Sequence record: NC_015933.1
Reading direction: 5' to 3' (one strand)
Source: Escherichia phage vB_EcoP_G7C
Length of the DNA: 64,000 bases
Shown: piece by piece, positions 1 to 64,000 of the stretch
Layout: every line of letters begins with the position of its first letter
How positions within the stretch are numbered: the first letter of the stretch is position 1
The notes under the pieces: generated by a model
Told to the model about the DNA's origin: nothing
Databases searched by the model: none
The model's input: the letters and a program-made list of their open reading frames with translations, nothing else
Translations under genes and position numbers: made by a program

Positions 1-1
1 T

Positions 2-106
2 GGTAACGTACTAACAGTTAAACCAGTGGCAGAAGGTGAAGCTACTTCTGTAGTAGTTACCAACGGTACTGTCGATGTAACCATCGCTATTACTGTTGCA
101 GAGTAA
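2..106 (+). CDS. 3' end of an upstream gene; C-terminal fragment with Ig-like (Big_2-like) beta-strand character (…VKPVAEGEATSVVVTNGTVDVTIAITVAE)
   Basis: Open frame runs from the window edge to TAA at 104-106 and is followed by a rho-independent terminator; alternating hydrophobic/polar T/V-rich pattern. Confidence 0.35.
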   Translation, partial: GNVLTVKPVAEGEATSVVVTNGTVDVTIAITVAE

Positions 107-156
107 GGGTATCCCTTATTTGGGGTTATAAACCCTGAAAGGAATCCCTCTAGTTT

Positions 157-186
157 GACCTCCCTATTGAAGGGAGGTCTTTTTTT
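157..186 (+). terminator. Rho-independent terminator
   Basis: 8-bp GC-rich stem GACCTCCC/GGGAGGTC with 7-nt loop, followed by T7 run. Confidence 0.7.
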
Positions 187-211
187 GACTTAAACAAACC
201 GGAGCCAGGAA

Positions 212-400
212 ATGTATAAAGAGATTGCATTCTTCTCGTTCTTATTAGGAGGGTTAATTGGTGCAGGAATTGTAGCTATTTCTAATACCTACTTTGGTTC
301 TACTCCAAATTCTGTAACACAAACCCTCAAGCATGAATGTGAATTGAATATCCCTCGTAACCAAAACTGTGTAATGCAGTTCGTACCGGAGAAGAAATGA
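212..400 (+). CDS. Small membrane protein (one hydrophobic helix FFSFLLGGLIGAGIVAI)
   Basis: ORF track; ATG with GGAG-like upstream; overlaps next ORF as ATGA. Confidence 0.4.
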   Translation: MYKEIAFFSFLLGGLIGAGIVAISNTYFGSTPNSVTQTLKHECELNIPRNQNCVMQFVPEKK

Positions 401-582
401 AACTAACCCAGTCCCAAGCAATTTTCCTTCGCATGGTTCAAGGTGGTTCTGCCACCAGCAACCGTAATAACAAAACCGCACAGTCTCTTAAGAAGCTGGG
501 CTTAGTACAGTTCAATGCTGGTCTTGGGTGGTCATTAACCCCTACCGGTGTACTTCAACTCAACGAATTAAAAGGTAACTAA
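397..582 (+). CDS. Hypothetical protein
   Basis: ORF track; ATGA start/stop overlap with upstream ORF. Confidence 0.4.
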   Translation: MKLTQSQAIFLRMVQGGSATSNRNNKTAQSLKKLGLVQFNAGLGWSLTPTGVLQLNELKGN

Positions 583-909
583 ATGAAAACTTTAATTGCT
601 GTTGTTCTAGTAGCTCTATCAGTTCTGTCATTCGGTGCTCAAGCATCTAGTCGTGCAACCTTGTTGGAATCTGCTGCTGATTACAAAGCTAATAATGCAA
701 ACTTTGTGAATCAAGGTTACTTCATGGGCATGGTTACTATGGGTGTGGAAGCAGGAAAGAATTGTGTACCTGACGGTATAAAATTAGGGCACATTTTTGA
801 CAGAGTGGCATCTATTATTCTGTATGACCGAAAGGTTAATGCAGTAAAAGTACCATCAGACATGGTTCTGTTAGCGATTAATACAGCCTATCCCTGCGTT
901 AAATCTTAA
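583..909 (+). CDS. Secreted/periplasmic protein with N-terminal signal peptide (MKTLIAVVLVALSVLSFGAQA)
   Basis: Typical n-h-c signal peptide with AQA cleavage motif. Confidence 0.55.
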   Translation: MKTLIAVVLVALSVLSFGAQASSRATLLESAADYKANNANFVNQGYFMGMVTMGVEAGKNCVPDGIKLGHIFDRVASIILYDRKVNAVKVPSDMVLLAINTAYPCVKS

Positions 910-943
910 TTAGTAATTCCATTAACTTTAGGAGAGTAAGTAA

Positions 944-1996
944 ATGGCGAGCATTGACTCCTTGACTGTATGTAATACACGCCAAGCCCGTAACTTTATT
1001 ATCCGTGCCTTGCAAGCAGGTAACGTACCGTTCCTGACTTCATCACCAGGTATGGGTAAGTCTGCAATTATTCGTTCTATTGCAGAAGAATTTGGTATGA
1101 AGCTGATTGACCATCGTCTGTCTACTTCTGCCCCGGAAGACTTATCTGGTCTACCATTCCGTAATGGTGACCGTGCAGAGTTTATTCCATTTGCTGACTT
1201 ATTCCCTATCGAGGGTGACAAAGTACCGGATGGTTATAATGGCTGGCTCCTGTTCCTTGATGAGTTCAACTCAGCTAAGAAAGAAGTAGTGGCTGCTGCA
1301 TACAAACTAATTCTCGACCGCATGACCGGACAGAAAAAACTTCACCCTAATGTGATGATTATCTGTGCCGGTAACAAAGCTACTGACCGAGCCATAGTTA
1401 ACCCACTGGGTACTGCAATGCAGTCTCGTGTTGTCCACTTCGAAATGGAACTCGACTTCGACATCTTTGTTGAAGACGTAATGATTCCACAAGAATGGGA
1501 TGAGCGTCTGGTTGCATTCTTACATGCTAACCCTGGTTATCTGCATGACTTCGACCCCGCACATAAGAATAAAACATTCTGTTGCCCACGTACCTGGGAC
1601 TTTGTTAACAAAGACCTCAAGAACCGACCAGAAGGTGCTTTGCCTGATGAAGATTCTATCTACTATGCAGGCCACGTTACTGCTGGTAAAGCTACAGAGT
1701 TTGTTCAGTTCACTCAGGTATACAATCGTATGATTACGATTGAGAAGGTAGTAAAAGACCCGTTAGGCTGTGCACTACCGGAAGATAATAACCTGTGTTG
1801 GGCTACTGTTAACCATCTGGCTAACAAAACTACTGAAGATAACTTCGCTGATGTTCTTCAGTACATTGAACGCTTTAAAACGTTCACCCATAAGATTCTG
1901 TACTTCCGTACAGTAGGAAAAGCATTACCAGAAATTCAGGCTACCCCTGAATGGCGTAAGGCTGCTGCCAATATCTCTCGTTACATTCACGGATAA
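944..1996 (+). CDS. AAA+ ATPase, MoxR-like
   Basis: Walker A SSPGMGKS, Walker B LLFLDEFN, sensor-1 ICAGN; AGGAGA RBS 8 nt upstream of ATG. Confidence 0.85.
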   Translation: MASIDSLTVCNTRQARNFIIRALQAGNVPFLTSSPGMGKSAIIRSIAEEFGMKLIDHRLSTSAPEDLSGLPFRNGDRAEFIPFADLFPIEGDKVPDGYNGWLLFLDEFNSAKKEVVAAAYKLILDRMTGQKKLHPNVMIICAGNKATDRAIVNPLGTAMQSRVVHFEMELDFDIFVEDVMIPQEWDERLVAFLHANPGYLHDFDPAHKNKTFCCPRTWDFVNKDLKNRPEGALPDEDSIYYAGHVTAGKATEFVQFTQVYNRMITIEKVVKDPLGCALPEDNNLCWATVNHLANKTTEDNFADVLQYIERFKTFTHKILYFRTVGKALPEIQATPEWRKAAANISRYIHG

Positions 1997-1999
1997 ACT

Positions 2000-2476
2000 A
2001 TGAACTGGCATGAACTATTTGTTTATAGCAATGGTTCCCTTTACTGGAAAGTAAGTAGGGGCTGCGTAAAAGCAGGTGCCATTGCTGGTTGTTTGGATAA
2101 CAGCGGGTATTTGCGTGTTAAATGTAATAGAAAAAATCATTTAGTTCACCGCATAATTTATGAAATGGAAATTGGTCCAATTCCTGATGGTATGCAGGTA
2201 GACCATATTGACCACAATAGGCTAAATAATTACCCAAGTAATTTCCGTTTAGTAACAAACATGGTTAATAGTAAAAACCAAACCATGAGAGTAACAAATA
2301 CATCAGGTGTGACAGGAGTATACTGGCACACTCGGGATAAAATTTGGACTGCCCATATAAATGACAATGGTAAACAAATTTACTTAGGAAAATTTAACAG
2401 TAAACAAGAAGCCATTTCAGCCAGAAAGGAAGCAGAAAAATTATTGGGCTACCATATAAATCATGGGGAACCCTAA
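2000..2476 (+). CDS. HNH homing endonuclease with AP2 DNA-binding domain
   Basis: HNH core VDHIDHNRLNN; AP2-like GVTGVYWHTRDKIWTAHIN…GKFNSKQEAISARKEAE. Confidence 0.85.
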   Translation: MNWHELFVYSNGSLYWKVSRGCVKAGAIAGCLDNSGYLRVKCNRKNHLVHRIIYEMEIGPIPDGMQVDHIDHNRLNNYPSNFRLVTNMVNSKNQTMRVTNTSGVTGVYWHTRDKIWTAHINDNGKQIYLGKFNSKQEAISARKEAEKLLGYHINHGEP

Positions 2477-3651
2477 TGAATAGTATACCTACGCATACTC
2501 TCACTGATGAACGGTTAATGAGGGAGTACGATAGAATACAAGCGCAGGCATTTCTCGGACGTAGTGCAGCGTTTTTTGGTTCATTGCTGTGTAGTCTTAA
2601 GTTCTCATGGAAACGTGAGGGCTGTCCCACTGCATGTACCGACGGGATAGAACTCCATTTCAACCCAGACTTCTTTATCTGGATGTGTCCTGATGCAAGG
2701 GAAACAGTGCTAATGCACGAACTTTGGCATGTGGCATATCTGCATGGAATCCGTTGTGGAAGCCGTGATCCAGAAGTCTGGAACCAGGCATGTGACCACT
2801 TCATTAACCTTCAGTTAGAGGAAGATGGTTACAAGTTCACTGGTATCGACAAAGGCATTTGCAAAGACCCTCAATATAAAGGATGGGTCGAAGAAGACAT
2901 CTACGATGACCTGATGAAGAACCCTCAGAAAAGGCAGAAGCCGTCGGGGGGAGCTGGAGCAGGTCTTGCTGGCGACATGAAAGCTCCCTCTTCGGGGCAG
3001 TCCCAGGGTGCTGTTGTCAACAACGTAGTACGTGCAATACAAAGCCAGAAGATGGCTGGTGGAACGATGCCCGGTAAAGGTGCTGGTCGTATGGAAGAGG
3101 TTATTACCCAATTCCTTAAACCAGTGGTTCCGTGGCAGGAAGTCCTGATGAACTTCTTTACCGACATTGATGATACGCATTATACGTGGGCCAGACCCAA
3201 CCGTCGTTTCACTGACGTCTATCTACCTTCTCTGGAAGATGATGAAGGACGTTTACGACACTTAGCCTATTTTGAGGATGTATCCGGTTCTATTAGTAGT
3301 GCTGACTCTCTGCGTTTTAACTCAGAGGTTGCCTACGTTAAGAGCCAGTTCAATCCTAAGAAGATGACCCTAATTACCTTCGACGATATTATCCAAGAAG
3401 AAATAGACATCACTGAAGAAGATACTTTTGAAGAGATTAAGATTACTGGACGAGGGGGTACAAACCTTGAACCAGTGCGTGAATGGATTATTAAGAATAA
3501 GCCAACCGCTGCAATCATATTCTCTGATATGTATGTTCGCCCTATGGAAGATTTACCATTTGATATTCCTATCATCTGGTGTGTTCTGAATAATCCTAAT
3601 GCTACCGTACCTTTTGGGGAGGTAGTTCATATCCCTAAAGGAATGAAATAA
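2476..3651 (+). CDS. VWA-domain protein with N-terminal HExxH metallopeptidase-like domain (partner of the MoxR-like ATPase)
   Basis: HELWH zinc-binding-type motif near N-terminus; MIDAS-like DVSGS; start overlaps HNH stop (TAATG). Confidence 0.8.
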   Translation: MNSIPTHTLTDERLMREYDRIQAQAFLGRSAAFFGSLLCSLKFSWKREGCPTACTDGIELHFNPDFFIWMCPDARETVLMHELWHVAYLHGIRCGSRDPEVWNQACDHFINLQLEEDGYKFTGIDKGICKDPQYKGWVEEDIYDDLMKNPQKRQKPSGGAGAGLAGDMKAPSSGQSQGAVVNNVVRAIQSQKMAGGTMPGKGAGRMEEVITQFLKPVVPWQEVLMNFFTDIDDTHYTWARPNRRFTDVYLPSLEDDEGRLRHLAYFEDVSGSISSADSLRFNSEVAYVKSQFNPKKMTLITFDDIIQEEIDITEEDTFEEIKITGRGGTNLEPVREWIIKNKPTAAIIFSDMYVRPMEDLPFDIPIIWCVLNNPNATVPFGEVVHIPKGMK

Positions 3652-4157
3652 TGATTGTTAATGGTAATTCTCTATACCGTTCATCTCAATTGCTGGATGT
3701 CCCAGACCGTAAGGTATCCGAGCATGGTGTAAGCTATGGATTAGGTGAAGCTGGTTATGATATTCGTATCAAACAAGACATTACCTTCTATCGCTTATTT
3801 GGGTTAATTCCAATGGTGAAAATCGTCGATGGAAAACAAGTATCACGCCATCTCGGTAAATTCGCATTAGCTTCAGCAATTGAGAAGTTCAACATGTCAC
3901 CCTCGTGTGTAGCTATCGTTCACGATAAGTCCACATGGGCAAGACGTGCATTATCTGTGTTCAATACCGTAATAGAACCAGGATGGAAAGGGTATCTTAC
4001 CCTTGAACTGGTCTATCACGGTCGTAAGAAACTGCATATCCCGGCTGGTGCTGGGATAGCTCAAGTATTATTTCATCTGGTTCAAGAGCCTGCTAATTAC
4101 AACGGCAAGTATCAGAATCAGGAGGACAAACCAGTAGCTGCAAGAAGCAGTAAATAA
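3651..4157 (+). CDS. dcd: dCTP deaminase / dUTPase-fold enzyme
   Basis: dUTPase-superfamily motif IEPGWKGYLTLEL; 168 aa, size typical of dCTP deaminase. Confidence 0.65.
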   Translation: MIVNGNSLYRSSQLLDVPDRKVSEHGVSYGLGEAGYDIRIKQDITFYRLFGLIPMVKIVDGKQVSRHLGKFALASAIEKFNMSPSCVAIVHDKSTWARRALSVFNTVIEPGWKGYLTLELVYHGRKKLHIPAGAGIAQVLFHLVQEPANYNGKYQNQEDKPVAARSSK

Positions 4158-4166
4158 GGAAACAAC

Positions 4167-4367
4167 ATGTCTGTATTTCAAGTAACTCCTGTTGATAGTA
4201 CCCAACGTAAAACTATTGTTGCAACTAATGTAGTAGATGTAGATGAAACCCCAGCTGGTGCTGTAATCCATCTGATTGATGGGCGAACTGTAACTGTAAA
4301 AGAAAGCTATCGTTCAGTACGTGGTTACGTCCGTAAAGCTTTAGCTGCTGTCTCTGATGCAGAGTAA
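4167..4367 (+). CDS. Hypothetical protein
   Basis: ORF with AAGGAAA RBS. Confidence 0.5.
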   Translation: MSVFQVTPVDSTQRKTIVATNVVDVDETPAGAVIHLIDGRTVTVKESYRSVRGYVRKALAAVSDAE

Positions 4368-4440
4368 GTAGCTGCCTAAATAGCCCAACTATGCTGGGCT
4401 ATTTGTGAAGAAACTAACTCAACCTCACATAGGAACCATC

Positions 4441-4701
4441 ATGGAATCTTTAGCAGCAATCCTCGTTCTGTTATTTGCACTTGCTATATACCTTATCCCT
4501 ACTATTATTGCTTTTGCACGAGGCCATGCCTCTAAGTGGGGCATTGGTATACTCAATATCGTATTAGGCTGGTCTTTAGTCTTCTGGGTAGTAGCACTGA
4601 TTTGGTCACTGTCTAACAAAGGGCAGTCTCAGACTACAATCGTTAACGTTGGCAGTGGTAACCAGTACAACGTGTCTCAAACGAGCCAGTCTGATAAGTA
4701 A
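4441..4701 (+). CDS. Small membrane protein (two TM helices)
   Basis: ATG at 4441 with AGGAAC RBS (ORF-track start 4405 is GTG); hydrophobic helices LAAILVLLFALAIYLIPTIIAF and GIGILNIVLGWSLVFWVVALIW. Confidence 0.55.
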   Translation: MESLAAILVLLFALAIYLIPTIIAFARGHASKWGIGILNIVLGWSLVFWVVALIWSLSNKGQSQTTIVNVGSGNQYNVSQTSQSDK

Positions 4702-4775
4702 CTAACCTAAGCATCATTGTATAGTGGTGCTTGTGGAAGTTGCTTCCAGCTCATTACTTATCCATCTCCTAATCC

Positions 4776-4803
4776 AAGCCCACCTAACCCGTGGGCTTTT
4801 TTT
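4776..4803 (+). terminator. Rho-independent terminator
   Basis: Stem AAGCCCAC/GTGGGCTT with T7 run. Confidence 0.7.
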
Positions 4804-4824
4804 AATTATAGGTAGTAAATACTA

Positions 4825-5268
4825 ATGCGTATCCCATTCCTAAGAAAAAGGGAACGGAATCCTGTTCTTTATAATAAAGGCATAGAGGATGAGTATGAAC
4901 TCAACCGTAAGGCCCGTTCCTACGCAGCAAAATTATTCATGGGGACTAGCAACCCTAATAGATTACTGGACTTTGTTTTCGAACAAGTCTTTATCATATA
5001 CAGCTTAGCTATGTCTGCTGGTTCACAAGAAGTAAGTGATAAGGCAAGATATGCTCTCTGTATGCTCCGGAAAGAGTATGAAGCCCTCCTGTATGAAGAC
5101 TTGTACTCCTTTAAGAAAGAAACCGCTGTAGCGTGTTCTGTGGCTCTTACTGAAGGTATAGCAGTATTACAAGAACTACCTCGTAGTGAGTTTAAGCTGG
5201 TATATGCCCAGGCCAGGAGAATTACAGAAAACCGAAGTGGTATTACCAACTATCTAAGGTCATTCTAA
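4825..5268 (+). CDS. Hypothetical protein
   Basis: ORF track; coupled to thyX by TAATG overlap. Confidence 0.55.
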   Translation: MRIPFLRKRERNPVLYNKGIEDEYELNRKARSYAAKLFMGTSNPNRLLDFVFEQVFIIYSLAMSAGSQEVSDKARYALCMLRKEYEALLYEDLYSFKKETAVACSVALTEGIAVLQELPRSEFKLVYAQARRITENRSGITNYLRSF

Positions 5269-6212
5269 TGATTAAGGCAACTGTCATTGCAGATTCCGTT
5301 CATCATGTAACGGGTACTCGTATTACTACCTTTGAATTGGTTTATCCTCGATTCATTCACAGTGAGTTTATGACCCACCGTGTATTCAACCGAAATGCTT
5401 CAAGTAGTCGTGCTATCCCTACTTCTAAGTTCATAGAACAGGTTCGTAATGAACCAGTGATGCCAAGTCACTGGGGCAAGAACCAGAAAGGTATGCAGGC
5501 ATTTGAAGAATTGTCTGAAGACCAACGTAGTGATGCAACCTTTATCTGGGAACAGGCTGCATCCAGTGCTGCTACCTATGCAGAAATGCTTCGTCGTGGA
5601 CAAGTACATAAGCAGATTGTTAACCGTATTCTGGAACCATTTACGCATATCCGTGTAGTGGTAACTTCAACTAGCTGGGCTAATTTCTATGGCTTACGTG
5701 ACCATGAAGATGCTCAACCAGAGATTCGTGAACTGGCTCAAGCAATGCGTAAGGCTCATAATGAAAGTGTTCCATCTAAGCTGTCCCAAGGTGTGTGGCA
5801 TCTGCCTTATATTCGCAAGATTGATTGTATTAACGCTTACGATCATTGCAAACATCAACGAGTTACTTGTGATAAACCAAGTGATGAAGAAGTTTTAGGC
5901 TTACTGCTTAAAGTCTCTGCTGCTCGCTGTGCACGTGCCTCCTATAACAACTTTGAAGGCAAGCCATCTACTATTAGTGATGACCTTGCCCTCTTTGCTA
6001 AGTTGGTAGAGAAACAACCAATTCATGCGTCACCTACTGAGCATCAAGCTACCCCGATGGACTTCAGTACCAAGTTTGTTAACAACCAGAACCCATTAAC
6101 CTGGGAACAAGGTGTTACCTCTATGGACCGTGAAGGTAAGCTGTACTCAGGCAACTTACTGGATTTCATCCAATTCCGTAAACTAATACCCGGAGAAACA
6201 ATTACAGAATGA
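5268..6212 (+). CDS. thyX: Flavin-dependent thymidylate synthase (ThyX-like, divergent)
   Basis: ThyX-like HR…S…S.R signature in MTHRVFNRNASSSRAIP and C-terminal DAQPEIRELAQAM resembling the ThyX HAQWEIR region. Confidence 0.65.
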   Translation: MIKATVIADSVHHVTGTRITTFELVYPRFIHSEFMTHRVFNRNASSSRAIPTSKFIEQVRNEPVMPSHWGKNQKGMQAFEELSEDQRSDATFIWEQAASSAATYAEMLRRGQVHKQIVNRILEPFTHIRVVVTSTSWANFYGLRDHEDAQPEIRELAQAMRKAHNESVPSKLSQGVWHLPYIRKIDCINAYDHCKHQRVTCDKPSDEEVLGLLLKVSAARCARASYNNFEGKPSTISDDLALFAKLVEKQPIHASPTEHQATPMDFSTKFVNNQNPLTWEQGVTSMDREGKLYSGNLLDFIQFRKLIPGETITE

Positions 6213-6445
6213 AACGTTTAGCTATCCAAGCTCTATTTATAAGTATCATCCTGGTTCTGGAATTTGTATTTGCACTACATGGTGCACAGAGCCTGGAAGA
6301 GATGTTCTTCGTAGTAGCCCGTTTCTCTGCGTGTGTTCTTGGCTTGTGGTGTGTGTATTACTATGCACGAGATTACGCAGCCATTAAGGAACATGATGAT
6401 GCTAAGGAACGTCTACGACAATTCGTAGAAGAGAATCGTAAGTAA
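6209..6445 (+). CDS. Small membrane protein
   Basis: Two hydrophobic segments; ATGA overlap with thyX stop; followed by terminator. Confidence 0.5.
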   Translation: MKRLAIQALFISIILVLEFVFALHGAQSLEEMFFVVARFSACVLGLWCVYYYARDYAAIKEHDDAKERLRQFVEENRK

Positions 6446-6450
6446 ACCTA

Positions 6451-6476
6451 AGACCTCCTCCGGGAGGTCTTTTTTT
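6451..6476 (+). terminator. Rho-independent terminator
   Basis: Stem AGACCTCC/GGAGGTCT, TCCG loop, T6 run; same stem family as terminator at 157-186. Confidence 0.7.
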
Positions 6477-6504
6477 GGTTTCAATTACTGTCCCAGGAGG
6501 ACTT

Positions 6505-6729
6505 ATGGCAAGTTGGTACGCAACTATGTTGGAGAAAGATTCCAATGGACTATGCAGGGAATCCGTCGGTAGTTTTAAAAACATCTGTATAGATGGGCGT
6601 TTATGCATGATTAACGCAATAGATATTGCAGAAGAAACCCTGTCTAAAGAGTCAGGTTATGCAGGGTTTAAGCTGGAAAAACTTAATAGAGCCTGGGATT
6701 ACAGAAATCCTTTTATTTATAAAAATTAA
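6505..6729 (+). CDS. Hypothetical protein
   Basis: ATG at 6505 preceded by CAGGAGGA RBS (ORF-track start 6475 lacks RBS). Confidence 0.4.
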   Translation: MASWYATMLEKDSNGLCRESVGSFKNICIDGRLCMINAIDIAEETLSKESGYAGFKLEKLNRAWDYRNPFIYKN

Positions 6730-6738
6730 GGAAACAGT

Positions 6739-6951
6739 ATGCCTGCTAAATACCGTATCAAAGACACTCCACTAATGTGTGAGGGTGAGAAGGGTGACAT
6801 TGTATATGCCTGTATACAGGATGATTTCAATGCTGCTCTGATGTTAACCCAAATGACAAATACACTGCATGTATCAGTAACACTGGACCCTACCGGGGAC
6901 TATCCATGCTTCCCTATCCCTGCTCATAACCTGGAGCAAATCCGTGATTAA
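6739..6951 (+). CDS. Hypothetical protein
   Basis: ORF with AAGGAAACAG RBS. Confidence 0.45.
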   Translation: MPAKYRIKDTPLMCEGEKGDIVYACIQDDFNAALMLTQMTNTLHVSVTLDPTGDYPCFPIPAHNLEQIRD

Positions 6952-7258
6952 TCCTGAAGTTATTCATAGTAAAACTGGTAAGGCTGTACCACTTAGTGAT
7001 ATTGCAGTTACTGGTGATATTGCTGCTTGCCCAGCTAATATCGCCTCCCTATGTATGTGCATTGCTGCACTAGCAGAAGAACGTAAATTATGGCTGGAAC
7101 CAAGCAAAGAAATGGTACTGGCTGGCATGTCTGAACTGAATGCACTTCTGAAAGAAATGTATGACGAGGATGGACAATTAGTTGAGCCAACTGATGATCA
7201 GATTTCGGATGCTGTAGTATTCGTCCTTCAAGCAATGGCAGGTAAACGCAATGATTGA
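6944..7258 (+). CDS. Hypothetical protein
   Basis: GTG start overlapping upstream stop; ORF track. Confidence 0.4.
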   Translation: MINPEVIHSKTGKAVPLSDIAVTGDIAACPANIASLCMCIAALAEERKLWLEPSKEMVLAGMSELNALLKEMYDEDGQLVEPTDDQISDAVVFVLQAMAGKRND

Positions 7259-7391
7259 AGTATTCATCTATTTCATGGCTCTACCCTACATACTTAATGA
7301 GTTATTGGGTACATACGGTACAGCCGTAGGCATTTCTGTAGTTGTATTCAGTCTTTTCCTATAAGCAACATTTAAACTGGAGAGTAAATAA

Positions 7392-9956
7392 ATGTTAGTC
7401 GCAGATACCAATCAATCAGCCACTTCAGCGACACTGGGTGGCAAAGAAGCAATCGCTTTTGCCATCTCAGATGACCCGGCATTCTTTCATGTATTAAGTA
7501 CCTCCTTGTATAACAACCCTACTCTGGCAGTAGTCCGTGAGACTATCTGTAACAGTTGGGATGCTCATATTGAAGCAGGTAAGACTGATACTCCTATCCG
7601 TATTACTATTGATACAGACAATTTTATTACCTTCCGTGACTTCGGTAATGGGATACCAGATGAACTCATTGGTTCCATTTATGGTGTCTACGGTGCATCT
7701 ACCAAGAAGTCCAACAGTAGTGTTACTGGTGGCTTTGGTTTGGGATGTAAATCCCCATTCGCTTATACAGATAGCTTCCAGGTTACTTCATGGAACCAGG
7801 GAAAGATGTCAGTATATAACGTAGCTAAGGCTGCGATTGAGAATGATGGTAAACCGGGTATTGTTCCTATTGTTACTGGTATTCCTACTGAGGAATCTGG
7901 TCTGGAAGTTAAATTCCAGCTAGGTAAACATGATGTGAATACCTTTGTACATTACATCACGTCAATTGTATTTAACGGTGAGATTAAGGCTGAGCTTAGT
8001 ATTCCCAAACTTGTTCGTGAAGAAACAGGTAATAGTATTCAGCAGGGTAACTATACTCTACTGAATACGCTAGGTATGTCATTTGAACCAGGTTCATATG
8101 ATATGTCTGATAAATGGTATCAAGGCTATATGGGTAACAGCACCATCTTTGTTCGCTACGGTAACGTAATGTACCCAATAGTATCTAGCCCGGCTAGTGA
8201 AGAGGCTGTAGGTCTTATTCTCAACTTCATGAATATCATTGGAGCTGATAATTTAGTAGTTCAGGCTGCACCAGATACCTTAGCTATTGCCCCTAGTCGT
8301 GAAACGCTGTCTAACCAGAAGTTAACCGACGATGGTATTACTGCTCTATGCGTAGATTTAGTAGACCGTATGGAGAAAGAGATTAAGGCTAAGATTCCTG
8401 AAGCTATTAAGCAGGTTGAAGAATATGCCTCCCAATCTTCTACTCGTGACTGGGAATATCCTGCTTTCTTAAGTGCTGTTACAGACAGAACTGTTCAACG
8501 CTATATGTCCTCTAGTTTGTGGGCTAAGCAGCGTAAACATCATGTTAAGCACTGGCGTAATCTATCCAATAAGGCATTACTAGCTCGCCCTGAATATGCA
8601 GGGCTTAAAAAACTGTATAGTAAGGCTATGCGTGCTCTTAAGTGTACGCGTGAAGATAAAACATACTATCAATTCCAGGATTTAGTATATCGGCATCTGC
8701 ACTTACCTCAGCTTGCTGCTTTAAAAGCTACAGGTATTAAGTGGTCTGGTTACATAATGAACCAGGGTAGCAGTGTTGGCCTGGTAACAGGTAAACTTAC
8801 TGACTACTTTAAGATGGGCTATAACAGCCATTTGGGTATCGGTATATTCACTACCAAGAACGTTGTAGTTACAAGACGTTTATCTGACTGTGCAGACTCT
8901 TTTTCATACTTCCCTGATTACACCCAAGGTGATCTGAAGCGTACAGCTTTTGTTCACGTCGTTGGTCCTAAGAAAGGAGAAGCAGAAAAAGCTGTAGCTA
9001 AGTTCTCTGCTATGGGTTATCGGGTAATTGACCTTACTCAATACAATGAGTGGGACAAGCCAACTAACTTCCGCAGGGAACAGGCTAAGATAGCTGCTGA
9101 GAAGCGTGCTAAGACAATAGCTGCCAATAAAACCAAAGCAGGGGGTAAAACTAATGCACTGGTTTCATTGAATGCAGTACTTGGTACTACCCCTGTACGA
9201 GATAAAAGCGGTGATTTGGTATCTAAACCATACATTGACAAGGATTTTGCTGACCCAAGATTCCATGAGGAACCTAGATTCGTTGAGGTGGATCTGCCTA
9301 AGTACTACGTACCAGCCAGTCAGGTTGTTTCTGGTAGACCAGCAACTGCCAAGATTGGAACCATGTGGAAATGGTATGAATTATCCGATGAGATGAAAGC
9401 AGAAACTGTTGTCTGTCGTAATCAAATCGAAGTTAACAAAGCCAAACGTCGTGGTGCTATTCACATTGACGATATTCGTCTTAATGAATTGATGTCTGTT
9501 ATTACCAGCAAGGGATTCAAGAAGTACGCCACTGAACAACGTAACGGTGTTCTTGAGTATCTTGATTTAAATGACAAAGAATACTGTGAAATCCTCGACA
9601 TTCTTGGACTAACATTCAAACCATTACAGAGTCTGGTTCTTAAACCAGAGTACGAATGGGCATGTGACTTCCTAAGAAATCATTCAAGTAACAAAGATAA
9701 ACTGGTTGAGATGGGCCTCATTAAGTCAGTAGATGACTTGGAACCATATGTAAGGATGGTTAATCCTCGTATGCATAAGTATTTCAAAGTACTTAACGAG
9801 TACAAAGGGTTATTTAGATATAGCTGGAATGATAATGACATCCTGCAAAGCCTGGATTTGAGTAGATTAATCAAACATCTCAAGAAAAATCCAGAGGATA
9901 TTCCTGGGTTTAAGCCCCTCTACCGTAATCGTTTAAATAAACTGAAAGGTAAATAA
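7392..9956 (+). CDS. rIIA: rIIA-like protein with N-terminal GHKL/HATPase-type ATPase domain
   Basis: GHKL N-box/G-box-like motifs (NSWDAHIEAG…RDFGNGIP…GGFGLG); 854 aa; GGAGAG RBS. Confidence 0.65.
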   Translation: MLVADTNQSATSATLGGKEAIAFAISDDPAFFHVLSTSLYNNPTLAVVRETICNSWDAHIEAGKTDTPIRITIDTDNFITFRDFGNGIPDELIGSIYGVYGASTKKSNSSVTGGFGLGCKSPFAYTDSFQVTSWNQGKMSVYNVAKAAIENDGKPGIVPIVTGIPTEESGLEVKFQLGKHDVNTFVHYITSIVFNGEIKAELSIPKLVREETGNSIQQGNYTLLNTLGMSFEPGSYDMSDKWYQGYMGNSTIFVRYGNVMYPIVSSPASEEAVGLILNFMNIIGADNLVVQAAPDTLAIAPSRETLSNQKLTDDGITALCVDLVDRMEKEIKAKIPEAIKQVEEYASQSSTRDWEYPAFLSAVTDRTVQRYMSSSLWAKQRKHHVKHWRNLSNKALLARPEYAGLKKLYSKAMRALKCTREDKTYYQFQDLVYRHLHLPQLAALKATGIKWSGYIMNQGSSVGLVTGKLTDYFKMGYNSHLGIGIFTTKNVVVTRRLSDCADSFSYFPDYTQGDLKRTAFVHVVGPKKGEAEKAVAKFSAMGYRVIDLTQYNEWDKPTNFRREQAKIAAEKRAKTIAANKTKAGGKTNALVSLNAVLGTTPVRDKSGDLVSKPYIDKDFADPRFHEEPRFVEVDLPKYYVPASQVVSGRPATAKIGTMWKWYELSDEMKAETVVCRNQIEVNKAKRRGAIHIDDIRLNELMSVITSKGFKKYATEQRNGVLEYLDLNDKEYCEILDILGLTFKPLQSLVLKPEYEWACDFLRNHSSNKDKLVEMGLIKSVDDLEPYVRMVNPRMHKYFKVLNEYKGLFRYSWNDNDILQSLDLSRLIKHLKKNPEDIPGFKPLYRNRLNKLKGK

Positions 9957-9960
9957 TCTG

Positions 9961-12006
9961 ATGAAAATCGAATTGATTTCTATCATCGCACTGGCAGTTG
10001 ACAGTCGAAACCTCACACTGTGGAAGCCAGATGGCTCCACGGTTGTATATCCTCAGAGCGACCCACGGGTTGCTCGTATTGTATCTGAAGCACAGACCAA
10101 AGGTCTTGGTACTACCCAGGACCAAATAGAAGTAAACATTGCACCAGAAGTAGAGCTACGTACTGAATATCTGGAAGCAGAGAAGAACACCAACGGATTC
10201 GTTCGCTTCTTTAAGGTAGCTAAAGCTAAACTCAAAGAGTTCTTCGAAGATGGTACAGGTGTTTCACCAGCCCGTACCGTTTCAGATATTAAGCTGGGTA
10301 ATCCTACTAAGACGCTGGTATCTAAAGCTATGGATACCTTCCTGGCTGTTCAGGCTAATGAACCGGAGGTAACAGTAGCAGATGGTTACTACGACAAACG
10401 TGACAATCTGATGTGGGTTACTGGCTGGGATAAAGACCATAACCATCTTGCACTGGTTCGTTTTATTAACGACGTACTTTGTTGGAGTCATAAACATACT
10501 GATCTTACTCTTAGACAAGAATGGCCTATTGCAATTCGTGCAGTATCTGACGATGAAATGGGGGAGTTTGCTAAACAAGCTCAGAACATCAAAGGTGTAC
10601 ACGTTGTATTTACCAATCGTGGGGAAACACCACTGCCTTACGTGGAAGTAGCTAAAACTACGAACCAGGATAAGCTGGCTGCTGCTTCTGAGAAACTGGC
10701 TGCATTGGGTGCTATCAGCACCGATGATGCTAACTTCCACACTGATGTGAAGGAAGATGAAGTGGTTGTTGCTGTTACCAACAATGGGGTTATCCCTGGG
10801 GTTGAGAACCTGCAACGTCACCTGCGTCAATCTGCCAAACTGAAAGACTACAAGGGCTTTACTAAGTTCCTTGAGCGTCTGGCTCCGGTTATTAAAGACC
10901 GCCTGCACTCAGTGGAAGACCTGATGAAGTTCATGGAAACTGCTGAACTGCCTATCGCTGATGATGGCTCTATCCTGTTTCTGAAACGCCTTGAGTTCAG
11001 AGGTGAAGAAAATGGTAAACGTGTATTCGTTGACTGTCACTCGGGTAACATCCGTCAGTGGGTAGGCTGTAAAGTACAGGTACGGGAAGACCTGGTAGAC
11101 CCTGACCGTCGTCAGGACTGCTCTAATGGTCTGCACGTAGCATCCATGAGTTACATTCGTACCTTCGGTGGTAACGTAACTATCCTTGGTAAAGTAGCAC
11201 CAGAAGATGTATTTGCTGTTCCTGAGTACAACACTAATAAGATGCGTGTAGCTGCGTATCACATTATTGCTGAACTACCGGAAGAGGAACGTTGCAACGT
11301 TAACAATGGCATTTATCTGTCTAAAACAGAAGTGGGTAAGAAACTGCTTAATGATGCCATCGTTGGGAACCATAGTTCACCTACCACACTCGTTATGGTT
11401 GGTGGGCATCATGGCACTAACCTCAAATACACCAATCTCTCGTCTGGTTCTGTAGAACAGTTCCGTACAGTTGCTAATAAAGAGGCACTGAATATGGAAG
11501 AGTCACTGAATGAAGCTGTAGCTGCTGAACCAGTGAAGGCTACTGACCTTAAACCTATTGTTAATAAGGCTCCTACCGTGAAAGAACAAATCCAGGAACT
11601 GATTAAAGAGTTCCTTAACGCAACTACTCCGGAAGATAAATTAGCTGCTGCTGATTTGCTTGTGGAAATGCGAGGTAAGGCTCGTAAGCCATGGGCTGCT
11701 TTAGGTGTTGGTTCCGATGTGGTATCTAAGATTGCTGATGTGCGTAGTACTCGCATTCCTGCACCGAAAGCTGTACCAGTGAAGCAAGCTAAGGTTCATC
11801 GCTCGGCTACTGCTACTAAGGTAGCACCGTCTGGTAAACACGCTGATAACCTGCGTAGCATCCTGAACGATACGTCCTACTCTGACTATCAGAAAGGTCA
11901 TGCTCTACAAGACTATAAGCGTCATGCCAAGAAGTCATTCACTGCAATGGGTCTGACTGAAGAAGAAGCTAAGTTGGCTACCAAGCTGGCCAAGGCCGTT
12001 AAGTAA
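9961..12006 (+). CDS. rIIB: rIIB-like protein (assigned by position next to rIIA-like gene)
   Basis: 681-aa ORF immediately downstream of the rIIA-like gene; no diagnostic motif recognised, assignment by synteny only. Confidence 0.4.
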   Translation: MKIELISIIALAVDSRNLTLWKPDGSTVVYPQSDPRVARIVSEAQTKGLGTTQDQIEVNIAPEVELRTEYLEAEKNTNGFVRFFKVAKAKLKEFFEDGTGVSPARTVSDIKLGNPTKTLVSKAMDTFLAVQANEPEVTVADGYYDKRDNLMWVTGWDKDHNHLALVRFINDVLCWSHKHTDLTLRQEWPIAIRAVSDDEMGEFAKQAQNIKGVHVVFTNRGETPLPYVEVAKTTNQDKLAAASEKLAALGAISTDDANFHTDVKEDEVVVAVTNNGVIPGVENLQRHLRQSAKLKDYKGFTKFLERLAPVIKDRLHSVEDLMKFMETAELPIADDGSILFLKRLEFRGEENGKRVFVDCHSGNIRQWVGCKVQVREDLVDPDRRQDCSNGLHVASMSYIRTFGGNVTILGKVAPEDVFAVPEYNTNKMRVAAYHIIAELPEEERCNVNNGIYLSKTEVGKKLLNDAIVGNHSSPTTLVMVGGHHGTNLKYTNLSSGSVEQFRTVANKEALNMEESLNEAVAAEPVKATDLKPIVNKAPTVKEQIQELIKEFLNATTPEDKLAAADLLVEMRGKARKPWAALGVGSDVVSKIADVRSTRIPAPKAVPVKQAKVHRSATATKVAPSGKHADNLRSILNDTSYSDYQKGHALQDYKRHAKKSFTAMGLTEEEAKLATKLAKAVK

Positions 12007-12068
12007 TAGCCTGTTCAAATGCCCTCACTTATAATAAAGTGAGGGTAAATTTGAAGAGGAAGTGTACT

Positions 12069-12464
12069 ATGAGTTCTGTATACAGAGTTAATCGCAAAGC
12101 AACTGATGAAGACATCATTCGTATGAATGCTGTTGGTCTATCCCTCGCAACTATCGCTAAGACGTTGGGGGTTCACCCCACTACGGTTACTCTGCGATTG
12201 CGTTCTTTAAACATTGAACCAGCCGACACACGTCGGACGTTCATGGAGAATGTACTCCGTCCATTACCAACCCATGTGGTAGATTGGCTATCAGAGCAAG
12301 TTGGTCCTGCTTATGAGATTCGTTCATATGTAAGGGACTTGATTCTGGAGGCATATAATAATCGCCACCTTAACCAAGAGAGTGAGCATGACAAGTTCAT
12401 CCGTTTGTACGCTGGAAAACACACGGCAATGGTTTCTAAAAGCCGTACCAAATCCGACGAGTAA
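12069..12464 (+). CDS. Helix-turn-helix DNA-binding protein
   Basis: HTH-like segment NAVGLSLATIAKTLGVHPTTVTLRL; ATG at 12069 with GAGGAAG RBS (ORF-track GTG start at 12039). Confidence 0.5.
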   Translation: MSSVYRVNRKATDEDIIRMNAVGLSLATIAKTLGVHPTTVTLRLRSLNIEPADTRRTFMENVLRPLPTHVVDWLSEQVGPAYEIRSYVRDLILEAYNNRHLNQESEHDKFIRLYAGKHTAMVSKSRTKSDE

Positions 12465-12843
12465 GAACATTAGTACCCAGATTGGTTGTCATCTGGAAGA
12501 AGTAGAAGAAATGCTTCAGACCATTTATCCAAATGGTAGCTACGATGCAGAACTACTACAACGTGCACAGGATGCCATTACAAATCTGGCAAACCATATG
12601 AAGCGTAATGACGATGCCTACCGTATTGATGGTAGTACCAACTTGCTGGATGCACTAGCAGACCAGATTGTTACAGCAACTGGCGTCGGTACTTTCCTTG
12701 GGATGAATGTCCCTGGAGCATTGGCTGAAGTCAATCGCTCAAACTATTCCAAGTTCGAAGATGGAGAACCTATCTTCAACGAGAACAAGAAAGTCATGAA
12801 GGGGAAAGATTACACTCCCCCTGATTTAAAACCTTACATCTAA
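12388..12843 (+). CDS. Hypothetical protein, possibly all-alpha NTP pyrophosphohydrolase (MazG/HisE-like)
   Basis: EExxE-type motif HLEEVEEM; start uncertain (ATG 12388 gives a 77-nt out-of-frame overlap with the upstream ORF; ATG 12511 would remove the motif). Confidence 0.4.
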   Translation: MTSSSVCTLENTRQWFLKAVPNPTSKNISTQIGCHLEEVEEMLQTIYPNGSYDAELLQRAQDAITNLANHMKRNDDAYRIDGSTNLLDALADQIVTATGVGTFLGMNVPGALAEVNRSNYSKFEDGEPIFNENKKVMKGKDYTPPDLKPYI

Positions 12844-12863
12844 CCCTCTACGGAGGGTTTTTT
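12844..12863 (+). terminator. Rho-independent terminator
   Basis: Stem CCCTC/GAGGG, TACG loop, T6. Confidence 0.65.
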
Positions 12864-12876
12864 ACTGGAGATTTAA

Positions 12877-14187
12877 ATGTTTTCCAAACCTACCAAAGCC
12901 CCATTGAACCAGGGGCAAGAAGCGGTTGCGAAGGAGTTCTTCGACTTCCTGCTCGACCCTAATGCCACAGAGTTCGGAATAAGTGGACCTGGAGGAACTG
13001 GTAAGACATTCCTGATGTCGCACCTCATTGATGACACTATGCCTGCATATATGGAAACCTGTTCTCTAATGGGAACCAAGCCTCTGTATAACGAAGTTGT
13101 CATGACTGCGACCACGAACAAAGCTGCTGAAGTTCTGGCTCAAGCTACTGGACGTCCAACGTCTACCTATCATTCCTTCCAGGGACTGATTGTTAAGAAT
13201 GACTTTAAAACCGGTGAGGCTAATGTCGTACCGTCTAAGTCATTCAATATTAAGAAGAACAAGATTATCTTCGTAGATGAAGCATCCATGATTGACCGTC
13301 AGTTACTTAAGTATGCACGTGAAGGTACTCACCAGTGCAAACTGGTATTCGTAGGTGATGCTTCTCAGCTTCTGCCTGTTAAAGAGAGTAAGTCTCCAGT
13401 GTATGCTGGCAATATCCCAACACACTATCTGACTGAACAGATGCGTACCGATACACCGGAACTCAAAGCATTGCACCAGCAATTGCGTGATACGGTGGAA
13501 GGTAAGACAGGCTTCCTGCCTATTAAATGTATTCCAGGCATTATTGACTGGGTACAAGGGGAAGAGATGGAGAAACTGGTTCTCAGTCACTTCACCCAAC
13601 CCACCAATAGCCGTATTGTTGCTTACACCAATGACCAGGTTATTAATTACAATAACTACATTCGTGAAGCTAATGGCTACGTAGGTGAATACTCCATTGG
13701 TGAACAACTAGTTTCTAACTCAGCTGTTCGCTTGGGCGGGGAAGACCGTCTGTCTATCGAGCAGGACGTAAAACTCATTGACCAAGATAGCAGTACTCGC
13801 ATGATTAAGGTTACAGGCGACCTGGAACTGGAAGTCCGTGATAGTACTCTAGACCTTGGTTATGGTGGTATTGTTAGTGAAGTACCAGTTCCTACCGACC
13901 CAGACTACTTCAACCGTTTGGTTAAGTGGTTAGGTAAAGAGAAGAACTGGGAACCTTACTTCCGCCTTAAAGAAACCATTCCAGACCTGCGTGCTACTCA
14001 TGCATGTACTGTTCATAAATCACAAGGCTCTACTTACGACACAATCTTCATTGATGCAAATGACCTCTCAAGCTGTCGCCAACCTGATATGGTTGCCCGT
14101 CTGCTTTACGTCGCTGTGTCTCGTGCCCGTAAGCGAGTAGTGTTCTATGGCAATCTTGCCAGTAAGTATGGTGGTCTAACTTTCTAA
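12877..14187 (+). CDS. SF1 DNA helicase (Dda/RecD-like)
   Basis: Walker A GPGGTGKTF, Walker B IIFVDEASMI, C-terminal motif CTVHKSQGSTYD; CTGGAG RBS. Confidence 0.85.
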   Translation: MFSKPTKAPLNQGQEAVAKEFFDFLLDPNATEFGISGPGGTGKTFLMSHLIDDTMPAYMETCSLMGTKPLYNEVVMTATTNKAAEVLAQATGRPTSTYHSFQGLIVKNDFKTGEANVVPSKSFNIKKNKIIFVDEASMIDRQLLKYAREGTHQCKLVFVGDASQLLPVKESKSPVYAGNIPTHYLTEQMRTDTPELKALHQQLRDTVEGKTGFLPIKCIPGIIDWVQGEEMEKLVLSHFTQPTNSRIVAYTNDQVINYNNYIREANGYVGEYSIGEQLVSNSAVRLGGEDRLSIEQDVKLIDQDSSTRMIKVTGDLELEVRDSTLDLGYGGIVSEVPVPTDPDYFNRLVKWLGKEKNWEPYFRLKETIPDLRATHACTVHKSQGSTYDTIFIDANDLSSCRQPDMVARLLYVAVSRARKRVVFYGNLASKYGGLTF

Positions 14188-14197
14188 GGGAGGGTAT

Positions 14198-14728
14198 ATG
14201 CCTCAGATTGGTTCAGCGACTATTGGTCAGGTTGCCAATAGTAGTGAGATAGTCAAACACCTGTTCTTAGCAGAACTGGTTCGTCTTGATGGTGTGTTAA
14301 ACGGCATTATTGATAAGAATGATCGTATCAATGGCGTAGACGTATCGGCTGGATTTCTTCATCAAGGGGAGTTCTATCAGCGTTCTAACGCTACCAGACC
14401 TCCAACCTACGGTGAGCGATTAACACTTAATCCAGAACTTTGGCCTGCAATGGACAAGTATCTGAAAGCCTCCAGTCGTCTGATTATGGAAGTACACCTT
14501 GTGAACCAGACTGTATATCGTCTGGTTCGTGGTTGTATGTCCTATCAGGATGTACGTGATGCTTTACCTGAATGTCTGGTAGCACAAGACCAGACTGGTC
14601 AGTACAAAGGACTACCACGTACTCGTGAAGCTGCTTGGACTCTTGCTGGTGATGCTATGGCAATCAAACAGTATGAGAAGATTCTTCCCTCTATCGAGTA
14701 CTATGCAGCTTCACATCTGATTTTCTAA
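14198..14728 (+). CDS. Hypothetical protein
   Basis: ORF with AGGGAGGG RBS in replication module. Confidence 0.6.
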   Translation: MPQIGSATIGQVANSSEIVKHLFLAELVRLDGVLNGIIDKNDRINGVDVSAGFLHQGEFYQRSNATRPPTYGERLTLNPELWPAMDKYLKASSRLIMEVHLVNQTVYRLVRGCMSYQDVRDALPECLVAQDQTGQYKGLPRTREAAWTLAGDAMAIKQYEKILPSIEYYAASHLIF

Positions 14729-14737
14729 GGTAAAGCT

Positions 14738-17317
14738 ATGCGTTACATCACCTCTCAGGATACTGGCAAGTATCCTATTGCTATCCTCGGTCATCAAATC
14801 CGAAGGGAGGAGATGATTAAAACCTACCTGCTGCCTTATGACCTAAGCATGGAAGATTTCATCTTCCTTGAACTTCATTCTGCCCCTGGCAAGAAGAAGA
14901 CCCCTGCAAGGGAGATTAAGGAGTTCATACAGCAGGAACTACAGCAAGTACTGGATGATGCAGAGACTCAATACATTATCTGTACCGATTCTGACTACTT
15001 CAAAATACTGACTAAAGAAGCTAAAGCAGAGGCTAACCTCGGCTATGTTTGTGATTCAGTATGGGGTAAGCAGAAGGTTATCTATACACCTAGCTACAGA
15101 CAGGTCTTTTATGACCCACCTGTAGTGAAAGCCAAGATTGCTCAGGGAATGGATGCATTACTTAACCACATTCGCGGACAGTATGCTGAACCAGGGCAGG
15201 GAATCATTGAGTTTGAAGCCTACCCAGATACACCCGAAAAGATTAAAGCCTGGTTGGACCAGTTGCTTGAGATGAATAAGCCTCTGGCTATAGACATCGA
15301 ATCATTCGGTTTAAAGCACTATAACGCAGGCATAGGAACGATTACGTTCTGTTGGAGTAAGACACAAGGCATAGCCTTTAATGTGGACTACGAGCCAATT
15401 AAGGGAGCTACTGAAGCACCTTATGGGCGTATAAACAGGAATGATGTTGTTCGTAACCTGTTACGCGAGTTCTTCATTAAGTACACCCAACGGCAGATGT
15501 ATCACAACATTAGCTATGACGTGTACATACTTATCTATCAGTTATTCATGGATAACCTGATTGATACGGAAGGCTTACTACATGGCATGGAAATCATGCT
15601 ACGTAACTGGGACTGTACTAAGTTAATCACCTACCTGGCTACTAACAGTTGTGCCGGTAATCACCTTAGTCTGAAAGACCAGGCTCAGGAGTATGCTGGT
15701 AACTATGCTCAGGATGATATTAAAGACATACGTCTTATTCCTAATGAGCAACTGTTACGCTACAACCTCATTGATGGTTTGTGTACGTGGTACACCTACG
15801 AGAAGCACTGGGATACTCTCATTGCTGATGACCAACTAGATGTTTACAACAACATCTTTAAACCAGCCTGTGAAGACATTATTCAGATGCAGTTAACCGG
15901 TATGCCCATGAATATGGAAACCGTTAACCAAGTGGCTGAAGAGATGGAAACTGACAGGAACCAGGCTTTGAAAACTATTCGTGAGTCTAAGCTCATGAAG
16001 AATTTCACCCTGATGCTTCGTCAGGAATGGGTAGACGATAAGAATGCTAAGCTTAAGAAGAAGCAAGTAACATTGGCTGATTGTGACATTGAGTTTAATC
16101 CTAACTCCGGTCCTCAATTACAGAAACTGTTATTTGATTATATTGGCTTACCGGTTCTTGGTCTTACTAAGAGCAAGCAACCTGCTACTGACGGTGACAC
16201 TATTAAAGCACTGCGTACACATACGCAGAGTGAAGATGTTAAGGAACTGCTCAATGCACTTATCGACTATAAACTCGTGGATAAGATTATCACTAGTTTT
16301 ATACCAGCTTTCAGGAATGCCCAACCGGGGCCGGATGGCTGGCACTATCTGTTCGGAAACCTCAATCTGGGAGGCACAGTCTCCGGTAGGCTATCGGCTT
16401 CAGAGCCAAATCTACAAACAATTCCATCCGGTTCTAAATATGCCAAGAAGATTAAGAAATGCTTCGAAGCCCCTCCTGGCTGGATATTTTGCGGTTTGGA
16501 CTTCGCCTCGCTGGAAGACAGAATATCTGCATTGACTACCAAAGACCCCCAGAAGCTGAAGGTGTATACCGATGGCTATGATGGTCATAGTCTTCGTGCG
16601 TATGCTTACTTTGGTGAGCAGATGCCAGACATAGTAGACACAGTTGAGTCAATCAATTCTATTCAGACGAAGTACAAGCACTTGCGTAGTGATTCTAAAG
16701 CCCCAACTTTCTTGCTTACCTATGGTGGCACGTACATGGGCTTGATGAAAAACTGTGGCTTCTCAGAAGAGAAAGCTAAGACAACAGAGAAACGTTATCA
16801 CGACCTCTATGTAGTTAGTGATGCGTGGGTTCAGGCTAAGCTAGATGAAGCTGCCAAAACTGGTTATGTTACTGCTGCATTTGGTTTGAGAGTGCGTACT
16901 CCTTTACTGGCTCAGGTATTACGTGGGACATGTAAGACTCCATATGAAGCAGAAGCTGAAGGTAGGACTGCTGGTAATGCCTTGGGGCAAAGCTGGTGTC
17001 TACTGAATAACCGTGCTGGTTCAGAATTTATGCGTAAAGTCAGAGCCAGTGAGTTCAGATTAGATATACGCCCTAGTATTCACATTCATGATGCTCAGTA
17101 CTTCATGATTCGTGACAATATGGATACCTTGCAGTACACGAACAAGCACTTGGTGGAAGCCGTTAACTGGCAAGACCATCCTGATATTGCTCATCCAGAA
17201 GTTGGTTTGGGTGGGGAACTATCCTTGTTTTACCCAACGTGGGCTAACGAGATTGAGATTCCAAATCACGCTACCCCAGAAGAAGTTCATCAAATAATTC
17301 AAAAGGCATTCGCATGA
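14738..17317 (+). CDS. DNA polymerase, family A (Pol I-like) with 3'-5' exonuclease domain
   Basis: Exo motif DIESFGL; Pol motif A DFASLEDR, motif B KAPTFLLTYGG, motif C IHIHDAQYF. Confidence 0.92.
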   Translation: MRYITSQDTGKYPIAILGHQIRREEMIKTYLLPYDLSMEDFIFLELHSAPGKKKTPAREIKEFIQQELQQVLDDAETQYIICTDSDYFKILTKEAKAEANLGYVCDSVWGKQKVIYTPSYRQVFYDPPVVKAKIAQGMDALLNHIRGQYAEPGQGIIEFEAYPDTPEKIKAWLDQLLEMNKPLAIDIESFGLKHYNAGIGTITFCWSKTQGIAFNVDYEPIKGATEAPYGRINRNDVVRNLLREFFIKYTQRQMYHNISYDVYILIYQLFMDNLIDTEGLLHGMEIMLRNWDCTKLITYLATNSCAGNHLSLKDQAQEYAGNYAQDDIKDIRLIPNEQLLRYNLIDGLCTWYTYEKHWDTLIADDQLDVYNNIFKPACEDIIQMQLTGMPMNMETVNQVAEEMETDRNQALKTIRESKLMKNFTLMLRQEWVDDKNAKLKKKQVTLADCDIEFNPNSGPQLQKLLFDYIGLPVLGLTKSKQPATDGDTIKALRTHTQSEDVKELLNALIDYKLVDKIITSFIPAFRNAQPGPDGWHYLFGNLNLGGTVSGRLSASEPNLQTIPSGSKYAKKIKKCFEAPPGWIFCGLDFASLEDRISALTTKDPQKLKVYTDGYDGHSLRAYAYFGEQMPDIVDTVESINSIQTKYKHLRSDSKAPTFLLTYGGTYMGLMKNCGFSEEKAKTTEKRYHDLYVVSDAWVQAKLDEAAKTGYVTAAFGLRVRTPLLAQVLRGTCKTPYEAEAEGRTAGNALGQSWCLLNNRAGSEFMRKVRASEFRLDIRPSIHIHDAQYFMIRDNMDTLQYTNKHLVEAVNWQDHPDIAHPEVGLGGELSLFYPTWANEIEIPNHATPEEVHQIIQKAFA

Positions 17318-17619
17318 CTAAAAGTACTAAAGAAACCATCGTCAAAAAATATCATTGGATGGTGGCAGCACAGGTAATCTTCCAGCTCCCTAAAGCTGAT
17401 GATGGTTCTCTGCTTACCATGAACACAATGCTGCTCACTACCGAACCTCATGTGACCTATAAAGATTTGGCTCGTGCCAATCATTCCCTGAAAATTAGTC
17501 TGGACCAGCGTTTCGACACCTCAGTTGACCTGAAAGACATTGTTTATCTGTCTCTTAGCAACCTGGGTCTGATGTCTGAACCAGAGTTCCAGGCAAACAT
17601 GATTCCCAAGGGGGAATAA
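17314..17619 (+). CDS. Hypothetical protein
   Basis: ATGA overlap with polymerase stop. Confidence 0.55.
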   Translation: MTKSTKETIVKKYHWMVAAQVIFQLPKADDGSLLTMNTMLLTTEPHVTYKDLARANHSLKISLDQRFDTSVDLKDIVYLSLSNLGLMSEPEFQANMIPKGE

Positions 17620-18089
17620 TGACTAAGCTCTCCGGTGGCCTTAATAACTACTATGTAGTTTCAATTAAGAATCCCCAACGGAAAGAGCAAGAGCCATATC
17701 AAGCAGAGTGTGAGGATATTATCCAAGCACTGGGCATGACCTTCGATGAAGGTTGTGCCTTTAAAGCTCTATGGCGAAATGCTGCTGCCCGTATGGGTAA
17801 TGGTAAACCAGGTAATAAAGCCCTGTATGACTGTGAGAAGCTAGTTCATTACGCTAATCGTATTCTCGCTAAAGAAAGGTTAGCGGAGGAACCAGCAGTC
17901 AAAGATGTCCTTAACTCTGTGTGTAATAATTGGATTTACTCTAACGAGAAACCTCTGCTCACTAAACCATTTACGTTTATTGAGGTTATCTTCAAAGACC
18001 AGACTATCCCTATTCCAAGCACTTACCTTGCGAATAACATTGGAGCAATTCCTTGGGATAATGTACAGAAATACAGGATTACTTACTGA
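17619..18089 (+). CDS. Hypothetical protein
   Basis: TAATG overlap; GGGGGA RBS. Confidence 0.55.
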   Translation: MTKLSGGLNNYYVVSIKNPQRKEQEPYQAECEDIIQALGMTFDEGCAFKALWRNAAARMGNGKPGNKALYDCEKLVHYANRILAKERLAEEPAVKDVLNSVCNNWIYSNEKPLLTKPFTFIEVIFKDQTIPIPSTYLANNIGAIPWDNVQKYRITY

Positions 18090-18160
18090 TGAAGATAACC
18101 AACAACCATGATGTCTCACTAGCTCTGGCTGTATGGCTATTGCATGATGAGTAACTAATT

Positions 18161-18658
18161 ATGAAACAGAGGATTGCCCATGACAGGCTTTTACAGCTTG
18201 TTAGTTATGACCCTATTTCCGGAATTTTTACTCGTAGGAATACCGGAAAGGTATCCGGTTACCTAATGAAGAGTGGTTACGTTCAACTCCGTGTGGATAG
18301 TGTGTTGTACTATGGGCATATCCTTGCATGGTTCTATGTGCATGGCGTATGGCCTACGGATAGGATTGACCATAAGGACAATATACGCCATCACAACTGG
18401 ATAGATAACCTCAGAGAAGCGACCCACAAGCAGAATAACCAGAGTGCTGTTTTATCTAAAACAAACACATCTGGGTTTAAGGGTGTCTCCTTTTCAAAGA
18501 ATATGGGTAAGTACAGAGCAACTATTTGGGTTAATAGCAAACCAATTACATTAGGTTACACAGATAACCCAATAGAGGCTGCTGTTCTCTACGATGAAGC
18601 TGCTGTAACTCATTATGGTGAGTTTGCCAAAACCAACAAACAATTAGGACTGTTATGA
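18161..18658 (+). CDS. HNH homing endonuclease with AP2 domain
   Basis: HNH-type RIDHKDNIRHHNWIDNL; AP2-like GFKGVSFSKNMGKYRATIWVN…LGYTDNPIEAAVLYDEAA. Confidence 0.8.
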   Translation: MKQRIAHDRLLQLVSYDPISGIFTRRNTGKVSGYLMKSGYVQLRVDSVLYYGHILAWFYVHGVWPTDRIDHKDNIRHHNWIDNLREATHKQNNQSAVLSKTNTSGFKGVSFSKNMGKYRATIWVNSKPITLGYTDNPIEAAVLYDEAAVTHYGEFAKTNKQLGLL

Positions 18659-19635
18659 AACTTACTAACAATCATGATGTTAGTCTTGCACTAGCTGTTT
18701 GGCTTGTTACAGATGATTATGATTACGTAGACAATCCTAAGTACCTGTCTGCTACCACATTGCTTAAGCCCATTAAGCAAATCGTCATGAAGCATCGTGT
18801 AGATTTTAGTGACCAGTCAATTGATGTTATGGATTTCGTATCCACATCAATGGGTACTGGCTTACATGATTCTATCGAGAAAGCCTGGAAGCTAGGCCAT
18901 AAGACTGCATTGAAGAAGCTGGGTTATCCTCAGCGAGTAATTGATGCAGTAGTCATTAACCCAACCAAAGAAGACTTTGCTGCTAACCCTGACCTTATCC
19001 CAATCTACATTGAACAACGTGGAACCAAGCAGGTTAAGGGATGGACTATTGGTGGTAAATTCGACATCGTAACGGAAGGTCTGTTGCAAGACTTCAAGTC
19101 TACCTCAACCTATTCCTGGGTTGCTGGTTCCCGTGATGATGAACACAAGATGCAAGGCAGCTTGTACCGTTGGATTCACAACGACATCATTACTGAGGAT
19201 GTAATTCGTATTAACTACATCTTCACCGACTTCATGAAACACATGGCTAACAGCAATCCGAACTATCCTGCTAATCGTATTATGCATAAGGATATTCCGT
19301 TACTGTCTGTCGAGAAGACTGAACGTTGGGTGGAAGAGAAGATTCACTTAATCGAAAAGTACTGGGATGCACCTGAAGAGGAAATCCCCGAATGTACTGA
19401 CGAGGAGTTGTGGCGAACAGAGCCACAGTTCAAATACTTCTCTGATGCTTCTAAGGTAGATGTACCTGGAGCCAGAAGTACCAAAAACTTTGGCGATATG
19501 GCATCTGCCCGTATCTTCATGGCTGAAAAAGGTGGCAAGGGTGCTATCAAGGTTGTGGAGGGGCAGGTTAAACGCTGTTTATATTGCCCTGTCGCATCCA
19601 TTTGCAAACAAAGAGAGAGATATTTTCCATCATGA
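18655..19635 (+). CDS. PD-(D/E)xK nuclease with C-terminal Fe-S cluster cysteines (Cas4/RecB-like exonuclease)
   Basis: Motif II FDIV, motif III QDFK, QxxxY (QGSLY), four Cys including C-x2-C-x5-C at the C-terminus (CLYCPVASIC). Confidence 0.65.
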   Translation: MKLTNNHDVSLALAVWLVTDDYDYVDNPKYLSATTLLKPIKQIVMKHRVDFSDQSIDVMDFVSTSMGTGLHDSIEKAWKLGHKTALKKLGYPQRVIDAVVINPTKEDFAANPDLIPIYIEQRGTKQVKGWTIGGKFDIVTEGLLQDFKSTSTYSWVAGSRDDEHKMQGSLYRWIHNDIITEDVIRINYIFTDFMKHMANSNPNYPANRIMHKDIPLLSVEKTERWVEEKIHLIEKYWDAPEEEIPECTDEELWRTEPQFKYFSDASKVDVPGARSTKNFGDMASARIFMAEKGGKGAIKVVEGQVKRCLYCPVASICKQRERYFPS

Positions 19636-21785
19636 GCATTGACCTTACCGGAGTAGTGCATCATCCAGCGATTGAAGAAATCGTAGATGTGCTCTGCAAT
19701 AAAACCCAGAATAACGACCGGGGATTCTTCCGTGTCGAAGTAGCCTACTTCTTGGCTAAAATGGCATCCTGCATGGGTGCAACCATCGTAACTAAAGACC
19801 GTGGTGACCTGCCGGTAAACATCTACGCTATGGCGTTGGCTACATCTGGTTTCGGTAAAGGTCACTCGGTAAATATCATTGAAGACGGGTTCATGACTGG
19901 CTTCCGTAAACGTTTTATGGAAGACACCATGCCCGTCATTGCAAATGACCGTTTATGGAAGATTGCTAACGAACGTGCTGCTCGTCAGGGTACAGACCAG
20001 AATGATGAGTTCGATAAAGTTGAAGCAGAGTATAAGCGTGCTGGGGCATTCCCATTCACATTCGACTCTGGTACAGCACCTGCTGTAAAACAGCTTCGTC
20101 ACAAGCTGCTTATGGCTGGTTGTGGTGCTATTAACTTACAGATTGATGAGATTGGTTCCAACCTCATTGCCAACGTTGAAGTTCTTAACCTGTTCCTTGA
20201 GTTGTATGACCAGGGGAAAGTAAAACAGAAGTTAACCAAGAACACTGCTGAAAGTATTCGTGGTGAAGAACTGGATGGTAAAACTCCTGCTAACCTGCTG
20301 CTGTTCGGTACTCCGAGTAAGTTGCTGGATGGTGGGCAGACTGAAGACCAGTTCTATGACTTCCTCGATACAGGATATGCACGTCGTTGTCTGTTTGCCA
20401 TTGGGCACTTAGACAAGCGAGCGCATGCAACGATGACTCCGGAAGAAATCTACCATAACCTGATTAAGCAGGATAACGTTCAGTCTCTTGGTAAGTGGGC
20501 TAACCACTTCCATAGTCTGGCTGACCCAAACCTGTTTGGCTTTAAGATGATTGTGGAAGATGCAGTGGGTATTGCTCTGATTGCTTACAAAATTGATTGT
20601 GAGAAACAAGCAGAAGCTATGGCTGACCACGAAGAAATTCGTAAGGCTGAAATCTCCCACCGTTACTTCAAGGCTCTTAAGCTGGCAGGTGCACTGGCGT
20701 TTGTTGACCAGAGTTCATTCATTGAGATGTCTCACCTTAAACAAGCAATCCTGCTCGTAGAAGAATCCGGAGCAGCATTCCAGGGTATTCTCAATCGTGA
20801 GAAAGCCTATGTGAAGCTGGCTAAGTACATTGCCTCTGTGGGCAAAGAGGTTACTCATGCTGACTTGCTGGAGTCATTACCATTCTATAAGAGTGGTAAT
20901 GCAGCTCGTAATGAGATGATGACTCTTGCTACAGCATGGGGTTACAAACAGCACATCATTATTAAGAAGACCTTCAATGAAGGCATTGAGTTCTTCCGTG
21001 GAGAGACTCTGAAAGAGACTGACACCAATGAGATGATAGTGGCATATAGTGATAGCTTTGCTTATGACTATGTTGGTGAACGTGTACCGTTTGACCAGCT
21101 ACATGTATTAACCCAAGCTCCCGGTATGCACTGGGTAAACCATCACATGAAGAATGGGCATCGTTCTGAAGAGAACGTTATTCCAGGATTTAACATGATT
21201 GTTATTGACTGTGATGGTGGAGTACCTCTGCATACGTGCCATGAACTGATGAAGGAATATAAGTTCATGACCTATACCACTAAGCGTCATACCGATGAAG
21301 AGAACCGCTTCCGTCTGATTATTCCAATGAACTATGAGTTACACCTTGATACTGAGGAATACAAAGAGTTCATGAATAACGTTATGGCTTGGCTACCATT
21401 CGAAACGGATGAGTCTGCTAACCAACGAGCCAAGAAGTGGATGTCCTGTGAGACTGGTTCCTATCATTACAACCTTGATGCGAATCTGTTGGATGTACGT
21501 GACTTTATTCCTCGTACCAGTAAGAACGAGCAGTTCCAGAACCAGATGAAGGAAGTACAGTCGTTGGATAATCTGGAGCGTTGGTTCGCTGGTCGTATTG
21601 CCTCCGGTAATCGTAATAATCAAATGATTAAGTACGCACTGGCATTAGTAGACAGTGGTTGGGACTTTGCTCAAGTACAGCAAGCCGTCTACTCATTCAA
21701 TAAGAAACTGGCTAATCCATTACCAGATGATGAATTGAATTCAACCGTAATGGTCACCGTGGCTAAACGCTTCGCTGGCAAGTAA
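19632..21785 (+). CDS. Putative DNA primase / replication initiation protein
   Basis: Large ORF between nuclease and ATPase/SSB genes; ATG at 19632 overlaps upstream stop (ATGA); function assigned by position in an N4-like replication module, no unambiguous motif. Confidence 0.5.
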   Translation: MSIDLTGVVHHPAIEEIVDVLCNKTQNNDRGFFRVEVAYFLAKMASCMGATIVTKDRGDLPVNIYAMALATSGFGKGHSVNIIEDGFMTGFRKRFMEDTMPVIANDRLWKIANERAARQGTDQNDEFDKVEAEYKRAGAFPFTFDSGTAPAVKQLRHKLLMAGCGAINLQIDEIGSNLIANVEVLNLFLELYDQGKVKQKLTKNTAESIRGEELDGKTPANLLLFGTPSKLLDGGQTEDQFYDFLDTGYARRCLFAIGHLDKRAHATMTPEEIYHNLIKQDNVQSLGKWANHFHSLADPNLFGFKMIVEDAVGIALIAYKIDCEKQAEAMADHEEIRKAEISHRYFKALKLAGALAFVDQSSFIEMSHLKQAILLVEESGAAFQGILNREKAYVKLAKYIASVGKEVTHADLLESLPFYKSGNAARNEMMTLATAWGYKQHIIIKKTFNEGIEFFRGETLKETDTNEMIVAYSDSFAYDYVGERVPFDQLHVLTQAPGMHWVNHHMKNGHRSEENVIPGFNMIVIDCDGGVPLHTCHELMKEYKFMTYTTKRHTDEENRFRLIIPMNYELHLDTEEYKEFMNNVMAWLPFETDESANQRAKKWMSCETGSYHYNLDANLLDVRDFIPRTSKNEQFQNQMKEVQSLDNLERWFAGRIASGNRNNQMIKYALALVDSGWDFAQVQQAVYSFNKKLANPLPDDELNSTVMVTVAKRFAGK

Positions 21786-21841
21786 GCAAACAGGAGTCTT
21801 TCTTTGGTTTGAAGGACTCCTAAACTAAACGAGGAAAAATA

Positions 21842-22594
21842 ATGTCCGAAGAAATCTCCAATGATATGAACACTCAGCTAATCCTGATTGCAGGATTCTC
21901 AGCGAGTGGTAAATCAGCATCACTGCGTAATATCCGGAACCAGGAACGCTGGCTGTATTTGAATACAGAAGCGGGTAAGCGTCTGCCTTTCCGTAATAAG
22001 TTCAACACCTATAACATCGAAGACCCATATCAGATTTGGGAAGCATTTGATGTTGCATCTCCGGGTGGTGAAATGGCAGACGATGTTGATGGTATCATTA
22101 TCGACTCTGCTACCTTCATGATGGACATGTTGGAATCTCAGTATGTATTGCCATCTGCTAATACCCAGAAAGCCTGGGGAGACTTTGCACAGTTCTTTAA
22201 AATACTGCTGCAACAGAAAGTCGTTAAGTTTGGTAAGCCAGTAATCATTACTGCTCATGCCAAAGATGAACTTGACGAAGCTGCTGGTGTGATGAAAACA
22301 TTCATCCCGGTTAAGGGTTCACTGAAGAACAATGGCCTTGAGGCTTACTTCTCTACAGTGGTTTATGCAGAACGTGTAGACATTAAAGAGCTGGAGAAGT
22401 ATGGCAACAAGATGCTTGATATTACGGAAGAAGAACGTGACTTAGGCTATAAGCACGTATTCCAGACTCGTCCAACCAAGAAGTCTGTTGGTAAACGACT
22501 TCGCTCACCAATGGGTATGTTTGATAAGTCGCAGACTTATATTGATAATGATGCCCAAAAACTCTTAGACCATCTGGCTGAATACTACGCTTAA
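21842..22594 (+). CDS. P-loop ATPase, RecA-like fold (Sak4/AAA_24-like recombination or replication protein)
   Basis: Walker A AGFSASGKS, Walker B GIIIDSATF; GAGGAAAAA RBS. Confidence 0.55.
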   Translation: MSEEISNDMNTQLILIAGFSASGKSASLRNIRNQERWLYLNTEAGKRLPFRNKFNTYNIEDPYQIWEAFDVASPGGEMADDVDGIIIDSATFMMDMLESQYVLPSANTQKAWGDFAQFFKILLQQKVVKFGKPVIITAHAKDELDEAAGVMKTFIPVKGSLKNNGLEAYFSTVVYAERVDIKELEKYGNKMLDITEEERDLGYKHVFQTRPTKKSVGKRLRSPMGMFDKSQTYIDNDAQKLLDHLAEYYA

Positions 22595-22634
22595 GCGTTT
22601 GCCTGGTTGTTAATCACTTATTAGGAAAAATATT

Positions 22635-23438
22635 ATGTCACTGTTCAGTAACTTGAAAGAAAAGACCAAAAACGTTGAAGCTGTAAAAGACTCCCTTGGT
22701 GGTGGTGGCTTCGGTGCAAAAGAATCCGATATCTACACCGGTACTGTAAAAGTAGCTTATGTAGGTAAAGCTGACTCTGGTGCAGACTGGATGCAGTTAA
22801 TCATTGAAAACCTGAAAGGTTCTGACGGCAATGATGCTGGTGAGTTCCGTGCTCAGGTGTACTTTACTTCTGGTAATGCTAAAGGCAATAAGCCAACTTA
22901 CGAGAAGAATGGTAAAGAGTACTTCCTGCCTGGTTACACTGTCATTAATGACATGATGCTGATGGCTACTGGTTGTGAACTGCCAGATGCAGACTTCGAA
23001 GAGAAGATTGTTAAAGTCTATGACTTCGATCTGAAAGCTGAAACCAATAAATCTGTCATGGTTCCAGTTGACCTGGTTGGTCAGACTGTTACCTTCGCTC
23101 TGGAAAAGGTTCTGGAAGCTAAGCAGGTTAAAGGTGACAACGGTTACGTTGACTCCGGTGAAACCCGTGAAGTAAACGAGATTCAGAAAGTGTTTCACCC
23201 GGAACTGCTGGTCACAGTCGTCGAGGCTCAGGAAGCAGAGAAGGCTGAGAAAGAACTGACCCCAGAACTGGCTGTATTCTACGGAGCATGGCTGGAAAAG
23301 AACAAAGGTAAAACCCGTGATAAGACCAAGGGTTCTGCTGGTGGTAATGGTAAAGGTGGCTTGCCTCCTAAACCAGGTGCAGGTGCTGGCACGGGTACTA
23401 CTCCAGCTGGTGGTAAATCTCTGTTCGGTAAGCGTTAA
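22635..23438 (+). CDS. Putative single-stranded DNA-binding protein (by position), Gly-rich termini
   Basis: 267-aa ORF with AGGAAAAA RBS; Gly-rich C-terminal tail; assignment by synteny. Confidence 0.45.
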   Translation: MSLFSNLKEKTKNVEAVKDSLGGGGFGAKESDIYTGTVKVAYVGKADSGADWMQLIIENLKGSDGNDAGEFRAQVYFTSGNAKGNKPTYEKNGKEYFLPGYTVINDMMLMATGCELPDADFEEKIVKVYDFDLKAETNKSVMVPVDLVGQTVTFALEKVLEAKQVKGDNGYVDSGETREVNEIQKVFHPELLVTVVEAQEAEKAEKELTPELAVFYGAWLEKNKGKTRDKTKGSAGGNGKGGLPPKPGAGAGTGTTPAGGKSLFGKR

Positions 23439-23992
23439 TGAAAATCCCAATTGTCGGTGCAGACATTAGCCTCCGCAATTGGGGATTAGCTCGTGGGATG
23501 CTGGACATTGAGTCCGGCGTCTTCGAGCAGGTCGAACTTAAACTGGTTCAAACTGAAGTTGACCACAACAAACAAGTTCGAACCAACTCCAAAGATATAC
23601 AAGCTGCCCATGATTTGTTTCTTGGTTGTGAGGAATGGTTACGGTCTGCTAAAGCAGTATTCGTAGAAGTACCAGTAGGCTCTCAGTCTGCTAATGGAAT
23701 GAAGTCCTATGGTGTATGCGTAGGATTAATTGGTGCATTCCGTGCATTGGGTTGTCCAATCTTTGAAGTATCCCCAATTGAAAACAAACTTGCACTGGTC
23801 GGCGATAAAACTGCATCAAAAGACACGATGATTCGTGCTGCTCATGCCATCTATCCTGAAGCCAACTGGCTCACGGATAGTAAAGGTAAACTTCTGAATA
23901 AGAATGAGCACTTAGCTGATGCAATCGGTGCAATCCACGCTGGTGTAAATCTCCCAGCTTTCCAGAATCTCATTAAATTAATAAAGGCATAA
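23438..23992 (+). CDS. RuvC-like Holliday junction resolvase
   Basis: N-terminal IVGADISLRNWGLA resembles the RuvC catalytic-Asp strand; C-terminal HLADAIGAIHAG resembles the RuvC D..A.A motif. Confidence 0.5.
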   Translation: MKIPIVGADISLRNWGLARGMLDIESGVFEQVELKLVQTEVDHNKQVRTNSKDIQAAHDLFLGCEEWLRSAKAVFVEVPVGSQSANGMKSYGVCVGLIGAFRALGCPIFEVSPIENKLALVGDKTASKDTMIRAAHAIYPEANWLTDSKGKLLNKNEHLADAIGAIHAGVNLPAFQNLIKLIKA

Positions 23993-23993
23993 T

Positions 23994-24443
23994 ATGCAAA
24001 TCGTTCTGAACCAGTCTGAAGTAGAAGCTGCTATTGAAGCTTATGTAAATGAACAGGTTAATCTTGCCGGGGACATTAATATCCTGGTGAATGCAGATGG
24101 TACTGCCACCATTGGCATCAATGAAGAGGCCGGTCATAGTGATGACACTCCCCCCGTGGTAGAGAAGAGGACTCGTCGTTCTCGTAAGAATCCACAAGAA
24201 GCCAAACACCGTCCGGTAGAACCAGAACCAGTTGTTGGGGATGAAACTGAAGAAGAGGTAAAGGAAGAAGAAACCCAGACCTCTACTGGTGGTGTGAACG
24301 AGAGTTCTACGCCGGAACCTGAAGAAGCAGTAGCTGAACCAGAAGCACAAGAAGAAGTTGTGCAGGAGGAAGTTAAGGCAGAAGAACCAGCAGAGAAACC
24401 TGCTGCGAAGCCTTCACTGTTCGCTGGCCTAAAACGTAGTTAA
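23994..24443 (+). CDS. Acidic Pro/Glu-rich protein
   Basis: C-terminal half is E/P/V-rich low complexity. Confidence 0.5.
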   Translation: MQIVLNQSEVEAAIEAYVNEQVNLAGDINILVNADGTATIGINEEAGHSDDTPPVVEKRTRRSRKNPQEAKHRPVEPEPVVGDETEEEVKEEETQTSTGGVNESSTPEPEEAVAEPEAQEEVVQEEVKAEEPAEKPAAKPSLFAGLKRS

Positions 24444-24674
24444 TCTGGTAGGTGGCTCAGAAGCTGCTGCTAGGTGTGGTAGTGTTTATAGTACTGATGC
24501 TACTACTGGTCAGGATTATAGACGTGTCGGCTCCATACATAGCTTTTATCATCACTGTCATTATCCTGTGGAAATGCAGTGGTAAACACGGTGGTGACAA
24601 GCCGCCAGAATAACAACAACCGAGCCAGAGAGTTTTAATACTCTCCGAAGCTCTCTGGTTCATCTGAGGTATTT

Positions 24675-25172
24675 ATGAGCAAGCCATTAGGATACTGGAA
24701 TAAACCTGCCCATGAACTCGCTGTAGTACATTCTCCCGATGATGCCAATGCAAAGGATGGATACATCAGTATTAAACGTCATGGGGTGAGGGTATTTCTG
24801 CACAACTGGATTTGGGAATACTATAATGGACCAATCCCGGATGGGTATGAAGTTGACCACATCAATGGAATCCCAACTGATTGTCGACTTATTAATATGA
24901 GACTGGTGTCCCATATGATTAACTGTCGCAATCGTCGCAAAAGAATTGACAATACATCCGGCGCTACCGGTGTGTATAGACAATGGAAGAAGACTAATGA
25001 ATATTGGACTGCTGCTTGGAATGACCCGCATACAGGTAAGCTACGAACTAAAAGCTTCAACATTGGTGTTCTTGGGGATAGCGAAGCCAAAGATGCTGCT
25101 ATAGCATACCGGGCTACTATAGAAGCAGACCTGGTAAAGAATCACAACTACACCTTACGCCATGGAAGATAA
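24675..25172 (+). CDS. HNH homing endonuclease with AP2 domain
   Basis: HNH-type VDHINGIPTDCRLINMRLVSHMINCRN; AP2-like GATGVYRQWKKTNEYWTAAWNDPHTGKLRTKSF. Confidence 0.8.
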   Translation: MSKPLGYWNKPAHELAVVHSPDDANAKDGYISIKRHGVRVFLHNWIWEYYNGPIPDGYEVDHINGIPTDCRLINMRLVSHMINCRNRRKRIDNTSGATGVYRQWKKTNEYWTAAWNDPHTGKLRTKSFNIGVLGDSEAKDAAIAYRATIEADLVKNHNYTLRHGR

Positions 25173-25207
25173 ACTCTCCCCAGTCCATTGGTTCAACCGA
25201 GGCTGAT

Positions 25208-25378
25208 ATGAACAAATTTACTATTCACTGGCTCAATGGAAAGGTTAGTTCTTTCATGGGTGGAGAACCTGCTGAAGGAAACAAAGCATTCCACATTGAT
25301 TCAGAAGGCTGCAAAATCTTAATACCTTATGCTTGGTATAAAGGTGGTGAAGTTGAAGCATTGAAAAAGAGTAGTTAA
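25208..25378 (+). CDS. Small hypothetical protein (56 aa)
   Basis: ATG with GAGG RBS; below the ORF-track size cut-off. Confidence 0.35.
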   Translation: MNKFTIHWLNGKVSSFMGGEPAEGNKAFHIDSEGCKILIPYAWYKGGEVEALKKSS

Positions 25379-26629
25379 TATCGTGAAGGGTTCTGTTAGA
25401 ATCCTTTGAGATAGGAACTCCTATCATAACCTTTCTTAACTTAATCTTTGCCGTATGGCACTGACGCTAGGGGTGGCCCCCCATCCGTCAGACAGACTAT
25501 TTTAAGAACCGGTTATCTCAGAAAATGTAAAGCAACATTCGGGTTAATCAATGGCCTCTCCTATAGGGGCCATTTCTGAATCTTAGGCTATATCCCAAAG
25601 GTTAGTATCTTTGGGATAAGGCTTCAGATCCCTTATCAAACTAACGCTCATGTTGAGCACAACATTAACCAATAATGTCGGATAGTTCGTTACGCTATTC
25701 ATCCAGCATCGAGTTGTTAGGTCTTACATGCAACATAGGGTAATGGGAGGATTCGTCCCCTCCCTCCTATTATGAACCAATTCGTGAGAACTCTTATCTT
25801 GGCTACCGGGAAAGGAGTGAAAAATGTTCGTAAACTACTCCCCAATTAGGTTCAACTCCTAAGCCAGGGTAAGTGTTCTCACTAATTGGAAAAATTAAGA
25901 CGGGTCTGGTGAAGTAGATGGGGTTCGATTCCCTCCGGTGGAGTAATCCACTAGCGTGCTTGGTGCACGAATAAGACTTAATACTGGTGGTTCGATTCCA
26001 TCCCCCGTTACCCGAAGTCGCCAGGTACTTATGGCAAACGGGTAGTAACGAACTAGTCATTCGTCAAACGCCCACCCAATTATGAGTCAGCAAGAACGCC
26101 TTCACTTAAACTTAAACAAAAAAGCTTAACGCAATAATTATGTAGGGGTATGTAAGGATTGCGAAGAAGGAGCCAGTTAGAGCCTGGCATGGCTCACCTA
26201 TTGCATTACCAAGCCACTAGGCAAGTACTGTTAAGCAGTATACACGTTATGAGCCTCCTGGGGGCTAGTGGAAGTTGCCAACATCAACGAGATGTCCTGT
26301 GTTGTCTCTGAGGCTGCTTGGTAGTGCATTCTAATCAGCAGTAACATAGTCCTGATTGCATAGCACTCTAAAGACAACACTGGTAAGACAGTCCAGTGGC
26401 TGCTAATGTATTGTTATTCCCCTCGACGGGAATTTCGCTAGTGAAGGTAACACTTAAAAATCCAAACCCACGTCTTACTACTATCGGGCTATCAACCCAC
26501 GGTCGCTTAACCCTGTAGTGATAGTAGTTTGACGGCCTGCCTCGTTGACTGCGTTAAAGTCACTAAGTCCCTCGGAGCCGTCACTCTGGGGGACTTTTTT
26601 ATTTGAGAACTACTTATTGGACGATTCAT
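25379..26629 (+). ncRNA. ORF-poor structured RNA island with tRNA-like T-arm motifs; candidate ncRNA or degenerate tRNA cluster
   Basis: No ORF of 60 aa or more on the plus strand; two exact GGTTCGATTCC T-arm 11-mers (25922-25932, 25989-25999) each with a pairing T-stem; several perfect 6-10 bp stem-loops; ends at a terminator. Confidence 0.4.
26567..26600 (+). terminator. Rho-independent terminator closing the RNA island
   Basis: GC-rich stem GTCCC…GGGGAC followed by T6. Confidence 0.55.
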
Positions 26630-26771
26630 ATGATTGACCTAATCTTAACCCCGTATGCCTATGAGGTAACGGATAACCGTGGACGTAAGTCTTTGGTATT
26701 TGCAGGTAGCGTAGCCTATAACAACGCAGTCATGTTTAAATACAAACTTAAACCACTCTATGAGGCTAATA

Positions 26772-26909
26772 ATGGAATTTGATGATTTAGATTTTGAAGC
26801 TATCGAAAGGGCGAACCAGGAGAAACTGGAACAGGCTAATCGTGAAGCTGAAGAGTTAGAAAACGCTAAAGGCAACAACGATTGCACGAGTGGTGGTTGC
26901 ACCATTTAG
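26772..26909 (+). CDS. Small acidic protein (45 aa)
   Basis: ATG with GAGG RBS; overlaps a weaker 50-aa ORF at 26630-26782. Confidence 0.3.
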   Translation: MEFDDLDFEAIERANQEKLEQANREAEELENAKGNNDCTSGGCTI

Positions 26910-26990
26910 CAAACAGGTATATGGTAGTTTTTACCGAAAGGTACTGAACTACCCGACATGTGGTAAGGCTCGAGAAGCCAAAACAAAATA

Positions 26991-27013
26991 AGCCCTCCTA
27001 GTGAGGGCTTTTC
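26991..27013 (+). terminator. Terminator-like hairpin
   Basis: Stem AGCCCTC/GAGGGCT followed by TTTT. Confidence 0.5.
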
Positions 27014-27033
27014 CATATCTGTAGGAAACTATT

Positions 27034-27264
27034 ATGACGCAAGTATCTATTACCTCTGTTGTTCGTGAAGCCATTCTCAACAATACTGTTCGTACATATT
27101 CGTTCGATGAAATCGCAGAGAAGCTAGGAGTAACCCGTTACGTGGCTAAGAAACTCTACTTCACTTTCCTGTGGTTCCCTACGGAAGAAACATTACGGAA
27201 GATTAAAGAAACTGGTAAATTTCCAAGTGAAGGACGCAAGCCTAAAATGTGGAAAACACCCTAG
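27034..27264 (+). CDS. Small HTH DNA-binding protein (76 aa)
   Basis: AGGAAA RBS 7 nt upstream; HTH-like YSFDEIAEKLGVTRYVAKKLY; bracketed by terminators. Confidence 0.5.
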   Translation: MTQVSITSVVREAILNNTVRTYSFDEIAEKLGVTRYVAKKLYFTFLWFPTEETLRKIKETGKFPSEGRKPKMWKTP

Positions 27265-27276
27265 CTTCTAAAAGCA

Positions 27277-27298
27277 AAGCCCCTCTTTTGAGGGGCTT
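27277..27298. terminator. Bidirectional rho-independent terminator between convergent units
   Basis: Perfect 9-bp stem AAGCCCCTC/GAGGGGCTT with TTTT loop, A-run upstream and T-run downstream. Confidence 0.75.
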
Positions 27299-27305
27299 TC
27301 TCATT

Positions 27306-30300
27306 TTAGTTTACTAAGTTCATCCAAGGGTTTAGGTTGTGAGCACGAAGCCCCTGACCAAAGCCCCATGAGTAATCCAGACTACCCTTAGCAGCAATAC
27401 TAAAGATGTTGTCCTGAATAGGTAAGCCAACGTTACCAAACATGGTAGGAGTTGGAGCCAGCATCGCCATTGCTGCATGTACTGGGTTATTGCGAATCAT
27501 GGACACTGCAACCTTAGCTGAACGAATCTTAAAGTTGTAGAACCACATTAAACCAACGCTTTCCATATACCCACGGAAACGGCCCGGCAGACGGTCATAG
27601 TTAATGAACTCTTCGGTTACACGTCCCAGTGCTTCTTCACGAGTCTTACCTTTACGCTGGGTCAATTCATCATAGATGATTGCTTTAGCGATAAAGTCAG
27701 AGTACTCAACCGTCTTCTGGATACCCTGGAACAGAGCAGTATCCTTAGTGATAAGTGCATAACGACCAGCAGCACGTACAGACTTAGGTAACTTATCCGC
27801 CAGCTTTTCCATGTATTCGTGAAGTTTACCTTCAGTAATCAGGATGTCATCACGACCAATACCAGCATCTGCAATTGAAGAGAACTCACCAGCTTCTATC
27901 AGAGGCCAGATACTCATACGCTTATGGCTATCAGTAATGGACTGAATCTCAGCCTTAAGTTTACGAATCTGGTTCGGGTTAGTAGCTGCACGTAATTCTG
28001 CTTCTGCATCTACCTGACGTAAACGAGATTTAAGGTATTGGTTAATCTCAGCAGTCTTCCGTGGAATGCTCTTAGCAATGTTCTTAACCGGTACACCACG
28101 AGCAACCATCTGGTAAAGGTTAGCCAAAAAGTTAACAACAGGTACGACTACTGACTTAACTACAATCAGAGTCTTAGCATCTTTAACTAAATTTTGAACC
28201 AGGTTCTCACCACCCATTAAGTACTTATAGGCACGGTTACCGGCTAAACCCAGAATAGCTTTTTTAAAAGTATTAAGCGTTTCCGGGGACCAACGAGAAT
28301 TACCAGACCAAGCATCACCAATCGAAGCTGCACGATAGCCAAGTGCATCATTCAGCATGTCACGACGTACCCACAGTTCACCCTCACCAAACAGTTTTTC
28401 TGCTTTCCGTCGAGTTTCACTGTTCATCAGCTTAAGAGCATCAGCAGTTACTGGGTCCAGTTTAGAACCAAAAAGGTTCACGTACTGGGACTTATTAGCA
28501 GCAGACATCTTAATGTCTTCCTTGTACATGCTATACAGGTTCTCAATCAGCATATCATTGAAACGCTGAGCCTTAGCTTCTTCCACCTGACGTCCACGCC
28601 ATACACCAATTGCACGGGCAAGATGATTTTCACCTTCAATATGCTTCAGCATATTAGGGTTAATTGATTGCTCATAAGCAACCACATCACCTTTAGCATT
28701 ATATACAGGCAGCAGTGGTTCATTACCACGTTCACCACGAGCTAGTGCTTTAGCGATACGGTCTACAGAAGGCTTGTCAGTAATACGACCAGCTACCATG
28801 GAACCCATAGTAAAGCCTGTACCGAGGTCTACACCACCAGCAGTATTACGAACGTTCTGTAGAATACCTTGTGAGAACGGAGCCTGTGCCTGTACTGGGG
28901 CAAAGTAGTAGCTACGTGCCAGACCTCGGTTAGCAGAGCTACCTTGATAAGTACCCAGACGAACATAGGACTTCTCTATCAAATCACCAAACTCGCTATC
29001 TTCAGCAACAACCAGACTAACACCCTGTTTAGTCTCACTAGGGATATACCCTTTGTACTGGTTCAGGGTTGCACGCATATCAGACTTGGCTTTAGCCATT
29101 TCATCTTTACGCTGCCCAACCAGGTAAGAAGTAGCAAAGTCCATTCCCTCAACTTCTGTCTGAGCCAGTGAAGATAACATCTCACGGTCGGACTTGTTCA
29201 TTGCTTCCAGTGCATACAGGGTAATAAGTTTATCCAGTTGAGCTACATCTACAATAGAACGAGTAGTCTTACGTTCACCCAGCATACGAGAGATTGCAGT
29301 AGCATTACGCAGCAAGTTTTTACCGACTGTGCCATTAATCATGTACTGAGCCAGTTGCTTAGATTTACGGTTAATCAGAGGCCAGTTACGACCAGCTTGT
29401 TTCTGCAAATCTGCTTCCAGCTTATTCACTTCACGGTCAACAATCTTCTGGTCTGAAAGCAGGTCACGAATTTCAGCCAGAGACATGGTGTCACGCAGGA
29501 CAGCTAAGTCAGTTTTACCCATACCAGTGTACATTGCTTTCCACTCATCCTTAGTCAGCTTACGGCTGAACTTAGATGCGATAGTGGTAGGCAGGTGTTC
29601 ACGGAACTGCTGACGGTCAGCCTGCACCTGTGCACGGACTGCTTTAATCAAATCGTATACAGAAGCATTGCTCTTAGTACGACCGGTTAAATCATTAACC
29701 AGGTCATGGAAAGGTTGCCATACTTTACCCTGGTTCATTGCAACCATAACGCCTTCAGCTACGTTTGCACCATTCTTCTCTGTAGCAATAGCAGCCATTA
29801 GTTGTGCAGCATGAGCAGCACCTTTGACCAATGGGTTCTTGGTATTAGCTGCAACTTCACGAGCACTTTCTAAAACACGAGTAGACAGTACATCAATAGA
29901 GTCCACCAAATACTGGTTAGCACGGTCAATAGCATTACCACTAGGAGTAGCAACGGAATCATAGAATGACTGTGCATTTAGGCTAGTCTGCATGATTGTT
30001 TGAGCCAGTGCATCCATACCTTCCTGTACGTTGGTAGCTTTGGTATCACCTGCTACACGAGCATTCAGACTAGCCATTGCAGCAGTACCAATGTTAGTCA
30101 GCATTGCATCAACGGTATTCCCAGATTTCTTATCTGCTTTCATAACAGGAATGTTAGCCAGTACGTTACGTACCTCTTCACTTACCATTGCCAGACCAAC
30201 AAAGGTAGGCAGTATTGAAGAACGACCCTGTGCATCAAACTCAATATTGTTAGCACCCATGATGGTATCGAACTTCTGCTGTGCATAGTAACGGTCAGCA

Positions 30301-33300
30301 GGGTTAGTACTATCTGGGTCAGTCATGAATGATTCAACAGTCAGGTTCTTAGTAACGTGTGCATAGTATTCCTGTGCACGAGAAAGAGCAGCCGGACTAA
30401 TAGCAGCTTCAGTAGCGAGTGCAGCAACAATGTTAGTAAAGAGACGCTGCTCCTGCATATTCATAGTGAAGCCATGAGCCTGAACATCACGGGTTACTTT
30501 AGTTGCGTGCTTTTTCGCATCAGAGAACTTACCTTCACGGATTACTTGCTGTACTGGTTCTGAACCAATGTAGTTAGTAATCAGCTTATCAAATGTCTGT
30601 CCTAACTCTTCCAGACGGGTATTGTCACCATATGCTTTGTTATGGAACAAAGTAGTATCTTTGGCTACAGCAGCAGTAGGAGCCTGCCCACGCATAACAA
30701 CTGAAGAGTTAAACAGTAAGCCAGAGAACATATCATCAGCATTAGCAGGTGCTTCTTCACGACCAAATACCAGTCGCTTGATTGCTTCATATACAGACTG
30801 AATCATAACTTTCAGTGCTGTGGTCTTCTTCTGCTTACTAATTAGCTCCTGGTTAGTTAAACCCCATGCCATGTACTCATTTAATGCAGCAGCTTTAGCT
30901 ATTGCTGGTTCAATATAGCCATTAGACAAGTAGCCGTTAATGGTATAGAGGGCATCGGCATATGCTTCACGTACTTCCGGAGATTCATCCTTAACATCCA
31001 GAGCAAGGAACTGGTTCATCAGGTCTTCGATATTCTGGACTGCTTCGTTAGGAGTACCCTCATAGTGAGCCAGTACAGATTCAAAAGTAGAAGCATGTAC
31101 CAATTCATGAACCAGAGTCTCTAAGGAAGGGGTGACTAAGTAGATGGTCTTATCATCAAAGTTAGTCCAGCCGTATGTATTACCTGCTTCGGCAGCTTCA
31201 ATATCTTCTGGTGCTGGACGGGTAATGTTCTTCTCAATAGCGTAAGCATCCAATTGAGCAGGAGTACCGTAAACAACCTTGTAGTCTTTAGCAGCAAGGG
31301 ATTTCTGTACTTCTTTCAATACTGCTTGCTGTTCAGGAGACATTTCTTTAGCCAGCTTAGTGATAGCAGTATTAGACAACAGACGTACACCAGACTTAAG
31401 TACACGACCAACTTGTTCCATTGCTGGCACTTCTTTAACAGGTGCTTCTTTCACTGGTTCTGCTTTAGCAGCACGTACTGCATCACGACGCTTGTTTAAT
31501 TCAGCATCGAACAGTTCGTTCAGCTTAGCTACTTGCTGGTCTACAGTCAGACCTTCCAGAGAAATTTTACCGTTGTTCACATATGGAGCACCTACAGCAG
31601 CCATCTGGTCAACAGTAGTCTGTACTTGGTTCATTACTTTGTGGCGAATATCTACACCCAGAGCAATGTTTCGCAAGTTACGCTCAATGAGGTTAACACC
31701 GGAATTCTTAATCATATCAATCTTATACTGCCTGTCCCCTTCAACACGACTGATATGAGAAAGCTGTTCAAAATCTAAAGCGGAACGGGCAATGTCATCA
31801 ATTGTCTTATCCGACAACTTATCAAAGTCTACGTTCTTCATGAACTTAGAGAAGGAGTCATACACGTTCTTAATAGGGTTGCCCTGCCAAGAAGTATATA
31901 CAGCCTCGTTAGCTTTACGACTTGCATCAGTGATGTCACTGATACCAATGTTCATACCATCAAAGATTTTCAGGGTATTCTTAGGAGCACCTTTCATAGT
32001 AGAAAGGGTCTGCATCATCATGCCATCACCAGTACCAATGGTCATAAACGGAATACCTGCAACACCTGCTTGTGAAGGAGCATAGATGCTCATTGGCACA
32101 CGCATACGGTCATCTAAGTTGGTAGCCAGTACTTGGTTAGCAACGTCAGTACTCTCACTGCCAGCAAGGTAGAAAGTCTGTGAGCCAGTCTCAATCATTG
32201 GGGCCAGTGGAGATAATGATTCCTGGATTTCATTCAGTTCTTTCTGTGTTAAGAAATCACCCTTCTTCCAGGTTGGGTCTTTTTCTTTTTCTGCTAGCTT
32301 AGTCTGTACTGCTTGTTGGAACATATCCTGCAATACCAGAGACTGAATCTGAGTAGCCTTCTGCAAGTTCTCAGTAGAGTACATCAGACCTTCACCAACA
32401 GTATTACGGATACCGGTACGCATTGGTTCAACGAACAAATGGAGCATGTTCTCTTGTAAGTTCTTCAGAGCATTACCGGATACGGTAAATTTCTGAGGGT
32501 TTAACTTACCAGTCAGAGCACCATCTACTTCCTTAATAAATAACTTACCTTTGCGCTTAGCTGGAATTTTACCAGTCAGTGCTTCCATAGAAGTAAGGAA
32601 AGTATCCAGCATAGCCTGAGCATCAGCCTCAGACGCAGCCTCCTTACCAAACATTGCCATAGCCGGGGAAATGCTAGGGTCAGCAGCACGTGCTTGCAGA
32701 ACGTCGCTGAAGCGTTCGTAGATGGTGTCAGTAATTGCACCGACTATATTACCAGCAATACCACGTGCACCAGCACCATAGATGGTAATGGTAAGCGGGT
32801 TTTTAGCGATACCACGTTTCAGGTCCAGAGTACCATCTTCATTCAGGTTAAAGTCTTTAATGAACAGGTCCATTAACTTCTGGAGATGATTTATCTGGTT
32901 TATAACTGGAACGTTGTTACGGTAAGTAGTACGTAACGCATTCAGTGCTTGTTGCAGACCATTGGTAGATGCTTCATACAAGTCAACATTATCGTCGATA
33001 GAACAATGTTCGTTCATCGTTTTACCAGCACGACCGAAGAACAAACCACCTTTGGCAGTATTCTTAATCCAGTCTGGGGTGAACTTACCACCAGTCATTA
33101 ATACCATTGCGTTGATTGGGCCGTTGGTTACACCATCAGCTTCAACGTACAGAGGGGTAGTAAAATTAGCACGGTCATCACTGTTCAGGTAACGGGCATA
33201 TTCCATCAGGGCCATGAGAGCTACGAAGGATTTGTTATCACCCAGAGAGGTTTTCAGAATATCTACTGCATCAGTAGGTAAATAACCAGACTTATCAAAC

Positions 33301-36300
33301 TCAACCATCATATCAACAGCAGGTTTCAAATTACCTTCCAGAGCTTTGGTCAGATTTTCAGACATAGCTTCACGGGACATTTTATGTACCTTGATGCCCA
33401 ATGCCTGAGCCAGACCTAACTGGAAGTCAGAGAATGCTTGGCTGTTTTCATTACTCAAGTCGATAGTGGAGAAGGTTGGCAGAATTGCTTCACGAACCAG
33501 TTTACTGGATTGTGGGTTATTCTTACCAAGCATCTGCATACGACCTACACGGGTCATGTTGTAACCGTAGTGAATGGGGGTATCCAAACCATTCTCTTGT
33601 TCTTTTAGCTGATTAATTAAACCGAACAAAGAATCATATGCCATAGATACCGATAAGTTCTTACCTTCCAGAGATTTGGCAGTGTTTTCATTCAGCAAAT
33701 CAGGATTAAGAGAACCAGCACCCATCAGTTCCAGAATGCCGTCTCGGCCTAATGCTTCATAGAAGTTAACCATCGGCATGTGTACACGGAACTCCGTAGC
33801 CTGTTCAGCTTTCAAAGCAGCTTTCTGTTCCGGGGTATTCCTAACAGCAGGGTTACGTAACTGAGTTTGAGCCACGGAAGGAATGTCATCACCGAAGTAC
33901 GTTTTCTCTTCCGGATTTACCAGCACAGCTTCCTCAATTGCTGTAGGGAAATTATTAATAGGGTCTTTATCTGCCAACTTATTAATAGTGTACAGACCAA
34001 TAGTCTTATTAGAGTCCGGGTCAATCTCAGACACATCCAGCATAGTCTCAGTAACTGCACCCATCTCGATGAGGGAAGACAGAATCTCTGTAGCCATTGC
34101 CGCTGGAATACCCTTGGTATAACCCAGTGGTGCATTAGGGTTACGGTTTAAACCCCAGTAGGATTCAATCTTTTGAGCCAGTGAGTTAGTAGCCTCAACC
34201 AGAGTCTGGGCATTCTCAAACTCAGTCAGAATACTTTCTGGTAACAGAGATGCATCTACACCAGTAATAGCAGCCACGTCTTTCATGTCTTTAATGGCAG
34301 CATTCTGTGTAGCAGTCAGTCGCCATTGCAGACCGGCAAGTACAGCAGTCTCTAACAACTGATCATTGAACTTAAAGGTATCTCCATCTTTCTCTACGAT
34401 GTTAAGTAACTTACCACTTACCCAACGGTTAGCTTCAGTACCTTCTGCAAAACGTTTACCAACGTTCTTATTAGCAAGGAACTTAGCCAGTCGTTTAGAC
34501 AGAGTAGCCTTCAGAGTTTCCCCAAAGTCCATCAAGTCTTGATAGCGTTCTAACACATCACCTGCGAGAACGTTATTTTCTTTTTGAGTGAATGCTTCAA
34601 AGCGAGCAGCAGAAGACAGTGCTTTCTTGATATCAGCCAAAGGAGATTCAGAACCAATGGTACGGGACTTAGGTTCTTCCGGTAGGGTAAATGCCTTCAG
34701 GAACTGGTTCGGTGTCTTCTCATTGTTATAGACAGGGAACACTGCTTCCATTCCAGAAAGAGGTTTGCCACCCACTGTATAGTCTGCTTTCAGCTGAGCC
34801 AGTGATACCTCATCTTCCTCCACGTTGTTAGTGTTAAGACCAGAGGTATCTACACCAACCAGAATATGTGCATTATTGGCTTCAACGAAAGATTGAACAG
34901 TATTGAATTGTTCAGCAGTCAGTTTCTGATCATCGAACAGCTGTAAGGACACAAACGGTTGTTCGCTGCCTTTATAGAACATAGAGCGAATAGCACCTGT
35001 ATCCAGAGACATATCACGATAACCATCATGACCAAATACATCGGACAGGCTGATATGGTCGCCATTAGAGCCAACCACAGTACCATCAGCAAACAGCCAT
35101 GGACTCTCTCTACGATCACCATACTTATTAAGAGTTTCCTGTGAAATAGTATTTTCTTTCACATAAGCATCTCTTTCAGATTCGGTAGGTTGCTCGATGG
35201 TATCCTCATTAGTAAGGGTAGCATCATCTACAACCGGGCTAGCCTTTTCAGACTTAGGTACTTTCTCTTCCTGTACAGGTGTAACTTCTGGCTGGGAGAA
35301 TGTATTACGTACATAGTTCATAAAATCATTACGTGCTTGGGAAGGGGAAGACCATACTTCCCGTGTGCTACGTAAACTAAAGATTCGACCTTCAGGAGTC
35401 ATTACGTAAGGTACATTTGTTTTACCGTACTTAAATGAAGTGAGTACATCTGACTTACCAGTAACAGTGCTTTCCCCTGGAATGACAATAGTCTTACCAC
35501 CAGTAGAAGGAACAGCACGAACACCCTCAATATCCTTACCAAGAGAAATATACTCTTTACCGTTGTAATCAAAGTACTGACCTATCTGCATATAGGTAGC
35601 TTGTTGCTTACCAGTAAACTCAGCAGTTTTCATCTCCGGGCCGTTAGGTACAGACGTACTTTCAGACTTAGGCTTAGATACTTTCTCTGGTTCTGACTTA
35701 GACTCTACAGTGTTAGGGGCAGTCTCTTTTGCTTCGACTGGTGCAGTTTTTGACTGTACAGTAATGGCTGGTTCCTGTGTTTTTACAGGTGTTTCATCAA
35801 CCTGATTCACTGGTTCATTAGTCTGTTGGGACTGAGTGGCATTAAGACCACCTTGACGGAACTCTTTAACTACCTGGGCAGCTGGCTTGTTCAGACGTGA
35901 ATCCAACGAGGTAACTTTCACATGAGAAACATTAAGCTCCGGGTAAGCCGTAGCAAGTGCATTAGCAATATCAGCTACGGTTTTGGCCTCCAGTGCTACT
36001 TGCTGGGCAAACTTAACAGACTTGGTATCATAAGGATTAACACCGAGGCCAGTACGACTACGTACCCATTCACGGGTAGGCGTGAGAGCCTGATAATGAA
36101 CAGACTTATTCTTATCCGCATTCCCCGAAATCAGATGCTCATTCAACGCTCCGACCTTATTCTGCATGTGCTGGGCGAACTTCATAAAATCGCTCAGATA
36201 AGCGGAAGCCAAATCGAAGTTACCAGAGTTATACGCAGAACGAATGCGTTTCGCATGTTGCAACGCAGAGTACTGTCCTTCATTAGAACGAGACTCGTCG

Positions 36301-38552
36301 GTTTTAATCTGTTTACTAACAATGTCTTGAGGACGTAAGCCCAGTTCTTCTGCTTTAGCATCATACTCACGTGCACCCTGTAACAGAGCAGCAGCTGATT
36401 GCAGGGCAGCACGTTGACGATTATTCAGTGTAATCTTACCTTCACTTGCGTGCTTCAGAACCATGTTCACTGAATCTGCATCCAGTACTTCTGGAGACAC
36501 ATCAGCAGCCATAGCAATGTTGTTTGCTTGGGCTTGATTAGCTTCTTCAGTAGCTTTCAGTTTACCTGCTTCAGCTTGTTCCTGAATCATGGAATGGATG
36601 GCACGGAATGCACGAAGTACTTTAGGGGTATTCTGTATGTTAGCCATCAGGCCGGAGAACTGGTCTACGATTGCAGCAGCAGGAGAACCTTGTTCCAGAT
36701 TAGCCAGAGCACCTGGGTCACGGTTAATGAAGCTATCCATAGACATGATGTTGTCATACATCTGGATTGCAGCTTCCATTTGAACGTCAGGGTCTTCAGC
36801 AGTATTAACCAAGTCAGCCATCTTCTGAATAGCTTCCACACGGTTAGTGGAACCAGAAACAGCTTCACGGATTACTGGGTTGGCTTGTTCCAATTCTACT
36901 GGGTCAAACTTCATTGCCTGAGTCAAGTCAGCAGCATACTGGGTAGCAGCAGCTTTCTCTTCTGGAGTGATATCCATTGCATCTACTGCTTCCTGTACGG
37001 TTGCCTGTGCTTGTTCTGCCTGAGCAACAGCTTCCTGTGCAGCAGCATTAACCGTAGCATCGGCTACAGGGGATGCTTGTTCATTACGCTTAGCAACTTC
37101 TTCCCCACGTTGAACCAGGATGTTAGTAAGAGGAGATGCAGCTTTTGCTAATGTTTTACCAACCAGAGAAGCACCAGCCAGAGTGGTACGAAGAGCAGGT
37201 CCAGCAGCAGCACCGGCAGCTTTAACAGTTGCACCAGGAGCCTGAGCAACACCAGCACTACCGAAGCCATAGAGTGCACCAAGACCCGCTTGCTCACCGA
37301 CACCTTTGAGGGTATCTCGGGATGCATCAACATTTTCCTTGATTGCACGGTTCTGTGCGAACTGACCAAAGCCTGATTGAGTACCCTCTTCAAAAGTCTG
37401 AGCACCAAGGTTAGTAAGAGCTGCCCCAGCAGAACCAACCCTCATGGGGTTAAGTTCAAACTTAGATACTAACGGACCCATAGCAGCAGCAACTGGGGCA
37501 GTTAAGGCAGCAGCAATGATACCCGTTTCAGATGCAGTCTGACGACGTGCTTCATCAGGAGATAAACCATCAGCAATATGTTGTTGGTAAACAGGAGACT
37601 TACTTGCCAGTTCTGGATGGGACATCTTCATGATTTCAGAAGCAGTCTGTTGGTATGCACCCCCGGCTTCCATGCCACCGATTGCAATAGCAGGTGCAGC
37701 AACACGACCAGTAGACAATGCAACCTGTGCAGGACGTGAACCCAACCCAGCAGCTAAGGTAATACCCTTAACAGCTTTATCACCACCTACCATTACTTTA
37801 CCGAGTGCAGATACACCACGAATAAGTGGACCACCAGTAAAGAGGGAACCGACACCCTCACTCAGTCCATCTGAGGCAGCCATACCATTATCAAGTGTGT
37901 TAGCAACAGAGTCGAAAGCATCACGACCAATACGAGACAGGGAGGCAACCAAATCACTCTCCCCGTTTTTGATGTCCTGTTCATAGAGTTTCTGGTTCTT
38001 TTGAGCAGAAATCTGGTTCTGATTCTGAACAACTTTACGGGTAGCATTCAGTGCATCAGACTGTAGATTGTGTACGCCTTCATTCAGCCAATCCATCCCG
38101 GAAGCAATGGTTGCCCCGGCATTATCATTGACCAGACCTGCGCCAAGAGCAGCAATGCCCCCAAGGGTATTAGCAACACCAAGACCAACACCAGAAAGAG
38201 TATCGCCAAATGCTTCTGCGTTAGTACGCTGTTTAGATAAGTCCTGACGTACAGCATCCGCAGCATTAGCTCGGCTATTAAGAATCTGTAAACCTTGCTC
38301 ATTACCGTACTTATTAATGATTTCTAATGGGGAGGCTTGAGTGAAGTCTGCCTGAAGTGAACCTGGTTCGAATGCACCGATTCCAAGATTACCTACTCGT
38401 CCAGTCTGGAGAGTGTAAGCATTCTCTGGGGTTAATTGGAAAGGGCTTTGCCCTTGTGCAGCTTGCTTCTGAGAGGTTGCAGTAGAGACATCGACTTGCT
38501 TAGCATTAGTGATGCTGTCTGCGAAACCTGCCAGACGGTCAAATGTTGACAT
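27306..38552 (-). CDS. Virion-encapsidated RNA polymerase (N4 vRNAP-like giant protein, about 3748 aa)
   Basis: Single 11.2-kb ORF; T7-like RNAP motifs in the central region: motif A YVEADGVTNGP, motif B KRGIAKNPLTITIYGAG, motif C KIFDGMNIG; ATG at 38552 has AGGAAA RBS (ORF-track TTG at 38570). Confidence 0.9.
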   Translation of the reverse strand: MSTFDRLAGFADSITNAKQVDVSTATSQKQAAQGQSPFQLTPENAYTLQTGRVGNLGIGAFEPGSLQADFTQASPLEIINKYGNEQGLQILNSRANAADAVRQDLSKQRTNAEAFGDTLSGVGLGVANTLGGIAALGAGLVNDNAGATIASGMDWLNEGVHNLQSDALNATRKVVQNQNQISAQKNQKLYEQDIKNGESDLVASLSRIGRDAFDSVANTLDNGMAASDGLSEGVGSLFTGGPLIRGVSALGKVMVGGDKAVKGITLAAGLGSRPAQVALSTGRVAAPAIAIGGMEAGGAYQQTASEIMKMSHPELASKSPVYQQHIADGLSPDEARRQTASETGIIAAALTAPVAAAMGPLVSKFELNPMRVGSAGAALTNLGAQTFEEGTQSGFGQFAQNRAIKENVDASRDTLKGVGEQAGLGALYGFGSAGVAQAPGATVKAAGAAAGPALRTTLAGASLVGKTLAKAASPLTNILVQRGEEVAKRNEQASPVADATVNAAAQEAVAQAEQAQATVQEAVDAMDITPEEKAAATQYAADLTQAMKFDPVELEQANPVIREAVSGSTNRVEAIQKMADLVNTAEDPDVQMEAAIQMYDNIMSMDSFINRDPGALANLEQGSPAAAIVDQFSGLMANIQNTPKVLRAFRAIHSMIQEQAEAGKLKATEEANQAQANNIAMAADVSPEVLDADSVNMVLKHASEGKITLNNRQRAALQSAAALLQGAREYDAKAEELGLRPQDIVSKQIKTDESRSNEGQYSALQHAKRIRSAYNSGNFDLASAYLSDFMKFAQHMQNKVGALNEHLISGNADKNKSVHYQALTPTREWVRSRTGLGVNPYDTKSVKFAQQVALEAKTVADIANALATAYPELNVSHVKVTSLDSRLNKPAAQVVKEFRQGGLNATQSQQTNEPVNQVDETPVKTQEPAITVQSKTAPVEAKETAPNTVESKSEPEKVSKPKSESTSVPNGPEMKTAEFTGKQQATYMQIGQYFDYNGKEYISLGKDIEGVRAVPSTGGKTIVIPGESTVTGKSDVLTSFKYGKTNVPYVMTPEGRIFSLRSTREVWSSPSQARNDFMNYVRNTFSQPEVTPVQEEKVPKSEKASPVVDDATLTNEDTIEQPTESERDAYVKENTISQETLNKYGDRRESPWLFADGTVVGSNGDHISLSDVFGHDGYRDMSLDTGAIRSMFYKGSEQPFVSLQLFDDQKLTAEQFNTVQSFVEANNAHILVGVDTSGLNTNNVEEDEVSLAQLKADYTVGGKPLSGMEAVFPVYNNEKTPNQFLKAFTLPEEPKSRTIGSESPLADIKKALSSAARFEAFTQKENNVLAGDVLERYQDLMDFGETLKATLSKRLAKFLANKNVGKRFAEGTEANRWVSGKLLNIVEKDGDTFKFNDQLLETAVLAGLQWRLTATQNAAIKDMKDVAAITGVDASLLPESILTEFENAQTLVEATNSLAQKIESYWGLNRNPNAPLGYTKGIPAAMATEILSSLIEMGAVTETMLDVSEIDPDSNKTIGLYTINKLADKDPINNFPTAIEEAVLVNPEEKTYFGDDIPSVAQTQLRNPAVRNTPEQKAALKAEQATEFRVHMPMVNFYEALGRDGILELMGAGSLNPDLLNENTAKSLEGKNLSVSMAYDSLFGLINQLKEQENGLDTPIHYGYNMTRVGRMQMLGKNNPQSSKLVREAILPTFSTIDLSNENSQAFSDFQLGLAQALGIKVHKMSREAMSENLTKALEGNLKPAVDMMVEFDKSGYLPTDAVDILKTSLGDNKSFVALMALMEYARYLNSDDRANFTTPLYVEADGVTNGPINAMVLMTGGKFTPDWIKNTAKGGLFFGRAGKTMNEHCSIDDNVDLYEASTNGLQQALNALRTTYRNNVPVINQINHLQKLMDLFIKDFNLNEDGTLDLKRGIAKNPLTITIYGAGARGIAGNIVGAITDTIYERFSDVLQARAADPSISPAMAMFGKEAASEADAQAMLDTFLTSMEALTGKIPAKRKGKLFIKEVDGALTGKLNPQKFTVSGNALKNLQENMLHLFVEPMRTGIRNTVGEGLMYSTENLQKATQIQSLVLQDMFQQAVQTKLAEKEKDPTWKKGDFLTQKELNEIQESLSPLAPMIETGSQTFYLAGSESTDVANQVLATNLDDRMRVPMSIYAPSQAGVAGIPFMTIGTGDGMMMQTLSTMKGAPKNTLKIFDGMNIGISDITDASRKANEAVYTSWQGNPIKNVYDSFSKFMKNVDFDKLSDKTIDDIARSALDFEQLSHISRVEGDRQYKIDMIKNSGVNLIERNLRNIALGVDIRHKVMNQVQTTVDQMAAVGAPYVNNGKISLEGLTVDQQVAKLNELFDAELNKRRDAVRAAKAEPVKEAPVKEVPAMEQVGRVLKSGVRLLSNTAITKLAKEMSPEQQAVLKEVQKSLAAKDYKVVYGTPAQLDAYAIEKNITRPAPEDIEAAEAGNTYGWTNFDDKTIYLVTPSLETLVHELVHASTFESVLAHYEGTPNEAVQNIEDLMNQFLALDVKDESPEVREAYADALYTINGYLSNGYIEPAIAKAAALNEYMAWGLTNQELISKQKKTTALKVMIQSVYEAIKRLVFGREEAPANADDMFSGLLFNSSVVMRGQAPTAAVAKDTTLFHNKAYGDNTRLEELGQTFDKLITNYIGSEPVQQVIREGKFSDAKKHATKVTRDVQAHGFTMNMQEQRLFTNIVAALATEAAISPAALSRAQEYYAHVTKNLTVESFMTDPDSTNPADRYYAQQKFDTIMGANNIEFDAQGRSSILPTFVGLAMVSEEVRNVLANIPVMKADKKSGNTVDAMLTNIGTAAMASLNARVAGDTKATNVQEGMDALAQTIMQTSLNAQSFYDSVATPSGNAIDRANQYLVDSIDVLSTRVLESAREVAANTKNPLVKGAAHAAQLMAAIATEKNGANVAEGVMVAMNQGKVWQPFHDLVNDLTGRTKSNASVYDLIKAVRAQVQADRQQFREHLPTTIASKFSRKLTKDEWKAMYTGMGKTDLAVLRDTMSLAEIRDLLSDQKIVDREVNKLEADLQKQAGRNWPLINRKSKQLAQYMINGTVGKNLLRNATAISRMLGERKTTRSIVDVAQLDKLITLYALEAMNKSDREMLSSLAQTEVEGMDFATSYLVGQRKDEMAKAKSDMRATLNQYKGYIPSETKQGVSLVVAEDSEFGDLIEKSYVRLGTYQGSSANRGLARSYYFAPVQAQAPFSQGILQNVRNTAGGVDLGTGFTMGSMVAGRITDKPSVDRIAKALARGERGNEPLLPVYNAKGDVVAYEQSINPNMLKHIEGENHLARAIGVWRGRQVEEAKAQRFNDMLIENLYSMYKEDIKMSAANKSQYVNLFGSKLDPVTADALKLMNSETRRKAEKLFGEGELWVRRDMLNDALGYRAASIGDAWSGNSRWSPETLNTFKKAILGLAGNRAYKYLMGGENLVQNLVKDAKTLIVVKSVVVPVVNFLANLYQMVARGVPVKNIAKSIPRKTAEINQYLKSRLRQVDAEAELRAATNPNQIRKLKAEIQSITDSHKRMSIWPLIEAGEFSSIADAGIGRDDILITEGKLHEYMEKLADKLPKSVRAAGRYALITKDTALFQGIQKTVEYSDFIAKAIIYDELTQRKGKTREEALGRVTEEFINYDRLPGRFRGYMESVGLMWFYNFKIRSAKVAVSMIRNNPVHAAMAMLAPTPTMFGNVGLPIQDNIFSIAAKGSLDYSWGFGQGLRAHNLNPWMNLVN

Positions 38553-38625
38553 AGCATGTTTCCTGTTCAAACTTATATCGTATATAGGTAACTTACTCTA
38601 CAGTAAGCCAGTTAAAGAAAAAAGC

Positions 38626-38650
38626 CCCGTAGGGCTTTTATTAGTATTAC
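38626..38650. terminator. Bidirectional terminator-like hairpin upstream of the vRNAP gene
   Basis: Stem AGCCC/GGGCT flanked by A-run and T-run. Confidence 0.5.
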
Positions 38651-40611
38651 CGATTTTGTCTGGGTTGCATATACTCAGGCAGTCCTTGTGCCTGACGTAA
38701 GTACCGTGCAGCACGTTCTTCATCTTCCTTGGCTCGTGCCCTGTCCACACTAGCCTGTGACCGAAAACCTCTTGGAGCCAGGTTAGCTGGGTCAGCCTGT
38801 ACTTGTGCCTGTGCAGCTTGGAGCATTGCAGCAGCTTTAGTAACAGCCTCCTGTCGTGCAGGTAACAGTGCAGTAAGACCAGTTTGCCCGGTGTTAATCT
38901 TATTCTGGGTATTTGCCAGTGCAGCTACAGCAGCATCATACGCAGTCTGTGCTGCCTGAATATTCTGCATAGCTTGAGCACGACCTAGGTTACGAACACT
39001 ACCTTCCAGTGGTTCTCCACGTTTCACACCCTCAATTAACTGTTCTACCTGACGGTCATTAAGACGCATACCATTACCGGCTTCATTGGTAATGAATGGG
39101 TTAACTGCATCAATAGCACGGCTAATATAACCTTCCGGTACACCGGTCTGTGCACGTTGCATAACAGCAGCAGCCATAGCAGGTGACATATTCCCACGTT
39201 GGGAAATATCGTTCAGTCGGTTCAGTACCCAGTTACGGTCAGCACCTTTAAAATCACCTTCCAACAGACGGTTAGCAATCTCACCTACTGGGGTATTATC
39301 AGTGACAGTACCGAGGAAGTCTGTGTTAAGACTACCGGTGTTATCCTGCATGGAACGTGTACCAATCATACCCTGAGCCAGAGTAGATACTGCCTGATTA
39401 CCTTGATTATTCTGAACCATAGCTAGTGGGTCAGCCCCTACTTCAGCTTGGGCAATAACAGGTTTAATCTCTTCCCATGTCATATCCTTATAAGCACCTG
39501 GGGTAGAGTTAGGCAGAGCAGCCCAAGTATCTTTAAGGTTACCGTTCTTACGAGCCTCGAAGATAGCCTTACCAATCTTATCCTGGTTCTCAGGAGAAAG
39601 GGGCTGGCTTTGCCAATCTGAACCAAGAACTTTAGGAGCGAAGTCTTTCAGGGTAGCTTGGTTAATCTGGAATGCTCCAACAGGTGAAGCACCCTGATTC
39701 GACTTCATACCATCCTGGTGTTTAATTACATCACCAATACTCATTTGAGTAATAGGAGTAGATGTACCAGCAAACTGGTAGGTAACATCGTAAGGGGAAC
39801 CCTGACGTGTACCAGCAGTACCCGGAGCAGACGTAGCACCAACATTGTTACCGTAAACACCCGGGTATGCTCGTGCAAGCATTTCCTGCAAACGTGCCTG
39901 GGCAACCGGAGACAGGTTCTTACTATATGCTTCTGCCAATAGACGGGCATCATTAGGGTTCTCAGCACCACGGGTAATCTGTGACATTACACCCATAGCT
40001 GCCTGACTATCGGCATCATTACGCTGAGCAACACCTAAATCAAAACGGTTCTGTGCCTGATTAATAGCCTGACCACTTTGGCCTTGAAGACGGCTCAGCA
40101 TGTCCAATTGCTGGTCAGCAGGGAGTGCAGACAATGCATCACGGGTCTGACTTAATGCAGCATTAATACGGTTCTGGTCACCTGACTGGTATGCCTCAGA
40201 CAGTAAACGGATAGCAGGGGAAGCATTATCTAATGCAGTGTTAGTATCCTGTAAACGACCAAAGCGATACGCATTGTAGTCATTGGTTCCCTGCTGACCT
40301 TGTTGAGTCAACAGTGTACCTGCTCTCTCATCCAGGTTTTGAAGGGTACGCTGGTTTATCAATGAACGGTCAACCCCCTGAAATAATGCACCAGATGCCA
40401 AAGCATTACGGTACTCAGTAGGGTCTTGGTACTGCATAGCATTCATCATGACGGCATTGCCAGCCTCCTGCTTGGCAGCGTTCTGGAAATTACCCAGTGC
40501 ATCACTTAAGCCGGAGGTGGCGTTACCAATCATGCTGCCAAATGTGCGAATGCTGTCACCAACTCCAGAAAAGTTAGGTGCATCAACATTACGCCATGTA
40601 ATTTGAGCCAT
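38647..40611 (-). CDS. Virion internal/structural protein, Q/N/A-rich
   Basis: 654-aa ORF with TAGGAAACC RBS; Gln/Asn/Ala-rich composition; directly upstream of vRNAP in the late operon. Confidence 0.7.
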   Translation of the reverse strand: MAQITWRNVDAPNFSGVGDSIRTFGSMIGNATSGLSDALGNFQNAAKQEAGNAVMMNAMQYQDPTEYRNALASGALFQGVDRSLINQRTLQNLDERAGTLLTQQGQQGTNDYNAYRFGRLQDTNTALDNASPAIRLLSEAYQSGDQNRINAALSQTRDALSALPADQQLDMLSRLQGQSGQAINQAQNRFDLGVAQRNDADSQAAMGVMSQITRGAENPNDARLLAEAYSKNLSPVAQARLQEMLARAYPGVYGNNVGATSAPGTAGTRQGSPYDVTYQFAGTSTPITQMSIGDVIKHQDGMKSNQGASPVGAFQINQATLKDFAPKVLGSDWQSQPLSPENQDKIGKAIFEARKNGNLKDTWAALPNSTPGAYKDMTWEEIKPVIAQAEVGADPLAMVQNNQGNQAVSTLAQGMIGTRSMQDNTGSLNTDFLGTVTDNTPVGEIANRLLEGDFKGADRNWVLNRLNDISQRGNMSPAMAAAVMQRAQTGVPEGYISRAIDAVNPFITNEAGNGMRLNDRQVEQLIEGVKRGEPLEGSVRNLGRAQAMQNIQAAQTAYDAAVAALANTQNKINTGQTGLTALLPARQEAVTKAAAMLQAAQAQVQADPANLAPRGFRSQASVDRARAKEDEERAARYLRQAQGLPEYMQPRQNR

Positions 40612-40623
40612 GATGGTTTCCTA

Positions 40624-41085
40624 TTAACGAGTAAGTTTATTAGCTGCAATGTAAGCATCAGCTGAAGACTGGTCACGGTTCTCTGCTGTAGCACGGCTAC
40701 GAGCACGGTCTTCCAGTGCAGTGTTATAAGACTTAATCTGATTATTCAGGTTAGTGTTAGTAACGCTCTTAGCAAAGTTCAACTGGTTTTTGGCTAACTT
40801 GTTAGCCTGGAAACCACCATAGATATTGGCTAAGGAACCAAGTGCATCAAGTCCTAGTTGGAAGGTAGGAATATTCATGCCTAATTGGTCAGTCAAGCCT
40901 GAATCATTACCTGAGCCAAACAAAGAACTATCCAAACTACCATTTAAAAAATCCATGCCAACTGTTTGTCCGGGCCGATAATTCATTGCCGGAGTACTAA
41001 AGTTTTGCTTCTGGTTGTTACCAGATAACCAGGACAAAGCCCCTGGCTGAAGGGTTTGGTTGCCTGTAAAGAATGACAAATCCAT
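40624..41085 (-). CDS. Virion protein (hypothetical)
   Basis: ATG at 41085 with AGGAGA RBS (ORF-track TTG at 41106). Confidence 0.6.
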   Translation of the reverse strand: MDLSFFTGNQTLQPGALSWLSGNNQKQNFSTPAMNYRPGQTVGMDFLNGSLDSSLFGSGNDSGLTDQLGMNIPTFQLGLDALGSLANIYGGFQANKLAKNQLNFAKSVTNTNLNNQIKSYNTALEDRARSRATAENRDQSSADAYIAANKLTR

Positions 41086-41098
41086 GGGGATTCTCCTG

Positions 41099-43750
41099 TT
41101 AAACAAGGTCAGTATTAAGAGTCATATCAGAGTAGCTGCCAATCATGTTTAAGGACATGTCAGCTATATCCGAACCAGTCATAAGAGTACGTGAGAGGAA
41201 AGAATCCAACGACTCCAATGACACAAATTGCATAGGGTCAATTACACCCTGCCCAGCAGTACCAAACATTTCTTCATACTGCTTATTGATTGCCATCATA
41301 TCAGTATTGTACTGCTGCATTACATTCTCTGCTTTCTGAATAGTAGCAGCCGTAGATGCATTAATATACTGGCTAATACCATTACCTACTGAACTGGTAA
41401 GCTGCATAATGTTCTGAGCATTCATCATTTCACCGGCTAAGGTAGATAAGGATGTACCAGTAGACATAGCAGTACCAACGTTCATAGCCACCATTGAAGC
41501 AATAGCAGCAATGATAAAACCTAGCTTATCACCAAACAGAGAAGTGGATACTTTAGTGACAATAGATATCATAATCATTGCAGCAATGGCGTTTGCTACA
41601 GCACCTACTATTACAGCAGCTAATCCAACAAAACCTAGCGATGCACCAACTGCACCATAAGCCCCAAGAATACCTGCACCACCAGCACTACCAGCACCCA
41701 TAGTAAATACGGATATAACGACAGCAACTACAACAACCACAATCTTAAAGGCAGAGGACTGATACCACTTTTTCTTAACCTTTTTATATGAGTTCATTAC
41801 TAAGTAAGAGCAGGCAGTAGATAACTGAGTGCTACGAACTAGTGACATTGAACGATAGATGTTGGTGTGCAGGGGAATAATGAATCCACTCTCTTCTGCA
41901 TCACCCATTGCTTCAGCAACATCAATATTTACTGACTTATTTTTATATACCTTGTTGCTATGATGAAGGCCCAATACCCTAAGTTTACGGTAGGTATTAT
42001 TACCATCCTGCCAAAGCAACTCATATTCTTGCATAGTATAAAACGTAGGGGTAACTTCCAGCTTTTTGCTAGCACCAGCACGCATGTTCTTACGGGTAAG
42101 GGTTATATCCCCTGCATATCTGGCTCGAAGTTGTCCTTGTTTAGCACCAGCCCATGCTTCACCGGAATGGGTAGTTTCAAATACGTAGTTCCAACTAATA
42201 GTCATATCATACTTATAATGCTTACTACTATGCACCCTAAACTCCCGCTTAGGTATAACAGGGTATTCTGGCAGCGGTGGAGGTGTTCCAACAATTTGGC
42301 CTTCATGCCTGTCCCACCATTCCTCATATGCATCTACTGCATCGTTTGCTGCCTGATAACCTGCAATCACTGCTTCCAGTGTAGGGTAGGTTGGATCAGG
42401 TGGAAATGCTTCAGTAGCCATCTGAAAGAAACGGTAGATGTATTCCTTAGCAGTATCTTCTGGAGTATTAAGAGATACACCGAATGTGCCATAGATGTAT
42501 TGAATATCGCCTATGTCATCATTCTTCTTAAGCTCAGTCACTACTTTATCTAGCTTACCACCAGTAGCTTTATAGAGTGCCTTCTTACAGTGGGGGTAGA
42601 TTGTGTCATTCTCTACCCATTGCTTATCATTCCTGATTGGAATAAATGGATAGAATCGGTTATCAGTAGCCTCAGTTTCAAACAGTGAATCGAGTGTAGC
42701 GTTACCTGAGTTCTTCTTATAGATAAGCATCTTAGGTGTACCAACAGCAGTCATCTCAGTGTCAGTACGAGTAGTCTGGGATGAGTACTTACGAACCAGT
42801 GTCTCTGTGGTCGTGGTGATTGTATCGGTGCGAGTAACACCACCACCTAAATTAACTACATTAGTGGTTACAGTAGTACTGGATTGAACCTCACCAAACT
42901 TTCTATGAGTCATTACCCTGTCAGATACAACTACAGTTACATCATCAGGTTTCTCAGTGAACCCTCTACGGTAAACCTTAACGTAAGAGTTCCAGTTATC
43001 CACACTTGGTACAGTAACAGTACTGTCTTCATATGGTCTACCATCAGAGTAAACAGAATGAGTCTGTATAGTCTTAGTAAGATTGGTTGTGTTAGCCGTC
43101 GTATTACTTGAGATGGTAGTCCATAACAGAGTAGACGGTAAGTCATTTTCGCTGTTATAGACAGTAGTCGGACCTACTACCGGTGGATTGGTAGCCGGGG
43201 ACTTATAGAACGTGTAATCAGCATAGAGATACAAAGCACCTGGTTCAAAGTTAGTAGGTGTGAATGTAATGGGGGAACCTCCATCTAAGGAGGTCATAGT
43301 GATTACATTAGTATCTTCATCAATGTCTATGTCGAATCGTTCCATGATTCGACTTGGGGCATTCTCATAAAGATACTGATCACACCATTGCTCAAAGTCA
43401 GCAAAGCCAATCTCTGCTGCCTGAACATAGACAGATTCTCCAGCAGGTGGAGTAATTTGACCCTCTATAACAGTAGGGTCAATCTTAGCCAGTACACCTA
43501 ATGAAGCCCCTGCCATACCAACTTCTGAATCATAGTGGTTCTTGCTCCAGCTAGAGAACAGTCGCATACGTATACCAGGCCCCTTCAGATAACTATCAGA
43601 GATAGTGTCTGCCATAGTGAATCCTGTATCAGCAACAATCTTACCGATGACTACAGTCTTCATATAGTTTGGACGTTTGTGTATATCCCCTGCCATGTTA
43701 TAGACAGAGGATGCTACGTATACTTTGGTCTTACTACTGAATAAGCCCAT
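41099..43750 (-). CDS. Large virion protein with long Gly/Ala-rich multi-helix hydrophobic region (candidate ejection/channel protein)
   Basis: 883 aa; roughly 150-aa stretch of consecutive hydrophobic G/A/V/I-rich segments (IVVVVVAVVISVF…AAVIVGAVANAIAAMIMISIV…FIIAAIASMVAMNVG). Confidence 0.75.
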   Translation of the reverse strand: MGLFSSKTKVYVASSVYNMAGDIHKRPNYMKTVVIGKIVADTGFTMADTISDSYLKGPGIRMRLFSSWSKNHYDSEVGMAGASLGVLAKIDPTVIEGQITPPAGESVYVQAAEIGFADFEQWCDQYLYENAPSRIMERFDIDIDEDTNVITMTSLDGGSPITFTPTNFEPGALYLYADYTFYKSPATNPPVVGPTTVYNSENDLPSTLLWTTISSNTTANTTNLTKTIQTHSVYSDGRPYEDSTVTVPSVDNWNSYVKVYRRGFTEKPDDVTVVVSDRVMTHRKFGEVQSSTTVTTNVVNLGGGVTRTDTITTTTETLVRKYSSQTTRTDTEMTAVGTPKMLIYKKNSGNATLDSLFETEATDNRFYPFIPIRNDKQWVENDTIYPHCKKALYKATGGKLDKVVTELKKNDDIGDIQYIYGTFGVSLNTPEDTAKEYIYRFFQMATEAFPPDPTYPTLEAVIAGYQAANDAVDAYEEWWDRHEGQIVGTPPPLPEYPVIPKREFRVHSSKHYKYDMTISWNYVFETTHSGEAWAGAKQGQLRARYAGDITLTRKNMRAGASKKLEVTPTFYTMQEYELLWQDGNNTYRKLRVLGLHHSNKVYKNKSVNIDVAEAMGDAEESGFIIPLHTNIYRSMSLVRSTQLSTACSYLVMNSYKKVKKKWYQSSAFKIVVVVVAVVISVFTMGAGSAGGAGILGAYGAVGASLGFVGLAAVIVGAVANAIAAMIMISIVTKVSTSLFGDKLGFIIAAIASMVAMNVGTAMSTGTSLSTLAGEMMNAQNIMQLTSSVGNGISQYINASTAATIQKAENVMQQYNTDMMAINKQYEEMFGTAGQGVIDPMQFVSLESLDSFLSRTLMTGSDIADMSLNMIGSYSDMTLNTDLV

Positions 43751-43751
43751 A

Positions 43752-44588
43752 TTAATTCAGCCCGTTGTTAATCTTCAGCTTGGACAAAATGGTATCAAGA
43801 CTTGCGTTAGTGAAACCATTAGGCGGGTTCAAGCCTTCATCAATAGTCTTCTGTGTAATCCATGCATCAGTAAACAACTTAGATGCTTTAACTTCTGCAT
43901 CACGTTGGTAAGAAGTAATCTGTTGAGAGTACAACTCTTTCTGCTTACCTACGGAACCCCTAACTGCTGCACCGTCTGTACGAGTATCCAACGTCTGTGC
44001 ACGTTGTGCCTCAGTCTGCTCAGTAATCAGTTTAAGCTGTTGAGGTAACATCTGGTTAGCATTAAACAATGCAGCACAGTATGTTTCAGACTCAGTAGCA
44101 ATCTTCATCTTAGTGAGGGCATATTCACTCTTAGCAGACAGTGCCTGAATCTTAGCCAGCACATACTGAGCTTTAGAAGTAGCCAATGTAACACGAGCAG
44201 TGACTGCCTGAATCTGTGCCATAGCAGCAGCCCAGTATGCTTGGTCACGACCAAGTAAGAACTGAACAGCATTACTCATGCACGATTCCATCATGGCAAT
44301 ATAGGCTTTGGTGTATTCACCACCTGTAATACGGTTAGCTTTAAACTCAGCTTTAAGGTGATTGTGAGCAGATTCCATTAATGCATCAAACGTACCACTG
44401 CCCCCCACTTCACGGGTAGTAAGTGATTCATTTGTTACTTTGCTAATAGCATCAAAGATTGGAGAACTATCCCCACCAGGGATATCCCATTCGGGACCAG
44501 ACATATCAATATCAGGGAGGGTAAAGTCATCACCCTTAGTTAACTCTTCAAGGAGTCGGTTAGCTTCTACCTCAGCAGAACAAGACAT
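43752..44588 (-). CDS. Virion structural protein (hypothetical)
   Basis: ORF in late operon; ATG at 44588 is 6 nt after AGAGGA. Confidence 0.65.
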
Positions 44589-44664
44589 AATCATTCCTCT
44601 TGGTTCAAAAAGAAACGGCCCACGGAGTTACCCCAGTGAGCCGTGTTGAACTGTAGCTTATACG

Positions 44665-45306
44665 TTAATCGTTCAGGCTACCAGCAGCAATCTGTGCTTG
44701 AGCCAGTTGAGCCAATTCTGCTTCAGTCAGCGGAGGCAATACTTCAATGGAGAACTCACGTGCTTCTGTTGCACGGATATCCGGTAAGCCATTCTTACCT
44801 TTACGAGTCGTAATGTTGATGAACTTACGCTCTTTAAGGAACTCGTAGATACAGTACGGAATATGATAACCATTATCGGTCACTTCACCGAATGGAACAA
44901 ACTTACGTACAGTACCCATATATTCGTTAGCTACGGTGATAATCTCACCCGGCAGGTCTTTCTTCTTAGGGTCAAGGTTCTGGATACGTACACGAATCAG
45001 TCGAGTCTGTTCTGCACGAATCTTCTGACCCAGGGTCATCTTCTTAACACCAGCTTCCTGTTTTTCACCCAAAGGATTAACAGCAGCTTCTTTTACTTCT
45101 GGTTCATCTTTTGCTTGTGCAGCTTCAATCTTCTCACGGAGTTTCTCAACGGAGATGTTGTTAGAGAACTTAATATTCATCAACGTTGCACGTTGCTTAA
45201 GAACTTCAAGTTCGCTAGGCATTGCAATATCGTTAACGGTATCTTCGTTGCCCTGTACGTCCAGTTCTACGCCAGTGGTCGGTTTATCGTTAATGCTCAT
45301 GTTCAT
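44665..45306 (-). CDS. Virion structural protein (hypothetical)
   Basis: CAGGAAAT RBS; immediately downstream of the capsid gene. Confidence 0.65.
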   Translation of the reverse strand: MNMSINDKPTTGVELDVQGNEDTVNDIAMPSELEVLKQRATLMNIKFSNNISVEKLREKIEAAQAKDEPEVKEAAVNPLGEKQEAGVKKMTLGQKIRAEQTRLIRVRIQNLDPKKKDLPGEIITVANEYMGTVRKFVPFGEVTDNGYHIPYCIYEFLKERKFINITTRKGKNGLPDIRATEAREFSIEVLPPLTEAELAQLAQAQIAAGSLND

Positions 45307-45373
45307 ATTTCCTGTGGTTCAACTAGTTTTATTAAGAGGGGGACACTAGTCCCCCTTATTTTATTTAGGACTA

Positions 45374-46576
45374 TTACAGAGGAGCAACAGTCTTAATCAG
45401 AGCCAGACGTTCTGGACGTTTAACCAGAATACCGTAGTACCACTTGATGGAACTGAAACCAGTCTCGCCATACGGGTCATTACGGTCAGCAGTTTCTCGA
45501 CCAGGCATCTTAGTCATGATGGAGAACTTAACAGACTTACCATCAGTCTGGAAACCAATGGTAGAGAAGGAGTCATCACCAACTACCAGCATCGGGAACA
45601 CGTCATAGTGTTCTTCGCCACTAACCATAGAAGAACGGTAACCTGGGTTAGTAGAGACTTGTGCACCAGCACCTGCCCAATGCAGCATCTCAGGAACCTG
45701 GATAATACGGAACTTGTCGATACAACCAATTTCACCATTCATCAGAGTACCAGCGTCAGCATAGTGCTGAACCTCAATGAATGCTTTGTTACCGAACAGG
45801 TCTTTCATCGCTTTCAGTTCTGGAACTAGTTCAGAACCAACGTACATTACACGAGTACCGCCAAGTACTTTGGTATCGGTAAGTTTAGAACCAGTGATGA
45901 TAGTAGTCTGAGTCGGAGTACGGTTCTCAGTAAGAATCTGGTCAAGACGCATCAGGTTCTTATAAGAAACTACAGACGGGGTAGCACCTTCACCCGTGAT
46001 GGTAGCATCGGAAGTAGCAGCACCTGCATACAGTACAGTACCAGCAGCAGCCAACAGGTCTTTCTGGAGAACAGCTTCAGTCAGCTGTACAGCACCGTTC
46101 ATCAGTTCACGAGACAGGTGTTCTTTCAGTTGGTCATCAGAATCAAAGTCCAGGGACTCTTGAGTAAATTCGTAGAAGAAACCGAACTTATGAATGGAAC
46201 CTTCACGAGACAGACGGGTAAAGCCTACACGGTTAACACGACCACCGTTCTCTGTCAGCAGAGGCAGTTTAGAAGTGATGTTACCAACGTCTCGGGAAGA
46301 ACCATACAGGTTACCATTAACGATGGTAGCACCATTAGCATCAATACCCTGGTCGTTGATGTTCTTATCGTCAAGCAGTGGAACGTACTCATACACCTTA
46401 ACAGTCTTACCGTAGTTCTTCGGCATGTTAATAGTGTTAGCCAGTGGCATGAAGTACTGGTCTTTACGGGACTGAATAATAGCTTTCTTCAGCCAGTAAT
46501 AGGTATTCATCTGGTCGGAACCAGCACCATCAATGCTAGATTTCTGGCCGTCAATTGGGGCGTTATAGTTTAACAT
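45374..46576 (-). CDS. Major capsid protein (by size and position)
   Basis: 400-aa ORF with CAGGAA RBS located between scaffold-like acidic protein and portal, as in N4-like gene order; no motif-level confirmation. Confidence 0.65.
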
Positions 46577-46592
46577 ATCATCTTATTCCTGT

Positions 46593-47813
46593 TTAAAGAC
46601 TACCCGGTACTGGGAGTTTAGCGAAATCTTCATCACTCATTGCGAGTGGGTTTACAATAGGTGTTGCTTTACGTGTAGCAGCCCGATTAAGGGAAGCTGC
46701 TTTAGCTTGCTCACTGTTAGCCAGAGTCTGCTTAGGTTGTGCTACACGCACTACCGGCTGAACCACTGGCTTAACTGCTTGTACCGGTTCTGGCTTAGCC
46801 GCTCGGTTAAATGCCCCTTGCTGTGTAAGGAGGTTACCGACGTGGTTATAAGCCTGAATGAACGGAGTACCTACCGGAATCTGGCCTAACATTTGAAGAC
46901 GGTTCACTTCGTTTGCAATGGTGTCATAAATACCATTCTCACGTTGTTCGTGAATAGTCTGAAGTAGGCCACGATTCTGGTAAAGAGCTTCTTTACTGGC
47001 AGCATCCCATGTCGAGCCGATAACACCTAATGTAGCTTGTCCTTCTTGAGTAGACTTTAAGTCGTCAATTTCGGTTGCAAAATCTGCTTCGGTGTCGGTA
47101 ACACGGTGATTGCCACCCTGGTAGTTAATTTCTTCATCTGGGTTAAAGTCCAGAGGATCTGTACCAGAGTCTTTGAGCAACTTCTTAATGGCTTCAGGAT
47201 TCTTTTTATCCAGGTCAATAAGGAAAGAAAGTTTATCCTCATCCATTAAACCGTTGTTCTGTAACATCAGCATTACCTTACGGTAAGGCTTTAGTTCTTG
47301 CATCTTGCGAGTATAGTTAGCACCCATCTGCATCAGGCTAATGGCCTCCTCCGGTGAACGGGGAGTAATCACTTTGCCGTTAGCTTTAAAAGGAGCCATC
47401 AACTTCTCGTAACCTTCTTTATAGTTGAAGTCAGCAGGCAGACCTTCAGACTGTTTGCCTTCTTCTTTCTGTTCCTGGCCTGGTTCAGTAGTAGAAGGTT
47501 CAGCTTTAGTAATCGGCTCGCCGTTACTATCAACTTCTGTGTCAACAACTTTATCATCAACTTTATCAGAAGTTAAAGAATTTGCTGAATCTTCTTCATC
47601 TGGTTCGGCTTCAGGGGAGGTTTCTTCGGTTGGTAGGTCTTCAACAGCAGGGGTGTCAACTTCTTCTTCAGGAGTCTGTACGCCGTTGGTTTCTGGGTTG
47701 TTCTGAGTGGAAGTATCTTCCTCAGCGATAATTGCTGGGGCTTCCATATTCAGAATCTCATCATCCGACATTGCGAGAATGTCGGAAGCTGTGGTTGCAG
47801 CTTCCGTAGTCAT
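46593..47813 (-). CDS. Scaffolding-like protein with highly acidic N-terminal region
   Basis: N-terminal ~100 aa rich in E/D/T/P; GGAGAT RBS; position between portal and capsid. Confidence 0.6.
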   Translation of the reverse strand: MTTEAATTASDILAMSDDEILNMEAPAIIAEEDTSTQNNPETNGVQTPEEEVDTPAVEDLPTEETSPEAEPDEEDSANSLTSDKVDDKVVDTEVDSNGEPITKAEPSTTEPGQEQKEEGKQSEGLPADFNYKEGYEKLMAPFKANGKVITPRSPEEAISLMQMGANYTRKMQELKPYRKVMLMLQNNGLMDEDKLSFLIDLDKKNPEAIKKLLKDSGTDPLDFNPDEEINYQGGNHRVTDTEADFATEIDDLKSTQEGQATLGVIGSTWDAASKEALYQNRGLLQTIHEQRENGIYDTIANEVNRLQMLGQIPVGTPFIQAYNHVGNLLTQQGAFNRAAKPEPVQAVKPVVQPVVRVAQPKQTLANSEQAKAASLNRAATRKATPIVNPLAMSDEDFAKLPVPGSL

Positions 47814-47832
47814 AGGAAATATCTCCGGTTAA

Positions 47833-48177
47833 TTATTCGTCTTCAGGTTCAGCACGAACTGCGTCGAGTTCTTCTTCTACCTGTAGAATAACGTCAGCTT
47901 CGTTTTCGCCCATACGAATGGCAAGATCAAGCCAACGACGTAAGTGACCAGCAGCTTGAGCCATGTTCAATGCATCTGCACGGTTATTGGGTTCAAGCAG
48001 TGGGTCACCAGACTCTTGCACGTAACGTGCACAATCTTCCGTACAGAACTGGCGAAGAATTACTTTACGGAACAGTGGATTCTCCAGAAGTTTACGTACA
48101 TCTTCTGCATGTGCAACTGCACCTTTAGCAGCTTCCAGTCGATGTTCCAGTCCAGCGATTGTTGATTCTTTACTCAT
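47833..48177 (-). CDS. Hypothetical protein (head assembly region)
   Basis: ORF track, late operon. Confidence 0.55.
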   Translation of the reverse strand: MSKESTIAGLEHRLEAAKGAVAHAEDVRKLLENPLFRKVILRQFCTEDCARYVQESGDPLLEPNNRADALNMAQAAGHLRRWLDLAIRMGENEADVILQVEEELDAVRAEPEDE

Positions 48178-48190
48178 GTGAAGGTCTGCC

Positions 48191-50476
48191 TTACAGGTTC
48201 ATGCCAAGAGCCGATGCTGGGTCTTGGCTAGGGTCATAGTATTGGGAACTAAGTGAATAAGCTGGGTTTTGTTGAGCAGCTAAATCACGTTCTGGTATAG
48301 AGATCCCATCAGTCAAAGTATTATATCCAACAGCTGCAGATATGTTGGGGGTAGTTTCCCCTTCTTTAATAGGTGTTGTCAATGCCTTAGTTATCTGAAG
48401 GTTCTGGTTTCCTTGGGATTGTGCTTTTTGTTTTTCCATATCACGAGCATGTTTAGTACCAGATTCCTGTTCCAGATAATCCAGGTCTTTAAGGTCACCA
48501 CTAGAAGCAGCCTCTTTAGCTTTAGCCATATTGAGTGCAATCTTGCTTTGTAACTCTTCATTCTCAAGCTGTGCTTTCTGAATTGCCAACTGCTTAAGCT
48601 GTTCTTCCATAGGGTCTGGCTGTGGTTGCCAGGTACGTAACTCATGAGCCAGGTCAGGCATACGTTTAAGTTCTGCAATCTTAGCTACGAGAGATAACGT
48701 AATAGTTTGGTCAACCGTATTACCCAATGTTTGAACCATGAAGCTCAGGTCTTGAGATTTCTGGTCTTGAGATTTCTGGTTATCAATTTCAGCAGTATTA
48801 ATATCAACCTCAATGTCGAAATTACCTTTAAGGTCTTCACGGTTAATCTCTACATACTGCTCGTTAGTAATACGTACTACTTCTTTCTCAGATAAAAACA
48901 CAGCATTCATTGCACAAATCTTAGTACCAATGTCTGCCATACCCTTAGCTAATCGACGAAGGATTGCCATCTCACGTTTGGATGCTGCATCAAGTGCACC
49001 ACGAATACCGGCAGCCACTTCTCCGTAAGCTGAACCAGTTACACCACCGGAGAATGCTTTAACACCAGTTAGTGATTCAGCTTCCTGGTTTTGCATCTGG
49101 GTCATTATTATTGCCGACTGAGGTAACTCAGGGAACTTATGCTCCATAATGGCCTGACTAGGGTTACCCTGCATTGGGTTATATTCATAGTCTTGTCCAT
49201 CGTCATATCGACGACGGTTCAGTGTATCCAGCATTCCTTTAGGGTAACCACGTTGTCCATTTGCACTTCGACCTAACAGGTCAATCATCCCTCGCATAGT
49301 TGCACCAAGAATTGCTTGGTTATCCCCCAACAGTTCAGCATCAGCTTCGCCAAAGAGTTCACGTTTACGTGGCATATAAGGAACAACTACTAAAGGTAAT
49401 TTACCGTCAGGGAATGGGTTCCTCTCCATGCGAATAAGGGTAGAACCAATCCAGGTAGCAACAATAGGTTCCAGAGAACCATCATCATTAATGTCGTAAA
49501 ATCCCCAGTACTCATAAGCAACAACCTTCTTACGAAGTGCATCCTTAAACTGGAAGTCACTAGGAGTTTTACTTTCATGGTCTGGGTCAGTCATAGGACT
49601 GGAACTTTCCCAGTCAATCTTATCTAAATTGTGATAACGGTCCTTATTCTTCATGAGGTCTGCTTTGCATGTCTCAAAAGAGATAACTGCATACAGAGCC
49701 TTATCCAAATCACCATTACAGCTTGGGTCGATAACTACGTTATTAGGGTTAAGCATTTCAACAGTAGGTCTGTTAACCAGTGCCTTCTCTACTTCTACTT
49801 CAGTAACTCCTGTCTGGATTGCATAGGTAGCTTCTCCAGTTTCATTGAAGTAGTTAACAGCTTCTTTAATATCTTCCGGCATTGTTTCATCATACTCACG
49901 AGAATTCTCTGCCTGAAGCTGTAAAGCCTGTTGGAGAACATCTGCCTGTTCCTGGTTCTCAATTGGATACAACTGGAAGACTGGTGTTTCTGTTTTAATC
50001 TTAACAGTCTTACGTTCCCAACCAATACGAGCAATACCAGTACCGTCATCTACAACACTGTGTACGTAATCATCTACTAATTTCACTTTATTAAGCTGGG
50101 TACGAAATTGGTAGTTAAGAACTAATTCATTCTGACGTGCAGCTAATTCATCTTCAAAAGTAACCGGAGTTACTTTAAAGAGTTTATTAGACGAGAGGAA
50201 CGGTTCAGATAATGGAGCATATCGCCACTCTGCCTGACGGCGAACCAGTCTGGGTTGGACTTGAGATCGGCCTTTAACCTTTGGGGGTTTAGCCTTACCT
50301 TTGACTTCCATCAGGTCATTCCACTCACGTATCTGAGCCATAATCGCATCGTGAGCAGGTTTAGCCGATTCCAAATCACCCTTCAGTAATTGGATACTTG
50401 GTTCCTTCTTCCAGTCCGTTAACTTCTCTGATTGAGCCGGGTCTGGTAAAGGCTTAAAAGTGTCTTGGTGTTCCAT
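48191..50476 (-). CDS. Portal protein (by size and position)
   Basis: 761-aa ORF downstream of the lysis cassette and upstream of head genes; AGGA RBS; contains an in-frame 15-bp tandem duplication. Confidence 0.7.
48750..48779. repeat. Perfect 15-bp tandem duplication (TCTTGAGATTTCTGG x2) inside the portal gene
   Basis: Two adjacent identical 15-mers; in-frame, encoding [10 protein letters not shown]. Confidence 0.9.
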
Positions 50477-50484
50477 AGTTAATC

Positions 50485-50985
50485 CTATTCAAAAAGTTTA
50501 CGGTCAGCCTGAATTTGTTTACCCAACTCAATTAGTTGGTTGTCACGGAGTCTAACAGTTGCCCGGAGTTCTTCAACCAAACGTCTGCCTTCTTCAAGAC
50601 TGTTGTCGAGTCTGGCTGCATGGCTTGCAAGACTTCTGCACTCAAGGGTTCCGGCTTCGGCTTGACGTTTATATACCGATGCTCGTCTTTCAGACTGTTG
50701 CATCCGGCTGTCGTAATCACTACTAACGCGAGCAAGCTCGCTTGCGTAATTACTCTCAGCCGTCTGCAACCGGGAAGTGAGTAACCCGACTTCATAACTA
50801 TGGTTTCTTTGGAGAGCATTGTATTTGTCCTGTAGTTCTTGCGTTGCCTTCTGATCTTCAACCTTTTGGGCATCCCACTTCTTTTGAACAGTAGACTGTC
50901 CATTGGAATTACCCCAAAAGTAAATGGTGGCCCCGAGGACCACCACCAGAAGATAAGGCCAACCTTTAGAGATTAGCATCTTCAT
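50485..50985 (-). CDS. i-spanin (Rz-like): N-terminal TM anchor plus periplasmic coiled coil
   Basis: ATG at 50985 with TGGAGG RBS; TM segment [17 protein letters not shown]; remainder charged, helical, Q/E/R-rich. Confidence 0.7.
50532..50819 (-). CDS. o-spanin (Rz1-like lipoprotein) embedded in the i-spanin gene in another frame
   Basis: Signal peptide with lipobox-like …[14 protein letters not shown]; short Pro-containing mature part; entirely inside 50485-50985; start could be 50819 or 50795. Confidence 0.55.
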   Translation of the reverse strand: MLSKETIVMKSGYSLPGCRRLRVITQASLLALVVITTAGCNSLKDEHRYINVKPKPEPLSAEVLQAMQPDSTTVLKKADVWLKNSGQLLDSVTTN

Positions 50986-51601
50986 TACATGCCTCCAGTG
51001 GTACATTACCGATTCGGTTAGCTACCCAACCATACGTAAAGTCTGGCATGTTCAATGAGGTGTAGTGGTTCAATTGTTTAGCATCAAGCAACTTAATCAT
51101 TACCTGACATGCTGCAACTTTGCCTCGTTTTTTCTGCAATGCTTTATATGCATTAACAGTACCTGCACCGACTTTACCATCAACTTGTACTTTAGGGTAG
51201 TCTTTGCCATTACGGGACATTTCATTAAGAGATTGCTGCAACCACTTAGCTGGTCTGGTTACACCGGTATTAACACCAGCATCAACCAGTTTGTATGTTA
51301 CAGCAGGAGATATATCAGCGAAGGCTACGAAGTTAGGTTTAATAACGTAGTCATCAATGTATATCTCAGCAGCCATCTCTTTCGATAAACCTTTCATGGA
51401 ACCATCCCAACCATACTCAGTAGCCAGAACTTCTTGGTGAGACTTAGCTACTGAATGGGTAATACCATGATTAGTTTCCCCACCTGGGTCACGAGGATTG
51501 TTTACGTACCCTCCTTCCATATAGAACACTGCCCCCAGAATAGCAGCGATAACTCCTCCCACTGCACCCCCTTTTGCAGCAAGTTTCTGTTTAGCTTTCA
51601 T
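50966..51601 (-). CDS. Endolysin: GH108-family N-acetylmuramidase with N-terminal signal-anchor (SAR-like) segment
   Basis: GH108 signature EGGYVNNPRDPGGETNHGIT; N-terminal Gly/Ala-rich hydrophobic stretch GGAVGGVIAAILGAVF; AAGGAAG RBS. Confidence 0.85.
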   Translation of the reverse strand: MKAKQKLAAKGGAVGGVIAAILGAVFYMEGGYVNNPRDPGGETNHGITHSVAKSHQEVLATEYGWDGSMKGLSKEMAAEIYIDDYVIKPNFVAFADISPAVTYKLVDAGVNTGVTRPAKWLQQSLNEMSRNGKDYPKVQVDGKVGAGTVNAYKALQKKRGKVAACQVMIKLLDAKQLNHYTSLNMPDFTYGWVANRIGNVPLEACNEDANL

Positions 51602-51851
51602 GAGAATCTTCCTTTGGATGGAATCGTATTAGTCTGCCCACAATATTTAAAGCAAACAGTGCGATTGTAATACTGGAACCATGTGGAATATCTTCAAGGA
51701 TGTGACGTGGTAGTCCTGTTAGCATTGGTTGGATAATATCTACTGTAGAAAACAGAATTAATCCAAATGCACTAATCTGAACAGATGCCCACTTCCAGGA
51801 CTTCTTCCAGTTAGGAACTAGCCCTATTTTTCTTTTTAGCTTGTGAACCAT
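51591..51851 (-). CDS. Holin candidate (two TM helices)
   Basis: ATG at 51851 with GGGAGAT RBS; hydrophobic helices ISAFGLILFSTVDII and ITIALFALNIVG; immediately upstream of endolysin. Confidence 0.5.
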   Translation of the reverse strand: MVHKLKRKIGLVPNWKKSWKWASVQISAFGLILFSTVDIIQPMLTGLPRHILEDIPHGSSITIALFALNIVGRLIRFHPKEDSHES

Positions 51852-52168
51852 GCGAATATCTCCCGTCTTGCAGCAGCCAATACACCAATAATTGCACCTG
51901 CCCCAGCCCACACCCACTTACCAAAAATTCCAGCACCTGCAACCTTATGTTTAATGGTGATGAACTCTTCGATGGTAGGTTCAGACTTAGTGATGCTCTC
52001 CTCTACCCGTCTAAGTCGGGTACTAAGATCACCCATAGACTCGCTTAGCTTTTTAATAGACTCTTCCATTTTCTCCCTATCCCTCGATTCACGAGTTTGG
52101 TTTTCGAAAATGTTTCTCAGTCTCTCTTCAAGTCTGGCTAGAGTTACGTTATCTGGTTCATTTCCCAT
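51836..52168 (-). CDS. Coiled-coil protein with C-terminal Gly-rich TM anchor (holin/antiholin-like or tail-associated)
   Basis: Charged helical N-terminal region, C-terminal GAGIFGKWVWAGAGAIIGVLAAA. Confidence 0.45.
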   Translation of the reverse strand: MGNEPDNVTLARLEERLRNIFENQTRESRDREKMEESIKKLSESMGDLSTRLRRVEESITKSEPTIEEFITIKHKVAGAGIFGKWVWAGAGAIIGVLAAARREIFAWFTS

Positions 52169-52240
52169 AGGGATTTTCTCAGGTTAGTTAAGTCGTAATT
52201 GACTGAAACAGTCTACATAAAGGTTTGATTGGGGTACAAC

Positions 52241-52264
52241 AAAAAAGCCCCTCCCTCATGGGCT
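52241..52264 (-). terminator. Rho-independent terminator (minus strand)
   Basis: Stem AGCCC/GGGCT; on the minus strand followed by T6. Confidence 0.55.
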
Positions 52265-52290
52265 TCGAAGATTAAATACTTTTTCTGATG

Positions 52291-52316
52291 ATAAAAATAA
52301 CCCCGCCGAAGCGGGG
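52291..52316 (-). terminator. Terminator/attenuator hairpin downstream of the 851-aa tailspike gene
   Basis: 16-nt hairpin CCCCGC-CGAA-GCGGGG followed on the minus strand by a T-rich run; near-identical copy at 54927-54943. Confidence 0.55.
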
Positions 52317-52344
52317 CATAATTTTAGTTAACTGCTATGCCAGA

Positions 52345-54900
52345 TTAGCCCACATTACCAATAGTCATGCTGTACTCAAGAGTAAATAACTGACTAGAAG
52401 CAGACGGGTTATATAATCCTACATAACCAGAGGTAGCTACAGTAGTAGAGAATGCAGACGTAGTTGCCGTGCCATCATCTGACTCTACAGTAAAGGTATG
52501 AGCACCAGTAGAGGAGGAAGTATATTCCCATACTTTAAAGCCTTTATCTTCACGAGTAGTATCACCAAATACTACCCAGTCAGTTGGGTTAGCATTGTTG
52601 AACGTACCGATGCACATATTACCTGCAGCATTCACACCGACTAACACACCAACATTAGTAAGTGGGTTATAGTTAAGTGCAATATAGGTGTTTTTCTTAA
52701 GACCTCTCGGTACAGCCAGATAACCTACAGATGCACCATTATAAAGGTGAGAGTCTGCGGTTTTACTGAACTGAGTACCAGACAAAACTTCACCAAATAC
52801 ACCATAGTCATTGGCGTTAGACTGCTTCATTACTGGAGCAGGACGGGTCATGTTAGGTTCTTTGCTAAGACGAACCATCGGCAGCTTAACCCCATCCGTT
52901 TTGTAAGAACCAAACTTCAGCATAGGGAAGTAAGCATCAGTAGGACTACCATCAATGATATAACGGATAAAGTTCAAACCTTTACGTAATCGCCCCATAT
53001 AGGTAGTAAGGGTTTTGCCACCCCCAAAGTAACTCATGGCAGTCTTGCCATTAAGCACGGTGCGGTAGGCATTAATTTGAGTATTACGTTCTTGGTATTC
53101 ACCGGACTCAAACAATGCTTTGCCCACAGGAGACTCAACACGGATGTTGTGGGATTGCCCAACAACGGCAGCATTAGTCCATGGTTCTAGAAGGGATACA
53201 GTCATACCTTCTTCTTCACACCATACCATTGTGGTCATGGTTACATTTTCATTAGTTACACACTTAGACAGAAAACGGAATACGTTCAGAGCAGGAGCAC
53301 CAGATACAGGTACATACTGTGGTGCATAGTGAGTACCGGAAGGATACCCTACACAATCCCAATAGTTTTCTACAGCAGCCTGAGTGAGCATATCCCCCGG
53401 TCTAACACGACGACAGTACTTATTACCAAGGGTCTGCATATACATCGCATTACCCATAGCCATTTGTCCAAGTTCTTGTGGGTGAGTAGTATCCCAGGTT
53501 CCATCCTTCTTAACATAGTAGTAGTACCCAGTTTGCTCATTGCGGCTACTTGCACTAGTCAGATTTGGTCCCAAGTTAAAATACTCAACACCTAGTTTAT
53601 CTGCCATGTACTTCTTAGTACTAAGCTCAAATGCCATACGTACTGAGTCATTATCGTTGACTGTTACAATACCAACGGCACAACCGTAGCCCCATGCTTT
53701 ACGAACAAACTTGTCAATCTGGTCACGGTAGGTAGCGATACTAGCACTACTGTCATTCCAACCCATTGCAAGGATACATACACGAGGAGCTTCTGCACCA
53801 TAGCGTGTGTTACCGAAGAACCCACGGTCGAAGTTACGATAACCCCAACCGTCGGATAACTTCTTACCAGATACGGAACAGTTAGCTGATTGGTAAATAG
53901 TTTCACCACTACGACGAGACTGTGTGAGCAACAAGCCATTCATCCAGTGTTCAGTCCATGAGTGGGAACCCCCAGATAAAGAATGATTGTATGTACTTGG
54001 GGCATCTAAGTCACCATCTGAGTTAGTTGGCGGAGAACTCCAATCCTGTTTACCCCATGCACCATCAGTAATGGAATCGCCAATGATACCGATACGACAA
54101 AATGTCTGGTCACGGAATGCACAGTATATTTCGTCATTAACGGTTTTATTGTTACCATTCATTGAAGCAGCAATGTCAAACGTATGGTCCTTTGCATACC
54201 ACTGGTTTTTAACAATAAGTTTGCCTTCCCCAACAAACTTACGGACATCATCATCGGGTAGTAAGTTACAACGAATGGTAACACCATTAGGGATAAAGAT
54301 TTTACCGGGGAAAGCATAAGCAGCTGCACGGTTATCCGTAGTAGTATTAACAACAATACCAGGAACATCATATACGGAAGTAGAACCAACAGGAGGAATT
54401 AGACCATTGTTTAATTCTTGTCGTATTAATTCATCATTAGCAATAACCCATGCAGTGGGAGAAATACCACCTGCACTAACCGGGGTAGAGTTAAGTGGTA
54501 CGCTCTTGGGTAACCCACCAGCCCAGCGATACTGCGTGCCATTATGAGTAAGCAATTCATTCTTGGTCTGTATAACTGAGCCAGAAGTAAACGTATCCGG
54601 TAAAGTTACATATTCTTTGCGAGTAACAGCTAATGCACCTAAGTCCACGCTACCAGCAGAGTGAACTAATACACCAGCAGGACTAAGGCTTATAGCAGTA
54701 ACACCTGAACCAATGTTAGCAGGTAAGGAATAAGCACGCTGTGTCCCTTTGTCGTAGATGACTTTGTAACCACTTAGTACAGCACCCACTGAGAAGTAAA
54801 CAACCTCAGATTGTTTAACCCCAAAGTGACGTGCTATTGCTTGTTTATTGGTTAGGATTCCTGTTGAACCCTTACCGCCTTGTGAGAACATTTCGTTCAT
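52345..54900 (-). CDS. Tailspike with SGNH/GDSL esterase domain (candidate surface-polysaccharide deacetylase)
   Basis: GDSL block RIGIIGDSITDGAWG (Ser at nt 54073-54081); N-terminal ~160 aa similar to an internal domain of the upstream 1063-aa tailspike; AAGAGG RBS. Confidence 0.85.
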   Translation of the reverse strand: MNEMFSQGGKGSTGILTNKQAIARHFGVKQSEVVYFSVGAVLSGYKVIYDKGTQRAYSLPANIGSGVTAISLSPAGVLVHSAGSVDLGALAVTRKEYVTLPDTFTSGSVIQTKNELLTHNGTQYRWAGGLPKSVPLNSTPVSAGGISPTAWVIANDELIRQELNNGLIPPVGSTSVYDVPGIVVNTTTDNRAAAYAFPGKIFIPNGVTIRCNLLPDDDVRKFVGEGKLIVKNQWYAKDHTFDIAASMNGNNKTVNDEIYCAFRDQTFCRIGIIGDSITDGAWGKQDWSSPPTNSDGDLDAPSTYNHSLSGGSHSWTEHWMNGLLLTQSRRSGETIYQSANCSVSGKKLSDGWGYRNFDRGFFGNTRYGAEAPRVCILAMGWNDSSASIATYRDQIDKFVRKAWGYGCAVGIVTVNDNDSVRMAFELSTKKYMADKLGVEYFNLGPNLTSASSRNEQTGYYYYVKKDGTWDTTHPQELGQMAMGNAMYMQTLGNKYCRRVRPGDMLTQAAVENYWDCVGYPSGTHYAPQYVPVSGAPALNVFRFLSKCVTNENVTMTTMVWCEEEGMTVSLLEPWTNAAVVGQSHNIRVESPVGKALFESGEYQERNTQINAYRTVLNGKTAMSYFGGGKTLTTYMGRLRKGLNFIRYIIDGSPTDAYFPMLKFGSYKTDGVKLPMVRLSKEPNMTRPAPVMKQSNANDYGVFGEVLSGTQFSKTADSHLYNGASVGYLAVPRGLKKNTYIALNYNPLTNVGVLVGVNAAGNMCIGTFNNANPTDWVVFGDTTREDKGFKVWEYTSSSTGAHTFTVESDDGTATTSAFSTTVATSGYVGLYNPSASSQLFTLEYSMTIGNVG

Positions 54901-54926
54901 ATAAACCTCTTTGTTTTTCTAAGAAA

Positions 54927-54943
54927 CCCCGCCGAAGCGGGGG
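54927..54943 (-). promoter_or_regulatory. Intergenic hairpin between the two tailspike genes (attenuator or processing site)
   Basis: CCCCGC-CGAA-GCGGGGG, same hairpin as 52301-52316. Confidence 0.5.
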
Positions 54944-54947
54944 TATT

Positions 54948-57900
54948 CTACCTGATAATGAACTTACCGAGGCTCATATCATTTATCAGAGTTGCAACTA
55001 TGTTTGCCAGTTGGGTGGTTGTTAACGTGTTCACATCACCACCACGCAACTGTCCGGCGTTTGTGAATGGGAACTGCTGAGGCTGAGCGCTATTGTAAAA
55101 CTGGTTCCCCTCTTCATACCGAGAAGACGGCGTAGAAGTGTAAAGGATTCCTTTAGTAGTCGCAGGAACAGAACAATTCACGATGTTTACATGACCAGCG
55201 ATGCCAACGCACTCGATAGGGCGATCAACAGTACCAAACGGTTGAACACCAACCAGGCGATGCACGTTCAAGCTCTGAGCTGCCTGCGCGTACAGATAAG
55301 AACTAGGCTGCCCGTTAACACCTCTGATGTTCCAGTTGTCTACTTCAATGTGTCGGGCATTATGAATCTGACAGATTGCTTGACCGTCTGCATCAGGAAA
55401 TGCACCAACAATACGCACGTTCTTCATAGTGATATCGGAAGTAGCTGTTGCGTTCAACCCGCAGTTAATCATAACAGCTTTAGAACCAGATTGTGTGCAG
55501 TGGATTGTCAGCCCGTCGAATTCAATATCGCCTAGATTTACTGTGTGAGAGGAGCCATCCTTACGCAAAAAGAATACAGCCCAATCTGTGTGTCCTGTTA
55601 TTAAGATATTACTAAATCGCAGGCGTGTGCAGACTACCGGATAATATCGACAGAGGATTGGCTGTGAACAATTCTTGATTGTGATGTTGTCATACGTGAC
55701 ATCACTGGAACCCTCAATCGCAATACCCGCATTACATGCTTCAATGTAAGCACCGGTCACACTTCCGTTGGTGAAGTTTGCGCGGATGCCATGCGATTCA
55801 CAGTTCTTAATTGTTACGTTGCTAATGTTGACGCGAGTAATTGCAGTACCATTACCACCACCAACGCCAGTAACCAAATCTTCAGACTGAAGACGCAAAC
55901 CGTTACCGCCGGACCCATTAATACTAATATCATGAATCATCACATTAAGCGTGCGACCGGGACGTGCTGAAGTCATAAACACAGAAGATGCCCATGTGTC
56001 TCTAGTACGGATATGATGTATATGTGCTTCTGTTGCGTTCCCAACAATAATCGCCATGCCCTGACGGTTGCTGCCGTCCGGCTGTTGGATTTCTCCCCGC
56101 CCACAATCGTGAGAATACAAGTTGTTTGCAAGCGCCCATCTTCCATAATCCATTGTTACGTTACTGTTCCATGCCCCCTGCAATTCACACCCAGAAAGCT
56201 CAAGCGTACCAGCAGATTGCATAGCCAACCCAACGCCAGGGTCAAATGACGCATCCTGTCGGTAGAAATCAAAAAGGAAGTTACCGACAATGCGGATGTC
56301 ATAAGGGGTATAGTCATATTCATTGTTTGTATCATTCCATGTTCTCGGTGAACGCAGCCAGAACTGACGTGAATCTACCGTCACTTTCGGTAATAGCGGT
56401 TTGAGGTGAATATCCCCCTGGATGGTGAATATACCCTCAACTGTAACCGGTGAATAGCCAATGTAAATATTACCTGCCTTTGGTAGTAGGCGTGAAAGCT
56501 GCGCATCGTTCTGCGCAATCTTCCAGCCAGTGATCACTTCGTTGAAGAACGAAGCCGGATATAGCTCGTGAGCGCCGTTAATGACGGTCTGGTCGAAACT
56601 GGTGACTGTCACAGATGACGTAAGCGCGGAACCCAACATCATCAGATTGCCACTCACCCTGACAAACAGTACTCCTGACGGAATAACATCACCGACAGAC
56701 AACGAACGGTTATTTTCTGTTGGGAAGCACGAACCACCGTAAAAACCTGATGGTATGTTGGTGGTAAAACTATTGTATTCTACCCAGGCGTTTGCCGATA
56801 CTCCGCCAGTATTTATCGGCGTAGAGTTAGCCCCCACTGTTTTTGGTAAGGTTCCACCCCAGGCGTAGCACTGACCAGCAGCAACATGCCATACGACATC
56901 TAATTTGCTAGTAACTGTTGCACCCTCCTCAAAACTACCATCAACAAGCGTTAAGCCAGCCTCTGCAAGACTACGACGCCATAGTTCTCTGGTATTTCGC
57001 TGTTGGTAGGAATCCAGCAGAGTAACAGTAATATTTCCGGGGGAATAAGTTAACTGCCCATTGGAGACAGCGTTGATGTAAACATTAGTAGGTAGAGTGG
57101 GTAACCCATAAATGTGTTGTGTAACTACATCATAAATTACCTTCTTACCATTAAGTACCTGAGTAGTATCCGTACTAAGGATTACTTCAGAATCTTTTAC
57201 GTTAGCTGCACGAGCCACTTCCTGAATAGTGTGGTCTGTTATTTCAAGTACCTTAGCTTCCCCGCCCAACTGAACAATAAGACGATCATTCGTAGCCAAG
57301 GGTTCAGTAAGAAGGATTCGGTTATTGTCTGAGTCAATCGTATAGGAGTTATTAGTTAACCCTTTATGGAAACGTAAACCATTCTTGTATACAGCAGGTA
57401 CAGCCTGGAAAGTGAAAGGAATATCAATTACCTGCTCCCCACCAACAGCAGCACCATGATTGTACAACCAGTTAATAGTTACCCAGTCGGATACGTTAGG
57501 GTTATCCGGTGTAGCAGGAACACCTGTACGCATAACAACAACAAAGTCACCCTGCTCCAGTGGAGTAGTAAACTTAATCTCAAAAGCTACTGGGTCATAC
57601 TCAAAATCGTAACCCTCAGTCTGCCAATCACCATTAACAATCATAAATGGTGCACCAGCCGTTTCATCAGGGATACGAATGGTAGTCTCACCTCCATTAG
57701 CTGAACCAGAATTATAAATCCAGGGGATGTAGCCACCATCGTTAGATTTATCAGCACCAGTATCCGAACCGGTAGTAGCTACCTTAACCCACGAACCAGT
57801 TGCAGTAGTATCGTCTGGTAGGATACCGGTACGGTCACCCTCTACGTACAAGTAGTCAGTAACCTGACGGTCACCAGCAGGAGTCTTGTCATAGATACGA

Positions 57901-58139
57901 GCAAAGGAGGCCTTAGTAGTTAACGCCTTAAGCTCTGCCTCAGACTGTACACCTAGAACCATTCCATACTGGTTCAGGAAATCATAGATAAGTTTTAGGT
58001 TACCCAGGTTACAGTAGACAGTACGAACCACATGGTAAGCATTACCGAGTAGTGCATCTACCATTGGGTCGTTGGATTTATTCTGGCAGTAAGGATTGGA
58101 CCAATCCTGATTTGCATCGAAGGGGGTATGTGCGTTCAT
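54948..58139 (-). CDS. Tailspike/tail fibre with tandem N-terminal particle-binding domains and C-terminal right-handed beta-helix (depolymerase-like)
   Basis: ATG at 58139 is 6 nt after GAGG (ORF-track ATG 58145 lacks spacing); two repeated N-terminal modules (IPWIYNSGSANGGETTIRIP / INWLYNHGAAVGGEQVIDIP); C-terminal beta-helix-like repeats (NVTIKNCESHGIRANFTNG…TYDNITIKNCS). Confidence 0.85.
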   Translation of the reverse strand: MNAHTPFDANQDWSNPYCQNKSNDPMVDALLGNAYHVVRTVYCNLGNLKLIYDFLNQYGMVLGVQSEAELKALTTKASFARIYDKTPAGDRQVTDYLYVEGDRTGILPDDTTATGSWVKVATTGSDTGADKSNDGGYIPWIYNSGSANGGETTIRIPDETAGAPFMIVNGDWQTEGYDFEYDPVAFEIKFTTPLEQGDFVVVMRTGVPATPDNPNVSDWVTINWLYNHGAAVGGEQVIDIPFTFQAVPAVYKNGLRFHKGLTNNSYTIDSDNNRILLTEPLATNDRLIVQLGGEAKVLEITDHTIQEVARAANVKDSEVILSTDTTQVLNGKKVIYDVVTQHIYGLPTLPTNVYINAVSNGQLTYSPGNITVTLLDSYQQRNTRELWRRSLAEAGLTLVDGSFEEGATVTSKLDVVWHVAAGQCYAWGGTLPKTVGANSTPINTGGVSANAWVEYNSFTTNIPSGFYGGSCFPTENNRSLSVGDVIPSGVLFVRVSGNLMMLGSALTSSVTVTSFDQTVINGAHELYPASFFNEVITGWKIAQNDAQLSRLLPKAGNIYIGYSPVTVEGIFTIQGDIHLKPLLPKVTVDSRQFWLRSPRTWNDTNNEYDYTPYDIRIVGNFLFDFYRQDASFDPGVGLAMQSAGTLELSGCELQGAWNSNVTMDYGRWALANNLYSHDCGRGEIQQPDGSNRQGMAIIVGNATEAHIHHIRTRDTWASSVFMTSARPGRTLNVMIHDISINGSGGNGLRLQSEDLVTGVGGGNGTAITRVNISNVTIKNCESHGIRANFTNGSVTGAYIEACNAGIAIEGSSDVTYDNITIKNCSQPILCRYYPVVCTRLRFSNILITGHTDWAVFFLRKDGSSHTVNLGDIEFDGLTIHCTQSGSKAVMINCGLNATATSDITMKNVRIVGAFPDADGQAICQIHNARHIEVDNWNIRGVNGQPSSYLYAQAAQSLNVHRLVGVQPFGTVDRPIECVGIAGHVNIVNCSVPATTKGILYTSTPSSRYEEGNQFYNSAQPQQFPFTNAGQLRGGDVNTLTTTQLANIVATLINDMSLGKFIIR

Positions 58140-58846
58140 CGCCATCCTCGTTGTTCAAATTTAGTTTCGGTAATTGAAATACTTCCATTAGCCAGGTCGT
58201 AATCAACAACCTCACCACAGATGCTTTCATACGTTTGCAGATACTCTGCTGCTTTAGCGTTAGCTTCAGGTGTATTCAAACCAGTGTGGTAACGATAACC
58301 CACCCAGTTATGAAGTGCCGTCATTAGCGTATCAGCTAAATCAACTTCCTGTTCTTCATCACCCGTAAGAACTGGGTGCTTAGCTTGATACGTTACGTTA
58401 AGTGCCTCGAAGTGTCGAGGTCGCATACACTGAATAGTATCAGGCCGTGGGGTGAAAATAGCATGGGGGTCTGAGTCGTCGTTCAGTCTACGTCGATTCC
58501 CCGAGTTATCAAACACATTTAAGATTTTAATAACATCATCCTGGAAAGGTTTCATGAACCCATCCATGATGTACGGATATTGGACCTCAAGAGTAGGCTT
58601 AGTAAATTTGGAGTAAGCATATTTGGATTGAAGAGGATAATCAGTACGCCCTTCCTTCATCTCCACAATGCAGCTATTTGTCTTAAGAGGGAAACGACTA
58701 TGCAGTCGTACCAGTCCTTCATTAATAGCAGCCAGTATCTCCGGCTTACTATCTGGTTCAATATCTAGTCTGTCATCCGTGACTGCACCAGTACCTTTTA
58801 AGGTACTTAGTGCTAAGCCACGGTATACTTCCGATAATTTCTGCAT
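58136..58846 (-). CDS. Virion structural protein (hypothetical)
   Basis: GAGGAA RBS; stop overlaps tailspike start (ATGA). Confidence 0.65.
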   Translation of the reverse strand: MQKLSEVYRGLALSTLKGTGAVTDDRLDIEPDSKPEILAAINEGLVRLHSRFPLKTNSCIVEMKEGRTDYPLQSKYAYSKFTKPTLEVQYPYIMDGFMKPFQDDVIKILNVFDNSGNRRRLNDDSDPHAIFTPRPDTIQCMRPRHFEALNVTYQAKHPVLTGDEEQEVDLADTLMTALHNWVGYRYHTGLNTPEANAKAAEYLQTYESICGEVVDYDLANGSISITETKFEQRGWR

Positions 58847-58852
58847 GGTTCC

Positions 58853-60442
58853 TCACACAATGTATGAACGTAGTGGGTTAACACTATCTTCTTCTTCCTC
58901 ATCCCACATTGGGTCACCCTTGTTATCCACCAAAGTCATACCTGCTTGTGGTTTCCAAGGATTGAGATAACCCAGCATGGAGATAGTATCAATACAGTCA
59001 TCCTTACCTTTAATCCCATTAATGGTAGCTAGTTTAATCTGGCCCATGAAAAGACCCATAATAGTTGTATCTCTCAACTCTTCCGGGAAGTACATCTTAC
59101 CAGCTTTGAACCATGGAACTACCAGGTTAAAACGTGACAGTTTAGAGGTTACAGGACGGATGCCTGGCTTACCACCCTCAGAAGATGCAAAGTTAAAGAA
59201 GACATTACGGTTAATCATTTCTTTCTGAAGGAGTGATATGAATCCACCTTGCTGTCCTGTAATTTCGACACCAACGTTTTGTGGTTGGTATTCCTGAACC
59301 AGACGGAACAAGTCGTCAAAGTTTTTATCCATAAGCTGACGATTAGCCACACCGTCAACCCAGAACCAATCTCCATTAGAACTGTAAGCCCAAACTGATA
59401 TGACGCTGTAGTCACTGGTCTGTTTCTCCGAAGTAGCAAAGTCTGTTGTAATGTAATAGTTGTAGCAGGACTTCATCCTTAACAGTTGTTGCCTGCTGTA
59501 CCACTTAATCTCACTATCCTGAACAAGACGTTCATCTTCAGAACTAATACGAAGCATAAGTTCCTGGTAGAAACCAGCCAGCTTACCGGTCTTAACTGCC
59601 ATATCGTATTGGGCTTTGATATAGTCATACGAGAAACGGTCATCCCATGCACCCTGAAACTCTTCTCTACTACATGGGAACTTCTCGCACACAGGCCATA
59701 CGTTGACATCCCATGCACCGGACTCAACTGCTTCAATGATGATGTCTTCCTTATTAAAGGGAGTACCATTGAAGATTACTTTACGGCGTGTTGGGTCAAG
59801 AGCATGGTTCACACCTTTATAGACAGTATCCTTAATAGCTTCCATGCTTGTCTTAGAGTTAGCATCACCATCACTAATCAAGTCATCCAGTACGCATAGT
59901 GTCGGACGTTTACCATATATCTTCGTACCACGAAGACCTGTCTTAGCACCAAATAACTTAACACCCAGACGATGACCTTCTGCATTACGGAACTCTAACA
60001 GGTTATCTGTAAAAATAGCTTCGGGTATCCACTGCTGAAGGAACTCACTATTCTTGTATCGGAACTCAATGTTCTTACGTGCAGACTTAGCACCGTTATC
60101 CATTGAGTCAGATACGTAAATCATTCCTTCTACTTTACCAAGACTTGGTAAATGCCCAAACACTGCCAAGAACAAAGTAAAGTATTCCATGAACACAGCA
60201 GTCTTACCTGCACCACGGAAACACAGGTTAACTACATACTGATTCGGGGTAATCATCTTATCCAACATCTTCAGGTGAACTGGGGGTGTTTTGTTGGATT
60301 CACCCTCTTTACCATTAACCAACTTAATAAAGTTGGCAAAGGTAAGAGCAAACTGACTAGGAACATAGTTAGATGAATTAAGGTGGGAGTAATCCACCTG
60401 GTCTAGCCATTCATCTAGTTCCTGTTTAATTAACTCAGACAT
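58853..60442 (-). CDS. Terminase large subunit
   Basis: N-terminal ATPase with Walker A-like CFRGAGKTAV; C-terminal nuclease-like region; ATG 60442 with AGGA RBS (ORF-track GTG at 60463). Confidence 0.8.
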   Translation of the reverse strand: MSELIKQELDEWLDQVDYSHLNSSNYVPSQFALTFANFIKLVNGKEGESNKTPPVHLKMLDKMITPNQYVVNLCFRGAGKTAVFMEYFTLFLAVFGHLPSLGKVEGMIYVSDSMDNGAKSARKNIEFRYKNSEFLQQWIPEAIFTDNLLEFRNAEGHRLGVKLFGAKTGLRGTKIYGKRPTLCVLDDLISDGDANSKTSMEAIKDTVYKGVNHALDPTRRKVIFNGTPFNKEDIIIEAVESGAWDVNVWPVCEKFPCSREEFQGAWDDRFSYDYIKAQYDMAVKTGKLAGFYQELMLRISSEDERLVQDSEIKWYSRQQLLRMKSCYNYYITTDFATSEKQTSDYSVISVWAYSSNGDWFWVDGVANRQLMDKNFDDLFRLVQEYQPQNVGVEITGQQGGFISLLQKEMINRNVFFNFASSEGGKPGIRPVTSKLSRFNLVVPWFKAGKMYFPEELRDTTIMGLFMGQIKLATINGIKGKDDCIDTISMLGYLNPWKPQAGMTLVDNKGDPMWDEEEEDSVNPLRSYIV

Positions 60443-61124
60443 CTGTAATGTCCTCATCTGCACGTACTAGTTTAGAACCAGCAATCTCTTTAGTAGGTAC
60501 ACCACTATTGATTGCATTAATTTGCTGTTCAGCCAATGCAGCAAGCGTTGCCTTGAGGTCAGTCAACCCAGAGTTTTCTCTTAAGTCCAGATTGATATTC
60601 GTTACCTGATCTTTCGGTTTAGCTAAGTGGGTAAGGATAGAGTTAGCTGCATCACATCTTACCTTCTCACTTACCGCTGTAGTCATCAGTTCAACCTGAA
60701 CATTGATTGCCTTCTGATAGTTGTCTTGGTTCACAATCCACACCGGAACCAAACTTTGTTCCATGATGAGGTTAACTAACTTACCTCTGTGATAAGCAGA
60801 TACGTAAGCACTAATATCTTTCTCACTGGTTCCTCGAGCTACAAGTTCTGCTTGTCGGTTAGGAAATGTTTTGAAGTAGGCTTCCTTATTTGAGTAGCCC
60901 ATGTGTTTGTAAGTCACATACTGAACTGCATTCATGTAGTCCTGCGTCTTAAACTTACCCTCTTTCATAACACCAGAGTAAGAGATGAAGTTTTCACGAA
61001 ATGCTTCAGCAACCAGTTGGTCTTGGGTTATGTTGTTAATCGTGTCTACCAACTCCTGGCTTACACTGTTCTTGAAGTTAGCAGGTAAGGCATTAATGAT
61101 TTGCTGCTTAGTTAGCTCTCTCAT
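60435..61124 (-). CDS. Putative terminase small subunit / DNA-packaging protein (by position)
   Basis: 229-aa ORF immediately upstream of and overlapping the large terminase gene; first gene of the minus-strand operon. Confidence 0.4.
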   Translation of the reverse strand: MRELTKQQIINALPANFKNSVSQELVDTINNITQDQLVAEAFRENFISYSGVMKEGKFKTQDYMNAVQYVTYKHMGYSNKEAYFKTFPNRQAELVARGTSEKDISAYVSAYHRGKLVNLIMEQSLVPVWIVNQDNYQKAINVQVELMTTAVSEKVRCDAANSILTHLAKPKDQVTNINLDLRENSGLTDLKATLAALAEQQINAINSGVPTKEIAGSKLVRADEDITDV

Positions 61125-61295
61125 ACTTATCTCTCTACAAAGTTATGTCTATTAACGAAGATTCTTTTCTTGGGGTGAGATACCCCTTGAAGAAACTCTA
61201 ACACACAGTTACACTTTAGTCATGATATAGAAAAAGTTCATGATACTAAATAGTATGTAATGTTCCGATGACCCTATTCCCAAAAGGAGTAACCT
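61125..61295. promoter_or_regulatory. Divergent intergenic region likely carrying promoters for the minus-strand late operon and plus-strand small genes
   Basis: 170-bp AT-rich gap between divergently oriented ORFs; direct repeat TCATGATA x2; -10-like TATGTAAT. Confidence 0.3.
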
Positions 61296-61586
61296 TTGAG
61301 AATCTATATGAGAGTCATCGACTCTAAAGACGAATACTCAGAGATAGACCATACCAAAGCTGGCTTTATGGCTGGTGACATAATCCTTACCCATGACGAA
61401 GATACATTCCATGAGTTATCTGGAATGATGCTATTAGAGAACCGTCCTGGTATTACCATCTTAGAACCGCAAGAAACTTACTCTTTAGAAAAGTCTATTC
61501 CATCTCTTGTGTTCTTCACAAAATTACCTCATAGTGTCTCCATCAAACGAAGCAAAGATAGCGTTCGGATGACGGTGATGATGTGA
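61296..61586 (+). CDS. Hypothetical protein
   Basis: TTG start 6 nt after AAAGGAG RBS (next ATG is 19 nt from the RBS). Confidence 0.45.
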   Translation: MRIYMRVIDSKDEYSEIDHTKAGFMAGDIILTHDEDTFHELSGMMLLENRPGITILEPQETYSLEKSIPSLVFFTKLPHSVSIKRSKDSVRMTVMM

Positions 61587-61735
61587 TTAGTCATACCGCC
61601 TAGTAGACAGTGGCGGTACTCGTAAAGAGTTAATAACTTCTACAGTCAGGGTTCCCCGGCTCCTTTCCTACTCCGTAGGTCTAACGGTACATAAGTACCT
61701 AGGGGGGTGAACTGACCCGTGATTGAAAACGGTAA

Positions 61736-61771
61736 GGGGTAGGGTCGAGAGGCTCTACCCCATTTCTTTTT
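61736..61771 (+). terminator. Rho-independent terminator
   Basis: 7-bp stem GGGGTAG/CTACCCC followed by a T-rich run. Confidence 0.55.
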
Positions 61772-61787
61772 CTGGAGGCATGCAATT

Positions 61788-62186
61788 ATGAGCATCTACG
61801 CTTTTGATATTGATATTACTGGAGTACTCCGTAAACAGGAACCCTATTACCTTGGGGAACCAGAAGTAGTAAGTAAGTTCACTGCCCCGTCACAATCAGT
61901 ATTCTTACCAGATTGCGAAGAGTCCCATGAAATAATTGGTTCTCTTTTCTTATCCAATCTTCAACTTAACACTGAGATACTTACTGAACCAAGGGTGTAT
62001 GACCTTACCTATTATGATGGGTTTAACGAGTTCTTCCCCGGCATACGCTTCTATAAGATAGATGGTTGGGAATTGATAGCTGACCATAACGTCTTTAATA
62101 AGACACTTTCCATTTACTTCAGATCTATCCCTAAAGGAAGGAAAATCAATCATGAAATTCATAATGACCATCCCCAGTTTTGTTGA
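61788..62186 (+). CDS. Hypothetical protein
   Basis: CTGGAGG RBS. Confidence 0.5.
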   Translation: MSIYAFDIDITGVLRKQEPYYLGEPEVVSKFTAPSQSVFLPDCEESHEIIGSLFLSNLQLNTEILTEPRVYDLTYYDGFNEFFPGIRFYKIDGWELIADHNVFNKTLSIYFRSIPKGRKINHEIHNDHPQFC

Positions 62187-62466
62187 GGGGGAATCTATGT
62201 ACACAACTGACTTCTCTTTAGAAGAGGTCATGAACAGCAACCCCCAGCAAGTAATCCTGGTTCCTACCTTAGAGAATTATCACGAAGTAAGGGGTCAACT
62301 CTTCTTAGCAGGCAATGACCGTAAGGTTGTATGCATTATCCCACCTTCTGTCTATACCAACTATAACGCTAATGACCCCATACCGTACATGCTGGTATCC
62401 GATGAATACCAATGGGGGAGTCGTTACGAGAATGGTGAATATCATTACTACTATGTAAGGAAGTAG
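62152..62466 (+). CDS. Hypothetical protein
   Basis: AGGAAGGA RBS; 35-nt overlap with upstream ORF. Confidence 0.45.
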   Translation: MKFIMTIPSFVEGESMYTTDFSLEEVMNSNPQQVILVPTLENYHEVRGQLFLAGNDRKVVCIIPPSVYTNYNANDPIPYMLVSDEYQWGSRYENGEYHYYYVRK

Positions 62467-62469
62467 GGT

Positions 62470-62781
62470 ATGCACCTGTACTGCCTGATTAGCTATGCCA
62501 CTACCTGTTATCTATCCCCGTATACAATGGATAATATTCTGGCAGGTAAGGGGAGTGCTGCCACCATCCTATATGAACCAAGTGAAGAAGCAGAAGTATT
62601 CCTAGGTACTTGCTTAATACTGGGGCAACCTATCCAATTCATTAAGATAGTGGATTCTGTGGAAATACCGGAGCACACCTGTGTGTACATACTGTCTGAT
62701 AAAGAGCCTATGGTAGCTACTACTCTTACAGGTAGACTCATTACCCTTTACCCTTCCTCCTATTTAACTGCTTATAAGTGA
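62470..62781 (+). CDS. Hypothetical protein
   Basis: AAGGAAG RBS. Confidence 0.45.
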   Translation: MHLYCLISYATTCYLSPYTMDNILAGKGSAATILYEPSEEAEVFLGTCLILGQPIQFIKIVDSVEIPEHTCVYILSDKEPMVATTLTGRLITLYPSSYLTAYK

Positions 62782-62984
62782 GATAGCTATAATATTTTTG
62801 CATGTCAAAATTGTGATAGCTATGTATGGCTGTAGTGGTGTGACAGGGGCTACACCCTTACACGTTAACTACCCCCCCGGTATGTTGACTCATGGGTGTA
62901 CTACCCTACCCCACCTTACACCTTACACGTTGCTCCGCAACTTATGGACATGTCGTCCTATCATCAACTATTGGAGCTATCATC

Positions 62985-63308
62985 ATGACTACTACCGCTA
63001 CTGTACGTATGACCGCAGGAACTCTGCTGGGTACTGTTAACTCTGCTGCTACTACTGTTGCAGATTCATTCGGTGCTGCTACTAAAGCAGTTGGTATGCT
63101 TAATTCTTACGTAGCTACTATGGCAAAGAAACAAGCCATTCGTACTAAATTAGAAATGCATACTTTCGAAAACAAATTAGCTGAAGAAACAGCTATGAAC
63201 GAGACTATGCGTAAGAAAAGTATCGAAGAATTCTGCAAAGACCCAGAAAACGCTCGTATCTACAACGCAGAATATTCAAGAATAATTGACATCCTGTCCC
63301 AGGACTAA
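62985..63308 (+). CDS. Hypothetical protein (T/A-rich N-terminus, charged helical C-terminus)
   Basis: ATG at 62985 with TGGAGC RBS (ORF-track start 62892 lacks RBS). Confidence 0.45.
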   Translation: MTTTATVRMTAGTLLGTVNSAATTVADSFGAATKAVGMLNSYVATMAKKQAIRTKLEMHTFENKLAEETAMNETMRKKSIEEFCKDPENARIYNAEYSRIIDILSQD

Positions 63309-63311
63309 CCA

Positions 63312-63333
63312 AAAATCCCCAGAAATGGGGATT
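63312..63333. terminator. Hairpin with GAAA tetraloop (terminator-like)
   Basis: Perfect 9-bp stem AAATCCCCA/TGGGGATTT with GAAA loop. Confidence 0.4.
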
Positions 63334-63430
63334 TAAAACCTAAACGCTCCGCGTTGTTTCGAAGACAACTCCGGTGAACTACTGCAAGGCTAAACCCATA
63401 GGAGGCTCTTCGAGCCCCTTTTAAGGGCAT

Positions 63431-63445
63431 TAGATAGATAGATAG
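63431..63445. repeat. Short tandem repeat (TAGA)3TAG
   Basis: tagatagatagatag in an intergenic region. Confidence 0.8.
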
Positions 63446-63481
63446 TCAGTTCTGTATAAAAAGATAAAAGAGATACCTACT

Positions 63482-63628
63482 ATGAGCAAACTAAAAAACG
63501 CATTCATGCTGATTGTCAGTGTCCTTGCACTTGTTGCTATGGTTTCCGTATACATTGGAAAACCTCTGGTAAACACTGACTATGGTAATGGTCAGAAAGT
63601 AAAATCCATCCTGCTAATGGATAAGTAA
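63482..63628 (+). CDS. Small membrane protein (48 aa, one TM helix)
   Basis: ATG with AAGAG upstream; FMLIVSVLALVAMVSVYI hydrophobic helix. Confidence 0.35.
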   Translation: MSKLKNAFMLIVSVLALVAMVSVYIGKPLVNTDYGNGQKVKSILLMDK

Positions 63629-63682
63629 AAACTGGGCTGTTCCACAGCTTACGGATACATTTCAACCAATTAGGAGACATCC

Positions 63683-63898
63683 ATGCACGCAGAAAATATC
63701 CGTATAATTGAGAATTGCTTCAGCGATAAACCAGTAGACCTCAGCAATGCAAGAAGGTCTACAGATAAAGAATACAGAGAGTTTCTCTCCTTACTCGATG
63801 AATACCGTATGCAAGGGCATGTTGAGTTACATGCCTATCTGCATAACTCAGGCTACTTCATGGATAAACTGGAAGCTGAAACAGGCTGTCCATTCTAA
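63683..63898 (+). CDS. Hypothetical protein
   Basis: TAGGAGA RBS 6 nt upstream of ATG. Confidence 0.5.
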   Translation: MHAENIRIIENCFSDKPVDLSNARRSTDKEYREFLSLLDEYRMQGHVELHAYLHNSGYFMDKLEAETGCPF

Positions 63899-64000
63899 GT
63901 AAACCATTCCCTCTTAGGAGGGAATTAGCCATCTTTAGATAGTTCAACTAGAAAGATAGCTATTCGCAGAAGATGCGAAGCAGCATCTACTTTAAGATAA

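Follow-up and report, generated by a model that had tools for sequence, protein, structure and literature searches.

Does the overlap of stop and start codons between neighboring phage genes mean that translation of these genes is coupled? The question is raised by the middle-gene region of the window (the whole stretch of 64,000 nt that was analyzed), in which the first-pass annotation had listed ten short overlaps with the motifs ATGA or TAATG and one possible overlap of 77 nt. This arrangement had been taken to imply tightly coupled expression and to constrain where the true starts lie.

The overlaps lie in an N4-type middle-gene block

The phages Mimir124, Bas96, PhAPEC7 and SP5M match the 24-kb query at 92-94% nucleotide identity over 91-95% of it, and the block is syntenic, gene for gene, with the annotations of PhAPEC7, Bas96 and N4. 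A minus-strand ORF (27306-38570) represents the giant virion RNA polymerase gene, with 92.6% amino acid identity to the PhAPEC7 vRNAP in the best-aligned segment. Judged by these comparisons, the DNA comes from an N4-like E. coli podophage (Schitoviridae, Enquatrovirinae, genus Gamaleyavirus).

All junctions are contained in a plus-strand block (212-25378), which nucleotide identity, synteny and Pfam/PHROG matches identify as the N4-type middle genes with homologues of N4 gp21-gp47. Its earlier label, replication module, is justified by genes for a Dda-like helicase, DNA polymerase, exonuclease, primase, Sak4-like ATPase, SSB and RuvC-like resolvase. The label is loose, however, since the block also holds genes of nucleotide metabolism (dCTP deaminase, ThyX, MazG-like), rIIA/rIIB, an AAA-ATPase/VWA pair and a superinfection-immunity gene. 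The genes for nucleotide metabolism, replication and recombination would be packed as a few polycistronic units. Four strong intrinsic terminators were predicted on the plus strand: 157-179, which bounds the first transcription unit and has an annotated counterpart at the equivalent place in PhAPEC7, and, also by comparison with PhAPEC7, 4776-4798, 6450-6471 and, after gp36, 12842-12859. Each lies outside the overlapping pairs, and no strong intrinsic terminator was found within one. The partners of every overlapping pair are on the plus strand and in the same predicted, terminator-bounded transcript.

The middle regions of coliphage N4 and of Gamaleyavirus (G7C, PhAPEC7, Bas96) have the same gene order, and overlaps are annotated alike at DNAP/gp40, gp42/gp43, gp45/gp46, gp31/gp32 and, over 77 nt, gp35/gp36. 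The window differs by endonuclease insertions, one at 2000-2476 and the other at 18161-18658, each of which has changed a junction. Neither its DNAP gene nor its gp44 gene has the intron seen in PhAPEC7 (for gp44 also in Bas96), and a counterpart of N4 gp28 is missing. Because relatives of a known N4-like phage are already annotated in the same way, the overlaps are, by sequence comparison, correct and ordinary; tight gene packing is normal for such a phage.

Short stop/start overlaps are exact, and their geometry is partly labile

The ten short overlaps are exact in the sequence. Five are ATGA junctions with a spacing of -4 (starts at 397, 6209, 17314, 18655 and 19632) and five are TAATG junctions with a spacing of -1 (2476, 3651, 5268, 17619 and 23438). 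SSB (22635-23438) and the RuvC-like gp46 homologue (23438-23992) meet at 23436-23440, with -1 in 17/17 Enquatrovirinae-type loci. DNA polymerase (14738-17317) and the gp40 homologue (17314-17619) overlap at 17314-17317; this -4 spacing occurs in 16/19 relatives, N4 and the Achromobacter phage JWDelta among them. The exonuclease (18655-19635) and primase (19632-21785) overlap at 19632-19635, with -4, -1 or -8 in 19 of 20 relatives. These three junctions hold -4/-1 across about 30-50% protein divergence. The ATGA of two small hypothetical genes (212-400 and 397-582), at 397-400, also occurs in PhAPEC7 and Bas96 and has the Shine-Dalgarno (SD) motif GGAG (-6.6 kcal/mol). ThyX (5268-6212) and a small gene (6209-6445) overlap at 6209-6212, with -4 at most Gamaleyavirus loci.

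Three TAATG junctions are spaced differently in N4. The junction of VWA/DUF2201 (2476-3651) and dCTP deaminase (3651-4157), at 3649-3653, is -1 in Gamaleyavirus and +6 in N4; that of the gp29 homologue (4825-5268) and ThyX, at 5266-5270, is -1 in Gamaleyavirus and -8 in N4 and in locus L015; and that of the gp40 and gp41 (PNK-like) homologues, at 17617-17621, is -1 within Gamaleyavirus only and +1 to +3 elsewhere (+2 in N4). In Possum the exonuclease/primase spacing is +10. That the exact geometry is labile between genera speaks against strong selection on any one overlap.

Two further junctions had been overlooked. One is a plus-strand -8 overlap (6944-6951) of the gp31 and gp32 homologues, the latter starting with GTG; the -8 spacing is shared by N4 and by most relatives, in which the start is ATG. 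The other is a relic TGATG junction at 18087-18091.

A spacing of -4 or -1 is present at 10/33 same-strand junctions (binomial P = 3.5e-7, relative to a crude null of uniform spacing over -10 to +40). The late module has it at 1 of 18 junctions; this difference between the modules is only suggestive (Fisher P = 0.07). Enrichment of -4/-1 is well known and prokaryote-wide (PMC12548453, PMC6728339), the enriched spacings being -4, -1 and -8 (PMC12548453). Five of the seven TGA stops lie in ATGA overlaps, the other ends being TAA in 24/26 cases, and NTGA can also be read at 14 of 26 (54%) non-overlap starts. The overlap geometry probably came largely from genome compaction and mutational ease; ATGA is easily made because an A after the start codon is enough to give TGA in another frame.

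The overlaps constrain the start codons

The claim that the overlaps constrain start sites is borne out: each start is either the first of its ORF or supported by N-terminal conservation. In 9/10 genes the overlapping ATG is the earliest possible start, and for all ten the orthologues, as far as N4, can be aligned from their first residue onward. Both observations speak against the view that the overlaps are annotation artefacts, in which some starts were miscalled and the true ones lie downstream. In-frame starts do exist 8-41 codons downstream of the overlapping ATGs, the next one being 8-39 codons away across the ten genes, and the PhAPEC7 RefSeq record gives the MazG-like gp36 homologue a short, non-overlapping start (gp39, 113 aa). 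However, the sole downstream ATG of gp36 in the window (12511) falls within the conserved acidic motif HLEEVEEM, the 40 residues upstream are conserved as protein to 48% identity with codon periodicity in the gp36 frame, and N4 and Bas96 are annotated with the long form. We consider such artefacts very improbable. By this conservation the long form of N4 and Bas96 is right, and the short form in the PhAPEC7 record is probably wrong.

The 77-nt overlap of gp35 and gp36 encodes protein in two frames

The 77-nt overlap, which had been offered as a possibility, is real. The gp35 homologue (12069-12464, plus strand) is an HTH protein by a full-length match to PHROG 6377 and weak HTH Pfam matches; its start agrees with PhAPEC7, Bas96 and N4, and its stop codon is at 12462-12464. 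The gp36 homologue, a predicted MazG-like nucleotide pyrophosphohydrolase (12388-12843, plus strand; PHROG 671, residues 8-151), begins with the ATG at 12388 in the +1 frame relative to gp35. The shared segment (12388-12464) has equal length in N4 (20462-20538 of NC_008720) and Bas96. A length of 77 nt is found in 12/14 Enquatrovirinae-type loci (those with gp36 aligned from residue 1); in L011-13 the spacing is -86. A homing endonuclease gene separates gp35 from gp36 in L003 and L004, and the long N-terminus of gp36 is kept there. Conservation of this N-terminus (W-F-x-K-A-V-P-N-P-T-S-K-N-I-S-T-Q-I-G-C-H-L-E-E-V) extends to JWDelta and OLIVR3.

Upstream of the overlap, 27/30 variable sites are third codon positions of the gp35 frame; in its second half, 10/11 are third positions of the gp36 frame. 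The first half conserves the gp35 tail H-[DE]-[KR]-F-[IL]-[KR]-x-Y-[AV]-G and the second half the gp36 helix W-F-x-K-A-V-P-N-P-T. This pattern, qualitative and drawn from 13 unique sequences, indicates that both frames are under protein-level constraint in the shared segment; the frame that the site variability follows changes inside the overlap.

Coupling is reported to be lost at -25 nt (PMC12548453). With a spacing of -77, gp35/gp36 therefore cannot be a termination-reinitiation junction. Ribosomes would have to start gp36 at an internal site, using the purine-rich SD that gp36 itself has, while others are still translating gp35. A long overlap of conserved length between two adjacent frames could also be viewed as a programmed frameshift site that yields a gp35-gp36 fusion protein. 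Yet the common -1 slippery-site mechanism is inapplicable to a gene in the +1 frame, and the ATG and upstream purine-rich motif are kept at the gp36 start in all loci. In addition, gp36 stands alone behind the endonuclease gene (L003, L004) or behind a different gene (OLIVR3), and no significant RNA structure was found at the overlap region (z = -0.39). A frameshift is thus the least credible of the explanations considered here, and we give it almost no weight.

Two overlaps arose by insertion of predicted homing endonuclease genes

The junctions at 2476 and 18655 have a different history. The gene at 2000-2476 (plus strand) encodes HNH_3 and AP2 modules (Pfam HNH_3 9e-18) and is inserted in the 7-nt spacer between the ATPase and VWA genes; it is absent in PhAPEC7 and Bas96, where this gap is +7. 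Its end forms the TAATG at 2474-2478 with the VWA/DUF2201 gene. A second such gene (18161-18658, plus strand; HNH_3 3e-9) forms the ATGA at 18655-18658 with the exonuclease gene. It too is absent in PhAPEC7 and Bas96, occurs at the same site in L005 and is annotated in Bp4, Uz-1 and EC1-UPM. Both genes, the two that were scanned, match PHROG 99 at 1e-60 or better. A third HNH_3 and AP2 gene is located at 24675-25172 (HNH_3 3e-17); the AP2 match is below Pfam's cut-off in all three. With an HNH and a DNA-binding module and a sporadic occurrence among collinear relatives, the genes at 2000-2476 and 18161-18658 are predicted free-standing HNH homing endonuclease genes.

The second insertion left a trace. 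In their native arrangement, gp41 and the exonuclease gene meet at -1 (PhAPEC7) or -4 (N4). In the window a native TGATG junction (18087-18091) and 21 codons left over from the 5' end of the exonuclease gene (together 18087-18154, plus strand), near-identical to the PhAPEC7 exonuclease start, remain upstream of the inserted gene; on either side of it the 5' end of the target has been duplicated and recoded (18089-18154 versus 18655 onward), which is indirect evidence for a possible site-specific cleavage and homing. From these comparisons, two of the ten overlaps are not native design; they resulted when HNH-AP2 genes were inserted directly at, or close to, the downstream start.

Free-standing HNH genes of lytic phages and MIRUs, mobile elements whose insertion into start codons gives a -4 spacing (PMC12548453), are similar in several respects. 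They share the presence/absence polymorphism between near-identical genomes, the placement right at a conserved gene's 5' end, an inserted ORF whose end overlaps the host start (ATGA or TAATG), and the doubling and recoding of the target's 5' end. In contrast to the MIRU repeats, the elements described here are protein-coding HNH-AP2 genes, known from sequence. Their own SDs are weak (-2.3 and -3.3 kcal/mol). For the second gene there may be a chain of gp41 stop, TGATG, 21-codon relic ORF, 6-nt gap, endonuclease gene, ATGA and exonuclease gene. It is conceivable, albeit doubtful, that the endonuclease genes insert at or just inside the starts of essential middle genes such that the chain of tight junctions stays unbroken, borrow the ribosomes of the host genes and then hand them on.

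Coupling at the short overlaps is plausible and probably partial

Tightly coupled expression had been deduced from geometry alone. We find it plausible but not implied, for the starts have their own SDs and are equally open. Overlapping starts have an SD energy no different from non-overlapping ones (-5.4 versus -5.4 kcal/mol; background -2.1, P = 7e-5 for the overlapping starts). The opening energies are also close (7.2 versus 7.6 kcal/mol; background 11.0), and the predicted values gave no sign, at the overlapping initiation regions, of an occluding structure that needs an upstream ribosome. With an SD of equal strength and an equally open initiation region, independent initiation is therefore possible.

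This similarity also favors the view that there is no functional coupling, that the overlaps are a mere by-product of compaction and easy mutation and that each gene is translated from its own SD. The frequency of NTGA at non-overlap starts, the drift of geometry between genera and the ease with which mobile-gene insertion made two overlaps point the same way; in E. coli, bioBF overlaps without coupling (PMC6728339). However, four of the five E. coli -4/-1 pairs tested are coupled (PMC6728339), and SSB/gp46, DNAP/gp40 and exonuclease/primase have kept their spacing in spite of protein divergence. Some reinitiation would moreover be hard to avoid: stop and start share bases at all ten -4/-1 junctions (at gp35/gp36 they do not), and a ribosome at the stop physically occupies the start codon as well. 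On balance a complete lack of coupling seems unlikely.

The junctions resemble bacterial stop/start-overlap pairs (PMC6728339, PMC10666635, PMC12548453) in motifs (-4 NTGA, -1 TAATG/TGATG, -8), strand and transcript. The SD here also lies within the 3' end of the upstream gene, and -4 and -1 dominate, with one -8; no structural difference is apparent, and the initiation regions here are without predicted occluding structure. At such short overlaps the terminating ribosome of the upstream gene would already be on the next start and could reinitiate, aided by the SD embedded in the upstream 3' end; the amounts of neighboring proteins would thereby be linked. Because the overlapping starts look normal, open and SD-bearing, coupling probably is partial and adds to independent initiation. 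Taken as a whole, we think it probable that the short overlaps couple neighbors partially, that gp35/gp36 is a separate dual-coding case and that 2476 and 18655 derive from insertions.

Implications for N4-like phages

Translational coupling in bacterial and phage operons is textbook knowledge, and the overlaps add no new biology to it. Their main value is for annotation: they pin the starts of a dozen middle genes. The insertions, after which stop and start overlap anew and a relic 5' ORF is left behind, are a tidy natural example for research on phage mobile genes, as a variation on known behavior. If the endonuclease genes do hand on ribosomes, this would minimize polarity and would be a protein-coding analogue of the start-codon-targeting insertion of MIRUs.

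Gene content of the middle block

The plus-strand genes between 212 and 25378 are collinear with gp21-gp52 of phage PhAPEC7 and gp21-gp47 of coliphage N4. In a megablast comparison of window 1-24000 with phage genomes, Escherichia phages Mimir124, Bas96, vB_Eco_F22, PhAPEC7 and SP5M matched 91-95% of the query at 92-94% identity; all are N4-like podophages of the genus Gamaleyavirus (Schitoviridae, Enquatrovirinae). Genes were assigned from Pfam and PHROG scans together with the annotations of relatives. All on the plus strand, they encode an AAA ATPase (944-1996), a DUF2201/VWA protein (2476-3651), dCTP deaminase (3651-4157), ThyX (5268-6212), rIIA (7392-9956), rIIB (9961-12006), an HTH protein (gp35 homologue, 12069-12464), a MazG-like pyrophosphohydrolase (gp36 homologue, 12388-12843), a Dda/RecD-like helicase (12877-14187), DNA polymerase (14738-17317), a PNK-like gp41 homologue (17619-18089), an exonuclease (18655-19635), primase (19632-21785), a Sak4-like ATPase (21842-22594), SSB (22635-23438) and a RuvC-like resolvase (23438-23992). 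The name "replication module", which the first-pass annotation used, is broadly right, but the block is the N4 middle-gene region and also holds nucleotide-metabolism, rII and immunity genes.

The block differs in some details from its relatives. The homologue of N4 gp28 (PhAPEC7 gp29, 126 aa) is missing from the window at 4701-4825, and the gp29 homologue (4825) directly follows a terminator at 4776-4798; in relatives the gp28/gp29 pair is one further -1 overlap. The genes for DNA polymerase (14738-17317) and Sak4-like gp44 (21842-22594) are uninterrupted, whereas in PhAPEC7 both contain introns with endonuclease ORFs and in Bas96 gp44 contains one. From the last plus-strand genes to the end of vRNAP there are ~1.9 kb (25378-27306), compared with ~3.2 kb in PhAPEC7. 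ARAGORN found no tRNA in the window; PhAPEC7 has one annotated between the last plus-strand genes and vRNAP.

Overlapping stop and start codons

The upstream TGA stop lies within the downstream start as ATGA at 397, 6209, 17314, 18655 and 19632, and the junctions at 2476, 3651, 5268, 17619 and 23438 read TAATG. The ten junctions listed in the first-pass annotation are exact in the sequence. The list is slightly incomplete: it omits an 8-nt overlap of the gp31/gp32 homologues (6944-6951), which is conserved in N4 gp31/gp32 and has a GTG start in the window and ATG in most relatives, as well as a relic TGATG junction at 18087-18091.

Such overlaps could result from miscalled starts. We reject this explanation, since at nine of the ten junctions no start codon lies between the preceding in-frame stop and the overlapping ATG (at the exception, 19632, only two TTGs do) and alignments of the downstream proteins with their orthologues from 20 related loci begin at residue 1. 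The next in-frame start is 8 to 39 codons downstream. The start assignments are thus sound, and the overlaps do constrain the true starts, as had been proposed.

The 77-nt overlap of gp35 and gp36

The possible 77-nt overlap (12388-12464) is also real. The reading frame of the gp36 homologue opens with the ATG at 12388 and is +1 with respect to that of gp35, which closes with a stop codon at 12462-12464. The identical overlap is annotated in N4 (gp35 20143-20538, gp36 20462-20914), and Bas96 is annotated likewise. In contrast, the RefSeq record of PhAPEC7 (NC_024790) gives a short, non-overlapping gp36 homologue (12775-13116). This short start drops ~40 conserved N-terminal residues, and the evidence favours the long start of N4 and Bas96. 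The nucleotide-pyrophosphohydrolase profile PHROG 671 covers gp36 residues 8-151, and tblastn alignments start at residues 1-9 in every relative, including the more distant Achromobacter phage JWDelta and OLIVR3 (~48-50% identity). The conserved N-terminus reads W-F-x-K-A-V-P-N-P-T-S-K-N-I-S-T-Q-I-G-C-H-L-E-E-V, and the sole downstream ATG in the window (12511) is inside the conserved acidic motif HLEEVEEM.

Site variability was analyzed in 13 unique sequences. Upstream of the overlap the third codon positions of gp35 are variable at 27/30 sites, and downstream of it those of gp36 at 16/20. The first half of the overlap has a mixed pattern; in the second half 10 of 11 third positions of gp36 vary, compared with 5/12 in each of the other two classes.

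The overlap has other lengths elsewhere. It is -86 in three related loci (negative spacings are overlaps and positive ones gaps, in nt) and 209 nt as annotated in JWDelta, while OLIVR3 gp36 has a -23 overlap with a different upstream gene. Two IMG/VR relatives, L003 (7096-7660) and L004 (7098-7662), carry an HNH gene precisely between the homologues of gp35 and gp36. The insertion breaks up the 77-nt overlap, and the C-terminal 13 residues of gp35 are replaced (similarity is lost past residue 118); gp36 retains a long N-terminus (MSDIITQTKKWFEIAVPNPTSK...). A gp35-gp36 frameshift fusion was also considered and rejected: the frame is +1, the ATG and its Shine-Dalgarno (SD) sequence are conserved, and gp36 stands alone in L003, L004 and OLIVR3.

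Coupling is reported to be lost at a spacing of -25 (PMC12548453), and for this reason the 77-nt overlap cannot act by termination-reinitiation. Initiation of gp36 must instead be internal, from a purine-rich motif that is conserved at positions -12 to -6 of its start (AAGAGAG, AAGGTAC or AGGAAAC). In RNA structure prediction, 12340-12480 folds no better than shuffled sequences do (z = -0.39).

Conservation and origin of the short overlaps

Spacings in the relatives were tabulated for each downstream gene. The SSB/gp46 spacing is -1 throughout the 17 Enquatrovirinae-type loci; elsewhere it is -4 in JWDelta, where an HNH gene is inserted ahead of gp46, -8 in Possum and +3 in OLIVR3. DNA polymerase/gp40 is -4 in 16/19 relatives, N4 and JWDelta among them, and exonuclease/primase is -4, -1 or -8 in 19/20. 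The junctions at 3651, 5268 and 17619 are -1 within Gamaleyavirus only, the N4 values being +6, -8 and +2 respectively. The geometry is therefore partly conserved: close juxtaposition of the genes is kept, but the exact overlap is not.

Exactly -4 or -1 spacing occurs at 10 of 33 same-strand junctions in the middle block, compared with ~1.3 expected from uniform spacing over -10 to +40 (binomial P = 3.5e-7, a crude null). This enrichment is a familiar prokaryote-wide pattern, in which -4, -1 and -8 are the enriched spacing classes (PMC12548453; PMC6728339). The corresponding figure for the minus-strand late module in the same window is 1/18, a contrast that is only suggestive (Fisher P = 0.07). 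The 18 junctions of this late/structural module (38647-61124) include one -4 (58136-58139), one -8, one -11 and one -16, and its genes are mostly 1-20 nt apart.

Stop codons are used in a way that agrees with an easy mutational origin of the overlaps. The ATGA overlaps account for five of the seven TGA stops, and the other gene ends use TAA in 24/26 cases. NTGA is already present at 14 of 26 starts outside the -4 overlaps, and an upstream frame that reaches such a start terminates there.

Two junctions, 2476 and 18655, were made by mobile genes. The ORFs 2000-2476 and 18161-18658 encode predicted HNH_3 + AP2 homing endonucleases and are absent from PhAPEC7 and Bas96; a third such gene lies at 24675-25172, and the three share 30-37% mutual identity where comparable. 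The first insertion fills the spacer between the ATPase and VWA genes, which are 7 nt apart without it, and its stop forms TAATG with the VWA start. The second insertion left the native junction in place as TGATG (18087-18091; gp41 stop/exonuclease start). This leads into a relic of the exonuclease 5' end, 21 codons long (18089-18154; MKITNNHDVSLALAVWLLHDE*), which is almost the same as the start of the exonuclease in PhAPEC7. The endonuclease gene starts 6 nt past this relic, and its TGA overlaps synonymously recoded exonuclease codons at 18655 (MKLTNNHDVSLALAVWLVTDDY). Comparison of 18087-18154 with 18655-18720 shows ~60 nt of duplicated target, with the working exonuclease restarting after the endonuclease gene. 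The SD sequences of the two endonuclease genes are weak (-3.3 and -2.3 kcal/mol). Elsewhere, the end of an HNH ORF in JWDelta has a -4 overlap with gp46, and in one related locus the end of an inserted 191-codon ORF overlaps the primase start in the same way. The insertions resemble start-codon-targeting MIRU insertions (PMC12548453), a likeness that may serve as a lead.

Translational coupling

Mean predicted anti-SD pairing is -5.4 kcal/mol both at the ten overlapping starts and at 23 other starts, compared with -2.1 kcal/mol at random coding positions (P = 7e-5 for the overlapping starts). Opening the -18 to +8 region takes 7.2 kcal/mol at overlapping starts and 7.6 kcal/mol at the others, against 11.0 kcal/mol for random coding positions. 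A weak SD or an occluded initiation region, either of which would mark the overlapping starts as defective, was looked for and not found. Because they resemble other starts in SD strength and openness, the overlapping starts look like ordinary initiation sites, apparently competent alone and with no need of an upstream ribosome for opening. Four of five E. coli -4/-1 pairs tested were coupled (bioBF was not), and SD motifs aided reinitiation in four of the five (PMC6728339). We infer that the short overlaps may add partial coupling to independent initiation.

The statement that the overlaps imply tightly coupled expression is a reasonable textbook inference, but the sequence by itself neither requires nor contradicts coupling. 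It does not extend to the 77-nt overlap, and it is incidental at the two junctions made by mobile genes. Relatives already have all of the overlaps annotated, and the phenomenon is a familiar one; the N4 and G7C literature on translation yielded genome papers only, and no ribosome profiling or N-terminal proteomics was found.

Transcription of the middle block

Strong plus-strand intrinsic terminators occur at 157-179, 4776-4798, 6450-6471 and 12842-12859, in intergenic gaps only, and all four match those annotated in PhAPEC7. Every overlapping pair falls within one terminator-bounded unit, so that, judged from terminator positions, co-transcription of these pairs is likely. Window 1-20000 contains 27 sigma-70-like promoter matches, fewer than in shuffled sequence (44.5 +/- 6.1). 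This scarcity would fit transcription of the middle genes by the phage RNA polymerase II, not by the host sigma-70 holoenzyme.

Follow-up and report, generated by a model that had tools for sequence, protein, structure and literature searches.

An N4-like gp24-gp25 ATPase/VWA gene pair with a probable selfish homing-endonuclease gene at its junction

The window analyzed here is a 64,000-nucleotide stretch of Escherichia phage vB_EcoP_G7C (NC_015933.1), a Gamaleyavirus (N4-like E. coli phage) that shares ∼92% nucleotide identity with Gamaleyaviruses. Three open reading frames (ORFs), present just as the first-pass annotation described them, encode predicted orthologues of the N4 proteins gp24 and gp25 and, between them, an HNH protein (Table 1). 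The gp25 stop codon overlaps the start of a dCTP deaminase gene, which follows in what appears to be one transcription unit. The neighbors of gp24 and gp25 also include ThyX and RNAP II genes, and the locus lies in the middle-gene region. In N4-like phages, gp24 and gp25 have been described as middle transcripts and belong to a set of 14 core genes, where they are listed as having unknown function (PMC4193335), in agreement with the earlier remark that the role of the module is not established. No terminator-like site was found on the plus strand across 944 to 4157, and a scan of the locus for sigma-70 promoters and terminators stayed at background level. At the gathering threshold, Rfam matched no RNA family, either in the window or in any of four related loci, and an NCBIfam search had no match for the ATPase, the HNH protein, or gp25. 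PADLOC returned only a generic AAA match (DolB, 0.002) and "homing endonuclease" models (2e-10 for the HNH protein), matches that do not tie the locus to a known defense system.

Table 1. Features of the gp24-HNH-gp25 locus (window coordinates)
Feature	Position	Strand	Details
gp24 orthologue ORF	944-1996	+	350 aa
Walker A/P-loop SSPGMGKS	1040-1063	+	Variant: Ser replaces first Gly of GxxxxGK[ST]
Motif HRLSTSAPEDLSGLP after strand β2	1112-1156	+	Aligns with midasin "INLSDQTDLMDLFG"
Walker B LLFLDE	1247-1264	+	Conserved in homologues
Sensor-1 AGN (N144)	1367-1375	+	Conserved in homologues
Sensor-1 through A-M-Q-S-R motif	1367-1429	+	R162 invariant; R149 less conserved
Spacer ACT, gp24 stop to HNH start	1997-1999	+	3 nt, TAA-ACT-ATG
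Free-standing homing-endonuclease gene (HNH ORF)	2000-2476	+	158 aa; Pfam HNH_3
HNH_3 catalytic domain	2141-2272	+	Pfam 9.2e-18, profile positions 2-45 of 46
AP2-like DNA-binding domain	2303-2413	+	Pfam 6.5e-7; 30.0 bits, below cutoff 33.3
gp25 orthologue ORF	2476-3651	+	391 aa
Diagnostic tract, 5' end of gp25 (nt 7-48)	2482-2523	+	42 nt; all 9 columns separating HNH-containing from HNH-less genomes
Zincin-like putative metallopeptidase domain of gp25	∼2524-3234	+	Pfam DUF2201_N 1.3e-54
HELWH (H81, E82, H85), then H90 and D107	2716-2796 (HELWH 2716-2730)	+	Putative zinc site and catalytic Glu
C-terminal VWA domain of gp25	∼3262-3633	+	Pfam DUF2201 (VWA-like) 3e-34
MIDAS of gp25: D268-x-S270-x-S272 (3277-3291), T329 (3460-3462), D351 (3526-3528)	3277-3528	+	Invariant in homologues
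dCTP deaminase (N4 gp26 homologue)	3651-4157	+	Pfam DCD 3e-16

Judged by its sequence, the product of the first gene is the orthologue of N4 gp24 and falls, among AAA+ ATPases, in the dynein/midasin/MoxR (AAA_5-like) clade. Its AAA+ core spans approximately residues 1 to 170, and the C-terminal domain that follows is all helical and 180 residues long. The Walker A, Walker B, and sensor-1 elements noted at first pass are not chance motifs: K39 of Walker A is conserved in all aligned homologues, and K39, D106, N144, and R162 are retained in about 140 to 158 homologues at identities down to ∼25%. R162 is a candidate arginine finger or sensor residue. The HRLSTSAPEDLSGLP motif, in which D66 and G69 are invariant, lies where AAA_3/AAA_5 ATPases typically carry the helix-2 insert; the predicted model places a 42-residue insert between β2 and β3, with residues 61 to 80 poorly modeled (pLDDT of 51 to 55), and short strands at 127 to 133 ahead of β4. 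In structure and in sequence, gp24 is matched best by dynein, midasin, CbbQ, and NorQ. Midasin is the sole PDB sequence match, aligned across its TxxDLxG-type motif, and a profile search of the PDB gave no gain over this single-sequence match. In Pfam, gp24 reaches the cutoff for generic AAA only (28.4 bits) and scores 17.8 bits against AAA_5 (cutoff, 22), while the orthologue from the bacterium Telmatobacter scores 27.7 bits for AAA_5, above the cutoff, and 25.6 bits for AAA_3 against a cutoff of 27. Two relatives, U1G and NAN33P5, carry an 882-nucleotide intron-like insert exactly between the codons for L105 and D106. Separately, group I intron matches were seen in the loci of relatives in a permissive Rfam search only.

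The predicted product of the third gene is the orthologue of N4 gp25, with 60.6% amino acid identity over 98% of its length. Its zincin-like and VWA domains are joined by a flexible Gly/Ser-rich linker. Both motifs reported earlier, HELWH and DxSGS (DVSGS in this protein), were verified and are conserved: HELWH, H90, and D107 are invariant or nearly so in sets of 31 and 158 homologues, the MIDAS is complete (DxSxS...T...D), and HExxH and MIDAS persist together in about 158 homologues to ∼25% identity. In the predicted model, HExxH lies on a helix (residues 72 to 87) after a three-stranded sheet and D107 lies on the next long helix; H90 and D107 are candidate third metal ligands. Structure searches bore out a Rossmann-like VWA fold for the C-terminal domain, as expected of the proposed VWA partner. 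Searches with the whole gp25 model were dominated by this domain and did not separate out the peptidase fold, so the zincin assignment draws on the Pfam family and on motif conservation. PDB sequence searches with gp25, using either the single sequence or a profile, found nothing significant. Many database records label gp25 "HNH endonuclease," a widespread misannotation.

The two genes travel together. Among loci with enough flanking sequence, a gp24-like ATPase gene precedes the gp25-like gene in the same orientation in 67 of 69 from bacteria and in all 76 from viruses, the latter a diverse set from IMG/VR, and the same order is found in RaK2 and in plasmids. This conserved pairing supports the reading of the locus as a MoxR-VWA couple. 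Counts for the operon are at least 585 among bacterial species representatives, 690 among phage records, and 93 among plasmids. Outside N4-like phages, it occurs in jumbo phages of the RaK2 type, in prophage-like regions, and on conjugative plasmids. In conjugative plasmids, the homologous operons adjoin T4SS genes; in bacterial loci, Sipho_Gp157, RNase H, Mom, ParB, and RadC are the most frequent neighbors, rather than genes for capsids or tails.

The protein encoded between gp24 and gp25 retains an intact catalytic motif (DHIDHN...N...N) and belongs to PHROG 99 (3e-63). It had been termed an AP2-HNH protein; the HNH domain precedes the AP2-like domain, which falls below the Pfam threshold. 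The GC content of the gene is 36.5%, compared with 44 to 45% in its flanks. Relative to the UE-M6 allele, dN/dS is 0.095, indicating purifying selection, and synonymous divergence among HNH alleles is saturated, while dS in the flanks is 0.2 to 0.4. Comparison with relatives bears out an insertion exactly at the gp24/gp25 junction. In genomes that lack the HNH gene, a 7-nucleotide spacer (TCACAAC) precedes gp25, and the PhAPEC7-type junction reads ...GGATAATCACAACATGAACCAGATACCTCAGCACACACTTAGTGATGAACAACTC... Insertion took place directly after ATGAAC, the former start of gp25, so the HNH gene would use the former gp25 ribosome-binding site. Overlapping stop and start codons had been described on both sides of the gene. 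Downstream this holds, with TAA and ATG sharing the A at position 2476 (TAATG), but upstream the genes are separated by the 3-nucleotide spacer. Likewise, the gene does lie between the members of the pair, but to call the pair split is an overstatement, because gp24 and gp25 are intact and apparently cotranslated.

The HNH gene is sporadic. It occupies this junction, with clean boundaries, in ∼10 of 62 related genomes and is missing from ∼50 of the 62. It is present at the identical site in the UE phages, Mimir124, Bp4/PD38/Uz-1, and Moonfish; it is absent from PhAPEC7, Bas96, PW8, U1G, and NAN33P5, and none of the 76 IMG/VR loci has it between gp24 and gp25. Similar HNH genes occur at other sites of the same region and elsewhere in the window. 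Its presence is linked to the 42-nucleotide tract at the 5' end of gp25, which is 68% identical between HNH-containing and HNH-less genomes, compared with 97% within the HNH-less class. The other 1,128 nucleotides of gp25 and the last 500 nucleotides of gp24 contain no column diagnostic of HNH class. More than 100 nucleotides from the insertion, identity between classes equals identity within classes, and the flanks of HNH-containing genomes therefore do not otherwise form a distinct lineage. The tract is likely the recognition/immunity site of the endonuclease or a coconversion tract; alternatively, it could reflect linkage, that is, shared flank ancestry, and not immunity.

An ATPase/VWA pair with an intergenic homing endonuclease is a known type of arrangement, already in the literature, and not a new system. 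In N4 itself (Schitoviridae), gp24 and gp25 are orthologous to the genes in the window and share the order RNAP2...gp24-gp25-dCTP deaminase-ThyX; in N4, the two genes are separated by 153 to 167 nucleotides that include a small conserved ORF, whereas in the window the 477-bp HNH gene takes that place. Group 2.2 (RaK2-like) jumbo phages were reported to encode a MoxR AAA+ ATPase paired with a metallopeptidase-vWA protein, for which a role was proposed computationally (PMC7824862). As in the window, the ATPase gene precedes one encoding a vWA domain with a metallopeptidase fused at its N terminus, and RaK2 annotates its pair as gp24-like and gp25-like. These are 350-kb myoviruses with distant homologues (24% identity to the gp25 of the window by tblastn, 3e-12) and no HNH gene between the two, and their suggested role in virion assembly/processing is a proposal. 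The cellular couples CbbQ-CbbO, NorQ-NorD, RavA-ViaA, and CoxD-CoxE, together with midasin, whose MIDAS domain lies in its own chain, share only 13 to 15% sequence identity with gp24 and gp25. Compared with cellular MoxR ATPases, gp24 has Ser for Gly in Walker A and extends into a long, helical C-terminal domain; compared with cellular VWA partners, gp25 has an added zincin-like domain and a minimal (∼125-amino-acid) VWA domain at its C terminus. A further virus-encoded MoxR-VWA couple is p618 and p892 of Acidianus two-tailed virus (PMC7159879, PMC7824862), an archaeal virus whose pair lacks the peptidase domain and functions in extracellular tail growth.

Virulent phages carry free-standing homing endonucleases of several kinds, among them T4 Seg/Mob, HNH-AP2, and I-HmuI-type HNH nickases. 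SegB is a phage homing endonuclease (PMC13096335). The HNH gene of the window resembles this group as a small intergenic ORF with HNH and putative DNA-binding domains, patchy among relatives and AT rich, with divergence beside its insertion point. It differs from them in reusing the start region of the downstream gene, which is restored through TAATG coupling. Neither an intron or intein part, given that the gene lies between two complete ORFs, nor a terminase-associated packaging factor, given its distance from terminase and its polymorphism, was retained as a candidate identity.

In light of these data, we read the locus, with a probability of about 0.72, as a core gp24-gp25 module of N4-like phages with a selfish HNH gene inserted in its 7-nucleotide spacer, acting by the mechanisms proposed below, in which we infer most of what concerns the module. 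We propose that gp24, presumably a hexamer, acts as a MoxR/AAA_5-type ATPase and that gp25 would contact it as its adaptor. By analogy with the MIDAS of CbbO, NorD, and midasin, the gp25 VWA domain would capture an acidic residue of a protein substrate, which the HExxH zincin-like domain would most likely cleave. Taken together, the ATPase, MIDAS capture, and zincin-like cleavage suggest an ATP-driven, MIDAS-targeted remodeling/processing machine. The HNH protein would be translated from the former gp25 ribosome-binding site, and gp25 would be reinitiated through the TAATG overlap, leaving the pair intact and coexpressed. During coinfection, the enzyme is predicted to introduce a nick or a break into the genomes of HNH-less relatives, within or close to the first ∼50 nucleotides of gp25. 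Repair templated by the HNH-containing genome would then copy the gene in (intronless homing), with the diagnostic tract shielding the HNH-containing genome from its own enzyme.

The presence/absence pattern, clean boundaries, and linked tract mark the HNH gene as a selfish free-standing homing-endonuclease gene, with cleavage as its predicted activity. Two other accounts of the gene were weighed. Tight packing and translational coupling, purifying selection on the ORF, and the presence of an HNH gene between the same two genes of the N4-like genome pRBH2-3, recorded as an Acinetobacter baumannii "plasmid," might suggest a working third component, a nuclease effector recruited by the ATPase/VWA pair. 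We give this almost no credence: most close relatives and every IMG/VR locus do without the gene, its GC content is 8 points below that of its flanks, its alleles have diverged far beyond them, and similar genes sit at other sites of the region and window. It is also improbable, if less so, that the gene and its 42-nucleotide tract mark one ancient insertion event, passed on vertically or through ordinary recombination, and that the enzyme is now inactive or nonhoming. The Bp4 and Moonfish copies, which appear frameshifted or truncated, would fit such decay, but the window/UE allele has a low dN/dS and has kept its catalytic motif intact, and HNH-containing genomes form no separate lineage beyond 100 nucleotides; both points argue against this account.

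For the pair itself, the MoxR-class assignment and the nature of the target were each set against an alternative. A weak PHROG match of gp24 to "clamp loader" (4e-6), its subthreshold AAA_5 score, and the replication genes around the locus could point to a replication-type ATPase (clamp-loader/RFC-like or of another clade) that adjoins a VWA gene by coincidence; in structure searches, moreover, RFC, HslU, and Clp folds score only 1 to 2 Z units below the best matches. This is very unlikely when those best matches are dynein, midasin, CbbQ, and NorQ, when an EDLSG-type motif like that of midasin follows β2, when an orthologue exceeds the AAA_5 cutoff and approaches that of AAA_3, and when the pairing with a VWA protein is kept in 143 of 145 loci; gp24 groups best with the MoxR-type ATPases and not with another AAA+ clade. 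A virion-assembly chaperone/protease that folds or processes structural or ejected proteins is a more serious contender, which we consider unlikely. Iyer et al. (2021) made this proposal for the homologous pair of group 2.2 jumbo phages (PMC7824862), Acidianus two-tailed virus offers a MoxR/VWA precedent (cited in PMC7824862 and PMC7159879), and the pair belongs to the universal core set of N4-like phages beside the structural genes. Against it stand the middle-gene position and timing, with dCTP deaminase, ThyX, and RNAP II genes adjoining, the T4SS-linked operons of conjugative plasmids, and bacterial neighborhoods in which capsid and tail genes are not among the commonest. On the basis of position, reported middle timing, and neighbors, we lean weakly toward a nonvirion target involved in replication or in taking over the host, rather than toward virion maturation.

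A broader and rather speculative extension, which we regard as doubtful, is that gp24-gp25 constitutes a MIDAS-guided AAA+ protease common to N4-like and jumbo phages, prophage-like elements, and conjugative plasmids, acting on a nonvirion protein of the host or element during establishment or replication of incoming DNA. If so, the pair would be a general "mobile-element establishment" machine rather than a virion-assembly chaperone. The literature searched on gp24/gp25, DUF2201, the Schitoviridae vWFA protein, and the N4-like MoxR protein yielded no experiment or functional study. The two genes are among the ∼14 common to all N4-like phages, a family in wide use for phage therapy work. The HNH locus offers a predicted 42-nucleotide homing-endonuclease target/immunity site. 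It is also a natural demonstration that the pair tolerates an insertion only with both ORFs and their coupling kept, which is consistent with an essential, coexpressed two-protein machine.

Megablast matched window positions 600 to 4200, at about 92% identity, to 62 phage records, nearly all of them phages of Escherichia, Shigella or Klebsiella in the N4-like genus Gamaleyavirus (Schitoviridae). In the PhAPEC7 annotation, the two large genes are an N4 gp24 homolog (ATPase) and an N4 gp25 homolog (VWA-like), flanked by RNA polymerase II genes on one side and by dCTP deaminase and ThyX on the other, and N4 itself has the same gene order. The first-pass annotation had described three open reading frames (ORFs) here, a MoxR-class ATPase and a VWA/metallopeptidase-like partner split by an HNH endonuclease gene; ORF calling recovered all three in place, and each motif it had named was found at verified coordinates. 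No terminator-like site was found on the plus strand between 944 and 4157.

Positions of the three ORFs and of the inserts in gp24 of related phages (L002, L006 and L007 are fetched loci)
Feature	Position	Strand	Basis	Window equivalent
gp24 ORF	944-1996	+	ORF calling	
HNH gene ORF	2000-2476	+	ORF calling	
gp25 ORF	2476-3651	+	ORF calling	
gp24 insert, Walker B	L002 2160-3041; L007 960-1841			1258/1259
gp24 insert, CPRTW	L007 about 2176-3035			~1590
gp24 insert, EDLSG	L006 557-1429			~1141-1147

For gp24, generic AAA was the only Pfam model to pass, and AAA_5 remained below threshold. Alignment of 31 homologs, down to 50% identity, revealed invariant K39, D106-E107, N144 and R162 and, following strand beta-2, a conserved HRLSTSAPEDLSGLP segment. 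This segment aligns with midasin INLSDQTDLMDLFG, and the only solved structures matched by sequence were AAA modules of midasin (3.4e-5). A bacterial ortholog from Telmatobacter passed AAA_5 and nearly passed AAA_3. In light of these matches and conserved residues, we place gp24 in the dynein/midasin/MoxR clade, as first proposed and not in another AAA+ clade, by a small margin over the others; the helix-2 insert region is poorly modeled.

The partner protein, gp25, matched DUF2201_N ("putative metallopeptidase," 1.3e-54) and DUF2201 ("VWA-like," 2.9e-34), in agreement with the VWA fold that had been assigned to it. H81, E82, H85, H90 and D107 are nearly invariant across 31 close and 158 more distant homologs, and so is the full MIDAS (D268, S270, S272, T329 and D351). 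Secondary-structure elements of the N-terminal domain come in zincin order, with a three-strand sheet followed by the HExxH helix and then the D107 helix. No HNH domain is present in gp25, which is zincin-like plus VWA. Its homologs are nevertheless widely annotated "HNH endonuclease" (N4 gp25 in RefSeq, fetched loci L002, L003 and L004, and many other records), and PHROG 1314 bears the same label, which looks like a propagated misannotation. In rV5-like Escherichia phages (records H93 to H98), only the N-terminal zincin-like half has a homolog (residues 23 to 244, 24% identity), which some records label "putative metallopeptidase" and others "anti-sigma factor."

The intervening gene had been described as AP2-HNH with stop/start overlaps on both sides. 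Its HNH_3 domain (9e-18) precedes the AP2 match, which is subthreshold (30.0 versus 33.3 bits). The overlap holds only at the downstream junction (TAATG); a 3-nt spacer separates the genes at the upstream one (TAA ACT ATG). In relatives without the gene (PhAPEC7, Bas96, PW8, U1G and NAN33P5), gp24 and gp25 are joined directly by the 7-nt TCACAAC (GGATAA TCACAAC ATGAAC CAG ATA CCT), and gp25 begins MNQIPQH. Carriers instead read GGATAA, spacer, ATGAAC TGG, the HNH gene, then TA ATGAAY AGY/AAC ATA CC. Comparison of these junctions defines the insert as 477 bp, directly after the old gp25 ATGAAC, and indicates that the HNH gene takes over the translation start region of gp25, which would restart at the TAATG overlap.

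About 10 of the 62 records carry the gene at this site: the four UE phages (92% nucleotide identity), Mimir124 (74%), Bp4/PD38/Uz-1 (66%) and Moonfish. Its GC content is 36.5%, against 44 to 45% in the flanks; dN/dS is 0.095 versus UE-M6, and synonymous sites are saturated versus Mimir124, though flanking-gene dS is only 0.2 to 0.4. Over the first 50 nt of gp25, carriers and noncarriers share 68% identity and noncarriers among themselves 97%, while gp25 beyond 100 nt and the last 50 nt of gp24 are 90 to 98% identical in all comparisons. Nine alignment columns fully separate the two classes, all within gp25 nt 7 to 48 (window 2482 to 2523), and none occurs in the remainder of gp25 or the last 500 nt of gp24. 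This divergence is as expected of a homing endonuclease that recognizes empty alleles at their gp25 start; cleavage there is predicted, and the HNH gene would home into such alleles. Patchy carriage, low GC, dN/dS, the dS excess and the linked tract together suggest a selfish element.

Inserts also occur within gp24 itself, which is intronless in the window. An 882-nt insert in U1G and NAN33P5 separates L105 from D106 in the Walker B motif; a second one in NAN33P5, of ~860 nt, lies close to the invariant CPRTW motif, and PW8 has one of 873 nt at EDLSG. Every one contains an HNH ORF 31 to 32% identical to that of the window and gave a group I intron match that is full-length but subthreshold (E values of 7e-7, 0.069 and 3e-4). 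In Bas96, an HNH gene lies after dCTP deaminase. The region is a hot spot for homing elements, and insertion at the most conserved gp24 codons fits an essential gp24. Elsewhere in the window, two plus-strand 165-aa ORFs, at 18161 to 18658 (30% identity; tblastn, 7e-9) and 24675 to 25172 (37%; 1e-17), are similar to the HNH protein, which brings the HNH_3-type endonuclease genes of the genome to at least three.

Conservation of the pair was scored with gp24 and gp25 profiles on loci fetched around gp25 relatives. A gp24-like ATPase lies upstream on the same strand in 76 of 76 viral (IMG/VR) loci and in 67 of the 69 bacterial loci with sufficient upstream DNA, where it adjoins the gp25-like gene or is separated from it by one ~300-aa gene without a Pfam match. 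This three-gene form is frequent in bacteria and plasmids (L089, L053, L043 and others). Among plasmids, 93 have the pair, and 30 of these are conjugative; in Burkholderia pMBR02 (L089, 4888 to 8158; MOBH/MPF_T), the three genes are immediately upstream of a VirB-type T4SS operon. RaK2-like jumbo phages also have it, annotated gp24-like and gp25-like. Among 147 ORFs neighboring bacterial pairs, the commonest Pfam families were Sipho_Gp157 (12), RNase H (7) and Mom (3), with ParB, RadC, DUF3150, DUF4942, PD-(D/E)XK and helicases also nearby; these contexts are prophage or mobile element, not capsid or tail clusters.

Both genes belong to the 14 core genes of N4-like phages, as "unknown" and "vWFA domain," and their transcripts are described as middle (PMC4193335); an earlier listing gave a putative AAA ATPase and a vWFA protein of unknown function (PMC2784036). 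For the homologous pair of group 2.2 jumbo phages, Iyer et al. (2021) described a MoxR AAA+ ATPase and a vWA cochaperone with a fused N-terminal metallopeptidase (PMC7824862). The MoxR-VWA reading of the first-pass annotation agrees with this published computational view and is correct, and the locus adds another case of an already known arrangement. By analogy with Acidianus two-tailed virus, the same authors proposed virion assembly and processing (PMC7824862; see also PMC7159879); genomic context and timing slightly favor replication or host takeover. No experimental study of gp24 or gp25 was found in the literature searched. We envisage that gp24 would act as an ATP-driven ring on which gp25 docks, its MIDAS capturing an acidic residue of a substrate that the zincin domain may then cleave.

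In other Schitoviridae, the gp24-gp25 interval varies (0 to 60 nt in 43 loci, 150 to 375 nt in 22 and >440 nt in 11) and often holds small ORFs. One, a conserved ~60- to 70-aa ORF with the motif SLAAAKQ.A.E.F.PKK, is found in N4 (L172, ~2330 to 2498) and in L106, L108 and L115 and is absent from this position in Gamaleyaviruses. Acinetobacter baumannii "plasmid" pRBH2-3 (L090, 75 kb) has an N4-type RNA polymerase gene together with an AAA ATPase gene and a VWA-like gene, so it is probably the genome of an N4-like phage deposited under the wrong heading; five small ORFs, one an HNH endonuclease, separate the latter two genes. The 69-kb contig of "archaeon isolate PL23a_bin.95" (L009), with gp24 adjacent to a gp25 78% identical to that of the window, is almost certainly a Gamaleyavirus-like phage binned into an archaeal metagenome-assembled genome. 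Mesorhizobium yinganensis contig2 (L010, 727 kb, chromosomal) has a gp24-like gene, a gp25-like gene (45% identity) and a dCTP deaminase gene, arranged as in N4, at 2854 to 5688, adjoining chorismate synthase, and may hold an integrated or remnant N4-like element. Upstream of gp24, window 583 to 909 (plus strand) encodes a 108-aa protein with a signal peptide-like N terminus and a weak match to Rap1a/Tai4, type VI amidase immunity (19.5 bits; cutoff, 27.7), whose counterparts in relatives are annotated Tai4 or Rap1a.

Follow-up and report, generated by a model that had tools for sequence, protein, structure and literature searches.

Three probable homing endonuclease genes of a Gamaleyavirus and the rewritten sequences that adjoin them

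Three HNH-AP2 genes and their settings

The 64-kb window analysed here comes from a Gamaleyavirus (N4/G7C-like coliphage), spans its early region and sequence beyond it, and is 90-94% identical to Mimir124, Bas96, F22 and PhAPEC7. It contains three open reading frames which a first-pass annotation, made from the letters alone, had picked out as combining an HNH nuclease with an AP2 domain, and whose positions and domain content proved correct (HEG1, HEG2 and HEG3; Table 1). HEG1 lies downstream of an AAA ATPase gene whose product is annotated in relatives as similar to N4 gp24, and directly upstream of a gp25-like gene whose product has no assigned role. HEG2 alone occupies a replication and recombination setting, between a gp41-like gene and the gp42 exonuclease gene with the primase downstream, whilst HEG3 is found in an intergenic hairpin at an operon end, between small ORFs without assigned function. 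The annotation had sited all three genes at replication-gene junctions, which is thus true of HEG2 but not of the other two.

Table 1. Features at the three junctions (window coordinates)
Feature	Position	Strand	Basis or remark
AAA ATPase, N4 gp24-like	944..1996	+	Pfam AAA E 2.4e-6; phrog_1297 ATPase E 4.5e-134
HEG1, HNH_3 + AP2, 158 aa	2000..2476	+	Pfam HNH_3, phrog_99
gp25-like DUF2201 metallopeptidase/VWA-like protein	2476..3651	+	Pfam DUF2201_N E 1.3e-54, DUF2201 E 2.9e-34
HEG1-linked recoded block, gp25 codons 3-16	2482..2523	+	fixed differences, occupied vs empty genomes
gp41-like protein	17619..18089	+	phrog_9919
Stub, original exonuclease codons 1-21 (MKITNNHDVSLALAVWLLHDE) + TAA	18089..18154	+	left remnant of interrupted gene
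HEG2, HNH_3 + AP2, 165 aa	18161..18658	+	Pfam, phrog_99, AlphaFold2 fold matches
Recoded exonuclease codons 1-21 (MKLTNNHDVSLALAVWLVTDD), in frame with codon 22	18655..18717	+	comparison with stub
gp42-like exonuclease, 326 aa	18655..19635	+	phrog_2139 E 7.6e-152, residues 1-325
Replacement hairpin, 15-bp stem + 10-nt loop (AATACTCTCC)	24622..24661	+	RNA fold -25.0 kcal/mol
HEG3, HNH_3 + AP2, 165 aa	24675..25172	+	Pfam HNH_3, phrog_99
Original hairpin remnant, part of loop + 3' arm (ACTCTCCCCAGTCCATTGGTTC)	25173..25194	+	downstream of HEG3

All three proteins match Pfam HNH_3 (64.1, 36.9 and 62.2 bits for HEG1, HEG2 and HEG3, against a gathering cut-off of 24.8) and the phrog_99 'HNH endonuclease' family (E 1e-34 to 1e-63). 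Their matches to Pfam AP2 have significant E-values (6.5e-7, 4.8e-4 and 1.7e-6, respectively) but all score below the gathering score of 33.3 bits, and the domain was therefore checked separately by structure prediction. We used AlphaFold2 to model HEG2, the weakest AP2 case, from a 90-sequence alignment (pLDDT 96.6). The C-terminus is predicted to form a sheet of three strands with a helix, which superposes on AtERF1 (1gcc; rmsd 1.7 Å over 57 columns, TM 0.73) and also on TEM1 AP2 (7et5) and ERF96 (5wx9), and Foldseek pairs the N-terminal half with I-HmuI (1u3e) at a probability of 1.00 (rmsd 2.8 Å, 86 columns). I-HmuI can be linked to the family by sequence as well (phmmer E 7.4e-5), with its catalytic D-H...N...N residues aligned and invariant in all three proteins (D74-H75, N87 and N96 have D68-H69, N81 and N90 as their counterparts in HEG1, and the active-site histidine of HEG2 is H71). 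These predictions confirm an intact I-HmuI-type HNH_3 core followed by a C-terminal AP2/ERF-fold domain, the latter as modelled in HEG2.

The three genes had been described as paralogous. They do belong to the same family, but the aligned proteins share only 29-41% pairwise identity, and by this measure they are distant family members and not recent duplicates of each other. No further members besides these three were found by tblastn in the 64-kb window. In wider searches we found 258 homologues at E <= 1e-5, about half of the best 120 being listed with precomputed PF13392 and PF00847, and tblastn relatives of HEG1 and HEG3 occur in 3,643 and 1,627, respectively, of 50,697 phage records.

Anatomy of the insertions

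The gp41-like protein preceding HEG2 resembles the 3'-phosphatase/5'-polynucleotide kinase family in its N-terminal half and is hypervariable across the genus in its C-terminal half; positions 17761-18160 are 56-98% (mostly 66-82%) identical to relatives, and 17883-18086 are deleted in five of them. The HEG2 insert of 566 bp (18152-18717) consists of TAACTAATT, HEG2 itself and the recoded exonuclease codons. The stub to its left is identical at 63/63 nt to the start of the uninterrupted exonuclease gene in HEG-less SP5M, whereas the recoded segment agrees with the stub at 43/63 nt and 17/21 amino acids. Identity to relatives is back at 96-98% immediately downstream of 18717, and the exonuclease gene, at 981 nt, is equal in length to that of genomes without HEG2. 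Both stub and recoded duplicate are present in 5/5 fetched HEG2 carriers, and the span has the same length in three more; more distant N4-like contigs have a 56%-identical gene at the gp41/exonuclease junction and no stub. HEG2 invaded the exonuclease gene after codon 21 and restored that gene by means of its recoded codons. In NAN33P5 and K57alpha1.2 the recoded segment is present without HEG2. Separately, the exonuclease/primase junction of ZQ2 and UE-M6 forms a fourth site, where the first ~10 codons of the downstream gene are likewise recoded.

The block inserted at HEG1 measures 472 bp (about 1999-2470), is flanked by the 6-nt repeat ATGAAY and has its insertion point at codon 2/3 of gp25. 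The HEG1 start codon replaces that of gp25, and the HEG1 TAA stop overlaps a new gp25 ATG (TAATG), just as the recoded exonuclease ATG overlaps the HEG2 stop (ATGA); through these overlaps, translation of both genes is probably coupled to that of their neighbours. Alignment with empty genomes resumes only 9-30 nt into gp25. When six site-occupied genomes were compared with 11 empty ones, 8/8 fixed differences fell within the 42 nt of the recoded block, such substitutions being confined to the first 48 nt of gp25, and the other ~2350 flanking positions held no fixed differences. Codons 3-16 of gp25 are a candidate recognition or cleavage region in the empty alleles and a candidate immunity variant in the window genome, although the substitution clusters here and at the primase site could represent one co-converted donor block and not selected immunity.

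At the third site, a block of 533 bp (about 24640-25172) splits a 15-bp hairpin, and HEG3 has its own GAGG ribosome-binding site. The remnant downstream is identical to the matching part of the empty-site hairpin in Mimir124, Bas96 and KKP3715. Upstream lies the replacement hairpin, with compensating stem changes relative to the hairpin of empty sites; in F22, Bas96 and SP5M the latter has fold energies of -23 to -27 kcal/mol. The same replacement hairpin is present in ZQ2. The earlier description of all three genes as lying between conserved genes and not within them is thus wrong at the sequence level for HEG2, which interrupts the exonuclease gene, and HEG1 likewise entered coding sequence; HEG3 is intergenic. 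The junction alignments show directly that every cassette supplies a diverged and, as predicted, functionally equivalent replacement for the element holding the presumed target, namely the first 16 gp25 codons (HEG1), exonuclease codons 1-21 (HEG2) or the 15-bp hairpin (HEG3).

Distribution among relatives and signs of transfer

Carriers were counted among about 40 related phages, and junctions were compared in 16 fetched relatives. HEG1 or a divergent occupant of its site is present in nine phages, HEG2 in eight and HEG3 in one. Precise empty alleles exist at all three sites, with indels matching the inserts in length, and most relatives are empty at each, so homologues do not sit at identical positions throughout the group. 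HEG1 is missing, with a clean gap, in 11/16 fetched relatives, and HEG3 occurs within the genus in ZQ2 only (98.2% aa), the other relatives having a gap of 533 bp. In a tree built from 8 core genes, the nearest relatives (Bas96, KKP3715, NAN33P5, PhAPEC7, F22 and SP5M) lack all three genes, and HEG carriers other than Mimir124 are all in the opposite clade. Both the empty sites and this discordance bear out the proposal that these are mobile elements.

Nucleotide identity of HEG2 among carriers is 92-98%, reaching 98.2% with Mimir124, whose left flank matches at 85.6%; HEG3 and its ZQ2 copy are 97.8% identical against about 89% in the flanks. Both genes thus share 98% identity with copies from phages that match the window at only 89-92% in their core genes, which indicates recent spread. 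Taken together, the core-tree discordance and the excess of HEG2 and HEG3 identity over their flanks point to transfer, but the genus is highly mosaic and tree discordance is by itself no proof that an endonuclease drove it.

HEG1 presents a different picture. Its protein is 94% identical to that of the UE-M6 group, 77% to that of Mimir124 and 56-60% to those of PD38, Bp4 and Moonfish, all at the same site. Since conservation of HEG1 does not exceed that of its flanks (91.6% and 92% nt, respectively, against UE-M6) and same-site copies are very divergent (63-74% nt), it may be an old resident, shaped by vertical descent and repeated loss. These observations would also suit a reading in which all three genes are immobile relics, either passive or retained to spare the downstream start codons that HEG stop codons overlap, with their patchiness due to ordinary recombination and deletion; recombination in the genus is heavy (10.1101/542787; also our own diversity scan), and the copies in Bp4 and Moonfish are frameshifted. 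We regard this as improbable, given that none of the three window ORFs is truncated and all keep their catalytic residues, that the HEG2 and HEG3 identities exceed those of the core genes, and that a HEG-less allele with a recoded segment is the expected leftover of encounters with an active enzyme. If the genes do home, the frameshifted copies and the recoded alleles of NAN33P5 and K57alpha1.2 may be read as signs of different states of the homing life cycle.

It had also been suggested that the genes mark recombination hotspots. Diversity does peak beside sites 1 and 2, and beside sites occupied in other genomes, but further hypervariable bins hold no HEG in any sampled genome, and the association is correlative only. 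Indel loci in G7C-like phages are mostly genes of unknown function or HEG-related genes (bioRxiv 10.1101/542787).

Homing and the closest known systems

The combination of HNH with AP2 is an established HEG layout (PMC10448857, citing Magnani et al. 2004). The phage, cyanobacterial and ciliate examples have an N-terminal HNH and a C-terminal AP2 domain, as HEG1-3 do, and are likewise small free-standing ORFs beside conserved phage genes with a patchy presence. The 'IPA-HNH' genes of Vibrio phage ICP1 are too divergent for Pfam HNH_3, whereas HEG1-3 match the profile directly. To our knowledge, no HNH-AP2 HEG of an N4-like phage has had its cleavage site mapped. The catalytic core is common to I-HmuI of Bacillus phage SPO1 (PDB 1U3E), a strand-specific nicking enzyme (compare reference B90 in PMC2988022), and by this analogy nicking would be realistic for HEG1-3. 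I-HmuI is, however, encoded inside a group I intron and has C-terminal NUMOD and helix-turn-helix modules, whereas HEG1-3 are free-standing, without an intron, and carry AP2 instead.

The seg and mob genes of T4 (SegG/gene 32, MobE/nrdB; 'intronless homing'; PMC2988022) are, like HEG1-3, promoter-less cassettes between conserved genes, and the likeness may extend to a target in the neighbouring conserved gene, co-conversion of flanking markers and resistance of the carrier through target polymorphism. T4-type examples are described as intergenic or, for Aeh1 mobE and T4 mobA, as dividing one gene so that it yields two polypeptides, and a gene end that is both duplicated and recoded does not appear in that review (PMC2988022). 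Unlike them, HEG2 interrupts a gene yet restores a single polypeptide through its recoded codons. Endonucleases that travel with a piece of host gene include T4 mobA, with the 50-nt gene 60 bypass element, and an Allomyces mitochondrial endonuclease ORF, with a foreign atp6 C-terminus; these pieces protect the carrier's target and preserve the gene product. The T4 case depends on translational bypassing and the Allomyces one replaces a 3' end, whereas HEG1-3 replace a 5' end or a hairpin and, at HEG2, the original 5' end persists as a short terminated ORF.

We consider it highly probable that the three ORFs are free-standing HEGs of the widespread phage HNH_3-AP2 family, each acquired separately by this Gamaleyavirus lineage through recombination with a co-infecting carrier relative. 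Each adjoins a rewritten copy of the sequence that it most likely cuts. The earlier suggestion of arrival by homing keeps its "probably", on comparative grounds. During mixed infection, the AP2 domain, with help from the N-terminal strands, would bring the I-HmuI-like HNH active site to an allele that lacks the HEG, which would be nicked or cut at or beside the insertion point. The phage's recombination functions would then mend the break using the HEG-bearing genome as template, and repair would transfer the HEG with a short adjoining tract.

That the genes are not selfish but mainly serve the phage, as nucleases excluding or degrading competitors or as AP2-type regulators of early or middle genes, with homing a side effect, seems to us very unlikely. 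Homing endonucleases do give carriers a competitive advantage, and their domains have been recruited into conflicts (PMC10448857; PMC13096335 for SegB). The AP2 fold binds DNA in a sequence-specific manner, and conserved or essential-looking genes contain the presumed targets (the exonuclease and, at the neighbouring site, the primase). Plain homing would have an identical anatomy, and sequence does not separate the two, but most relatives, the closest included, do without all three genes, which are thus dispensable, and the strict conservation of nuclease residues makes a purely regulatory role unlikely.

HNH_3-AP2 genes are a well-known kind, annotated copies that are nearly identical can already be found in GenBank, and the absence of HEG1-3 from most sister phages makes them an ordinary feature of a very common phage family. 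What this analysis adds is the anatomy of their junctions, where the replacements would protect the carrier genome from its own enzyme whilst host function is kept.

Protein identity and genomic setting of the three genes

The first-pass annotation placed three free-standing homing endonuclease genes (HEG1, HEG2 and HEG3) in the early region of the window, at positions that proved exact for all three, and its assignment of an HNH nuclease core combined with an AP2-type domain is upheld by Pfam and phrog_99 matches for each protein and by fold matches to a model of HEG2. The HNH_3 domain (PF13392) scored 64.1, 36.9 and 62.2 bits in HEG1, HEG2 and HEG3 respectively, against a curated cut-off of 24.8. 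The three proteins also share a D-H...N...R...N pattern that aligns with the active site of I-HmuI, within which D68, H69, N81 and N90 (HEG1 numbering) are invariant and correspond to I-HmuI D74-H75, N87 and N96. We take these to be a general-base His preceded by Asp, a structural Asn and a metal-binding Asn of a beta-beta-alpha-metal site; D70-H71 is invariant in an alignment of 90 homologues. Matches to the AP2 domain (PF00847) were significant (E 6.5e-7, 4.8e-4 and 1.7e-6, in the same order), but with scores of 30.0, 20.8 and 28.7 bits all three fell under the gathering score of 33.3, and we therefore rejected the call from Pfam alone and tested the domain by structure, modelling only HEG2, which has the weakest AP2 match. 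In this model (pLDDT 96.6), built on the alignment of 90 homologues, residues 109-155 form a strand-strand-strand-helix arrangement, and the plant AP2/ERF domains 1gcc, 7et5 and 5wx9 were each matched with a probability of 1.00, the C-terminal domain superposing on 1gcc with an rmsd of 1.7 A over 57 columns (target TM 0.73, 32% identity). The N-terminal half matched I-HmuI (1u3e), also with a probability of 1.00, at an rmsd of 2.8 A over 86 columns, and the HEG1 sequence matched the AP2 domain of WRI1 (E 1.5e-3). Given the profile matches, the active-site alignment and the fold matches of the HEG2 model, we regard the ORFs and their domain pair as real. That the three are paralogs is partly supported, in that HNH_3 and phrog_99 are common to all, but the aligned proteins are only 29-41% identical. 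A tblastn search of the 64-kb window found no family member beyond these three.

Two other kinds of endonuclease gene were considered and ruled out. The genes are not intron- or intein-encoded, since each has a start and a stop codon of its own, ORF makes up almost all of the inserted 472-566 bp, and the host genes are restored through an overlapping new start codon rather than by splicing. Nor are they packaging HNH proteins of the HK97 gp74 type, as they form part of the early operon on the replication side (+ strand), well away from the late genes, and belong to an HNH_3 plus AP2 family rather than to the terminase-associated type.

The first 25 kb of the window is covered to at least 80% by 51 phage records (megablast). 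All of the top-ranked matches (~90-94% identity) belong to Gamaleyavirus, a genus of G7C/N4-like E. coli and Shigella podoviruses in the family Schitoviridae; Mimir124, Bas96, F22 and PhAPEC7 match best. Gene names were carried over from annotated relatives and then verified with Pfam and PHROGs.

Positions of the three HEGs and of neighbouring genes in the window
Feature	Position	Strand	Remark
gp24-like AAA ATPase	944-1996	+	N4 numbering
HEG1	2000-2476	+	HNH_3 + AP2
gp25-like DUF2201 metallopeptidase/VWA protein	2476-3651	+	N4 numbering
dCTP deaminase	3651-4157	+	
ThyX	5268-6212	+	
rIIA and rIIB	7392-12006	+	
Helicase	12877-14187	+	
DNA polymerase	14738-17317	+	
gp41-like	17619-18089	+	
HEG2	18161-18658	+	HNH_3 + AP2
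gp42 exonuclease	18655-19635	+	
Primase	to 21785	+	
Sak4-like protein, SSB		+	next after primase
RuvC-like resolvase	23438-23992	+	
Protein of unknown function	23994-24443	+	
Small ORFs		+	after the 23994-24443 gene
HEG3	24675-25172	+	HNH_3 + AP2

Several observations on these records stand apart from the endonuclease genes. ARAGORN found no tRNA gene in the whole window (1-64000); one to three (Ile, Cys, Val) lie 1-4 kb 3' of the HEG3 site in nine of the 14 annotated relatives fetched, for example at L003 29172-30024, L004 28489-29479 and L005 29798-29882. The gp25-like protein matches DUF2201_N metallopeptidase and VWA-like families in Pfam, while phrog_1314 and several RefSeq records call it an 'HNH endonuclease'; this label is probably an annotation error, perhaps spread from the adjacent endonuclease genes. 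In OY979416.1 (Klebsiella phage vB_Kpl_K57alpha1.2) the early-gene matches carry features named 'portal protein', 'virion RNA polymerase' and 'tail spike', so that the annotated features seem to be shifted relative to the sequence, and the 'Klebsiella' host label is odd beside 93% identity to coliphages. The G+C content of HEG1 (36.5%) is below that of the early region (43.4%), and those of HEG2 (41.4%) and HEG3 (43.6%) are no different from it.

Empty alleles and lateral movement

Each HEG was searched with 700 bp of flank per side against the phage collection, and merging of duplicates left ~40 distinct phages. All Gamaleyavirus records matched with both flanks, and in most the span between them was shorter. 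The HEG1 site holds close copies in four UE phages and Mimir124, a divergent occupant in PD38, Bp4, Uz-1 and Moonfish (frameshifted in Bp4 and Moonfish), and is empty in ~31 phages. Eight phages are occupied at the HEG2 site (Mimir124, Bp4, Uz-1, PD38, ECBP1, PW8, 24-32N and EC1-UPM), with ~32 empty, and the HEG3 site is occupied in ZQ2 only, with ~39 empty. Alignment of the early regions of 16 fetched relatives (L001-L016) resolved these differences into clean indels of 472, 566 and 533 bp at the HEG1, HEG2 and HEG3 sites, and thus precise endonuclease-free alleles exist for all three.

The carriage of the HEGs is discordant with the core-gene tree. In a neighbour-joining tree built on eight core genes, the window falls with Bas96, KKP3715, NAN33P5, PhAPEC7, F22 and SP5M at 92-94% identity, none of which has HEG1, HEG2 or HEG3, and UE-M6, Bp4/PD38/ECBP1/24-32N and ZQ2 lie in the other clade at 88.6-89.7%. 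HEG3 is 97.8% identical to its counterpart in ZQ2 with both 1-kb flanks at ~89%, and HEG2 is 98.2% identical to that of Mimir124 with a left flank at 85.6%; because HEG identity exceeds flank identity in both cases, HEG2 and HEG3 look to have been transferred recently. HEG1 shows no such excess (91.6% to UE-M6 with flanks at 92%) and shares only 63-74% identity with the other occupants of its site, and for these reasons looks older, or to have been turned over there. Within the 1-kb flanks of carriers there were no long tracts of raised identity indicative of co-conversion for HEG1 or HEG3, and the HEG2 scan revealed only a sharp breakpoint on the left side. Taken together, the presence/absence polymorphism, the core-tree discordance and the junction comparison support well the interpretation, made first from the window alone, that these genes probably arrived by homing.

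The same family occupies further sites in the genus that are vacant in the window, namely before or inside the RNAP2 gene, inside gp24, after the dCTP deaminase gene, at the gp35/gp36 junction and at the exonuclease/primase junction. The DNA polymerase and gp44 genes of relatives also bear intron-like insertions, of which the window has none. Those with endonuclease ORFs occur in DNA polymerase in PhAPEC7, SP5M and Moonfish but not Bas96, and in gp44 (Sak4-like) in PhAPEC7, SP5M and Bas96 but not Moonfish (L010 17011-20296 and 24252-25800; L011; L005 24283-25831; L014). NAN33P5 carries two ~870-bp insertions within the gp24 AAA ATPase gene, where pSb-1 has insertions of 681 and 187 bp (L006, L015); these match the HNH family weakly, and their insertion points (~1141-1146, 1258 and 1591 in window coordinates), vacant in the window, constitute another intron/endonuclease site.

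Anatomy of the junctions

At the HEG2 site, the exonuclease gene of HEG-less genomes has a start ATG that overlaps the gp41 stop, and its N-terminus reads MKITNNHDVSLALAVWLLHDE followed directly by YDYVDNP. In the window the original first 21 codons persist as a stub at 18089-18151, identical to SP5M at 63 of 63 nt, and are followed by TAA, a 6-nt spacer (CTAATT) and then HEG2. A new exonuclease ATG overlaps the HEG2 stop (ATGA) and begins a duplicate of codons 1-21, MKLTNNHDVSLALAVWLVTDD, in frame with codon 22; the two copies have 43 of 63 nt and 17 of 21 amino acids in common, and identity of 96-98% to HEG-less genomes resumes right after the junction. Stub and recoded duplicate are both present in all five HEG2 carriers that were fetched, and the other three carriers have spans of equal length. 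In NAN33P5 and K57alpha1.2 the endonuclease gene is absent and the recoded segment is present as a hybrid in which ATGAAGATA runs into ACTAACAAT. One explanation for this allele is that the gene was lost via recombination between the two copies; alternatively, a cut may have been repaired without copying of the endonuclease gene. Immediately 5' of the HEG2 target is a hypervariable tract (17883-18086), comprising the C-terminal half of the gp41-like gene, which is deleted in ZQ2, Bas96, F22, Moonfish and pSb-1 and is ~66-82% identical to the window, with small indels, in most other relatives, SP5M (90-98%) being the exception.

A 56%-identical endonuclease gene, with no stub, lies at the gp41/exonuclease junction of two more distant N4-like contigs. 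The N-termini of their exonucleases (WLVRD, WLVDD) look like the recoded version and not the resident one, although when these two contigs were checked as donors of the recoded segment their exonuclease 5' ends were not close in nucleotide sequence. HEG2 and the adjoining exonuclease 5' end may have come together from a different lineage, in which case the stub would mark where, at or close to the cut site, an illegitimate left junction first formed, and the arrangement would later have spread by homologous recombination.

At the HEG1 site the 472-bp block is bounded by ATGAAY, the former gp25 start is used by HEG1, and a new gp25 ATG overlaps the HEG1 TAA. Occupied (six) and empty (11) genomes show eight fixed differences across 2,400 flanking positions, and every one falls at 2482-2523, within gp25 codons 3-16, although these may be one linked block, so that the effective number of events may be one. 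Their position immediately adjoining the insertion is as would be predicted of a target or immunity tract, and no HEG-less allele with a HEG1-type gp25 5' end was found in the phage collection. A similar pattern occurs at the exonuclease/primase junction (~19632), where ZQ2 and UE-M6 have a 512-bp HNH gene, 51-52% identical to HEG2, together with primase nucleotides 9-29 that are recoded relative to all genomes empty at this site; the window is empty here and its primase sequence is unrecoded.

At the HEG3 site, empty alleles contain a 15-bp hairpin whose loop is AATACTCTCC and whose fold energy is -23 to -27 kcal/mol. The window and ZQ2 have a hairpin of equal size with the same loop, which lies 5' of HEG3 (24622-24661, -25 kcal/mol) and has compensating changes in its central stem, and a fragment of the old loop and the 3' arm are left after the HEG3 stop (25173-25194).

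These junctions modify two parts of the initial description. The genes had been placed at junctions of conserved replication genes, which is apt for HEG2, in the replication/recombination module, but not for HEG1, flanked by the genes of an ATPase and of a VWA protein whose role is unknown, nor for HEG3, in an intergenic hairpin. They had also been said to sit between, not within, conserved genes, and this does not hold for HEG1, which takes the gp25 start, or for HEG2, which leaves a 21-codon exonuclease stub behind.

Proposed target replacement and its possible consequences

The junction comparisons show that at each site the adjacent element presumed to bear the target (a hairpin, or the opening codons of the gene that follows) was replaced by a sequence-diverged version that appears to preserve function. 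A mechanism, suggested indirectly by the recoding next to every insertion, can be proposed in which the enzymes would nick or cut unrecoded alleles at or near the insertion points, the cassette would be copied by repair, and recoding would confer self-immunity, with HEG1 and HEG2 probably translated by coupling. I-HmuI is a nicking enzyme, which makes nicking rather than double-strand cutting plausible here. More broadly, the HEG2 stub and duplicate, the HEG3 hairpin and remnant, and the recoded 5' ends at the HEG1 and exonuclease/primase sites together raise the possibility, which we consider tentative and on balance rather doubtful, that HNH-AP2 HEGs invade coding sequence or structured RNA with no intron, intein or gene splitting. 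The mobile unit would then be the HEG plus a recoded target segment, rebuilding function and providing immunity in one step while the original is left as a dead stub.

The first-pass annotation also saw the HEGs as markers of recombination hotspots, a notion that finds partial support. Across the early region, identity per bin dips to minima beside HEG1 (bin 2401), 5' of HEG2 (17801-18001) and at sites that other genomes have occupied (bins 4201 and 12401, the latter an endonuclease site used in Mimir124, NAN33P5 and pSb-1). However, minima also occur at 5801-6400, 9201-9800 and 11601-12000, where the sample of 16 relatives has no endonuclease or mobile gene; together with 12401-12600 these bins reach only 74-84% identity to the 16 relatives, where the median is 93%. 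The association between diversity and endonuclease sites is correlative and suggestive only.

The combination of HNH and AP2 is a recognised homing endonuclease architecture (PMC10448857, citing Magnani et al. 2004), and 3,643 of 50,697 phage records contain a relative of HEG1. Among G7C-like phages from horses, 22 indel loci were reported, mostly involving genes of unknown function or related to homing endonucleases, with insertions also in RNA and DNA polymerase genes (10.1101/542787). The seg and mob genes of T4 offer a mechanistic model for the HEGs of the window (PMC2988022), and neither that source nor the literature searched, which covers the field in part, describes a free-standing phage HEG accompanied by a recoded duplicate of a gene end. 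The class itself is routine, HNH-AP2 HEGs being among the commonest phage accessory genes, and GenBank records already label near-identical copies of all three as HNH homing endonucleases. The value of these data is therefore modest and lies mainly in the junction anatomy and the target predictions.

Those predictions name a precise region for each of the three enzymes (gp25 codons 3-16, the codon 21/22 junction of the exonuclease gene and the 15-bp hairpin), and natural alleles that are occupied, presumably susceptible or presumably resistant though empty exist as substrates. The same anatomy accounts for the 21-codon stub ORF and for split or shifted gene calls in relatives, and may explain the 'HNH endonuclease' labels on gp25 homologues. 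If target replacement were general among the thousands of phage HNH-AP2 genes, it would represent a fourth route by which HEGs enter essential targets, and target sites would be predictable from sequence alone. For Gamaleyavirus, whose members are used therapeutically, the HEGs seem to mark where much of the small-scale mosaicism arises.

Follow-up and report, generated by a model that had tools for sequence, protein, structure and literature searches.

The gene at positions 18655 to 19635 of the window (the whole stretch of 64,000 nucleotides analysed here, Escherichia phage vB_EcoP_G7C, NC_015933.1) encodes what is probably a single-domain, Cas4-like member of the RecB/PD-(D/E)XK nuclease superfamily with predicted nuclease activity. 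By its family and gene context, the protein would serve as a 5'-3' exonuclease that resects DNA ends in recombination-linked replication. The gene is not new, as it is a gp42-family exonuclease that has already been annotated.

The phage is a Gamaleyavirus, N4-like, of the Schitoviridae. The ORF listing of the window gives a 326-aa reading frame with an ATG start, preceded by a homing endonuclease gene:

18161 to 18658, plus strand: HNH-AP2 homing endonuclease gene, a neighbour only (Pfam HNH_3 2.7e-09, AP2 4.8e-04, phrog_99 9.7e-60)
18655 to 19635, plus strand: gp42-type exonuclease gene, ortholog of N4 gp42 (phrog_2139, identities to Mimir124 and N4)

The protein matched phrog_2139 "exonuclease" with an E value of 7.6e-152, aa 1-325 of 326 being covered. 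It shares 99.1% aa identity with the Mimir124 protein annotated "exonuclease" and ~70% over the full length with N4 gp42 (YP_950520), which is equally long and has the RefSeq product name "exonuclease". Both this full-length similarity and the gene order (3' of the DNA polymerase, directly 5' of the gp43 primase, gp44 Sak4 and gp45 SSB) place it in the gp42 family (phrog_2139). The window protein and N4 gp42 have in common the invariant motifs and cysteines, a location flanked by the DNA polymerase block and the gp43 primase, and an ATGA overlap, with essentially no functional difference; the HNH homing endonuclease is found directly upstream only in the window phage. Comparison with the N4 genome revealed no HNH-AP2 gene at the corresponding position. 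This gene, whose stop overlaps the exonuclease start (ATGA, 18655-18658), was inserted directly upstream and plays no part in exonuclease function. Opposite-strand ORFs, such as 19344-19865 (minus strand), were rejected as mechanical ORFs within a strongly conserved coding region.

Homologs were present in 470 phage records, with hosts including Vibrio, Pseudomonas, Rhizobium, Roseobacter and others, and in N4-like viruses gp42 was assigned to the core proteins by each of three pan-proteome methods (PMC7650795). The name "exonuclease" is used in RefSeq, PHROGs and near-identical deposited genomes, and relatives are labelled PD-(D/E)XK proteins in UniProt; an NCBIfam search with the protein gave no match. 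We found no biochemical data on the window protein or N4 gp42 in the searchable literature.

The nuclease core and an insertion within it were mapped as follows:

18853 to 19167, plus strand: PD-(D/E)XK / RecB-like catalytic core (invariant residues, fold match to Cas4/EXO5/Dna2)
18904 to 19002, plus strand: N4-type-specific insertion, ~aa 84-116, boundaries approximate (gap in hhalign and in the alignment with LE4-like proteins)

An earlier note on this DNA had ascribed FDIV, QDFK and Q…Y nuclease motifs and four cysteines to the 326-aa ORF. Translation and position mapping located them all: FDIV occupies aa 136-139 (nt 19060), QDFK aa 145-148 (nt 19087) and QGSLY aa 167-171 (nt 19153). The core is made up of a motif I-like G67xxxH71, E120, motif II (G134-K-F-D137), motif III (D146-F-K148) and QhXXY (Q167-G-S-L-Y171). 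We have examined conservation in 144 cluster representatives (36-70% identity, mean column identity 33%), where G67, H71, E120, G134, D137, D146, K148, Q167 and Y171 were invariant (144/144). When the alignment was extended to 16 sequences including the LE4-like subfamily, H71, D137, D146, K148 and Q167 remained invariant and Y171 was kept in at least 90%. This subfamily is merely 23-27% identical and still keeps the catalytic and Cys residues; it does not carry the N4-type insertion, which is composed of two short helices and a strand (H93-98, E99-101, H105-110).

The motif II Asp, the motif III (D/E)xK, the RecB-type motif I His and QhXXY that characterise the superfamily are thus all present. 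Fold comparison of the predicted structure revealed the restriction-endonuclease-like alpha/beta core common to solved PD-(D/E)XK / RecB-like members, and matched it to Cas4, EXO5 and Dna2, so that the core proposed in the earlier note was recovered. The link to solved structures comes from fold comparison, because PDB sequence and profile searches with the protein, the family profile, LE4 gp62 and the LE4-like profile gave no meaningful match.

The protein has exactly four cysteines, C247 (nt 19393), C308 (19576), C311 (19585) and C317 (19603), which delimit a second conserved region:

19393 to 19605, plus strand: putative C-terminal four-Cys metal-binding module (Cys mapping, invariance, predicted secondary structure)

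The C-x2-C-x5-C triad announced in the earlier note does exist, but the coordinates given for it (19572-19604) were a few bases off, since the mapped Cys positions place it at 19576-19605. Conservation of the cysteines in homologs, on which the proposal also depended, was nearly complete: C247, C308 and C311 were invariant in 144/144 representatives, C317 was found in 143/144 and the CX2CX5C spacing in 142/144. C247 is part of the invariant motif P-x-C-T-x-E-E-x-W. In the predicted structure, a beta-beta-alpha-beta mini-domain of ~55 aa (aa ~250-305) is inserted between C247 and C308-x2-C311-x5-C317. The secondary structure elements of the module are E258-262, E277-279, H282-291, E297-301 and H307-310, and pLDDT was at least 96 in every 10-residue block of aa 241-320.

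Despite its Cas4-like fold, the protein does not qualify as a Cas4 at the sequence level. Genuine Cas4 proteins carry PF01930 (DUF83) and PF12705 (PDDEXK_1). PF01930 matched neither the window protein nor any of the 144 relatives, and PF12705 scored 17.3 bits (E 0.0047), below its gathering threshold of 22 bits. The latter model was matched at E <=0.1 by 72/144 family members (best 3.7e-07), and many LE4-like relatives have a precomputed match to it; as far as sequence can tell, the gp42 family is on the fringe of PF12705. We have also compared the families by hhalign with a Cas4 alignment consisting of Synechocystis slr7015 and two PDB Cas4 sequences. The resulting local alignments were insignificant, with a probability of 1.7% for the gp42-family alignment and 10% for the LE4-like one; in the low-probability local alignment, GxxxH, D, xYK and Q lie opposite the equivalent motifs of true Cas4.

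The cysteine arrangement, which the earlier note had regarded as typical of Cas4/AddB, turned out to be different. Cas4 and AddB have one N-terminal Cys and three C-terminal ones (CX2CX5C) (PMC4176176, PMC3466216), and in true Cas4 the former is C16 of "YC-x-R", upstream of G38xxxH42. In gp42 the triad is present, but the fourth Cys, C247, follows the nuclease core, so that all four are C-terminal to it, and among the 144 representatives the share of sequences with Cys exceeds 10% in none of the columns N-terminal to D137. Motif spacing ("LLKPxRQxIL" vs "YCPRxxYL") provides a lead that the equivalent of the Cas4 N-terminal Cys may lie at ~K38/P39. Relative to the Cas4 references, SSO0001 (PDB 4IC1), Pcal_0546 (4R5Q) and type I-C and I-G Cas4, gp42 has no N-terminal cluster Cys and carries C247 ~60 residues before the triad. 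It is also ~120 residues longer, with a ~33-aa insert in the core and the ~55-aa mini-domain within the Cys module. Its gene is in a phage replication/recombination operon and not with cas1/cas2 or CRISPR adaptation genes; the neighbours are likewise replication and recombination genes in other Schitoviridae.

Other nuclease families also differ. In the "iron-staple" nucleases AddB, AdnAB, Dna2 and EXO5 the cluster spans the nuclease core and joins an N-terminal segment to the C-terminus, whereas the gp42 ligands are all C-terminal to the core and the protein stands alone, without a fused helicase. Lambda exonuclease, RecE and YqaJ form a separate family, and lambda Exo and RecE both lack a Cys metal site. 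Their structural similarity to gp42 is lower than that of Cas4 and Pfam YqaJ was unmatched, so neither sequence nor closest fold places gp42 among them. The DUF3799 (PF12684) exonuclease PDB 3L0A has Zn in the crystal and the canonical 1+3 Cys layout, unlike gp42, and PF12684 gave a marginal match at best, in 1/144 family members.

Based on their invariance and on the topology of the model, C247, C308, C311 and C317 would surround one structural metal centre. This would most likely be an Fe-S cluster, by analogy with Cas4, AddB, EXO5 and Dna2. That the same nuclease would instead hold a structural Zn2+ in its four cysteines is unlikely. The fourth ligand is displaced and the triad spacing varies in the LE4-like subfamily (CX3-4CX5C), and therefore the site geometry may differ from that of canonical Cas4; besides, a relative, PDB 3L0A, holds Zn (PMC3466216). 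However, SSO0001 (C188/C191/C197) and Pcal_0546 (C200/C203/C209), which bind Fe-S, have an identical CX2CX5C spacing (PMC4176176), all the closest structural neighbours are Fe-S proteins, and Zn may be present artefactually when a protein is over-expressed (PMC3466216).

Downstream, the exonuclease gene is followed by replication and recombination genes:

19632 to 19635, plus strand: ATGA stop/start overlap of exonuclease and primase (TGA 19633-19635, ATG 19632-19634)
19632 to 21785, plus strand: N4 gp43-type DNA primase, 717 aa, PriCT_1 at the C-terminus (phrog_2135 E reported 0, PriCT_1 2.6e-07)
21842 to 22594, plus strand: Sak4-like (RecA-core) ssDNA annealing protein, N4 gp44 ortholog (phrog_124 E 7.6e-50, Pfam AAA_24)
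22635 to 23438, plus strand: N4-type single-stranded DNA-binding protein, gp45 ortholog (phrog_743 E 2.4e-88)
23438 to 23992, plus strand: RuvC-like Holliday junction resolvase, N4 gp46 ortholog (phrog_159 E 1.2e-41)

The ATGA overlap with the replication protein had been correctly read in the earlier note. The length of 733 aa assigned there to that protein corresponds to the maximal ORF from TTG 19584, which we have rejected, the conserved start being the ATG of ATGA (717 aa). The primase N-termini M(S)IDLTGV.HHPAIEEIVDVLCNKTQN align from the ATG at 19632, the phrog_2135 alignment begins at primase residue 3, and N4 has no start codon upstream. N4 has an equal 4-nt overlap (gp42 end 27317, gp43 start 27314) and Erwinia phage Frozen probably has one too; it is missing in LIT1 (14-nt gap) and Vibrio phage D502 (24-nt gap). 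The genes for exonuclease, primase, Sak4, SSB and resolvase keep this order in N4, LIT1, Vibrio D502 and Erwinia Frozen. The earlier suggestion of a replication-associated exonuclease gains support here, because it fits the N4 gp42 orthology and the conserved position in the replication/recombination module.

We have then examined the gene neighbours on the contigs that encode distant homologs. Next to these relatives are annealing proteins of non-homologous families, namely RecT (Leptospira phage LE4) and, on metagenomic contigs, ERF (L004-L006, L014-L016) or a Sak/Rad52-like protein (L007-L008), with RusA adjacent in 8/8 (L004-L008, L014-L016). The exonuclease beside an annealing protein in distant relatives is the classic exonuclease-plus-annealase module, and the pairing with several different annealing proteins argues that the gp42 type is the resection nuclease of a recombination/replication module.

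H71, D137, D146, K148, Q167 and Y171 would form a metal-dependent (Mg2+/Mn2+) active site. Judged by its family and gene context, the enzyme would resect DNA ends 5'-3', digesting the strand with the 5' end so that 3' single-stranded tails remain. The tails would be coated by the gp45-type SSB and annealed by the gp44-type Sak4-like protein, and branched intermediates would be cleaved by the RuvC-like resolvase. The outcome would be recombination-dependent replication and concatemer formation via terminal repeats. The exonuclease would be co-expressed with the gp43-type primase, with probable translational coupling via the ATGA. SSO0001 and Pcal_0546 are 5'-3' ssDNA exonucleases (PMC3466216, PMC4176176), which is the suggested polarity; since the Cas4 relative SSO1391 cleaves in both directions (PMC4176176), it should not be taken for granted.

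The immediate downstream partner of the exonuclease gene is a primase and not an annealing protein, an arrangement that counts against resection and that primer or flap processing fits equally. A role in lagging-strand maturation, in which the enzyme would remove RNA primers or 5' flaps together with the primase and DNA polymerase, like Dna2, EXO5 and MGME1, has a minor share of the probability. The ATGA overlap and the conserved adjacency with the gp43-type primase are in its favour, as are an N4-type DNA polymerase without a 5'-3' exonuclease domain (PMC2784036) and the annotation of the closest relative, whose early/middle region includes no FEN/RNase H-type nuclease. In distant relatives, however, the gene shares its operon with RecT, ERF or Sak, and the Toprim-DnaB primase-helicase is on the opposite strand. 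Furthermore, N4 replication is reported to depend on the 5'-3' exonuclease of host Pol I, which would cover primer removal and also counts against this role. The two functions are compatible with each other.

Very improbable is a counter-defence Cas4 mimic acting either on host CRISPR adaptation, which it would subvert as has been suggested for Campylobacter phages, or on host DNA, which it would degrade: the structural similarity to Cas4, a weak match to phrog_1706 "CRISPR/Cas system associated" (E 1.1e-11) and the precedent of spacer acquisition being influenced by a Cas4-like protein from a phage (PMC4283603, as discussed in PMC5704561) are outweighed by the unmatched PF01930 and the hhalign probabilities of 1.7-10%, by a gene that is core to all N4-like phages irrespective of host (PMC7650795) and always lies within the replication/recombination module, never beside cas genes, and we found no evidence supporting the interference with CRISPR spacer acquisition raised earlier.

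Returning to end resection, an N4-coded 5'-3' exonuclease is known (Guinta et al. 1986, as cited in PMC8994998), and we found no paper in the accessible literature that assigns it to a gene. The closest fully annotated genome has its early and middle/replication genes in the first 50 kb, and within that stretch no gene other than gp42 bears the name exonuclease. The gp42 gene is the most likely candidate for this enzyme, purified in 1986.

The discovery value is low, the gene being already called "exonuclease" in public annotation. The gain is modest: a confident Cas4-like fold and a set of catalytic and metal-binding residues for a gene that is core to the Schitoviridae and is listed without function in family-level papers, and a record of the atypical position of the fourth Cys. 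Together with its LE4-like sister group, the gp42 family comprises 2549 clusters (50% identity, E <=0.001). We tentatively propose, at slightly less than an even chance for all its parts jointly, that the two form a distinct, biochemically uncharacterised Cas4-like branch. The staple Cys would here be replaced by the Cys of P-x-C-T-x-E-E-x-W, and the beta-beta-alpha-beta mini-domain between C247 and the triad would make a self-contained C-terminal metal module with no staple across the core. Within the same proposal, the branch would be a widespread, interchangeable exonuclease partner of four unrelated annealing-protein families (Sak4, RecT, ERF and Sak/Rad52) and would include the gene of the N4 5'-3' exonuclease. 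The descriptive gains named above may be of use for assigning the classic N4 exo gene and for the design of N4-based recombineering tools.

The gene under study lies downstream of two ORFs on the same strand:

17619-18089 (+): 156-aa ORF, annotated in Escherichia phage Mimir124 as '3'-phosphatase, 5'-polynucleotide kinase' (phrog 7063)
18161-18658 (+): homing endonuclease with HNH_3 and AP2 domains, between the gp41-like gene and the exonuclease
18655-19635 (+): gp42-type exonuclease gene with an ATG start (326 aa, 981 bp)

The ORF listing confirmed the 326-aa ORF described in the earlier note, its ATG sharing an ATGA (18655-18658) with the stop of the preceding homing endonuclease. When the translation was mapped to nucleotides, all the nuclease motifs that had been claimed were present, namely FDIV (aa 136-139), QDFK (aa 145-148) and Q…Y, as QGSLY (aa 167-171). 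The protein contained exactly four cysteines, as had been proposed: C247 (nt 19393), C308 (19576), C311 (19585) and C317 (19603). The last three form the C-x2-C-x5-C triad at nt 19576-19605, the span first given for it (19572-19604) being a few bases off. The observation was correct and its reading essentially right.

The homing endonuclease is absent at this position from coliphage N4, where gp41 adjoins gp42, and in the close relatives E20 and F22 a kinase gene lies directly beside the exonuclease. In the early/middle region of Mimir124, the closest relative, there are at least five HNH genes. The 156-aa ORF falls well short of N4 gp41 (about 202 aa), whose place it takes, and gave no Pfam match at E ≤0.01; its kinase/phosphatase annotation may be weak.

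The 981-bp gene showed 93-97% DNA identity to 54 records of Gamaleyavirus-type (G7C-like, N4-related) coliphages, with one further record matching at 60-80%. Its product was 99.1% identical to the Mimir124 protein annotated 'exonuclease' and about 70% identical to its ortholog N4 gp42, which has the RefSeq product name 'exonuclease', occupies the same position and likewise overlaps the gp43 primase by 4 nt. The PHROGs search returned phrog_2139 'exonuclease' (E 7.6e-152) and, weakly, phrog_1706 'CRISPR/Cas system associated' (E 1.1e-11). The sole Pfam match was PDDEXK_1 (PF12705), below threshold (17.3 bits vs 22), and the NCBIfam search gave none. By tblastn, homologs were found in 470 phage records, with hosts including Vibrio, Pseudomonas, Escherichia, Klebsiella, Erwinia, Achromobacter, Rhizobium and Roseobacter, among others, and when 1.84 billion cluster representatives were searched exhaustively, 2549 matched at E ≤0.001 and 353 at E ≤1e-30. 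The protein was labelled 'Unknown' in 2009 (PMC2784036), and three pan-proteome methods place it among the core proteins of N4-like viruses, entered merely as 'gp42' (PMC7650795). The finding rediscovers a gene that was already annotated and belongs to the core of N4-like phages.

Two further members were also observed. In roseophage vB_DshP-R7L, the N4 gp42-like exonuclease gp60 was identified together with an SSB homolog in purified virions by SDS-PAGE and MS (PMC11934525), and may be particle-carried or an abundant contaminant. Enterobacter phage SonariX (PQ898399, a 248-kb 'partial genome') contains a block of N4-type exonuclease, primase and Sak4-sized genes at 223-234 kb, all annotated as hypothetical, with 44% identity to the window exonuclease; it could be a jumbo phage with an acquired module or a chimeric assembly.

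To assess residue conservation, 144 representatives with 36-70% identity were aligned (mean column identity 33%). G67, H71, E120, G134, D137, D146, K148, Q167, Y171, P205, C247, C308 and C311 were invariant, C317 was kept in 143 and CX2CX5C in 142, and in columns N-terminal to D137 the share of Cys never exceeded 10%. Leptospira phage LE4 gp62 typifies a sister subfamily (23-27% identity; hhalign probability 100%, E 4.6e-54) that retains H71, D137, D146, K148, Q167, all four cysteines and the 'LPECTDEE.W' motif around C247, with a triad spacing of CX3-4CX5C and without the ~33-aa insert at aa ~84-116. The AlphaFold2 model (138-sequence alignment) had a pLDDT of 97.2 and a pTM of 0.90, with no low-confidence segments. 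Foldseek against the PDB matched it to Cas4 SSO0001 (4IC1, E 6.9e-07), followed by RecE (E 4.4e-05) and, lower, EXO5, AdnAB, RecB and 3L0A; among viral models, an N4-like ortholog came first (TM 0.89), then phage and archaeal-virus nucleases of PD-(D/E)XK and Cas4-like type. Given this fold match and the conserved cysteines, neither a missing PD-(D/E)XK core nor unconserved Cys residues speaks against the earlier note.

The exonuclease putatively works like Cas4 but falls outside Cas4 at the sequence level. None of the 144 gp42 relatives matched PF01930, whereas a genuine Cas4, Synechocystis slr7015, has both PF01930 and PF12705 and displays C16 in 'YC-x-R', G38xxxH42, D76, E89-Y-K91, Q104 and C171/C174/C180. 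Profile-profile comparison with a Cas4 alignment was not significant for the gp42 family (probability 1.7%) or the LE4-like subfamily (10%), although these non-significant local alignments gave sensible pairings of the triads and of the GxxxH, D, xYK and Q motifs. In Cas4 the four cysteines (C32, C188, C191 and C197 in SSO0001; C64, C200, C203 and C209 in Pcal_0546) hold a cluster called a 'staple' (PMC4176176, PMC3466216). The exonuclease shares with Cas4 the nuclease motifs and the CX2CX5C triad; unlike in Cas4, there is no conserved N-terminal Cys, and the fourth, C247, lies ~76 residues past QhXXY and 61 before the triad. In the model, a beta-beta-alpha-beta mini-domain (E258-262, E277-279, H282-291, E297-301) separates C247 from C308. 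Inserted domains usually start and finish at one point in space. For this reason, and because C247 is conserved as strictly as the triad, we infer that the four cysteines would form one metal site local to the C-terminus rather than a staple between the termini. The related protein 3L0A contains Zn (PMC3466216), and either Fe-S or Zn is a candidate for the metal. This relocated cysteine and the inserted mini-domain are mildly new.

The overlap between the exonuclease stop (TGA 19633-19635) and the primase ATG (19632-19634) was borne out in the nucleotide sequence. The primase length of 733 aa was not, since it is the maximal ORF from TTG 19584, a start ruled out by the conserved one at the ATGA, which yields 717 aa. 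This ATG is the true start: none of the 10 open codons that precede it in N4 is a start codon, the N-termini M(S)IDLTGV.HHPAIEEIVDVLCNKTQN line up from it in N4, the window and Erwinia phage Frozen, and the phrog_2135 alignment begins at residue 3 of the 717-aa protein. Deposited relatives annotate it inconsistently (window 19584-19634 (+); compared loci L001, 6921-6980, and L011, 5963-5990): Mimir124 from an ATG 57 nt upstream, where the window has only TTG codons (19584 and 19602), and Frozen from a GTG 8 codons upstream, with the conserved MxIDLTGV.HHPA beginning at the ATGA in the window, Mimir124 and Frozen. The 4-nt overlap occurs in the window and N4, and probably in Frozen once its start is corrected; the gap is 14 nt in LIT1 and 24 nt in Vibrio D502. 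Judged from these layouts, the conserved feature is the adjacency, the overlap being lineage-specific and the coupling only putative.

Comparison of the window, N4, LIT1, Vibrio D502 and Frozen showed that the order exonuclease, primase, Sak4-like annealing protein, SSB and Holliday-junction resolvase is conserved across Schitoviridae subfamilies. Beside LE4-like exonucleases lie annealing proteins that belong to three further, non-homologous families: RecT in LE4, ERF in six contigs of metagenomic phages (L004-L006, L014-L016) and Sak/Rad52-like in two more (L007, L008). All eight contigs carry divergently transcribed RusA and Toprim-DnaB primase-helicase genes on one strand and, on the other, the exonuclease followed by 1-4 small ORFs, beyond which lies ERF or Sak; L007 and L008 also have a 3025-aa ART-PolyVal/LPD38 polyvalent protein nearby. 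Lambda Exo/Beta and RecE/RecT are two-component phage recombination modules, and an annealing neighbour that is kept while its family changes is the signature of such a module. That the wider family is paired systematically with four families of annealing proteins is also mildly new.

In 1986, Guinta et al. purified a 5'-3' exonuclease coded by N4 (J Biol Chem 261:10736; cited in PMC8994998). The N4 DNA polymerase is without a 5'-3' exonuclease domain (PMC2784036). gp42 is the putative gene of the purified enzyme; no searchable paper assigning it to gp42 was found. Among the genes in the first 50 kb (early and middle/replication genes) of the closest genome with full annotation, only the gp42-type gene bears the name exonuclease, and none is annotated as a FEN or RNase H-type nuclease. 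We consider it likely that the enzyme resects DNA ends 5'-3', leaving 3' tails whose annealing, mediated by SSB and Sak4, would lead into recombination-dependent replication and concatemer formation. The main alternative, removal of primers or flaps tied to the primase, appears rather unlikely and is compatible with end resection. Subversion of CRISPR adaptation is highly improbable, given that the gene belongs to the core set of phages infecting many hosts, sits inside the replication module and does not encode a sequence-level Cas4. Separately, Pharokka called two Mimir124 genes at 36366-37365 (about 26550-27550 in the window, if collinear) 'anti-CRISPR protein'. If real, these genes, and not the Cas4-like exonuclease, would be the CRISPR-related functions of the phage.
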